Source of the DNA: Candidatus Magasanikiibacteriota bacterium
GTDB lineage: Bacteria; Patescibacteriota; Patescibacteriia; Magasanikbacterales; GWA2-37-8
Assembly: GCA_030650025.1 (NCBI GenBank)
Contig: JAUSEN010000025.1
Location: 66,601 to 114,002 of the forward strand
Length of the DNA: 47,402 bases
Reading direction: 5' to 3'
Shown here: piece after piece, positions 1-47,402 of the stretch
Layout: each line of letters starts with the position of its first letter
Numbering within the stretch: position 1 is the stretch's first letter
Notes under the pieces: model-generated
Databases searched by the model: none
What the model saw: only the letters and a program-made list of their open reading frames with translations
Told to the model about the DNA's origin: nothing
Made by a program: the position numbers and the translations under genes

Positions 1-2
1 AA

Positions 3-137
3 GATTTGGATCAGGTATTTGAACACTCCGTGGCGACTTTTAGCCAGACGCGTGACGGCAGTTTCGTAAACTACCTAAAGCGACAACTGCGACTGATATC
101 CCAAGTAGGGCACGGGCGTACCGGCTCCCTGCTATGA
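3..137 (+). CDS. 3' end of a CDS truncated by the window edge, unknown function
   Basis: Open frame from the window start (DLDQVFEH...GSLL) ending in TGA, followed by a terminator-like hairpin. Confidence 0.5.
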   Translation, partial: DLDQVFEHSVATFSQTRDGSFVNYLKRQLRLISQVGHGRTGSLL

Positions 138-153
138 GTTAAAAAAATACCAC

Positions 154-188
154 AAACATCACTCGCCTACTGCGAGCGGTGTTTTTTT
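154..188 (+). terminator. Intrinsic terminator
   Basis: AAACATCACTCGC-ctact-GCGAGCGGTGTTT hairpin plus T tract. Confidence 0.6.
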
Positions 189-305
189 ATTAATTGCGTG
201 GTGCCAAAATTTTCACAATTTGACACCGCGTCCTTGACAAATCCTAAAAAAGGGTCATACTACCTACATACTATATACCAATTTGAACTCATTAACTTCT
301 GTGAT

Positions 306-455
306 ATGAAAGAGCGAATTTGCGAGCATTGCGACGCGATTAACGAAATCGAGTTTACCCTGCGGGCGGGCAACACTAGCGCCATCACTATACGCTGCAA
401 AGGCTGTAAACGTCTCTTGCAGATTGAAGGCGAGAAGGAAGAGGCGAGAGTTTAA
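306..455 (+). CDS. Small zinc-ribbon protein (49 aa, CEHC...CKGC)
   Basis: ATG at 306 downstream of TTGACA(234)/CATACT(256); two CxxC pairs; stop 1 nt before the ZIP start. Confidence 0.65.
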   Translation: MKERICEHCDAINEIEFTLRAGNTSAITIRCKGCKRLLQIEGEKEEARV

Positions 456-456
456 T

Positions 457-1194
457 ATGCTTTTATTGATTGCGGCCAGCCTCTTAATATCTCTGATCTC
501 GTTTGCCGGGGCAGTGTTGTTTTTTTCTAAAAAAAGCTTAACCGCGGGCTTTATGGCCTACTTGGTTAGCTTCTCCGCAGGGGTCATGCTCGCGGCCGCC
601 TTTTTAGATCTCTTGCCAGAAGCCATGGAAGCGGCCGGAGAGAACCCCGCGGGTGTGTTACCGCTAGTACTGGTTGGCGTAGTATTTTTCTTCTTTTTGG
701 AAAGATTTTTGCTGTGGTTCCACCATCATCATAGTGAACACAATATCCACCCCACGACGCACCTAATTTTAGTGGGGGACGGTTTTCATAATTTTATAGA
801 CGGCGTGGCCCTAGCGGCGGCGTTTGCGGTTAGCATCGAACTTGGGCTCGTTACCACGCTCGCGATTGCGGCGCACGAAATCCCTCAAGAATTAGCGGAC
901 TTAAGCGTTTTGATCCACGGCGGTTTAAGCCGGCAAAAAGCCCTGTGGTATAATTTTGTATCTGGGCTGCCGGCTCTGCTCGGGGCAGTACTAGCCTACT
1001 TCTTTTTTTCTCGGCTAACTGGCGCTCTGCCCCCTCTTTTGGCCTTTACCGCGGGCATGTTTATATATATTGCCTGCGCCGACCTGATCCCGGATTTGCA
1101 TACGGAATTTAAGAAGGAAAAACGCTGGATTTATTCCGTGCCCTTTTTGCTGGGCATTGCCCTCATAGGCTTACTGGTAAATTGGCTCGAATAA
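457..1194 (+). CDS. ZIP family zinc/metal transporter
   Basis: SFSAGVMLAAAFLDLLPEA, His-rich loop, DGFHNFIDG, HEIPQE motifs. Confidence 0.93.
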   Translation: MLLLIAASLLISLISFAGAVLFFSKKSLTAGFMAYLVSFSAGVMLAAAFLDLLPEAMEAAGENPAGVLPLVLVGVVFFFFLERFLLWFHHHHSEHNIHPTTHLILVGDGFHNFIDGVALAAAFAVSIELGLVTTLAIAAHEIPQELADLSVLIHGGLSRQKALWYNFVSGLPALLGAVLAYFFFSRLTGALPPLLAFTAGMFIYIACADLIPDLHTEFKKEKRWIYSVPFLLGIALIGLLVNWLE

Positions 1195-1200
1195 AATTTT

Positions 1201-1229
1201 AAATAGCACCGCTGTGGTGCTATTTTTTT
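1201..1229. terminator. Bidirectional terminator
   Basis: AAATAGCACC-gctgt-GGTGCTATTTTTT between convergent genes. Confidence 0.7.
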
Positions 1230-1393
1230 ATTTGGCGAAGCTGTTTAAGCTCGGCTGATAAATTTTTAATAATCTTGGCCTGCTCATCGGCCTCAAGGCC
1301 AGGAAAAAGTTTAAGCCAAAATTCCAACTCGTTTTTATCTTCTCCTAAACTGATTAATTCGTCTATTAGTTTTTTAAATTCAGCGGGGGTCAT
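1220..1393 (-). CDS. Small helical hypothetical protein (57 aa, MTPAEFKKLIDELISLGEDKNELEFW...), below the ORF-track cutoff
   Basis: Manual translation; starts 6 nt after the upstream stop and fills the gap to the terminator. Confidence 0.7.
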   Translation of the reverse strand: MTPAEFKKLIDELISLGEDKNELEFWLKLFPGLEADEQAKIIKNLSAELKQLRQIKK

Positions 1394-1399
1394 AGTAAT

Positions 1400-1942
1400 T
1401 TAATCTAATTTAGCTGGAGAAAGTTTGGCCAGCGCGTTTTTGAATACCACGGCAAAAACGCCAGCTAGAATATCGCGCTTGTCCGTGACAAAATCCGCCA
1501 AGACATTAATAAAATACCCCAGACGCGGATTTTTGACAGATGACAATCGGGCAAATTCTTTGAGGATGGCGGGAATTTGGTCTAACTTAGTGAGAACACT
1601 AGAAATTACTTCACCAATGGCCGCGTTAGCGTAATCCCCTTTTATCAAAAGGCCAAGGACAATAACACCAGTCGCGGAAGCGAGCAAATAATTTAACCGC
1701 TCCCCGCCAGTCAATTGCTTGCTTCCCTCCCGGCCCAGGACAGCGCCGCGGATCATTTTAACATCACCGACAAAAGGAACACTGTTTAAAAGCTTGGTAA
1801 GAGCCGGGGTGTCAATTATTTTAGCGAACCGAGCAACAATAAAACGCTGGAACAAACCTTCGCGCCCGGCGCGCGCCTGTTCCATTACTTCCTGTCTTCT
1901 GGTCTCGACCAGAGCTTCCCTTGGTTCGGCAGATTCTGGCAT
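1400..1942 (-). CDS. Hypothetical protein, possibly membrane-associated
   Basis: 180-aa ORF in operon-like spacing, one hydrophobic stretch. Confidence 0.7.
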   Translation of the reverse strand: MPESAEPREALVETRRQEVMEQARAGREGLFQRFIVARFAKIIDTPALTKLLNSVPFVGDVKMIRGAVLGREGSKQLTGGERLNYLLASATGVIVLGLLIKGDYANAAIGEVISSVLTKLDQIPAILKEFARLSSVKNPRLGYFINVLADFVTDKRDILAGVFAVVFKNALAKLSPAKLD

Positions 1943-1952
1943 AAAAATTTAT

Positions 1953-2714
1953 TTATTTTTCGGTGATAACGACGCTCTTAACTACCGTGGGGGCAACTGG
2001 CGTAGAAGGCTCACCACTAGTGCCTGATTTCACTTCGCTGGTGGCAATTTTATCCACTACTTCGAGACCCTTAATTACCTGACCAAAAATTGTGTAGTTT
2101 TTGGGAAGCGGATAATCCGCGTGCATAATAAAAAATTGGCTGCCGTTGGTGTTTGGGCCGGCATTGGCCATGGCGACAGTGCCGCGGGTGTACTCGCCGG
2201 TAAACAGCTCATCGTCAAAGCGGTAACCCGGGCCGCCGGTGCCATCACCCTCTGGGTCCCCGCCTTGAATCATAAAGCCTTTAAGGACACGGTGGAAAAT
2301 AGTATTATCGTAAAAATTTTTCCGCGCTAAATCCACAAAGTTTTTTACAGTATTAGGCGTTTGGCCAAAATTTAAAGCAATCTCAATATCGCCGGCCGAG
2401 GTTTTCAAGAGTGCGGTGTAATGTTTTTTAGCGTCGAATTCCATAGGTTTATTAGTGTTAGCAGTGGTTGAATTAGATGTTTCTGAAGGCAGGTTCGATG
2501 GTGGAACATCCTCATTTTTTAAAGCCGTATTAGTTGAGGCTTGGTTTGATATTTTATCTAAATCAGAGATAAGTTTTTGATCGTCGAGCGTGCTGTTGAT
2601 GGTCGGTTTAGTTTCGTAGGGAGTGGGGCTGCTGCCCGGGAGGGCGCACCCAGCGCCGAGGAGCAAACTAGCGACGCTTAGACCCAAAAGGGCAAGACGA
2701 AAATTTTTAAGCAT
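1953..2714 (-). CDS. Cyclophilin-type peptidyl-prolyl isomerase, lipoprotein
   Basis: Lipobox-like LGAGC; FHRVLKGFMIQGGDP, AMANAGPNTNGSQFFI. Confidence 0.95.
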   Translation of the reverse strand: MLKNFRLALLGLSVASLLLGAGCALPGSSPTPYETKPTINSTLDDQKLISDLDKISNQASTNTALKNEDVPPSNLPSETSNSTTANTNKPMEFDAKKHYTALLKTSAGDIEIALNFGQTPNTVKNFVDLARKNFYDNTIFHRVLKGFMIQGGDPEGDGTGGPGYRFDDELFTGEYTRGTVAMANAGPNTNGSQFFIMHADYPLPKNYTIFGQVIKGLEVVDKIATSEVKSGTSGEPSTPVAPTVVKSVVITEK

Positions 2715-2734
2715 AAAAGTTATAATTTTGTTTC

Positions 2735-4438
2735 TTACATCTCCTCCACTGTTTTGATGCCGAGAAGATAGAGTGAGCGCTCGGCCACGGCTAAAATCTG
2801 GCGCAAGAGGTTAAGGCGAAAATTTTTAGTGGCGCCGGCTGATTTTAAGACTGGGCAAGCTTCGTAAAAACTCGTAAACTTTTGCGCCAAGCTATAAAGG
2901 TAATGGGCCACGAGCGATGGATCCTGGCGCGCGGCGGCGGCACTAACAGTATCTTGGAATTGATCGAGGTGCAAGAGTACAGTGGCTTCCTCGGGCATGA
3001 CTTCGGCAGGAATTTGTTCGGCCGAAGCGGGGCCGGGTTCTTTTTTGAGAATACTCTTAATACGCGCGCCCATATATAGAAGATAGGCGCCCGAGTCGCC
3101 GCTAGTTGCCACTGACGATTTAATATCAAAGGCAATGTCGTTCTCGGTAGAAGTGCGCAAAAAAGCGTACTTGATCGCGGCGATCGCGACGCGTTCGGCA
3201 ACTTCGTCTTTATTCGCCACATCACTCGCGCTCATGTTTTCTAAAACAACGGCTTTAACTTCTGCAATCATCTCTTCGGCTAAAATTACCTGGCCAGTAC
3301 GGCTACTCATCTTGCCGCTTTTAAGGTGCACCCAACCATAGTCCACATGATGCTCGCGTCCCGCTGATTCTGGAAAAGTAAACTCCAGCGCCTTAAAGAC
3401 CACTTTAAAATATTCGAGCTGTTCTTTGCCCACCACATGGTAAATTCGCGCGGGGTGAAATTCGTTAAATTGCTTTTCGGCTAACGCCAAGTCCTTAGCT
3501 TCATAGGTGGGTAAGTCCTTGGAGTTTAAAAACACGCGCTCGTGCAAACCGTATTTAGAGCCTTCGAAAATAACAGCGCCATCGCTGGCTTTAAAGACAC
3601 CGTTCGCCATATTATTTTTGACGATCTCGCGGCCGCGCTCAAAAACTTCGGATTCAAAATACAGCCGGTCGAAGTGCGTGCTAAGACGCTTATAAATATT
3701 ATTCTCAAAATAACTTAAGCTCCAAGAACGAGTTAATTTATAGAGCGCAGTGATAGCGGTGTCTCCTGAATAAATTTTTTCGTTTATTGCCATGACTTTA
3801 GCTTTAGTGTCATCGTTCTCTTCGTAGGCGCTACTGCCGCTGGCATAAGCCTGCCCTAAAAACTTGGCTTGCTCGGCTGAAGTCGCGGTGGTTAGAGATT
3901 TTATAATAGTTTCGTAATTAGGAGTACTAAAAATACCGTAAAAACACTTGGCAATATGCAGGCCAACATCGCCTTGATAGTTAGCCCGCACCACCGCGTG
4001 GCCGACGTGCTCTAAAAGTCGCACTAAACTCTCGCCGGTAATAATGTTGCGCAAATGGCCGATGTGAAAAGCTTTGTGCGTGTTGGGGTGAGCGAACTCG
4101 ACCATGATCTTTTCTTTAGAGTCTTCAAACGCGGGGTCGCATATATTCTCGCCAAAGGTAGAGACCAGCGTAGCCACAGCGTGGCTATTTAAGAAAAAAT
4201 TTACGTAGGGGCCGACGGCTTTGGCTGAGGCAATAAGCGGCTCGCCTTGTTTATTTATTTGCTCGGCAATCTGCTTAGCTACCGTAGCCGGGTTTTGCGC
4301 CTTAGCTTTGGCCAAAGCAAAACAAGGGAAAGACAAATCTCCGAGTGCCGCTTGAGGCGGCACAGAAAATTCGGTGTCTCTGCCAGCGCCGAGCGGAGCC
4401 AAAATTTCTAAAATTTTGTTTCTAATTTGCGAATTCAT
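2735..4438 (-). CDS. argS: Arginine--tRNA ligase
   Basis: HPNTHKAFHIGHLRN, KMSSRTG, C-terminal EEM; start placed at MNSQ, 8 nt below a TATACT box. Confidence 0.96.
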   Translation of the reverse strand: MNSQIRNKILEILAPLGAGRDTEFSVPPQAALGDLSFPCFALAKAKAQNPATVAKQIAEQINKQGEPLIASAKAVGPYVNFFLNSHAVATLVSTFGENICDPAFEDSKEKIMVEFAHPNTHKAFHIGHLRNIITGESLVRLLEHVGHAVVRANYQGDVGLHIAKCFYGIFSTPNYETIIKSLTTATSAEQAKFLGQAYASGSSAYEENDDTKAKVMAINEKIYSGDTAITALYKLTRSWSLSYFENNIYKRLSTHFDRLYFESEVFERGREIVKNNMANGVFKASDGAVIFEGSKYGLHERVFLNSKDLPTYEAKDLALAEKQFNEFHPARIYHVVGKEQLEYFKVVFKALEFTFPESAGREHHVDYGWVHLKSGKMSSRTGQVILAEEMIAEVKAVVLENMSASDVANKDEVAERVAIAAIKYAFLRTSTENDIAFDIKSSVATSGDSGAYLLYMGARIKSILKKEPGPASAEQIPAEVMPEEATVLLHLDQFQDTVSAAAARQDPSLVAHYLYSLAQKFTSFYEACPVLKSAGATKNFRLNLLRQILAVAERSLYLLGIKTVEEM

Positions 4439-4488
4439 ACCTGCCCAGTATAACGAAAATCGCGAGTTTTGGCAATAATCAACACGTT

Positions 4489-4516
4489 GTAGGGGCATGA
4501 TATATCATGCCCCTGC
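4489..4516. repeat. GTAG-type REP-like palindrome
   Basis: GTAGGGGCATGA-tata-TCATGCCCCTGC. Confidence 0.7.
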
Positions 4517-4655
4517 TACTCAATTCTTTCGCTTATAAATTTCGGCCGTTAATAAAAACAATCCCTCTCCCGGGATTATTTTTCCTTCCTTGTGTATTAT
4601 TATACCACGAATCGCTTGATAATAATTTTTCTTGGCTCGCAACCCTGTGGATAAC

Positions 4656-4727
4656 TTCACCCTGTTAAATGCCCCGACGTTTCGTCGGGGCAATCCCGAC
4701 TGCGTCGGGATTATTTAACAGGGTAAA
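4656..4727. repeat. Composite palindromic element (terminal inverted repeats enclosing two hairpins)
   Basis: TTCACCCTGTTAAAT...ATTTAACAGGGTAAA enclosing GCCCCGACG/CGTCGGGGC and AATCCCGAC/GTCGGGATT. Confidence 0.75.
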
Positions 4728-5909
4728 CTAAATAATCTTAACAAAAAATCGCTTGCCTTTTTGAATAATATCGCCTGGTTTTAATTTAAGGTCAGAATCA
4801 GCAACAACCTGATCGTTTACTTTAACGCCTTTTTGTTCTATTGCGCGGCGCGCTTCGCTTTTACTAGAAACGATCTTGGCCTCCACTAGAGTTGTTACTA
4901 AGTCATAGCGAGAGGGTTTGAGGTTAGGAATATCATCTGGCTTGGCTTTATTACGAAACATCGCAACAAAATTATGCTCGGCTTGGCCGGCTATTTTTTC
5001 GTTATGATAAAAACTGGTTAGTTCGTACGCTAACTTCATTTTAATATCGCGGGGATTAGCGCCTTGTTTTAAGGCGTGAGCGTATTCGTTAATCATCGTC
5101 AGCGGGACGCGGGTCGCAAGTGTAAAATATTTAATAATTACATCATCGGGCACAGTCATACACTTACCATACATGTCCTCGGGCGTATCATTAAAATTAA
5201 TCGTATTGCCCCAGCTTGAGCTCATCTTGCGGCCATCGGTGCCTTCGAGCAGAGGACCCATGACGATATTTTGCGAGACTTGTTTGTAAGCAGGCTGCAT
5301 TGTGCGGCCAGCGAGTAAATTAAAGCGCTGGTCAGTACCCCCAATTTCGACGTCAGCTTTGACCGCCACAGAATCATAACCCTGCATCAGCGGGTACATA
5401 GCCTCACGCAAAGACACTCTGGTGCCGACGTTGAGACGTTTTTTAATATTTTCGCGCATGATAAAGTCATGCAAAGAAAATTGATCGGCCTGCCACTCTA
5501 ATTCGCCCGATGATAATTTGTTATGCCACTCGCTGTTGTAGCGCACTTCGCATTTTTTAATATCAATAATTTTACCGGCTTGTTCGACGTACGCTTTCAT
5601 GTTTTTCTTAACTTGCTCATGCGTTAACATGGGCCTCTCACTATCTTTATCCGAAGTGTCGCCAATCACTCCCGTGGCATCACCCACGATAAATACTAAT
5701 TGGTGGCCCAATTCTTGAAAGTCGCGCATTTTGAGGAGCGGGATCGAGCGACCAATGTGGAGGTTTGGGCTGGTCGGGTCAATGCCAAGTTTAACACGCA
5801 ATTTCTTCCCGCTTAATAATTTTTTTTCTAAATCGGCTTTAACGATTACTTCATCAACGCCGCGATTTAGGAGTTCTTGAATTTTTTTGGGGTCAGTTTG
5901 AGTGGTCAT
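4728..5909 (-). CDS. tyrS: Tyrosine--tRNA ligase
   Basis: GIDPTSPNLHIG, YPLMQGYD, GGTDQ, KMSSS, C-terminal S4 domain. Confidence 0.97.
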   Translation of the reverse strand: MTTQTDPKKIQELLNRGVDEVIVKADLEKKLLSGKKLRVKLGIDPTSPNLHIGRSIPLLKMRDFQELGHQLVFIVGDATGVIGDTSDKDSERPMLTHEQVKKNMKAYVEQAGKIIDIKKCEVRYNSEWHNKLSSGELEWQADQFSLHDFIMRENIKKRLNVGTRVSLREAMYPLMQGYDSVAVKADVEIGGTDQRFNLLAGRTMQPAYKQVSQNIVMGPLLEGTDGRKMSSSWGNTINFNDTPEDMYGKCMTVPDDVIIKYFTLATRVPLTMINEYAHALKQGANPRDIKMKLAYELTSFYHNEKIAGQAEHNFVAMFRNKAKPDDIPNLKPSRYDLVTTLVEAKIVSSKSEARRAIEQKGVKVNDQVVADSDLKLKPGDIIQKGKRFFVKII

Positions 5910-5921
5910 AAATTAAATAAA

Positions 5922-8180
5922 TTATTTTGTAACAGGCCATGGCTCTACCATAAGTAATTTTTCTTGGCCATAGAGTTCGCTCCAAATTGCTTCGGTCACG
6001 AAGGGCATAAAAGGATGAAGTAATTTAAGAACGTTGTTTAAAATATAATATAAATTTTGTATAGTAAAATTTTTAGATTCGCTATTCAGAAGTTGAGTTT
6101 TAGTCGCTTCGATATAAATATCAGCGAATTCATGCCAAGTAAAATCATAAAGCGACTGCGCGGCTTCGTGGAGACGAAAATTTTCTAAATTGTTTGTGAC
6201 CGCGATAATAGTGGCATTTAATTTTTCTAAAATGATTTGGTCGGCTGGAGTTTTGGCCTCGGGCACGGCGGTGGTGAGCGGTTCGCCGAGGGCGGCAATA
6301 TAGCGCGCGATGTTCCAGAGCTTATTAGCAAAGTGCTTCATGCCTTTGATTTTGTCTTCGGCTAAGGGGATGTCATTGCCGGCGGCGGTGGAAAAAATTA
6401 AGGCAAAACGCAGAGCGTCCGTGCCGTACATATCAATCACACCCAAGGGGTCGATGACATTGCCTTTGCTCTTGCTCATCTTCTGCCGGTCTTTATCGCG
6501 GACTAATCCGTGTAAAAATACTTTGGCAAACGGCGGCTTATTAGTGCGGTAGTACGAGAGCATGACCATGCGCGCGACCCAAAAAAATAAAATATCCCAC
6601 CCGGTTTCCATCACTTGAGTTGGAAAGTACGTAGCAAAATCATTGGCAGGCTGGCCAACCGCAGCTTTTTTAGCGTCGCTTGCCATTAAAGTTGCGTAGG
6701 GCCACTGACCAGAGGAGAACCAAGTATCAAACGTGTCAGGGTCGGCGATTACGCCGCCTCCACAACCAACGCAGGTATCAATTTTATTTTCGATATCAAC
6801 TACTGGTTGGCCGCAGGCTTGACTTTCGACTTTACCTGCCTGCCGGCGAGGCAGGGACTCTAGACTCTGCTTACAATATTTAACCGGGATCGGAATCCCC
6901 CACCAAATCTGCCGCGAAATCGGCCAATCGCGGATATTGGCCATCCAATGGCGAAATATTTTCTCAAATTTTTCCGTGACAATCTCAACTTCTTTAGTAT
7001 CGAGAGCCGCGACTGCCATGTCGCGCAAACTTGGCCGCTCTTGTTTGGTTTCATTATCCGTAAAACTAGCTGTCATTTTTATATACCACTGCGGCACAAT
7101 TTGCGGCTCGATTAAATTGCCGCATTTGTAGCACAGCTGAACATTGTGGGTATATTTGTCGTCAATGTGGTCCACCAGGCCTTTGGCGCGCAATTTCTCG
7201 ACGATCAAGGAGCGAGCATCCATAATTTTTTGGCCAACAAATTCGCCCGCGATGGGCAGGAGCTTGCCACGTTTGTCAATAACTTCCTCGATATCGAGTT
7301 TGCGCCTTTCGGCAATTTCAAAGTCCACGGCGTCGTGGGCCGGGGTAATGGTCATAACACCCGTGCCAAATTCCATATCCACGGCTTTGTCTTTGATAAT
7401 AGTCGCTACGGTCGGACCGTTGATCCATTCCAGATTTAATTTATCCCCTTCTTTATATTTTGCGTAGCGTTTATCGTCCGGGTGCATGACAACATATTTA
7501 TCACCAAACTTTGTTTCGGGGCGGCTGGTGCCAATCACAAACGGGCCATACTTAAAATAATAAAATTGCTCAATACGCTCTTCGTATTTGGTTTCTAAAT
7601 CCGCGAGGCCAGTCTGGTGCTTGGGGCACCAATTACAAATGCGGTTACCGCGGTAAATGAGGCCGTCAGCATGCATCTTTTTAAACGTTTCATAAACAAC
7701 TTTAACAATTTCCGGATCAAGTGAAAAAATGTTGCGGCTCCAATCGCAGGAGGCGCCGAGGCGCCTTATCCCCTGCTCGCTCAAGTGCTTATTCTCCTGC
7801 ACAAAATTCCAACACGCTTTATAGAATTCTTCGCGGGTCATTTTAAAGCGGCTGGTGCCTTCTTTTTCTAATTTTTTTTCAAACACGACTTGGGTCTCAA
7901 AACCAGCATGGTCTGTGCCCGGGAGCCAAAGCGCCCGGCGGCCACGCATCCGCGCAAAACGCGTTAAAATATCCTGGACTGTCAGGCCAAGCGCGTGGCC
8001 AACGTGAAGCGGGGCGTTGGCGTTAGGGAGTGGCAACATGATGGTGAAGGGCTCGCCAGGCAAACCTGCTTCAGCCGCAGGCAAGTTGTCGGGGTCGAAA
8101 AATCCGCTCGCTTCCCAGCGGGTGTAAATGGCGCTTTCGTAATCAGCGTGGTTGTAAGACTTTGGCAGGTCTTTGGACAT
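5922..8180 (-). CDS. valS: Valine--tRNA ligase (compact, lacks the C-terminal coiled coil)
   Basis: PNANAPLHVGH, GTDHAG, SRPET, ISRQIWWG, DTWFSS, KMSKS. Confidence 0.96.
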   Translation of the reverse strand: MSKDLPKSYNHADYESAIYTRWEASGFFDPDNLPAAEAGLPGEPFTIMLPLPNANAPLHVGHALGLTVQDILTRFARMRGRRALWLPGTDHAGFETQVVFEKKLEKEGTSRFKMTREEFYKACWNFVQENKHLSEQGIRRLGASCDWSRNIFSLDPEIVKVVYETFKKMHADGLIYRGNRICNWCPKHQTGLADLETKYEERIEQFYYFKYGPFVIGTSRPETKFGDKYVVMHPDDKRYAKYKEGDKLNLEWINGPTVATIIKDKAVDMEFGTGVMTITPAHDAVDFEIAERRKLDIEEVIDKRGKLLPIAGEFVGQKIMDARSLIVEKLRAKGLVDHIDDKYTHNVQLCYKCGNLIEPQIVPQWYIKMTASFTDNETKQERPSLRDMAVAALDTKEVEIVTEKFEKIFRHWMANIRDWPISRQIWWGIPIPVKYCKQSLESLPRRQAGKVESQACGQPVVDIENKIDTCVGCGGGVIADPDTFDTWFSSGQWPYATLMASDAKKAAVGQPANDFATYFPTQVMETGWDILFFWVARMVMLSYYRTNKPPFAKVFLHGLVRDKDRQKMSKSKGNVIDPLGVIDMYGTDALRFALIFSTAAGNDIPLAEDKIKGMKHFANKLWNIARYIAALGEPLTTAVPEAKTPADQIILEKLNATIIAVTNNLENFRLHEAAQSLYDFTWHEFADIYIEATKTQLLNSESKNFTIQNLYYILNNVLKLLHPFMPFVTEAIWSELYGQEKLLMVEPWPVTK
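6835..6855. repeat. CCTGCC-family palindrome, in frame within valS
   Basis: CCTGCCTGCCGGCGAGGCAGG (21 nt) flanked by GACT(T/C)TN heptamers. Confidence 0.8.
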
Positions 8181-8242
8181 AAACTACAGTTAATTTTACC
8201 AAATTAATCTGATTTCGGCAAGTTTAGGCTAATTTAAGCCAT

Positions 8243-8279
8243 GCCTGCCGCCTGCCTGCCGGTAGGCAGGGCAGACAGG
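8243..8279. repeat. Nested CCTGCC-family palindromes, intergenic
   Basis: CCTGCCTGCCGGTAGGCAGG (8251-8270) inside GCCTGCCG...GCAGACAGG. Confidence 0.8.
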
Positions 8280-8403
8280 AGAAAAAGCTATCCCCAGTAT
8301 GGCGTTTTACGCAGAGTTGACAGAAATTTTATGATTTGGTAGAATGAAGGGTTCTTGGAAAAAGGCTGATTTACGCCCAAACAAGAGCAATTTTGTTATT
8401 CCT

Positions 8404-19900: not shown

Positions 19901-21745
19901 TTATTTTGCAGGGGTGAGGCTGGCGTGCTTGGCGCGAATTACCGGGTCAAAACGCACGGCTTCGGCCTGATTTACCCCTAATTCACTATCACACTTTGGG
20001 CACCAATCCCACTCGCCGGTTAAATAACCATGCTTAGGGCAAATGGAAAACGTGGGAGTAATGGTAATGTAGGGCAAACGGAACCGCGATAAGATAGATT
20101 TAACTAATTGGCGGCAGGCCTCCCCGCTCTCGATACGTTCGTTGAGATAGCAGTGGAACACCGTGCCGCCGGTGTATTTGGTTTGCAAATTGTCTTGCAG
20201 TTCCAGCGCGGCAAACACATCGTCCGTAAAACCAACCGGGATTTGCGATGAATTAGTATAATACGGAGCCGCGAGAGTGCCAGCCTGTAAAATTCCCGGG
20301 AAGCGGCGTTGGTCAGATTTGGCAAAACGGTAGGTGGTGCCCTCGGCGGGCGTGGCTTCTAAATTATATAAATTACCAGTAGCTTCTTGATACTGTTTTA
20401 AACGCTCTCTCATAAAATCTAATACTTCACCCGCAAATTTTTGCCCAAACGGCGTAGTAATATTTTCTTTATCATCGGTGAAATTACGAATCGCTTCGTT
20501 GAGGCCGTTAATGCCAATTGTAGAAAAGTGGTTGCGTAAATAACCAAGATAACGCTTAGTGAACGGAAATAAGCCGCGGTCAATCCACTTATGAATTTCC
20601 TTACGTTTAATCTCAAGGCTGGTTTTAGCAAGTTCCATCAAATGCCCAATACGCTGATAGAAGGCGACGACATCGCCTTTATGTTGATACCCGATCCGAG
20701 CCGAGTTGAGCGTTACTACCCCGATTGAACCGGTCATTTCGGCCGAGCCAAATAGACCACCACCGCGCTTACGCAATTCTGTTAAATCGAGCTGGAGGCG
20801 GCAGCACATACTGCGCACATCCCCTGGCAATAAATCTGAATTGATAAAATTTTGGAAGTAGGGCGTGCCGTATTTAGCAGTCATCTCAAAAAGCGGCAGA
20901 TTTTTGGGGTCTTCCCATTTAAAATCTTTTGTTACATTATAAGTGGGAATGGGAAAGGTAAACGTCCGGCCCTTGGAATCCCCTTTGGTCATGACGGCTA
21001 TGAAAGCGCGGTTAATAATGTCCATCTCGGGCTCTAGCTGACCATACGTATACTCGAATTCTTTACCGCCTAAAATTAAACGCTCGTCTTTTAAATCAGC
21101 GGGGCAATCCCAATCCAGCGTTATATTGGTAAACGGCGTTTGCGTGCCCCAGCGCGAGGGAATGTTAAGATTAAAAACAAAAGACTGTATATTTTGATAA
21201 ACATAGTCATACACTTTCTGATTAATATATTTTTCTTTCGTCTCCTCACTTAAAAACGAAATGCCGTTGTCGTCTATATCAGCTTTCAGTTCCAGCTCGT
21301 ATTTTTTTACAAATGGCGCGAGATAAGTGTCGAAGCTCGAGAAGGCCTGAGCGCCGGCCCACTCGTTTTGCAGGGTTCCCAAAAAATTTACCATCTGGGC
21401 GACAGCCGACGAGAGGTGTTTGGGCGGGCCAGATTCGATTTTGTTGGGAATGCCATTAAAGCCTTCTTCAAGCAGAGCGCGCAAGCTCCACCCAGCGCAG
21501 TAGCCCGCAAACATATCGAGGTCGTGGATATAAAAATCCGCGTGGCGATGCGCGTCACCAATGCTCTTAGGGTACACTTGCTCCAGCCAATAGTTGGCCG
21601 TGAGCTTGCCTGAACTATTAAGAATAAGCCCACCAATCGAATACCCGATGTTCGCGTTGGCATTAACGCGCCAGTCCACTTGATAAAGATACTCGGCGAT
21701 AGTTTGTTGGACTTCTACTACAAATTGACTATTATTTAAGGACAT
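19901..21745 (-). CDS. nrdD: Anaerobic (class III) ribonucleoside-triphosphate reductase, catalytic subunit; no ATP cone, no glycyl loop
   Basis: YIHDLD, QNEWAGAQA, FTFPIPTYN, RSMCCRL, EATPAEG, CPKHG...CPKC. Confidence 0.95.
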   Translation of the reverse strand: MSLNNSQFVVEVQQTIAEYLYQVDWRVNANANIGYSIGGLILNSSGKLTANYWLEQVYPKSIGDAHRHADFYIHDLDMFAGYCAGWSLRALLEEGFNGIPNKIESGPPKHLSSAVAQMVNFLGTLQNEWAGAQAFSSFDTYLAPFVKKYELELKADIDDNGISFLSEETKEKYINQKVYDYVYQNIQSFVFNLNIPSRWGTQTPFTNITLDWDCPADLKDERLILGGKEFEYTYGQLEPEMDIINRAFIAVMTKGDSKGRTFTFPIPTYNVTKDFKWEDPKNLPLFEMTAKYGTPYFQNFINSDLLPGDVRSMCCRLQLDLTELRKRGGGLFGSAEMTGSIGVVTLNSARIGYQHKGDVVAFYQRIGHLMELAKTSLEIKRKEIHKWIDRGLFPFTKRYLGYLRNHFSTIGINGLNEAIRNFTDDKENITTPFGQKFAGEVLDFMRERLKQYQEATGNLYNLEATPAEGTTYRFAKSDQRRFPGILQAGTLAAPYYTNSSQIPVGFTDDVFAALELQDNLQTKYTGGTVFHCYLNERIESGEACRQLVKSILSRFRLPYITITPTFSICPKHGYLTGEWDWCPKCDSELGVNQAEAVRFDPVIRAKHASLTPAK

Positions 21746-21757
21746 AGGCTGTTATTT

Positions 21758-21798
21758 AAAAATAAAAAACTCACTAGGAAGTGAGCTTCGTGAGCTTC
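21758..21798 (-). promoter_or_regulatory. Tandem repeat plus terminator-like hairpin (candidate attenuator) between the com-like gene and nrdD
   Basis: mRNA sense GAAGCUCAC-GAAGCUCAC-UUCCUA-GUGAGUUUUUUAUUUUU. Confidence 0.65.
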
Positions 21799-21815
21799 AG
21801 TAAAATTTAATAAAA

Positions 21816-22031
21816 TTATTTAGTGGCCATTGCTAACTGCTTTTTGGCCGGAGCCACCCGATGCGGGCAGGGCAGGATGGCGCAAAGCATGGCGTTAAAT
21901 TGCGACTGCTTTATGGTAGTGAAAGCGTGGCAAGACTTGCACTTTACTTCTACTTCGCCTTCGGCTAGCCAGCCGCGAAATAAAAGTTTTTTACAGCCGC
22001 TACAGCGGTATTCTTTATAAACAATGCCCAT
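21816..22031 (-). CDS. Mu Com-like zinc-finger protein
   Basis: YRCSGCKKLLF...VEVKCKSC pattern; first gene of the nrdD transcript. Confidence 0.8.
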   Translation of the reverse strand: MGIVYKEYRCSGCKKLLFRGWLAEGEVEVKCKSCHAFTTIKQSQFNAMLCAILPCPHRVAPAKKQLAMATK

Positions 22032-22048
22032 AGGGCCAAGCGGTTAAG

Positions 22049-22096
22049 ACACTATATGTAGTGTTAATTTTTAATTTATAACACAATATATAGTTG
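22049..22096. promoter_or_regulatory. Tandem NrdR boxes
   Basis: ACACTATATGTAGTGT (22049-22064) and ACACAATATATAGTTG (22081-22096), starts 32 bp apart, matching acaCwAtATaTwGtgt. Confidence 0.88.
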
Positions 22097-22105
22097 TACG
22101 CAAAT

Positions 22106-22140
22106 ATTATACCACACTTCCACCAATTAAGTTATCCACA
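22106..22140 (-). promoter_or_regulatory. Extended -10 promoter (TGGTATAAT) of the com-nrdD operon with upstream DnaA box
   Basis: ATTATACCA at 22106-22114; TTATCCACA at 22132-22140. Confidence 0.7.
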
Positions 22141-22236
22141 GGAGAAAGTTTAAAATTATAATAAATAATTTTGAATTTTTTTGTTGACTTTTTTGCCAGG
22201 ACACGGTTAAATGCCCTGGTTACCAAGGAGGATTAA

Positions 22237-22425
22237 TTGATGCGAACGCGACTGGAAGACGGATACTGGTGGTGCGACTTGTGCGGGGACTGGAACGACC
22301 CTGTACAGCCGCAGACTGACGCTCGTGGCAACGTGCAGTGCGCGTGCTGCGACGCCTACAACGGGGAGAGTGTCGCAACGATGCCTACCCCAAAACTGGC
22401 CGCACCCGCGGCGGCCACGGCCTAA
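22237..22425 (+). CDS. Small GC-rich Cys-rich (zinc-finger-like) protein
   Basis: AAGGAGG SD; CDLC...CACC; promoter-like TTGACT upstream. Confidence 0.6.
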   Translation: MMRTRLEDGYWWCDLCGDWNDPVQPQTDARGNVQCACCDAYNGESVATMPTPKLAAPAAATA

Positions 22426-22558
22426 AGGAGGGCCAAGCGCGTAGCCGAGCTCCGCCCGATTAAGGACGGGCAGAGGCGCGCCAACCCCGCTCGCGCCATC
22501 TGCTCTGCTGTTTAAAAGTAAACAACAGAGCAGAGGAAAAAATTTAGCGAGCGGGGTT

Positions 22559-23338
22559 TTAGTTTGGGGATTTCAGAACTTCGGCATTAACGGGCTTTTT
22601 ACCGTCAAAAGGCTCGGAGAGGTTCCATAAGAAGTTAAAAATAGATCTGAATGTCGAGGCTATCTCCTCGCTCTCGATAACGACCGCGAAGAGTTCTTTT
22701 TTAATTGCTAAAATTGCCACGCGGTTGTCATAAACCGCGCCGTCTGTAAAAAAATCGACTTCTTTAGGAATAAGCCGGCTCTCATAATTGCGGCCGGTGG
22801 CGGCCGAAGCAAAATCAATATCTTGCGGATCGTTGGTAATAAGATCGCGCACATGGTTATCCTGGCTTCTAATAATTTTGATTAATTTTTCAGTAAGCCC
22901 ACTGAATTCGGAAGAAAGATTTTTGATGGAACCGAAAAAATCCGCGGCCGAGCTTTCGTAAATTTCGTCATAGACTTGCCTAATCCCTCCCTTGCCTTCA
23001 TAAATTTTTATTTTCGGCCTAATTTTGGAACTGCCCATTAAGGCCTTAATGGTTGGCAGAACTTCGACGAGGGCTTCTTCTTTTTCTTTGAGAGAATTTA
23101 TAAGGGTTTCGGGGCGCTCGGCGCTGAAATATAATTTTTTGTTTTTAAAAGTCTTGACTACATAATTACGCGCGTAGAGTTGACCTAAAATAACATAGGT
23201 GGTGGGACGTTTGAGGCGGGCACGCTTGGCAATGGCTTGAACTTTTTCCATGCCGAGCTCTAAAAGCGCCAAATATACGCGCGCTTCTTTTTCTTCTAAA
23301 CCAAATTTTTCGAGAGCCACTTCGATGAGATTAGGCAT
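22559..23338 (-). CDS. TrmB-family transcriptional regulator
   Basis: GLEEKEARVYLALLELG...RPTTYVIL wHTH, KIKIYEGK.GI, YDNRVAI. Confidence 0.9.
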   Translation of the reverse strand: MPNLIEVALEKFGLEEKEARVYLALLELGMEKVQAIAKRARLKRPTTYVILGQLYARNYVVKTFKNKKLYFSAERPETLINSLKEKEEALVEVLPTIKALMGSSKIRPKIKIYEGKGGIRQVYDEIYESSAADFFGSIKNLSSEFSGLTEKLIKIIRSQDNHVRDLITNDPQDIDFASAATGRNYESRLIPKEVDFFTDGAVYDNRVAILAIKKELFAVVIESEEIASTFRSIFNFLWNLSEPFDGKKPVNAEVLKSPN

Positions 23339-23368
23339 AAAATAGGGGTAAAAAAAATAGTTATCCAC

Positions 23369-23406
23369 AGTCCTTCGCTCGCCTTATGCGAGCTTCGGAC
23401 TGCAAG
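23369..23406. repeat. CCTTCG...CTWCGG-family palindromic element, intergenic
   Basis: AGTCCTTCGCTCGC-cttat-GCGAGCTTCGGACTGCAAG; same layout as the dnaE inserts. Confidence 0.65.
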
Positions 23407-23641
23407 CAATTTTTCGAAAAAAATTAAGGGTTTTGTCAAGAACAGACAACACAATTACTATAGCATTAGTCTGTCAAAATTTCAATATGTTAATTATATA
23501 CAGTTTTATACTATTTGTCAATGATTTTGACAACAATTTTTTTAGAGTTAATTTTTATGCTAAATTTAGGTAAAAAAATGGCATTTTTTCTCTATTTAAT
23601 CATTGACAAAAGCTAGACGTATAGTAACATATAAATATAAT

Positions 23642-23653
23642 TGTTCTTTGACA
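23642..23653 (+). promoter_or_regulatory. boxA-like sequence
   Basis: TGTTCTTTGACA vs boxA TGCTCTTTAACA, just downstream of a TTGACA(23603) promoter. Confidence 0.5.
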
Positions 23654-23744
23654 TAAAACCTAATGTGGCCAAGGGATCGTTGCAGTTTGCCAGCAACGAC
23701 CCCTTGACCACTAATGGTCACATACAGGGGAGAAAGGCAAAAAA

Positions 23745-24890
23745 ATGCTCTTCAAACTCGTTCGGTTGCTCGGCATGCTCGCGCTGTACGGATTGGTGGT
23801 GTTCCAGGTCGGTTCGGCGGCCATCGGCCTTCTGAACCAGCCCAGGACCACGTCGGTCCTCGCGGGCGTGTTCCTGCTCGTCGGCATCGTCGGTTCGTTC
23901 ATCGCCATCGTCCCCGCCGTGCTCCGGTACGGCCAGAGCGCCTTCAAGGCGTACAAAAAGGAGATCGACATGACCCGCTTCAATTCGTTCCTGCTGTTCC
24001 TCGTGGCCACGAGCGTGCTCGGCACGAGTGGCTGCATCGGCTGCACTCGCATCGATGCCGGGCACGTCGGCATCGTGGTCAACCTCGCGGGCGACCAGCG
24101 CGGCGTGCAGGACCTGCCCACACAGACCGGCTGGGTGACGTACAACCCGATCGGCACCTCGGTGTTCGAGTACCCCACCTTCGTGCAGACGGCGGTGTGG
24201 ACCAAGAGCCTGACGGAGGGAAACCCCACCAACGAGGAGATCACGTTCACGAACGCGGACCAGATGCAGTTCGCGGCCGACATCTCGCTCGCCTACCAGC
24301 TCCAGCCGGAAAAAGTCCCCGCCTTCTACGTCAAGTTCCGCTCGGATGACCTCGCCAAGTTCACCCACGGCTTCCTCCGTAACCTCGCGCGCGAGAAGTT
24401 CGACAACGTCGGCGGCAAATACAAGACTGAGCAGATCATGGGCGACAACGCGCCCTTCCTCGCGGAAGTGCGCAAGGCGCTCCAGGACGAGCTCGACCCG
24501 ATCGGCGTGCACATCGAACAGTTCGGTTTTATCGGTGCACCCCGCCCGCCGCAGAACGTGATCGACTCGATCAACGCCAAGAACGCGGCCATGCAGAAGG
24601 CGATGCAGGTCGAGGGCGAACTGCGCCAGACCAAGGCTGAAGCCGAAAAGCATATCGCGGCGGCCGAAGGCCAGGCCAAGGCGGAAGTTGCCAAGGCCAA
24701 GGGTGACGCCGAAGCGCGGCGAATCAAGGCCGATGCCGAGGCCTATGCCAACCAGGTGGTGGCGCGTTCCATCACGCCACTGGTCATCGAGTACTGGCGT
24801 ACCCAGAAGTGGAACGGGCAGATGCCGCAGGTGACCAGTGGCAACAACTCTGGCCTTCTGTATCAGCTCCCGAGCCCCTCCAGCAAGTAA
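23745..24890 (+). CDS. SPFH/band 7/prohibitin-domain membrane protein, strongly GC-rich
   Basis: RIDAGHVGIVV, coiled-coil AEAE/AKGDAEA repeats, KWNGQMP; internal SD plus ATG at 23970. Confidence 0.9.
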   Translation: MLFKLVRLLGMLALYGLVVFQVGSAAIGLLNQPRTTSVLAGVFLLVGIVGSFIAIVPAVLRYGQSAFKAYKKEIDMTRFNSFLLFLVATSVLGTSGCIGCTRIDAGHVGIVVNLAGDQRGVQDLPTQTGWVTYNPIGTSVFEYPTFVQTAVWTKSLTEGNPTNEEITFTNADQMQFAADISLAYQLQPEKVPAFYVKFRSDDLAKFTHGFLRNLAREKFDNVGGKYKTEQIMGDNAPFLAEVRKALQDELDPIGVHIEQFGFIGAPRPPQNVIDSINAKNAAMQKAMQVEGELRQTKAEAEKHIAAAEGQAKAEVAKAKGDAEARRIKADAEAYANQVVARSITPLVIEYWRTQKWNGQMPQVTSGNNSGLLYQLPSPSSK

Positions 24891-25156
24891 CTCACCTATC
24901 CCCTAGCCTTGTCATCGGCTTCCAATAGATGCACTCGTGCGCCGGACACGTTCAAAATCCGGCACCTATCTGTGATTGCAATTAGAGATTACGGCCTTAA
25001 ATTTTAGGGCCAAAATAGGAGGCCGCTTCCTGCAGAGGCGGCCTTCCCAAAAAACACAAAAATTGTCCCCCTCGACAAAGGCTCGGGGCAATTTTTGGCT
25101 TTGCGATTTATCTAGAATAAGCTATAATAATCAAGCAAAAATAATTGCTTCAAATT

Positions 25157-27472
25157 ATGCGCGAACATAGCAGAATTGGGTGGCTAGGCAAAATGCTGGC
25201 AATATCCGCGGGCATGTTTTTGGCGGATAAAGCGCAGGCGGACAAACCCGAGAACCCGGACGTAAAAATTGAACATAAATTAACCGCGCCACCCCGACTA
25301 AGCCGGGGTGATATGCCAGCGATTGTGCCCAGTGAACTGGCTAACTTGGATGAGGCGCAAAGAAAATTGATGGCCGAGCAAGTTTTGGCGGCGCTCAAAA
25401 AAATTCTGGCTAGTACTGACCGCGGCCGGGTAGAAGCTTTAACAGAAGCGGAGAGAAGCCAAGTTTATAAACCAATTTTTGAAACCGGCCGGCTTAATGC
25501 GAATGCAATGAGGAATGCTCTGCTCCGAATGGCCCCTCTTTTAAACCCCGAACAAATAAAAAGTTTAGAATTACAACACGGCAAGCTAGCGGCGGAGCCT
25601 TTTAATACTCAAACGCCGAGTTACGCTGAAGTGGAGGCGTGGATAAAGGCGAGAAGCGCGACTGTAGCCGGGCGCAACGAGCTTTATACTCTGTATAGAA
25701 CACTGGAGAGTGCTTTACGCCAAAGCACACCTGCGGCGGGAGCCGAAGAGGCAGAACCAGCGCTCAAGACTGCGCCGGAACCGGAAACCGCACCAACGCC
25801 AGCCACAACAGAGGAGCCAACAGCAGAAACTCCGGCAACCGAACCAAACCAAATCAGACTAAACCCGGACGGAACTTATAATTTAGGCCAGGGAATGAAA
25901 TTGAAACTTGAACTACCGCGGTTTGATATTTCACCAGTGGTGCCGACCGCGCCCCAAGTGGAACCACCGGCCGAGGCAGCTCCCGAGGCAATTAAACCGG
26001 CGAAAAAGGTCAAAAAAATAGAGGCGCGGGAAGCACGGGTGCCTAACCCCAGCGAAGGAATGTTTCACTCGGCAGTGCGCAAACATACCGCGGACGGCCA
26101 GCCGGCTTTTTATTTTAGTTTTGATGACGGGCCGCACCCGAGCCAAACAAAAATAATTTTAGACGAATGCCTAAGGCAAGGCGTGAAAGCGACATTTTTT
26201 TTAACAGGCGAGAGTATTAGAACTTATGGAAGGCTGGGTTTAATAGAGCGCATGCGCGCTGAAGGGCACGCGATTGGCTTACATTCTGACAAGCACGCCG
26301 ATATGCGGGTGCAGGCTAAAAATATGACGCCAGAGCAAGCCTTTGCCGAAAATATTTTAAAACCCACCGCCGAACTGGCAAAACTCGGGATTGTCCCGGA
26401 CAAAATTTTTCGCCCGCCTTATGGTGAAATTACACCCGAACAATTTGCCTATTTTACCGCGCAAGGATACTACGTTGTGGGCTGGGACAATGACGCCGCG
26501 GAATATAAATTTCCGACCACGGAAAAAATTGTCAGGGTGATTACGGCCGGGGCGCGCCCTGGTTCGTTTACCCTCCTTCACGATGGCGGAGGCAAACACC
26601 CGAATACCGTGGCCGCCTTCCCGCAAATTGTTCGTGATTTACAAGCCCAAGGCTATAGCTTTGAGACTGTGCCGTTTGGCTTAAACCTTGCTAACGCCGG
26701 AGGCGCCGCGGCAGAGAGAGGAGAAGCCACGGATACTGTAACTGCGGCTACGGCAGTAGTGCCAGAAGCCGCGGAAAGCAGAGGTCGGGGTGAGAGAGCG
26801 GCAGTAGCGAGAGATGAGATAGATGAGACACCCGATGGCGGAGCGCGCGAATTGCCACCGGGCGCTTTTGGGCTCGACCAATGGGGCCAGCCGTATGCTT
26901 GGCCGATGATGGCGCATAAATTTTTAGAAAAAGATACTGATTTAGAAAAATTAGATTTATGCGAGCCGTTTGAGGGGCGCGACACTAGCGGTAAAACTAT
27001 AGCCGGGCTTAGGCTCACCAAAGAAGCCCGCCAAGCGATGCAGGCGCTCGAAGCGGAGTTTGCCGCTGAACAAAATCCGGAATTGCAAGCGATCGGCGGA
27101 ATTTTTGCAACCGAAGCCGGCCGCACTATTGCGTACCACAAAGGAAAATTATGGAAGGATTTAGTGGAGAGGTACGGCGAAGAAACAGCGCGGAAAGTAA
27201 CCGTGGAACCGGGATTTAGCGAGCATCACACTTTTAACGCCATAGATTTTAACCAAGCTAACCGCTTGGTGGTTTACAATTTCTTCATGAACCCGGAGAA
27301 GGCGTTACGTGATAAAAATTTTGTTCCCAGAATTATTCGCTTGGGTTTTATTCCCACCGCGCGCGGTGAACCATGGCACTGGCGTTTTGTTGGCACAGAA
27401 AAAGCCAAAGAATTTTACCAAAAATACCGCGTTGAAATTATTAAAACCCACACGAGGCTACTCCGTAAATAA
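25157..27472 (+). CDS. Secreted NodB-type polysaccharide deacetylase fused to a VanY/M15B D,D-carboxypeptidase domain
   Basis: Signal-like N terminus (AQA); FSFDDGP, ATFF, HSDKH, FRPPYG, LLHD; PGFSEHH...AIDF, EPWHWRFVG. Confidence 0.85.
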   Translation: MREHSRIGWLGKMLAISAGMFLADKAQADKPENPDVKIEHKLTAPPRLSRGDMPAIVPSELANLDEAQRKLMAEQVLAALKKILASTDRGRVEALTEAERSQVYKPIFETGRLNANAMRNALLRMAPLLNPEQIKSLELQHGKLAAEPFNTQTPSYAEVEAWIKARSATVAGRNELYTLYRTLESALRQSTPAAGAEEAEPALKTAPEPETAPTPATTEEPTAETPATEPNQIRLNPDGTYNLGQGMKLKLELPRFDISPVVPTAPQVEPPAEAAPEAIKPAKKVKKIEAREARVPNPSEGMFHSAVRKHTADGQPAFYFSFDDGPHPSQTKIILDECLRQGVKATFFLTGESIRTYGRLGLIERMRAEGHAIGLHSDKHADMRVQAKNMTPEQAFAENILKPTAELAKLGIVPDKIFRPPYGEITPEQFAYFTAQGYYVVGWDNDAAEYKFPTTEKIVRVITAGARPGSFTLLHDGGGKHPNTVAAFPQIVRDLQAQGYSFETVPFGLNLANAGGAAAERGEATDTVTAATAVVPEAAESRGRGERAAVARDEIDETPDGGARELPPGAFGLDQWGQPYAWPMMAHKFLEKDTDLEKLDLCEPFEGRDTSGKTIAGLRLTKEARQAMQALEAEFAAEQNPELQAIGGIFATEAGRTIAYHKGKLWKDLVERYGEETARKVTVEPGFSEHHTFNAIDFNQANRLVVYNFFMNPEKALRDKNFVPRIIRLGFIPTARGEPWHWRFVGTEKAKEFYQKYRVEIIKTHTRLLRK

Positions 27473-27505
27473 TGGGCTTTGGCTATGCCTCGCCGGCAGG
27501 CTGGC

Positions 27506-27534
27506 TTGACTAGGAAGCAATTTTTTTATATTAT
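27506..27534 (+). promoter_or_regulatory. sigma70-type promoter of the tRNA
   Basis: TTGACT-17 nt-TATTAT. Confidence 0.65.
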
Positions 27535-27555
27535 TAAAGCGGTTTTTTGTTTTTA

Positions 27556-27629
27556 GTCAGGGTAGCTCAGCTGGTTAGAGCACGGCATTCATAACGCCGA
27601 GGTCGAGGGTTCGACCCCCTCCCCTGACA
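27556..27629 (+). tRNA. tRNA with CAT anticodon (elongator Met or Ile2), CCA not encoded
   Basis: GTCAGGG/CCCTGAC acceptor, TAGCTCAGCTGGTTAGAGC D arm, TTCATAA loop, GGTTCGACCC T arm. Confidence 0.93.
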
Positions 27630-27800
27630 CATGGGTTAGAAGTTTTTTGTTAACGACCAAAATTTACGAGTTCGCACGAAGTAAATTTTGAGTCAGTTAA
27701 CAATCCGCCTCTGGCGGATGCGAATTCGGGACTGGGGATTTGAACGCTACACGTTTAGATCCCCCGGCCTGAATTTTACCGACCCGGGGAGGAGGACACA

Positions 27801-28076
27801 GTGTCCAACATCGACGCGTATCGCGAAGCCAAGGAGGCGCTCATCAAGCGCCTGGGCAACCCCGATGGGGTCGAGTATTTCGTCAGGATGGCCGAACCCA
27901 GCGACAGGGTGGGCGACCTGCCGATGGTCGTGGTCGCCAAGCGTGGTCGCCAGGAGATCGGACTGGAGGGCTACCGGGCGACCATCACCAGTGCCCTGCC
28001 CGAGCCGGATGGCAACGGCATCATTTCGTCCGCTTCGGCCCCGCCGGATCTGCCCGCGAGCTCCACCCGCCCGTAA
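27801..28076 (+). CDS. Small GC-rich hypothetical protein (91 aa)
   Basis: GGAGGAGG SD before GTG; G/C-ending codons; flanking hairpins. Confidence 0.65.
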   Translation: MSNIDAYREAKEALIKRLGNPDGVEYFVRMAEPSDRVGDLPMVVVAKRGRQEIGLEGYRATITSALPEPDGNGIISSASAPPDLPASSTRP

Positions 28077-28333
28077 AGCGGACCAAGGCGGCACGAGCAA
28101 CAGGGGGATGACAGCAGAAGATCGCTACCAGACCCTGATGCCTACAAAAATTGCAGGTATCAGGGTGGCGATCTTTTTAAAAAACTTAAAAACCTCTGCC
28201 TATGGGCGGTGGTTTTTTATTAGCAGCTTATAACAAGATAATTGGCCAAACTCCTAGACGCTAAACGAATTTCTGTTATAATTGATAGACTCCTGTTTTA
28301 AATAATTTTAGATTGTCAGGACCAACTTAAATT

Positions 28334-29557
28334 ATGCTAATCCTCGGGATCGAATCTTCTTGCGATGACACGTCCGTGGCTCTCCTGGAATGCTCGGAGC
28401 AGGGCCACACGATTTTGGCGCATAAAACCGCGTCGCAAATTGATATTCATAAAAAATATGGCGGCGTGGTGCCTGAAGTAGCGGGCCGATTACACGCCGA
28501 AGCGATAGTGCCGCTTATCGAAGAGGTGCTAGACCACCCCCCCGCCCGCATTGCTACGCAAAGCGTTGCGGGCGGGCCCACCCCCTCCTTGAAAGGAGGG
28601 GGAATGCGAACGAAACCAGATGCGATTGCGGTAACGAGCGGGCCTGGACTAATAACTGGTTTGATTGTAGGAGTGGAAGCGGCGCGGACGCTAGCGGCGG
28701 CGTGGAATATTCCTCTTATCGCCGTAAACCATATTGAAGGGCATATTCATAGCGTGGAGCTTGGGCAGTACCCACCTGTCATCTTGAGCGAAGCGAAAGA
28801 TCTAAGTGATTCGAAACGCTTAGATTCTTCGGCTACGCCTCAGAATGACAATAGCAAACCAATTACTAAATTTCCCGCGCTGGCGTTGGTAGTTTCGGGC
28901 GGCCATACCGAATTAGTTTTAATGCGTGACCACGGTGATTACGAAATCTTAGGAAAAACGCGCGATGACGCGGCTGGGGAATGCTTTGATAAAGTGGCCA
29001 AACTCCTTGGCCTCCCCTACCCGGGCGGCCCAGAGATAAGCCGGCTGGGAGAGAATGCCGCAGCCGACGCAATCCATTTTCCGCGGCCCATGCTGAAGGA
29101 TAAAAACTACGACTTCAGTTTTGCCGGCCTTAAAACCTCGGCTTTATACTACTTACGCGATCATAAACTTGCCGCCATGCATATAAACCCGGTGCAAATG
29201 CCCGCTGGTATTTTGGGACAAATGCCAGAAGAGCCTACTATTAACGACTTTTGCGCCAGCGTGGAGCAGGCGATTGTCGACGTCCTAGTTGGAAAGACAA
29301 TGCGAGCAGTGGCCGCGTATAAACCGCAAACAGTTTTATTAGTGGGAGGCGTGGCGGCCAACCAGAAACTCCGAGAAACTTTACGCTCGGAAATCGCTCG
29401 CCTACTCCCTACCCCCTACTTCCTACTCCCTTCGCTCAAACACTGCATGGATAACGGCGCTATGATCGCGGCCGCCGGATTTTGGAAAGCGCGGAACCAA
29501 GAATTTACACCTTGGCAGGAACTCAAGGCGAATCCAAACTTAGCCATTGCCGAATAA
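28334..29557 (+). CDS. tsaD: tRNA N6-adenosine threonylcarbamoyltransferase TsaD
   Basis: ILGIESSCDDT, GGVVPEVA, NHIEGH, VSGGHT, DDAAGECFDK, DNGAMIA. Confidence 0.97.
   Translation: MLILGIESSCDDTSVALLECSEQGHTILAHKTASQIDIHKKYGGVVPEVAGRLHAEAIVPLIEEVLDHPPARIATQSVAGGPTPSLKGGGMRTKPDAIAVTSGPGLITGLIVGVEAARTLAAAWNIPLIAVNHIEGHIHSVELGQYPPVILSEAKDLSDSKRLDSSATPQNDNSKPITKFPALALVVSGGHTELVLMRDHGDYEILGKTRDDAAGECFDKVAKLLGLPYPGGPEISRLGENAAADAIHFPRPMLKDKNYDFSFAGLKTSALYYLRDHKLAAMHINPVQMPAGILGQMPEEPTINDFCASVEQAIVDVLVGKTMRAVAAYKPQTVLLVGGVAANQKLRETLRSEIARLLPTPYFLLPSLKHCMDNGAMIAAAGFWKARNQEFTPWQELKANPNLAIAE
28533..28602. repeat. Nested palindromic insert in tsaD
   Basis: CCCGCCCGCA..TGCGGGCGGG hairpin followed by CCCCCTCCTT-ga-AAGGAGGGGG. 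Confidence 0.75.
28777..28850. mobile_element. TGTCAT...ATGACA MITE-like element, in frame within tsaD
   Basis: TGTCATCTTGAGCGAAGCGAAAGATCT...AGATTCTTCGGCTACGCCTCAGAATGACA (VILSEAKDL...DSSATPQND). Confidence 0.8.
29401..29428 (+). repeat. Heptamer tandem repeat (CCTACYY x4) in tsaD
   Basis: CCTACTC CCTACCC CCTACTT CCTACTC. Confidence 0.75.
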
Positions 29558-29558
29558 A

Positions 29559-32500
29559 CTAGATAACGACGGCGCGATTTAAAACCTGGCTTAAGGCCGC
29601 GGCCATATCGGGAGGCGTGCTAATTTTATAACTCGTCTTAATTTTTTTACTGCCGACTGACACATACAAATCCTGATTGCCGGGGTGAGAGCTAAAAATT
29701 TTTTTTAATTCTTCGGCATGCGTTTTCATCTCGCCGGCAGTAAGCTTAATAACCACGGCATTTTTTGGAATGGCCTCAATTTTGCCAAAACTAGCCGGCA
29801 CAAATTGCCGGATAGAGGCCTGGCCTAGGCTTAAAGTACTTTTTAAATCCACAATATTACTCGCGTTTAAACGGTAAGCTTTTTCCACAAATAACTTATC
29901 GTCGCCTTCTTCGGCGCTGGTTTTGCCGACCACACAGACGTTTTCTCCCACTTGCCACACGTCTTTAGTGGCTTCGAGAGTACGCGGGAAAACTAATAAC
30001 TCCAAGCTACCGGAGATATCTTGAATCGTAACAAACATCATCGCCTCGCCTTTTCTGGTAATTTTCTTTTTCAAACTGTCCACCACGCCGCCGACCACAA
30101 CCCAAGTATTGCGCGGCTCCCCGCCAAGTTCGGAAACAGACGTTAAAACTTCGCCTAATTTTTCCTGAAAATCTTTAAACGGATGGGCGGTAACATAAAG
30201 CCCAAGCAATTCTTTTTCCCAATGTAACTTGTCATCTTCAGTGGCATTGGGAGCGGGGTTTAAACGCACTGTGCCGGCCGCGTCCAAGCTACTGCCGCTA
30301 AAAAGAGAGTCCTGGCGCACGGCCGTGTGATTGTTTTTAGCGCGTAAAAAATCCAACATATTCTCGACATTGGCCAAAAGCAAACCCCGATCGTGGCCAA
30401 GGCTGTCGAGCGCGCCGCATTTAATTAAACTTTCTAAGGATTTTTTGTTCAAGTCTTTGTCTTGAACGCGGGTCAAGAAATCCTCTAGATTTTTATAAGA
30501 GCCGCCGGCTTTGCGCGTGCGGTAGATAACATCCGCGATATGCTCGCCCAAGTTTTTGATGCCATTTAAGCCGAAGCGGATGTGCTCGTCCTTCGTCCCG
30601 ATTTGAGTCGGGACTACGGACGACAAGGCCTCATTTAGTGAAGCAATTAACTTGCCCTGCGAAGCTTGCCCAGAAGCAAGCGAAGCATGGGCCATCGCAA
30701 AACTTTTAAAACTTTGGTTGATATCGGGAGGCAAAACTTTTATACCCAGGCGCTCACACTCGTGAATAATGGGCGGAACTTTGTCGATATCACCACTCTC
30801 CGCGATCAAAACCGCAGTCATGTACTGAATCGGAAAATTGGCTTTCATAAAGGCGGTTTGATAAGCCACCACGCCATAGCTCGCCGCGTGCGCCTTGTTA
30901 AACCCATAGGCCGCGAACGGTTCGATGCGCTCCCAGAGCAAATTAATTTTAGCTTCCCCCAGTTTGCCAAATTCGCGGCAACCTTTAAAAAACTTTTCTT
31001 TTTGTTTACTCATTTCCGCGGGAATTTTTTTACCCATGGCTTTGCGAAATTTGTCGGCTTCTTCCCAATTATAGCCAGCTAAATTTATGGCTGTTAACAA
31101 AACGTCATCTTGATAAACAATCAGGCCGAGTGACTGGTCCAAATAATCCTTCATGCGCGGGTCAAGATACTCTACTAATTCGGGGTGTAATTTGCGGCGA
31201 ATATACTCGGGTATGGACTCCATTGGCCCGGGCCGGAACAACGCCACCATGGCCATAATATCAAAAATACTGCTTGGTTTAAGTTCTTTTAAATACCGAG
31301 TCATACCACTGCTGGAAAGTTGGAAGACACCGACAGTTTCTCCCCGGGCTAGCATTTCGTAGGTTTTGGCATCGTCCCAGGGATAGAGATTATGAATATC
31401 CACGCGCTTCCCAGTGGTTTTCTCCACAATTTCCACCGCATGCCCCAAGATAGACAGGTTGCGAATGCCTAAAAAATCCATTTTTAAAAGACCGGCCGCT
31501 TCCACGGCATGCATTTCGTATTGAGTAATCATTTTGCCGCCATCGGTTTCGTACTGCACGGGAGTAAAATCAGTCAGGGGCGTTGGGGAAATCACCACGC
31601 CCGCCGCGTGCACGGAAGTGTGGCGCGCGCAACCTTCGATTTTTTGCGCTAAATTAAGAAGTTTTTCCACTTGCGGATTTTTGGCGTATAATTTTTTTAG
31701 TTCTGGCTCCAAATCCAGGGCTTTTTTGATGGTAATTTGAAAACCCTGCGCGCCAAAGGGAATCAGCTTGGCTACCTGGTCGCAAAATCCGTAGCTGTAC
31801 CCAAGAGCCCGGCCACAGTCGCGCACGGCCGCCCGAGCCGCCATGGTTCCAAAAGTAATAATTTGGGCGACTTTATCGGCACCATATTTTTTCGTGACAT
31901 AGGCAATCATCTCGTCGCGGCGATCGTCGGCAAAATCGGCATCCACATCAGGGGGTGATGGCCGGTGCACTGTGAGAAAACGCTCAAAAGGAAGCTTAAA
32001 ATAAAGCGGGTTAACATTGGTAATGCCGAGCGCGTAGGAAACAATAGACCCGGCGGCCGAGCCGCGCGTAGTTTCGATAATGCCATGGTCCCGAGCATAC
32101 AAAACATAATCAGACACCACCAAAAAATAAGGCGAATAGCCTTTCTTAATAATGATAGAAAGTTCATACTCCACTCGTTCTTGGACAGCGTCAGTAACTT
32201 CTAGTAGACTCGGCAAACGCCGATACACTTCGGCGCGCAAGAATTCATCGGCCGTATACCCAGTAGGAATATCAATGGCCGCGAAGTGCCATTCGTTAAG
32301 TTTTAATTCCAAATTAACCTGCTCGGCAATTTTGACAGTATTGGCGATAGCCTCCGGCAGATGTTTAAAGCGGCTCGCGACTTCTTGGCCGGAACACAGC
32401 GAATAATCCACCCCCACCATAGTAGGGCGGTTGGGCTCTTCCACCACGCGGCCAGCGCTAATACAGGTTAAAACATCTTGAGCTTCAGCATCCTCATCTT

Positions 32501-33137
32501 CTAAATAGTGGGTATCGCGTGTCACCACCAGGGGTAGGCCGGTAGTTTTACCGAGCGCAACCAAGGCGGCGTTGACTTCGATTTGGCCGGGCAGGGCGGG
32601 CAGATCGTTTAGTTCCAAATAAAAATTTCCCTCACCAAAAATTTCAGCATACTCCAGGGCTACGCTCTCCGCCTTTTTTAAATTATTTTCTTTGTGAATA
32701 GCATTGGCCACCTCGCCATTGATACAGCCCGAGAGCCCAATTAAACCAGCGCTGTGCTCTTGGAGCATAGCGCGGCTCAAAAGTGGCTTATCGCGCCGGC
32801 CAATAGTCTGCGCCAACGAAACCAATTGGAGAAGATTTTTGTAGCCCACATAATTTTTGGCTAAAACCACCAATTCAAACGAACGGAAAGCGCGGATATT
32901 TGGAGCATTTAAGTCGTCTAAAGTAACATAAAGCTCGGCGCCAATAATGGGCTTGATCCCCTCTTTTTTGCAGGCTTCATAAAATTCAATCGCGCCATAC
33001 AAATTAGCGTGATCAGTAAGCGCGAGAGTTTTGAAACCCTTAGACTTGGCAGCCTTAACAAGCTCGTTAATTTTGGGAACAGCGTCAAGTAGCGAATAAT
33101 GCGAGTGAACATGGAGGTGAACAAAGTCATTAGACAT
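29559..33137 (-). CDS. dnaE: DNA polymerase III alpha subunit
   Basis: HLHVHSHYSLLD PHP domain, RGSAAGS, PDVDAD, KMDFLG, YGFNKAHA, OB fold. Confidence 0.98.
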   Translation of the reverse strand: MSNDFVHLHVHSHYSLLDAVPKINELVKAAKSKGFKTLALTDHANLYGAIEFYEACKKEGIKPIIGAELYVTLDDLNAPNIRAFRSFELVVLAKNYVGYKNLLQLVSLAQTIGRRDKPLLSRAMLQEHSAGLIGLSGCINGEVANAIHKENNLKKAESVALEYAEIFGEGNFYLELNDLPALPGQIEVNAALVALGKTTGLPLVVTRDTHYLEDEDAEAQDVLTCISAGRVVEEPNRPTMVGVDYSLCSGQEVASRFKHLPEAIANTVKIAEQVNLELKLNEWHFAAIDIPTGYTADEFLRAEVYRRLPSLLEVTDAVQERVEYELSIIIKKGYSPYFLVVSDYVLYARDHGIIETTRGSAAGSIVSYALGITNVNPLYFKLPFERFLTVHRPSPPDVDADFADDRRDEMIAYVTKKYGADKVAQIITFGTMAARAAVRDCGRALGYSYGFCDQVAKLIPFGAQGFQITIKKALDLEPELKKLYAKNPQVEKLLNLAQKIEGCARHTSVHAAGVVISPTPLTDFTPVQYETDGGKMITQYEMHAVEAAGLLKMDFLGIRNLSILGHAVEIVEKTTGKRVDIHNLYPWDDAKTYEMLARGETVGVFQLSSSGMTRYLKELKPSSIFDIMAMVALFRPGPMESIPEYIRRKLHPELVEYLDPRMKDYLDQSLGLIVYQDDVLLTAINLAGYNWEEADKFRKAMGKKIPAEMSKQKEKFFKGCREFGKLGEAKINLLWERIEPFAAYGFNKAHAASYGVVAYQTAFMKANFPIQYMTAVLIAESGDIDKVPPIIHECERLGIKVLPPDINQSFKSFAMAHASLASGQASQGKLIASLNEALSSVVPTQIGTKDEHIRFGLNGIKNLGEHIADVIYRTRKAGGSYKNLEDFLTRVQDKDLNKKSLESLIKCGALDSLGHDRGLLLANVENMLDFLRAKNNHTAVRQDSLFSGSSLDAAGTVRLNPAPNATEDDKLHWEKELLGLYVTAHPFKDFQEKLGEVLTSVSELGGEPRNTWVVVGGVVDSLKKKITRKGEAMMFVTIQDISGSLELLVFPRTLEATKDVWQVGENVCVVGKTSAEEGDDKLFVEKAYRLNASNIVDLKSTLSLGQASIRQFVPASFGKIEAIPKNAVVIKLTAGEMKTHAEELKKIFSSHPGNQDLYVSVGSKKIKTSYKISTPPDMAAALSQVLNRAVVI
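30585..30691. repeat. Pair of oppositely oriented palindromic elements, in frame within dnaE
   Basis: CGTCCTTCGTCCCGA..TCGGGACTACGGACGACAAG and CTTGCCCTGCGAAGCTTGC..GCAAGCGAAGCATGGG. Confidence 0.7.
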
Positions 33138-33187
33138 ACTAACCGCATTTTACAAGATAACGACAACAAAATCAACCCTAAAAAAAC

Positions 33188-33217
33188 GTAGGGACCCAGC
33201 CGAGGCGGGGTCCCTAC
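33188..33217. repeat. GTAG-type REP-like palindrome, possibly a terminator
   Basis: GTAGGGACCC-agccgaggcg-GGGTCCCTAC. Confidence 0.7.
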
Positions 33218-33239
33218 AAATAATTTTTTTAATTTTATT

Positions 33240-33629
33240 TTATTTTTTTATCTTCCGAGCCGCTGTTCTCATTTTGCTGGCAGTGGCGGCCACGGCCTTC
33301 TCGACCGCGCTTTTGGCTGAACTGTTAAAACTTCCCGTGGCGCCATCGAGCCAGTGGTCGGCTTTTCTGGTGACAACTTTCTTGACCAAACTGCCAACGC
33401 CGCTCGTGGCCATGGTGAGAAAATCCGAGATATGTTCCACCTTGCCGCGGATGAAATTAATGGTTTCGGTGAGCATTTGAATCTTCACGCGAAACTCTTC
33501 CACAATTTGGCTCGCGCTCCGGAGCAATTTCATAACATAGTAGAACGTCCAACACAGAAAGATGGTTACCCAGAGCACACAAAAACTAATGACGATATAT
33601 AAAATGTCCCGAGAATTTTCTACAAACAT
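33240..33629 (-). CDS. Membrane-anchored hypothetical protein
   Basis: N-terminal TM helix followed by amphipathic helices. Confidence 0.75.
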   Translation of the reverse strand: MFVENSRDILYIVISFCVLWVTIFLCWTFYYVMKLLRSASQIVEEFRVKIQMLTETINFIRGKVEHISDFLTMATSGVGSLVKKVVTRKADHWLDGATGSFNSSAKSAVEKAVAATASKMRTAARKIKK

Positions 33630-33731
33630 ACCCCTCCTAAATTAAATAATTTAAACTAGTTCGATGTTTTTTATTATAGCACAAAATTAATCAGTTGCCA
33701 ATTTTGCACTCTGCCAAGCAATAATTTTAAT

Positions 33732-36239
33732 TTACCTAATTTCCGCGCCAAATTTTTGTTTAAGCAGATGCTCGGCTTTTTTTACAGCCCCCCCAATCTC
33801 ATTGGCCGCTAGTGTTTTGGCTTGGCTTTCCAGAGTAACGTGATAAGCCAGGCTTTTATAGCCGTGGTTTAATTTACTACCGCTATAAACATCAAATAAT
33901 TCCACGGCCGTGATTAACGGATCGGCATTTTTAAGTAGAGACACAATTTGAGCGTGGGTAATTTCTTGTTTTACAATAAAAGCGAGATCGCGAGTAACTG
34001 CGGGAAAGGGGTTCAGCGGCTTGTAAACAAGAGCTTTTTGAGTCTCAAGAATCAGAGTATCAACCACCGAAAGATTGAGCGCGAAAATAGCCGCGCGGCT
34101 TTCGAGCCCAAGAGCGGCCGCCACAGCGGGGTGGAATTCAAACACCGTGCCAACGACTGTGTTGTCTGTACCAAGGGTCAGCCAGCTGGAGCGCGTGGGG
34201 TGCATCCAAGGGTGGAGGGGTTTAGTTTCGGCCGGAGCATAGCGCCACGGCAAACGCAAGACACTGGACGCGGCCTCGGCCGCGCGTTTCGCTTCCCAAA
34301 ACGGCTCTTCGTTTTTCTTCTCCACAAAAATACTGGTCATTTCTACATCTTGCCGCGGTAATAGATCGCTGCCGCTCGCGGCGGCTCTGACCCCCGGCTC
34401 TTCGGCAATATAGACTTTGCCGATTTCGAACATCTTCAGCTTCTCTGCGAACTCTATATTCTTTACAACATTCTCAAGTAAATTCAAAACAACGTGCCGA
34501 CGCAAAAACGGCTTTTCTTTAGAAAGGGGGTTGTCGAGTTCTAAATACAGGTTCGGATCATCGCCGAGCGCCTCAATTTGGGCACGGCTCACGAACGAAT
34601 AATTATCAGTTTCCGTGTAACCTAAAGTGCCGGCTAGAACAGCGCGTACGGTATTCTCTAAAACGCGCAAAGTATCGGGGAGGGGCAGGGCGCCAGAGCG
34701 CGGCGGCAAAAGACTCGGGATTTTGTCATAACCAAAAATTCGGACAACTTCTTCGACAATGTCTTCGGCGATAGCGATATCTTTGGTGGCGCGCCACGAA
34801 GGAATTCTGACGGATAATTCTTTTTTACCTGCTTTAATAGTAAAGCCAAGATGCTCTAAAATTTTTATAGCCTCGTTAAGGGGGACATCAAACCCCAATT
34901 TTTGGATAAATAAATTTTTGGGAATATTAATGGGCCCGGTCGGCAACCGCGGTTTCCCTAGGCTTACCACTTTACTCGCCACTTTAGCGCCCGGGCAAAG
35001 CTCCAGGGTGAGCGCGACGGCCCGCGCCAGCGAAACTTCGCATAAATTAGGGTCTAAGCTCTTTTCAAAACGAGCCGAGGAATCAGAACGTACTCCGAGG
35101 CGCGTGGATGTCTTACGAATGCTGGCCGCGTCAAAAATCGCGGTTTCAAAAACAATTGTCGTGGTATCATTATTTATCCCGCTCCCCTCTCCACCCATAA
35201 TGCCAGCTAGCGACAGGGCGCGGTCGTGGTTCGCGATAACGCCGTATTCGGGCGAGAGTTTAATTTTTGTGCCATCAAGTAGAACCAGCTCCTCACCGTC
35301 TTTGGCAAACCTAACATTTATTTCTAGGCTATTTTTATTACCCTGCCTACCGGCAGGCAGGAATTCTAAACTCCGCGCATCAAACGCGTGCAAGGGTTTG
35401 CCAAGCTCAAACATTAGCAAATTAGTAATATCAACAATGTTGTTAATCGGTTTTTGGCCAACCGCGAGTAATTTTCTCTGAAGCCACTCGGGGGAAGGGC
35501 CAACTTTTATTCCGGACACGGCCACAAACATTATTTTGGGGCAAAATATCTCACTCTCGACATTTAATTTTATCTTCACGTCCTTACCCTCTTGGATCAC
35601 GGCTGTTTTGTATTCTTTAATATCGCGATTATAAAGCGCGGCCACTTCGCGCGCGAGACCGTAGTGCCCCCACAAATCTGGCCGATTGGAAAGAGACTTG
35701 TTGTCGATTTCTAAAATTGAATCATTTAAACCAAGAACATTCGATAGTGGTGTTCCTGGTTGTAGGGAACGCATATATGCGTTCCCTACCGAAGTACCAA
35801 CATCCAAAATTTCTTTATCATCCTTTTTAGGAAACATTGAACCAAGGCCGATTTCTTCGGCCGCGCAGATCATGCCCTGCGACTCCACGCCACGAATGAT
35901 GGCTTTCTCGAGCACGACTGGCTCGCCCTGCCCATGCCACACCACGCTGGCGCCGATCGGCGCCACCGCGACCCACTGCCCTGGCGCCACATTGCTACCG
36001 CCACAAACGATGGAAAGCTTGGCACCAACATCAACTTCACAAATTTTAAGTTTGTCGGCATTAGGGTGCCGGGCACACTCAATAATTTTGCCGATAATAA
36101 TTTTATCAAGACTCCGGCCTTGGCGCTCCACCTTTTCTACTTCTACCGTGCTCTGTTTTAATTTTTCGGCAACTTCCTCGGCAGTAACCGAATCGGGAAG
36201 ATCGACGAACTGTTTGAGCCAATTGAAAGAAATTAACAT
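33732..36239 (-). CDS. pheT: Phenylalanine--tRNA ligase beta subunit
   Basis: HPNADKL, NRPDL, PINNIVDITN, PLHAFD, EEVVRIFGYD, RDLAF, LFDVY. Confidence 0.97.
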   Translation of the reverse strand: MLISFNWLKQFVDLPDSVTAEEVAEKLKQSTVEVEKVERQGRSLDKIIIGKIIECARHPNADKLKICEVDVGAKLSIVCGGSNVAPGQWVAVAPIGASVVWHGQGEPVVLEKAIIRGVESQGMICAAEEIGLGSMFPKKDDKEILDVGTSVGNAYMRSLQPGTPLSNVLGLNDSILEIDNKSLSNRPDLWGHYGLAREVAALYNRDIKEYKTAVIQEGKDVKIKLNVESEIFCPKIMFVAVSGIKVGPSPEWLQRKLLAVGQKPINNIVDITNLLMFELGKPLHAFDARSLEFLPAGRQGNKNSLEINVRFAKDGEELVLLDGTKIKLSPEYGVIANHDRALSLAGIMGGEGSGINNDTTTIVFETAIFDAASIRKTSTRLGVRSDSSARFEKSLDPNLCEVSLARAVALTLELCPGAKVASKVVSLGKPRLPTGPINIPKNLFIQKLGFDVPLNEAIKILEHLGFTIKAGKKELSVRIPSWRATKDIAIAEDIVEEVVRIFGYDKIPSLLPPRSGALPLPDTLRVLENTVRAVLAGTLGYTETDNYSFVSRAQIEALGDDPNLYLELDNPLSKEKPFLRRHVVLNLLENVVKNIEFAEKLKMFEIGKVYIAEEPGVRAAASGSDLLPRQDVEMTSIFVEKKNEEPFWEAKRAAEAASSVLRLPWRYAPAETKPLHPWMHPTRSSWLTLGTDNTVVGTVFEFHPAVAAALGLESRAAIFALNLSVVDTLILETQKALVYKPLNPFPAVTRDLAFIVKQEITHAQIVSLLKNADPLITAVELFDVYSGSKLNHGYKSLAYHVTLESQAKTLAANEIGGAVKKAEHLLKQKFGAEIR
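35342..35361. repeat. CCTGCC-family palindrome, in frame within pheT (LPAGRQG)
   Basis: Exact reverse complement of 8251-8270. Confidence 0.85.
35762..35789. repeat. GTAG-type perfect palindrome, in frame within pheT (VGNAYMRSL)
   Basis: GTAGGGAACGCATATATGCGTTCCCTAC. Confidence 0.85.
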
Positions 36240-36243
36240 AGTG

Positions 36244-37296
36244 CTAAAACTGCTCTAAAAATTTAATATTTCCGCTCTCGAGTAGGCGGACGTCCTCGAT
36301 GCCGTATTTGAGCATGACTAAACGCGAGAGCCCGAGGCCAAAAGCAAAACCCTGATATTTAGCCGGGTCAACCCCACCGGCCTTAAGAACATTCGGGTGC
36401 GTCATGCCAGCGCCAAAAATTTCGAGCCAGCCAGAGTTTTTACAAACCCGGCAACCCCGGCCCTTACACAAAAAACAGGTCACTTCGCCGCGCACGCCTG
36501 GCTCCACAAATGGGTAAAACTTCGGTGAAAAACGCATTTTAACTTCGGGGCCGTACAGATGCTTGGCAACGGCTTCTAAAATGCCTTTCAAATGCGCGAA
36601 GGTAATATCGGTGTCGTACATAAAACCTTCGATCTGATATAAGGTGTGCTCGTGGCGAGCGTCAGTGGATTCGTTCCGAAAGCATTTGCCGGGCACGATG
36701 GCCGCGAGCGGCGCGCCGTATTTCTGAAGCGCCCGCACCTGCATGGGGCTCGTATGCGTGCGCATTAGCCAGCCTGCTCCAGCCGGAGCGGCTGGGTCGT
36801 GGCCCTTGATGTAGAATGTGTCCATAATATCGCGCGCCGGGTGGTCGGCGGCGAAATTGAGAGCGCTAAAGTTATAGTAATCACTCTCGAGCTCGGGGCC
36901 GTCTAAAACCATAAACCCGAGCTTGGCAAAAAAATCTTCTAAGTCGCGCCCTACTTGAGTAATGGGGTGAAGATGCCCGGGATCTAAATGGGGTAGGGCT
37001 GGCTCCGTAATATCTAGCCGCTCACCCGCGGCCGCGTTCTCCCAAGCGCTAGCGCTTAACTCGCGGTGGCGCGCGGCCACAGCTGATTCTAAAATAATTT
37101 TAACTTCGTTAGCGAGCGGCCCGATTTCTTTTTTCACTTCTGCCGCCAAATCTTTTAGGCTTTTTAAAATATTGGTGAGTTCACCGTTTTTGCGGCCGAG
37201 CAATTTAATTTCTAAATTGGCTAATTCTAATTTGTCTTTAGCCGCTTTAATGGCCAAAAGCCCTTCGGTTTTGAGTTGTTGTAAATCTATGGTCAT
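36244..37296 (-). CDS. pheS: Phenylalanine--tRNA ligase alpha subunit
   Basis: GHLHPI, HPARD, RTHTSP, YPFVEP, GFAFGLGLSRL. Confidence 0.97.
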   Translation of the reverse strand: MTIDLQQLKTEGLLAIKAAKDKLELANLEIKLLGRKNGELTNILKSLKDLAAEVKKEIGPLANEVKIILESAVAARHRELSASAWENAAAGERLDITEPALPHLDPGHLHPITQVGRDLEDFFAKLGFMVLDGPELESDYYNFSALNFAADHPARDIMDTFYIKGHDPAAPAGAGWLMRTHTSPMQVRALQKYGAPLAAIVPGKCFRNESTDARHEHTLYQIEGFMYDTDITFAHLKGILEAVAKHLYGPEVKMRFSPKFYPFVEPGVRGEVTCFLCKGRGCRVCKNSGWLEIFGAGMTHPNVLKAGGVDPAKYQGFAFGLGLSRLVMLKYGIEDVRLLESGNIKFLEQF

Positions 37297-37301
37297 AAAA
37301 A

Positions 37302-37778
37302 TTACCAGGCCAAGGCGCCGGCTGTTAAATAGTCATCCGAAAGCCCGGACATAATAGCAGTTTCATAAATTTCTTGGTCCGCCGGATCTTTGAGGAGCGC
37401 GCCAACGCCAGCCATTATTTTGCGCGCCAGGGACTCTTGCATGGCCGCGGTGCCTTCAGACGCTATTTTAATAATTAAATTAAGGCGTTCGTTGGCGGTA
37501 AGCAGGCGGCTGTTTGCTCCCACAAAAGCGCTGTCAAAAGCCAGCTTCACTATATTCTTAATAACAACCGGCAAAATGTATTTAGCCTTGTCGTCGTCAA
37601 TTTTTTCTTGGTTCTCAAATGAATATTTAAGAATGTACTCGGCTGTTCGGCTAATAAATTTTTCCATGTCGGCTCTGGGGTAAACAACATCGGCGCTACG
37701 AGCGTTGGCTACAGCCGCGGTTTGTTCGGCGCTTAGCGGCTGGCCGCTGGTGAAAGCAAATTTTTTCTCGGCCATCAT
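37302..37778 (-). CDS. Hypothetical protein
   Basis: 158-aa ORF tightly packed between rseP and pheS. Confidence 0.7.
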   Translation of the reverse strand: MMAEKKFAFTSGQPLSAEQTAAVANARSADVVYPRADMEKFISRTAEYILKYSFENQEKIDDDKAKYILPVVIKNIVKLAFDSAFVGANSRLLTANERLNLIIKIASEGTAAMQESLARKIMAGVGALLKDPADQEIYETAIMSGLSDDYLTAGALAW

Positions 37779-37782
37779 AATA

Positions 37783-47402: not shown

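Follow-up and report, generated by a model that had tools for sequence, protein, structure and literature searches.

The 47,402-nt stretch of Candidatus Magasanikiibacteriota DNA analyzed here (the window) carries palindromic sequences both between genes and inside core genes, which raises the question of whether they belong to dispersed repeat families and how they came to lie in frame within conserved proteins. The host is a tiny groundwater CPR bacterium with a genome of roughly 1 Mb. Our analysis indicated that the window is most probably part of a genome-wide colonization by short REP-class palindromic repeats, the in-gene copies of which are translated as loops and the GTAG-tagged members of which are moved by RAYT-like enzymes. 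Selfish DNA of this kind is already known, and the present genome adds a dense new example.

Perfect hairpins (stem ≥9, loop ≤12) numbered 898 in the raw genome-wide count and 49–55 in three shuffles, an approximately 17-fold excess. At least five families distinct in sequence were found genome-wide: GTAG-tagged perfect palindromes of three sub-types (GTAGGG..CCCTAC, GTCC-GTAG-stem, and GTAGAGAC..GTCTCTAC), head-to-head dimers that bear a TGTC tag and resemble the CGTC/RPE-4/6 class, and two families of untagged GC-rich palindromes, CCTGCC..GGCAGG and CCCYCYCC..GGRGRGGG. Two 28-mers were each present eight times, in unrelated sequence contexts. On a crude ORF map, in which in-ORF counts depend on ORFs of ≥150 aa, 69 copies of families F1–F5 lay inside such ORFs, spread over 44 of 748 ORFs, and translation of the host ORFs placed all in-gene copies within uninterrupted frames. 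The original prediction had stated that several palindromic families occur both intergenically and in frame in core genes without breaking the frame, and that they should repeat elsewhere in the genome; these points were borne out, the family patterns standing far above shuffles, and the host genes ValRS, SecA, TsaD, DnaE, and PheT were identified as named by Pfam or NCBIfam. Thirteen of the 15 sites claimed as family members were retained (Table 1), whereas those at 8065 in valS and 30654 in dnaE were not.

Table 1. Genes and repeat elements in the window, and RAYT-like ORFs elsewhere in the genome
Feature	Position	Strand	Details
GTAG palindrome variant	4489..4516		Overlaps annotated 5' end of argS (2735–4498, minus; Pfam); 9 loci
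valS, valine-tRNA ligase, 752 aa	5922..8180	−	NCBIfam NF004349, 795.8 bits (cut-off 704); Pfam tRNA-synt_1, Anticodon_1
CCTGCC..GGCAGG palindrome in valS	6835..6855		Peptide SLPRRQAG, aa 442–449 (pattern match and translation)
Extended CCTGCC palindrome, intergenic	8240..8280		Between valS and divergent ORF 8344–9543
secA, 977 aa	14510..17443	−	Pfam SecA_DEAD (two stretches), P-loop_SecA, SecA_SW, SecA_PP_bind, SEC-C
TGTC-tagged dimer TGTCAT..ATGACA in secA, 77 nt	16831..16907		Peptide SVIPTSQEESSHQLQTDRDSRLRGNDN
TGTCAT..ATGACA composite, intergenic	19779..19893		Just downstream of nrdD (19901–21745, minus; Pfam)
GTCCTTCG..CTTCGGAC group member, intergenic	23370..23400		z −4.99; one 89%-identical copy on contig C7
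Short CCTGCC-like core	27487..27501		Downstream of ORF 25145–27472, before tRNA-Met (27556–27630)
tsaD, 407 aa, three inserted segments	28334..29557	+	Pfam TsaD in three stretches; alignment with relatives
Two adjacent GC-rich hairpins in tsaD	28541..28602		CCCGCCCGC.. then CCCCCTCC..GGAGGGGG unit; peptide ..ARIATQSVAGGPTPSLKGGG..
TGTC-tagged dimer in tsaD, 74 nt	28777..28850		Peptide PVILSEAKDLSDSKRLDSSATPQNDN
Third tsaD insert	29156..29221		Peptide ..MHINPVQMPAGILGQMPEE..; single genome locus
dnaE, 1192 aa	29559..33137	−	Pfam PHP, DNA_pol3_alpha, finger, HHH_6, OB fold
Nested hairpin GTCCTTCG..CTACGGAC in dnaE	30588..30621		z −3.72
Second dnaE hairpin	30654..30692		Unique in genome; z −2.76, 0/200 shuffles fold as well
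GTAGGG..CCCTAC hairpin, intergenic	33188..33217		Upstream of dnaE; C16 99788–99817; interior unique in genome
pheT, PheRS beta chain, 835 aa	33732..36239	−	Pfam B3_4, tRNA_synthFbeta, FDX-ACB, tRNA_bind, B5
CCTGCC..GGCAGG palindrome in pheT	35342..35361		Peptide FLPAGRQG, aa 293–300
GTAGGG..CCCTAC perfect palindrome in pheT, 28 nt	35762..35789		Peptide VGNAYMRSLQ, aa 151–160
Single TGTCAT-family arm, intergenic	43346..43370		Inverted repeat with 19775–19799; 15-nt matches at four other loci
RAYT-like ORF	C8:111105-111677		Pfam Y1_Tnp PF01797, 26.9 bits (cut-off 23)
RAYT-like ORF	C19:89536-90120		Pfam Y1_Tnp PF01797, 32.6 bits (cut-off 23)
RAYT-like ORF	C19:71280-71923		Pfam Y1_Tnp PF01797, 29.6 bits (cut-off 23)

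The CCTGCC pattern matched at 6835 in valS, at the intergenic site 8251, and at 35342 in pheT, all three as predicted and against 0.02 expected in the window; genome-wide it matched at 17 loci, compared with 0–2 in five shuffles. The intergenic palindrome had a 39-nt copy of 95% identity on contig C11, and parts of it were common to 13 loci. The site at 27487, also assigned to this family, had a core of 15–16 nt exact in two other copies, but belonged to it by that core only. A second valS element claimed at 8065–8085 was rejected: it was off-pattern, had no other copy in the genome, and gave a fold z of −0.14, a result matched by 83 of 200 shuffles. It sits in an N-terminal stretch that is variable in indels in the alignment with relatives.

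The GTAGGG..CCCTAC family was present at 34 loci genome-wide, compared with 0–3 in shuffles. Both the pheT 28-mer at 35762, identical at eight loci, and the variant at 4489 proved to be GTAG palindromes as predicted; the hairpin at 33188 had the GTAGGG/CCCTAC ends, but not a recurring interior. CCTTCG..CTWCGG had been proposed as a fourth family. Its longer motif, GTCCTTCG..CWWCGGAC, did recur, with four genome matches (0–1 in 10 shuffles) including dnaE 30588 and intergenic 23370, but, read from the opposite strand, the group has the form GTCC-GTAG-stem and is therefore a GTAG-type repeat. The second dnaE hairpin was real as a fold, but its single genome locus removed it from any family.

Since TGTCAT..ATGACA elements are 74–115 nt long, a strict short-gap pattern search finds none. 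Pieces or arms of the elements predicted in secA, in tsaD, and at 19779 recurred at 16, 25, and 5 loci, respectively, and each of the three had the arrangement of a dimer bounded by TGTCAT on one side and ATGACA on the other. The fold z was −3.89 for the secA dimer and −3.84 for the tsaD dimer; the 19779 composite as a whole folded no better than shuffles (z −0.23). The partial element predicted near 43350 was found as a single arm. Nesting, which the original prediction had called frequent, does occur along with clustering, as in the adjacent tsaD hairpins and in the tsaD copy of genome G013, where the homologous element at the 28777 site contains an extra inner hairpin.

Alignment with about 30 related genomes supported the proposal that the encoded peptides are lineage-specific insertions and not conserved sequence, although the nearest relatives, at 55–77% protein identity, are too diverged for defining insert boundaries. 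None or almost none of these genomes had the tsaD, secA, pheT, valS, and dnaE peptides, so that broad sharing by orthologues was not the case. The secA segment was a gap in all 28 relatives covering the site, the pheT GTAG peptide was found in 0 of 28, and the valS 6835 segment was common to 0 of 26 and was a gap in the nearest orthologue (L092, 77% identity). The first dnaE hairpin lay in an insert of roughly 33 aa that was absent from approximately 24 of 29 relatives and common to none, four having other inserts at that site; the HHH_6 match spanned 120 residues for 87 profile positions. At pheT 35342, most of 28 relatives were gapped, and L068 bore an RRQAG-type insert. The three tsaD insert sites held 31, 41, and 33 residues here, compared with 7–8 in 18 of 26 relatives, 21 or fewer in 23 of 27, and 15–20 in 20 of 27, respectively. 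The adjacent hairpins at the first site (fold z −7.06) were not on the original list of elements; the first of them had four further loci, adjoining CCCYCYCC pairs. A genome search found no repeat family for the third insert, and in other genera this site was filled by TGTCAT-type elements. In L003, L008, L010, and L018, the tsaD loops had different element types at the same positions.

AlphaFold models supported the expectation that the inserts lie in loops, predicted with low confidence within structures that are confident elsewhere. In the TsaD and PheT models the core folds were kept and the confidence minima lay exactly at the inserts. The TsaD model (mean pLDDT 87.1) fell below 50 only at aa 75–89, within 153–174, and at 287–290. 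The PheT model (mean pLDDT 88.2) had minima at both elements: below 50 at aa 296–299, within the 35342 element, and a mean of 66 at aa 151–160, compared with 80–86 in the flanks.

The statement that there is no mobilizing enzyme is true of the window, but the genome encodes, outside it, three RAYT-like tyrosine transposases, and the proposed search for RAYT genes flanked by the same elements found each with its own GTAG repeat. The best NCBIfam family for all three was "REP-associated tyrosine transposase" (NF047646, E 1.6e-17 to 5.4e-16), with scores of 63.7, 58.8, and 59.4 bits that lie below the equivalog cut-off of 80, the matches being split by embedded repeats. The HUH motif MPNH(V/I)HxII and a C-terminal Y-I-x-x-N-P with the catalytic tyrosine were invariant among the three proteins; no RAYT structure was among the results of a sequence search of the PDB. 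A cognate GTAG repeat lay 27–52 nt upstream of each ORF, and one or two GTAG repeats lay inside each, between the HUH and Tyr motifs. Genomes G011 and G013 had the same layout with other GTAG sequences. The two most abundant GTAG sub-families differed from those carried by the RAYT-like genes. Each of the five genomes with this RAYT type (G000, G001, G004, G011, and G013) had at least one GTAGGG palindrome, whereas 20 of 25 relatives lacking it had none; this tally leaves aside G030, which had a weak 29-aa RAYT-type match only and no GTAGGG palindrome, and its genomes are not independent because they are related.

An enzyme encoded elsewhere in the genome probably moves some of the repeats. 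We suggest that the three HUH transposases, which each carry a GTAG repeat of their own, would move the GTAG families in trans. In-gene copies persist only where the frame is kept, no stop codon arises, and a surface loop is tolerant; judged from the reading frame only, they are read through and add 7–30 poorly ordered residues, and the inserts may later decay to ordinary lineage-specific loop sequence. Several observations counted against the explanation. Besides the RAYT scores below the equivalog cut-off, the PDB result, and the sub-family mismatch described above, the GTAG unit is 27–29 nt, not always a multiple of three, and flank complementarity was weak (12 of 34 GTAG copies, compared with approximately 25% expected). 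Activity of the system is an inference from copies that are identical and from copy numbers particular to this lineage. Neither an empty site nor a polymorphism or target duplication was observed, and in the run data only the probable source sample contained this DNA, its contigs breaking at the repeats.

Genome profile searches identified no dedicated enzyme for the TGTC, CCTGCC, and CCCYCYCC families; TnpB (PF07282), DDE_Tnp_1, and rve gave no matches in the genome, and just one gene of the integrase family was present. In an account that we consider rather unlikely, the untagged families and the TGTC family are not transposed at all, but originate or multiply through template switching at hairpins, through gene conversion or short-patch recombination that draws on other copies, or through DNA uptake from neighboring organisms. 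CGTC repeats also had no linked transposase in the survey of Di Nocera et al. (2013, PMC3733652). Many further contigs from two groundwater runs matched at element positions only (413 and 210 records, mostly partial), and GTAGGGGC..GCCCCTAC hairpins occurred at at least 120 loci across many phyla, which also favors such spread. On the other hand, unrelated flanks with uniform ends are the outcome of inserting a defined unit, the CCCYCYCC family grew to 25 copies in one lineage, and neither a donor nor a recombination tract was found.

Counts in relatives bear on a second alternative, in which the hairpins are kept for a DNA or RNA function (transcription or translation pausing, mRNA stabilization, host-factor sites, or uptake signals), with the protein loops as a side effect. 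GTAGGG..CCCTAC palindromes were present at 32 loci here and 0–6 in 30 relatives, and CCCYCYCC at 25 copies here and 0–4 in relatives; these counts, far above those of the relatives, indicate a lineage-specific expansion. Copy numbers varied 5- to 30-fold between sister genera, the host genes and positions were unrelated and unconserved among relatives, and several unrelated families coexist and therefore do not fit one uptake signal. These results make a retained function improbable, even though the cosmopolitan GTAG hairpins vary inside yet stay palindromic, as many different perfect 28-mers, and the related CCATGAACC.. family is almost wholly intergenic (1 of 19 copies in long ORFs). Di Nocera et al. 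(2013, PMC3733652) also argue for a role of many REPs as RNA elements.

The fraction of copies in long ORFs, which occupy a fraction 0.836 of the genome, tracked the number of stop-free frames across four families. CCCYCYCC copies had 4–6 of six frames stop-free (all six in 20 of 33), and 31 of 33 lay in long ORFs; the corresponding values were 5–6 open frames and 10 of 17 copies for CCTGCC, at most four and 16 of 34 for GTAGGG, and 0–4 and 10 of 41 for TGTCAT. CCCYCYCC was translated in all three phases into unrelated peptides (PLLCKGGG, PSPLRRGG, and PPSIAMEG) and GTAG in two phases, indicating that the elements are DNA-level units and not peptide motifs. The same peptides do recur in many proteins, as would selected linkers or interaction tags, but because one DNA is read in two or three phases and both orientations to give unrelated peptides, about half of the copies are intergenic, and disorder is predicted for the segments, selection for protein motifs is very improbable. 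Least credible of all is an assembly or binning artefact in which repeats were mis-joined into genes of this metagenome-assembled genome: contigs of run X1 do end at repeats (19847–19873, 28544–28573, 28803–28822, and 35761–35789), but single X1 contigs, not independent evidence since X1 is perhaps the source sample, span with 0 differences the secA element (16649–19873), both dnaE hairpins (28822–31046), and the pheT 35342 element (31017–35789), frames run uninterrupted between the conserved domains that flank the elements, and analogous inserts occur in relatives assembled elsewhere.

Colonization by selfish palindromes has known counterparts. RPE-1 is a single family of roughly 100–150 nt in an intracellular alphaproteobacterium. 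It was reportedly described by Ogata et al. in 2000 as selfish palindromic DNA that sits in the reading frames of many essential genes and is translated with function kept. In both systems, in-frame palindromic inserts add peptide segments to conserved genes, here absent from orthologues; by description, not by sequence, the present system differs from that one longer family in that its families are short and number at least five, with RAYT-like genes linked to some of them. GTAG-tagged REPs and REPINs with RAYT (TnpA_REP) transposases are said to be the subject of Nunvar 2010, Bertels and Rainey 2011, and Messing 2012.

According to Table 1 of Di Nocera, De Gregorio and Rocco (2013, PMC3733652), GTAG REPs have a stem of 5–13 bp and a loop of 2–20 nt. 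The REPs of that survey and the present repeats share a terminal GTAG (at the start of all 34 GTAGGG..CCCTAC and all nine GTAGAGAC..GTCTCTAC copies here), GC-rich stem-loops, sub-families with compensatory stem changes, several families per genome, each beside its own Y1 (HUH) transposase gene, and some in-gene copies, including those in aminoacyl-tRNA synthetase and dnaE genes. In the survey, GTAG is an unpaired tag at one end, whereas here it is paired with CTAC in a symmetric palindrome of 27–29 nt with stems mostly of 13–15 bp and a loop of 0–1 nt, at or beyond the published range. Most published REPs are intergenic there, whereas 16 of 34 GTAGGG copies here lay wholly in ORFs of ≥150 aa and six more overlapped ORF ends; a cognate repeat also lay inside the transposase ORF, compared with only flanking or gene-end-overlapping repeats in that account, and the CPR host belongs to a phylum outside the survey. 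CGTC/TGTC-tagged REPs, which include Rickettsia conorii RPE-4/RPE-6 and Neisseria dRS3, are described there as having a CGTC or TGTC tag, a stem of 8–9 bp whose first pairs are A-T, and a loop of 4–5 nt. The left secA unit, TGTC-ATTCCCGC-GTAA-GCGGGAAT, has this form (8-bp stem from A-T pairs, 4-nt loop), whereas the tsaD unit fits less well, its stem of 5 bp (ATCTT/AAGAT) enclosing a GCGAAGC core. Both sets have no known linked transposase and encode 20–30 residues in frame, and the units here appear to be arranged, as in the survey, in head-to-head dimers. The tail is CTC or CTA here and usually CCA in the survey; here the second unit of each dimer has degenerated, and TGTCAT pairs with ATGACA across the dimer as a whole. 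The likeness to RPE-4/6 and dRS3 is one of layout.

A further possibility, which we put forward tentatively as rather unlikely, is that palindromic repeats in this CPR lineage are "coding-adapted", with loops recolonized, RAYT-like genes self-marked, and repeats acting as a main source of new loops. If so, a target hairpin at a conserved position inside the RAYT-like coding sequence would represent a self-marking or autoregulatory REPtron, and in ultra-small genomes, where intergenic space is almost absent, proteins would gain new loops to a large part from hairpin repeats. The share of CCCYCYCC copies in long ORFs given above, compared with the 84% of the genome that these occupy, shows no depletion from genes, and surface loops of TsaD, DnaE, and PheT were recolonized by different families in different genera.

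The CCTGCC..GGCAGG pattern matched at window positions 6835 (valS), 8251 (intergenic), and 35342 (pheT), against 0.02 matches expected, and at 17 loci in the whole genome, with 0–2 in shuffled sequences. The valS site at 8065, which the original prediction had placed in the same family, was ruled out, having no second copy in the genome and a folding energy score against shuffles (fold z) of −0.14; site 27487 had just a 16-nt core in common with two CCTGCC copies. The GTAG palindromes were borne out: the pheT copy at 35762 was among 8 loci with an identical 28-mer, the copy at 4489 was among 9 loci, and site 33188 had GTAG-family ends around a unique interior. The predicted TGTCAT..ATGACA family was also found, with arms recurring at 16 loci for the secA element, 25 for tsaD, and 5 for intergenic 19779. 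These elements were composites of 74–115 nt, and for this reason a strict short-gap TGTCAT..ATGACA pattern gave zero matches in the window; site 43350 was one arm of the family. The proposed fourth family, CCTTCG..CTWCGG, was small but real, since GTCCTTCG..CWWCGGAC matched four times in the genome, including dnaE 30588 and intergenic 23370, and 0–1 times in 10 shuffles. Its copies read as GTCC-GTAG-stem on the opposite strand, which indicated that the family is GTAG-type. The second dnaE site, at 30654, formed a significant hairpin (z −2.76) but was a single copy. Thus, except for valS 8065 and dnaE 30654, the proposed motifs were repeated in the genome. Two features of tsaD had been absent from the original prediction: two GC-rich hairpins side by side at 28541–28602 (fold z −7.06) and a third insert at approximately 29156–29221. 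A 14-mer match at 9167, in the ORF at 8344–9543, was a chance match and not an element. An intergenic CCCCGCACCACAAGGGTGCGGGG-type hairpin copy and a repeated stretch starting CATATG were seen at 14478–14500 and 47364–47397.

The genome assembly (1.03 Mb in 29 contigs, rated 100% complete, with the window at 66601–114002 of contig C16) contained 898 raw and 350 merged perfect hairpins, defined by a stem of 9 or more and a loop of 12 or less, whereas three shuffles gave 49–55. Copies within genes were counted on a crude map of 1025 ORFs, in which only ORFs of at least 150 aa, covering 0.836 of the genome, were considered. The first five families in the table had 69 copies in long ORFs, distributed over 44 of 748 ORFs. 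The loose TGTCAT..ATGACA pattern yielded 2–12 matches in shuffles, and 5 of its 15 regex matches within ORFs, judged by eye, were without the peptide signature of the repeat and were rejected as chance. CCCYCYCC units were read in all three phases with unrelated peptides, and GTAG units in two phases; therefore, the repeated entity was the DNA and not the peptide. The share of copies lying in genes increased with the number of stop-free frames per unit, which is the prediction of a simple survival filter.

Repeat families counted over the genome, TGTCAT matches that were dropped, and RAYT-like (REP-associated tyrosine transposase-like) genes, with coordinates on the contigs of the genome under study
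Feature	Location	Strand	Copies in genome	Copies in long ORFs	Remark
GTAGGG..CCCTAC			34	16	
GTAGAGAC..GTCTCTAC			9	2	
CCTGCC..GGCAGG			17	10	
CCCYCYCC..GGRGRGGG			33	31	
TGTCAT..ATGACA			41	10	After removal of 5 chance matches by eye
CCATGAACC-type			19	1	
Dropped TGTCAT matches	C4 27285; C11 480; C16 72971; C19 37416; C19 101812				
RAYT-like gene 1	C8:111105-111677	-			Y1 transposase, outside window
RAYT-like gene 2	C19:89536-90120	+			Y1 transposase, outside window
RAYT-like gene 3	C19:71280-71923	+			Y1 transposase; tandem half-repeat array before gene (L299:190-272)

The host genes valS, secA, tsaD, dnaE, and pheT each formed one uninterrupted open frame. NCBIfam gave the identity of valS (795.8 bits; cut-off 704) and Pfam that of the others (SecA, TsaD, DnaE, and PheT-beta); all five are real genes. 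Orthologues of each were taken from 18 genomes in the same family and 12 in the same order and aligned, and the encoded peptides were not broadly present in these 30 relatives. In secA, a segment of approximately 38 residues with the element was gapped in all 28 relatives covering it, and the dnaE segment was in none of 29; orthologues L122, L128, L134, and L149 had different inserts at this position within the HhH domain. The pheT peptide VGNAYMRSLQ was in no relative and LPAGRQG was gapped in most, orthologue L068 having a RRQAG-type insert at the LPAGRQG position; RLRGND-type fragments occurred at the pheT GTAG site in L062 and L071. SLPRRQA of valS was missing from the nearest orthologue (77% identity). 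At the three tsaD sites, the short form was found in 18 of 26, 23 of 27, and 20 of 27 relatives, respectively, and site 3 carried differing TGTCAT-type elements in L003, L008, L010, and L018. At site 2, the related genome G013 had a homologous TGTCAT element with an additional inner hairpin, a true case of the nesting that had been proposed. The third tsaD insert (aa 275–296, window 29156–29221; ..PVQMPAGILGQ..) matched no repeat family of the genome; a similar ..LPAGIFGQ.. was present in two relatives, G001 and G002. This insert may be an old, decayed element.

The ValRS (window 5922–8180, minus strand) was a short form of 752 aa matching profile positions 2–697 of 860; comparably short valS genes were present in only 3 of 26 aligned relatives (G014, G025, and G024; 704–737 aa), and those of most relatives encoded 860–950 aa with an identity of just 40–46%. 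Either a separate valS lineage or a gene replacement may lie behind this. The SecD-like protein (10510–12591, minus strand, 693 aa) had a PPIC-type peptidyl-prolyl isomerase domain at aa 257–365, between the first SecD P1 segment and the P1 head subdomain by Pfam, and this arrangement is an unusual fusion or insertion.

AlphaFold2 models agreed with the proposal that the peptides are surface-loop insertions. The TsaD model (27-row alignment) had a mean pLDDT of 87.1 and a pTM of 0.86, and values below 50 were confined to aa 75–89, 153–155, 159–164, 166–174, and 287–290, coinciding exactly with the three inserts. For PheT (28 rows; mean pLDDT 88.2), the model had low spots at both elements, where block 151–160 averaged 66 and residues 296–299 fell below 50; two more low segments, 512–517 and 735–741, lay outside the elements. 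The cores of TsaD and PheT are thus predicted to be intact, with the inserts as poorly ordered loops.

The original prediction had noted no mobilising enzyme in the window, but the genome carries RAYT-like genes outside it, on contigs C8 and C19. A six-frame PF01797 scan had given 0 Y1_Tnp matches in the genome, a false negative that was overturned by a scan of GTAG-flanked ORFs: two of the ORFs between GTAG pairs matched Y1_Tnp above the cut-off, and a third paralogue was found by tblastn. The three proteins (191, 194, and 214 aa) all kept MPNHxHxII and Y-I-x-x-N-P, and the best NCBIfam family for each was "REP-associated tyrosine transposase", with scores under the equivalog cut-off. A cognate GTAG repeat lay immediately upstream of each gene, and the ORF itself held one or two further repeats between its HUH and Tyr motifs. 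These embedded repeats split the Y1_Tnp domain match, which explains the false negative. Because the six-frame scan missed RAYT genes, its PF01797 tallies are lower bounds (at least 9 of 31 relatives and at least 138 of 301 in the phylum sample); the RAYT genes of the related genomes G013 and G004 were missed by PF01797 and recovered with the three-protein alignment. G011 and G013 had the same RAYT–repeat layout with different GTAG sequences, and a Deltaproteobacteria locus contained ..PNHMHGIIEIADGRGTMHRAPT.. One of the RAYT-like proteins was also compared with PDB sequences, with no relevant hit.

Scans of the genome for other enzymes gave no TnpB (PF07282), DDE_Tnp_1, or rve match, one Phage_integrase match, and 11 GIY-YIG matches, 8 of which were small free-standing genes (89–125 aa). 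None of the GIY-YIG genes adjoined GTAG, CCTGCC, CCCYCYCC, or TGTCAT copies; one (C14:52790-52999, region C14:52613-53067) lay between a pair of 51-nt double hairpins, identical to each other, from the intergenic CCATGAACC family. Among these enzyme classes, none was found for the TGTC, CCTGCC, and CCCYCYCC families, and IS200-type genes in G014, G015, G021, and G027 had no matching repeats around them. Di Nocera et al. (2013, PMC3733652) likewise report no transposase linked to CGTC repeats. As clues to the target site, flank complementarity and flank dinucleotides were only weakly non-random.

Evidence bearing on the activity of the system was indirect. The GTAGGG..CCCTAC pattern was found at 32 loci in this genome compared with 0–6 across 30 relatives, and CCCYCYCC at 25 compared with 0–4; neither of the two most frequent 28-mers, each with 8 copies, occurred among the relatives' GTAGGG..CCCTAC matches. 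Two abundant GTAG sub-families were centred on ATATAT. In five orthologous neighbourhoods, a comparison biased by their selection for elements of this genome, the density of GC-rich perfect hairpins was highest here and in G001 (3.1 per 10 kb), followed by G013 and G014, and 12 of 30 relatives had none. Contigs of three sequencing runs contained no element-removing joint, empty site, or polymorphism at the elements; a search of sequencing runs gave a single carrier of this DNA, which may be the source sample, and no carrier among RNA runs. Where the TGTCAT elements lie, at window 16501–17167 and 28507–29173, the summed contig depth in two groundwater runs was approximately 10–20 times that of neighbouring bins, and many contigs matched only there. 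TGTCAT arms seem to be common in other members of the groundwater community. Hairpins of the GTAGGGGC..GCCCCTAC type were cosmopolitan, with many different palindromic interiors at 120 or more loci in Cyanobacteria, Chloroflexota, Acidobacteriota, Bacteroidota, Firmicutes, Desulfobacterota, Patescibacteria, and others. Pfam searches of ten of their host ORFs placed the hairpin in frame inside a domain in two (Maf and AAA_17) and upstream of the domain in two others; five ORFs had no family, and in one a weak Y1_Tnp match was truncated where the locus ended.

These results indicated that REP/RPE-type elements of several families have densely colonised essential genes; the phenomenon is real and belongs, as a variant, to a kind already known. 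In Di Nocera et al. (2013, PMC3733652), GTAG- and CGTC/TGTC-tagged REPs are defined, GTAG REPs are tied to RAYT genes, and intragenic REPs are described in several species, including in tRNA synthetase and dnaE genes; the species with the highest numbers are Opitutus terrae and Rickettsia conorii (RPE-4/6). The repeats studied here are of the same kind as those REPs, but differ in host phylum, in their symmetric GTAG..CTAC palindromes, in the number of coexisting families, in a very high intragenic share, and in having a repeat inside the RAYT ORF. The element kind being already known, what is of interest is its density, host, and layout, with no new principle. Our literature search found no paper on REP-like repeats within CPR genes.

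CPR/Patescibacteria genomes are small and gene-dense and are thought to be streamlined. This one nevertheless tolerates dozens of selfish hairpins in aminoacyl-tRNA synthetases, SecA, TsaD, and the replicative polymerase. Such inserts account for many lineage-specific "insertions" of CPR proteins, raise apparent protein divergence, split domain matches, and break short-read assemblies. They also provide a natural experiment for finding the essential-enzyme loops that take 7–30 added residues, and the three compact RAYT–hairpin pairs are material for testing REP recognition. Elsewhere in the window, the G+C content rose to 0.563 at 24001–26000, compared with approximately 0.47 elsewhere; this stretch takes in overlapping ORFs at 23.7–24.9 kb as well as the first part of an ORF of 775 aa in which Pfam identified polysaccharide deacetylase and VanY domains.

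Follow-up and report, generated by a model that had tools for sequence, protein, structure and literature searches.

Organization of the com–nrdD locus

In the window, by which we mean the whole analysed stretch of 47,402 nucleotides, we found a 71-amino-acid (aa) open reading frame (ORF; 21816–22031) whose product joins a Com-type zinc ribbon (residues ~6–42) to a tail with invariant C50, C55 and R58. The next gene, after a spacer of 70 nt, is nrdD, which encodes a class III ribonucleotide reductase; the com-like ORF, two repeats, a predicted terminator and nrdD all lie on the minus strand. The large part of nrdD (19901–21745, minus strand; 614 aa) matched positions 2–530 of the Pfam NRDD profile with 571 bits, and positions 511–562 were matched by a separate small ORF of 65 aa (19537–19734, minus strand), which starts at an ATG of its own and supplies the C-terminal glycyl-radical region (…RVMGYHRPV…). 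The activase gene nrdG lies further along the same strand (17957–18661; NCBIfam TIGR02495, 181 bits, above the cut-off). The division of nrdD into a large ORF and a small radical ORF, 20–50 nt apart, was kept in all nine close relatives checked, and more distant relatives have one continuous gene; the 65-aa ORF may represent a radical domain that stands alone. Conservation of the split in these nine relatives led us to reject a group I intron or a broken gene at the interruption. The oxygen-sensitive class III enzyme is one of two ribonucleotide reductases in the window's genome (1.03 Mb in 29 contigs), which also encodes a large subunit of the PF02867 type.

Several further features were noted around the operon. 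In this genome only, the two nrdD ORFs are separated by an element of ~130 nt that has inverted ends (~19765–19900); four other partial copies (74–86% identity) occur elsewhere in the genome, and the element looks like a miniature mobile repeat. Between the C-terminal nrdD ORF and nrdG, a plus-strand tRNA-like sequence ending in CCA (19431–19505) lies within a stretch of ~870 nt that is absent between nrdD and nrdG of relatives. ARAGORN did not call it at default settings and under relaxed settings read it as tRNA-Asp (anticodon AUC) with a mismatched anticodon stem; its Rfam match was to tRNA-Sec (23.5 bits, E = 0.15). In other genomes the nrdD matches are split inside one open frame of ~1030–1040 aa (G050 and G111) or show a gap in the profile (G146), and these cases look like inteins. 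Elsewhere in the window, a single-gene stretch (~23700–24900) has 62% G+C against ~46–50% around it, with a 381-aa ORF and many overlapping shadow ORFs.

Upstream of the com-like gene, the sequence TGgTATAAT (22106–22114, minus strand) reads as an extended −10 element and is the putative promoter of the com–nrdD operon; it did not appear in the output of our consensus scan because no −35 hexamer matches. Downstream of it are two NrdR-box-like palindromes with centres 32 bp apart (22081–22096 and 22049–22064, minus strand), which have three mismatches and one mismatch, respectively, to what we take to be the 16-nt NrdR consensus; the first also matches the core pattern. The genome encodes NrdR (166.7 bits, above the curated cut-off). 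Paired promoter boxes and the repressor gene, the two marks of an NrdR regulon, were both found, in agreement with the preliminary description of this DNA, which had placed the com-like ORF as the first gene under NrdR boxes. Across relatives, 16 of the 41 nrdD-linked loci have the NrdR box core in front of com, compared with a frequency of 2.2% among background windows.

A further element upstream of the promoter is an exact copy of the nonamer TGTGGATAA (22132–22140, minus strand), which we take to be a DnaA box. Eleven of the 41 nrdD-linked loci (L001, L003, L005, L006, L010, L013, L021, L022, L032, L033 and L035) have a perfect copy 57–119 nt before com, in one orientation throughout; among 2690 background windows of 200 nt, 21 contained it. 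This placement suggests that DnaA may feed into the com–nrdD operon. Directly upstream of the com promoter region, a divergent plus-strand ORF of 62 aa (22237–22425) carries C-x2-C and C-x-C-C motifs; it had no match in Pfam or NCBIfam.

The order of the genes is shared widely. A scan of one genome per prokaryote species yielded 61 com-like loci, all in genomes of Patescibacteria type, and in 41 of them com is followed by nrdD on the same strand. The order runs on into nrdG in 36 of the 41; the remaining five loci end first. The distance from com to nrdD is 63–115 nt in 14 loci and ~230–530 nt in most others, the latter because nrdD there has an N-terminal extension, presumably an ATP-cone as judged by eye.

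A conserved Com-type zinc-ribbon protein

The cysteines of the 71-aa protein are arranged as C10-x2-C13 followed by KKLLF, then K30-C31-x2-C34-H, then C50, C55 and H57. The preliminary description had recognized a Com-type ORF with two CxxC motifs and an extra C-terminal C/C/H, and its coordinates and residues were exact. A search of 5.8 billion proteins gave 15 matches including the ORF itself, the others being 50–73% identical to it. Invariant among the 15 are Y8, R9, C10, K15, L16, L17, F18, G20, E28, K30, C31, C34, C50, C55 and R58; in a wider alignment of 49 sequences, C10, C31 and C34 are invariant and C13 is nearly so. The closest named records come from Candidatus Magasanikbacteria and other metagenome-assembled genomes of Patescibacteria.

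When the family profile was compared with Mu Com by hhalign, using as reference the protein annotated in the phage Mu record AF083977, the two aligned over 31 columns of the zinc ribbon with 94.8% probability (E = 5.4e-8). The window protein itself scored 17.4 bits (E = 0.0031) on Pfam PF10122 (Zn_ribbon_Com), for which the gathering cut-off is 22.9 bits. Nine of the 15 homologues matched PF10122 at E ≤ 0.01 (best 1.3e-5), and the cut-off was exceeded by two of seven PAS-fused or longer relatives, both PAS-fused (L086, 27.7 bits; L051, 27.5 bits). The proposed kinship with the Mu-like Com family thus held up at the profile level, both in the alignment to Mu Com and in the PF10122 matches of the nine homologues. 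Judged by its sequence, the ORF is a conserved gene of Com type.

An AlphaFold2 model built from the 49 sequences had a mean pLDDT of 75.5, with a confident ribbon (residues 1–42, with four confident strands in 6–42) and a low-confidence tail. Foldseek comparison of the model with the PDB gave no match at E ≤ 0.001 (best 0.97), and no PDB sequence fell below E = 0.05 in a profile search. A tblastn search of phage genomes returned only ORFs of Bacillus phages, 32–44% identical over 58–59% of the query; one of these is annotated as gpCom.

Two repeats and a predicted terminator separate com from nrdD

The spacer behind the com-like gene begins after the stop codon (21818–21816) with 17 nt (21815–21799). 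It continues with GAAGCTCAC at 21798–21790 and again GAAGCTCAC at 21789–21781, then TTCCTA, GTGAG and TTTTTTATTTTT, which ends at 21758; a further 12 nt (21757–21746) lead to the nrdD ATG at 21745. As RNA, the leader past these first 17 nt reads GAAGCUCAC, GAAGCUCAC, UUCCUA, GUGAG and a U tract, exactly as the preliminary description had it. Each copy contains the heptamer GAAGCUC (repeat 1, 21792–21798; repeat 2, 21783–21789, both minus strand). Repeat 2 forms the base of the 5′ arm of a predicted intrinsic terminator (21758–21789, minus strand), which comprises a 10-bp stem (21766–21789) and a U tract reaching 21758; a consensus scan likewise returned a terminator running from 21789 to 21766 with ten pairs, a loop of four and a T tail. 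The stem ends 20 nt before the nrdD ATG, and the start codon is unpaired. The earlier statement that either copy can pair with GUGAGUUUU is true of the window, since both copies there carry a CAC extension, but not of relatives, in which the extension sits on the second copy only.

The arrangement is conserved behind homologues of the gene, as had been anticipated. Two GAAGCTC copies, 2–6 nt apart and followed by a hairpin and a T run, were seen in all 14 short com–nrdD spacers, and a two-copy motif lies between com and nrdD in all 41 nrdD-linked loci (32 canonical by regular expression and nine variant). One locus (L023) has an insertion of a 457-aa gene behind com, and there the motif remains adjacent to nrdD. 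No change in either heptamer was seen among the 33 aligned leaders, whose flanks vary freely, which argues that the motif is more than a chance occurrence; the proteins of these relatives are only 33–71% identical to that of the window. RNAalifold folding of the 33 leaders placed the full second heptamer inside the 5′ arm of the 10-bp terminator, with compensatory changes at three of the ten pairs.

We also applied a strict terminator test that demanded a folding energy of ≤ −5 kcal/mol, at least four of five repeat 2 bases paired and a run of at least four U residues. It was passed by 56 of 68 unique motif instances. The 12 that failed include three nrdD leaders in which the stem is weak or not evident (L005, L047 and L042), two with good stems and fewer paired repeat 2 bases (L031 and L035) and one with a strong stem and no U run (L054); the last three are technical failures of the test. 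An Rfam 15 scan of the window at the gathering score returned nothing other than one tRNA, and at E ≤ 5 the leader had one chance-level match only (tsr26, 21.3 bits, with the gathering score at 141). A promoter formed by the spacer and repeat 2, with TTGAAG as its −35 element, was considered and rejected, as the two spacer bases vary.

The hairpin and U tract have the look of a normal terminator, and one might suppose that they simply close a monocistronic com transcript while nrdD is transcribed separately. The gap from stem to ATG is only 20 nt, so there is no space for a separate nrdD promoter. Furthermore, the first GAAGCUC is invariant although it lies outside the terminator, and the two copies covary, as described below. 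We therefore regard an ordinary terminator as a highly improbable account of this leader.

The two copies are predicted to pair with each other

Rather than offering two single-stranded sites, the repeats are predicted to pair with each other through their AGCU cores, giving a 4-bp helix. Repeat 1 provides the 5′ strand and repeat 2 the 3′ strand of this mini-hairpin, which has the loop C-NN-GA and overhangs of GA on the 5′ side and C on the 3′ side, and which is a candidate antiterminator. The preliminary description had singled out the direct repeats and the terminator, both of which proved to be conserved, and had overlooked the pairing of the copies with each other.

Divergent leaders bring out this pairing, as their two copies differ from each other yet remain complementary at positions 3–6. 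The variant pairs are GAGGCUC/GAAGCCC, GAGGUUC/GAAACCC, GAGACUC/GAAGUCC, GAAACCC/GAGGUUC and GAAACUC/GAAGUUC. We counted 68 unique instances after excluding eight model matches that had no second GA....C copy. Fifty-two are AGCU/AGCU; 14 are variants, all fully paired (ten by double changes and four by G–U only); and two are mismatched. The mismatched ones (window 19309–19363 and L081), which we left in the count, are low-scoring model matches with no adjoining com-like gene. Overall, 98.9% of cells were paired and all four pairs showed changes on both sides, with 16 such cells against 1.7 in shuffles; kinship inflates these figures, although several differently named lineages contributed variants. 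The observed values were reached in none of 500 shuffles, and partners slid by 1–3 columns paired in only 7–53% of cases. Across the family, five of five proteins with KLFF go with a G:C outer pair in the mini-hairpin; we set this protein–RNA co-variation aside because the five probably form one clade.

Because the two cores are reverse complements of each other in all variants, the same pattern would be produced by a palindromic operator in DNA, that is, an inverted repeat for a dimeric DNA-binding protein, possibly the Com-like protein itself acting at an operator or as a roadblock. Such half-sites would be rotated relative to each other by the spacer, which ranges from 2 to 6 nt, and the invariant bases bordering each core (GA in front, C behind) repeat directly and not symmetrically. 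In every case the element is also joined to a covarying hairpin and its U tract and points in the direction of the downstream gene, as do the two divergent copies at one locus (L028). A DNA palindrome is thus unlikely, and we give it very little weight.

Repeat 2 is the strand common to both helices. The mini-hairpin and the terminator stem are mutually exclusive, each shows covariation and the terminator ends in a U tract, which is the make-up of an attenuator. The folding energy of the mini-hairpin is about −2.3 kcal/mol, compared with a median of −11.6 kcal/mol for the terminator region, so the weaker helix would need a clamp to win.

The published binding data for Com point to what such a clamp might be. 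In a SELEX study, the Com finger of Haemophilus sputorum selected a bipartite motif of two GAG(N)2CC copies flanking a 3–4-nt stem; the finger bound CC(N)2–3GAG in a hairpin loop, a GA dinucleotide was protected and the tail was dispensable for binding (PMC6483171). The leader motif has the same outline as the site given there, with GAR-NN-YC twice, a 4-bp covarying stem and the loop Y-C-NN-GA-R, and is by sequence a candidate site for a Com-type finger (PMC6483171). The loops of L042 and L037 read exactly CC-N2–3-GAG, as in the SELEX site (PMC6483171).

The gene and the motif occur together

We compared the distribution of the gene with that of the motif in two genome samples. Among 151 genomes of the order, the motif model matched 21 and the protein profile 13. 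A com-like gene is present in each of the 12 genomes that carry a two-copy motif; one (G099) has a weak gene match without the motif, and the nine motif-only matches are single-copy terminators or have a decayed first copy (G092). Among 151 genomes of the phylum, the gene and the motif were found in the same six. The co-occurrence owes much to common ancestry and not to independent events. The window's genome has one com-like gene and one strong motif (58.2 bits, the next match having 20.7 bits). Of the 52 genomes in the order sample that have nrdD, 43 lacked both the gene and the motif; the module is therefore dispensable for nrdD.

The pair also occurs in front of other genes. Com with the motif precedes DoxX-like genes in three loci (L026, L027 and L072; the Pfam DoxX match is weak, at 20.6 bits) and a 363-aa gene, pyrD by eye, in two (L074 and L076), whose genomes both carry nrdD on that strand at a point further downstream. 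It also precedes genes for membrane or surface proteins in one genus with 4–5 copies of the motif. Of the 20 com-like loci that lack nrdD, 12 (L036, L041, L048, L050, L051, L053 and L055–L060) showed no motif within 170 nt downstream or by the model at E ≤ 1, so some family members have no nearby site.

In some relatives the Com ribbon is fused to one or two PAS domains (L086, L088, L216, L051 and L060, with a weaker match in L048), and the motif follows the PAS-fused gene in L086, L088 and L216. The motif flanks the regulator gene itself in L052 and G206. In L052, L088 and L216 (the last in G206), the motif and terminator also lie upstream of the com-like gene, an arrangement that would amount to positive autoregulation.

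In viral contigs, a 16-nt pattern hit at least 117 stretches, as chance predicts, and 80 listed loci were scored with the full model. Among the loci listed, three of the 80 reached E ≤ 0.001, and a com-like ORF adjoins the motif in only one (L147); these matches say nothing firm about a phage origin.

The covarying helices are silent on what stabilizes the mini-hairpin. The RNA switch could be real and yet be run by a small ligand, another protein or the speed of transcription, with the com-like protein a co-transcribed passenger such as a small metal or redox protein for the reductase. The two invariant tail cysteines would suit such a passenger, as would the neighbours of com-like genes in two other loci, which by eye are flavodoxin-like (L041) and glutaredoxin-like (L036). 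However, a stem of 4 bp and a loop of 5 nt leave very little room for a ligand pocket, and the gene and motif travel jointly before unrelated genes and as PAS fusions. The presence of the gene in every order-sample genome with a two-copy motif, and of both in the same six genomes of the phylum sample, also speaks against a passenger, as does the resemblance of the motif to the measured Com site (PMC6483171). On this evidence, a passenger role for the protein seems improbable.

A model for Com-dependent antitermination

Each comparative check proposed in the preliminary description, on the Com profile and on the repeats and hairpin behind homologues, favoured its interpretation. Taking these observations together, we consider it likely that the Com-like protein clamps the weak hairpin, blocks the terminator and so would let NrdR-controlled transcription enter nrdD. 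The proposed module consists of a Com-type zinc-ribbon protein and, directly behind its gene, a leader RNA with two exclusive folds: a weak 4-bp hairpin formed by the AGCU cores, and the intrinsic terminator with the second copy as the base of its 5′ arm. Com would be transcribed from the NrdR-controlled promoter, and the unaided leader would adopt the terminator fold, so that transcripts would end after com. Once enough active Com-like protein is present, it would bind and clamp the weak hairpin as this emerges, holding repeat 2 off the 3′ arm. With the terminator prevented, polymerase would read into nrdD, the small glycyl-radical ORF and probably nrdG. If the clamp operates in this way, expression of nrdD would need both de-repression by NrdR and accumulated, perhaps signal-competent, Com-like protein. 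We infer the on-switch direction, the binding of the protein to the RNA and the sensing of a signal by the cysteine-bearing tail from the arrangement of the sequence.

A protein that binds the leader might instead act in another way, by activating translation or stabilizing the mRNA, as in Mu, or by promoting termination. Mu Com is a translational activator, both in the published work and in the annotation of its record (PMC6483171; AF083977), and the direction of the effect here is deduced from sequence. The nrdD start codon, by contrast, is unpaired and lies 20 nt past the stem, and a Com-type site that shares bases with the terminator arm means that binding can only disfavour the terminator. 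We consider these other actions unlikely. Antitermination fits better than translational activation in the style of Mu, because the terminator ends 20 nt before the ATG.

The tail cysteines and the PAS fusions suggest that the part outside the ribbon may carry a signal. For the zinc or redox sensing raised in the preliminary description, the two invariant tail cysteines are the one hint. More tentatively, the Com ribbon with its hairpin and terminator might be a general, modular 'one-component' RNA switch of Patescibacteria, in which the ribbon would recognize the RNA and the attached part, a C-x4-C-P-x-R tail or one or two PAS domains, would sense the signal; in the nrdD-linked form, the tail would report oxygen, redox state or metal. 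We regard this wider reading as possible and well short of probable. If it is true, the oxygen-sensitive reductase would be transcribed only when it is able to work.

Implications and comparison with known systems

Patescibacteria, or CPR bacteria, cannot be grown alone, and they have tiny genomes with few recognizable regulators. To our knowledge, almost nothing is known about gene regulation in this group. The module would show how these bacteria gate an oxygen-sensitive essential enzyme, and it is compact, a 71-aa protein and a 45-nt RNA, and directly testable. Such a small protein–RNA pair could also serve for synthetic control of termination. The Com paper gives no structure of the complex (PMC6483171), and the pseudo-symmetric RNA, in which two identical heptamers form one helix, bears on how Com recognizes its site. 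If the model is true, the Com zinc ribbon would extend from one phage curiosity, the translation of mom, to cellular transcription antiterminators, some of them bearing PAS domains. A full-text literature search found papers on Com and mom, and none on Com-like antiterminators, the GAAGCUC motif or a link to nrdD.

The nearest parallel is the com–mom system of phage Mu. Mu Com has a CCCC finger and a disordered C-terminal segment and melts a hairpin that covers the mom start (PMC6483171). The protein studied here is likewise a small CCCC ribbon, with C-x2-C-x-K-L-L-F ... E-V/I-K/R-C-x2-C and a poorly ordered tail (compare PMC6483171). Both regulator genes lie immediately upstream of their target on one transcript. 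Common to both systems is a short hairpin site that carries two GA-containing heptamers, and binding tips the balance between two competing folds toward one of them, as is predicted for the leader studied here (compare PMC6483171). The systems differ in the competing fold: in this leader it is an intrinsic terminator and the start codon stays free, so that the output should be transcription read-through and not translation. Sequestration of the target's start codon or ribosome site, as in Mu, was not found in this leader, whose U tract lies between the end of the stem (21766) and the ATG (21745). The targets here are cellular, nrdD and others, and not a phage DNA-modification gene. The tail here has two invariant cysteines, and in some relatives PAS domains take its place.

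In the LicT/SacY–RAT and ANTAR (EutV, AmiR and NasR) systems, a weak antiterminator hairpin overlaps the 5′ arm of the terminator and needs a bound protein, and sensor domains can be joined to the RNA-binding module. The proposed switch would resemble these systems in its weak hairpin sharing the 5′ arm of the terminator and in the sensor-type domains attached in some relatives. It differs in using a zinc ribbon as the RNA-binding unit, in having a single 4-bp hairpin made from two copies of one heptamer and in encoding the regulator in the same leader transcript; a domain scan of the window found no CAT/PRD or ANTAR domain. NrdR, for its part, represses ribonucleotide reductase operons on DNA, at initiation, through paired palindromes. 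The com–nrdD operon resembles other NrdR operons in its two 16-bp palindromes, ~32 bp apart and overlapping the nrd promoter, and in the nrdR gene of the genome. What would set it apart is the Com-like module, which we propose as a second gate that would act at the RNA level, downstream of NrdR.
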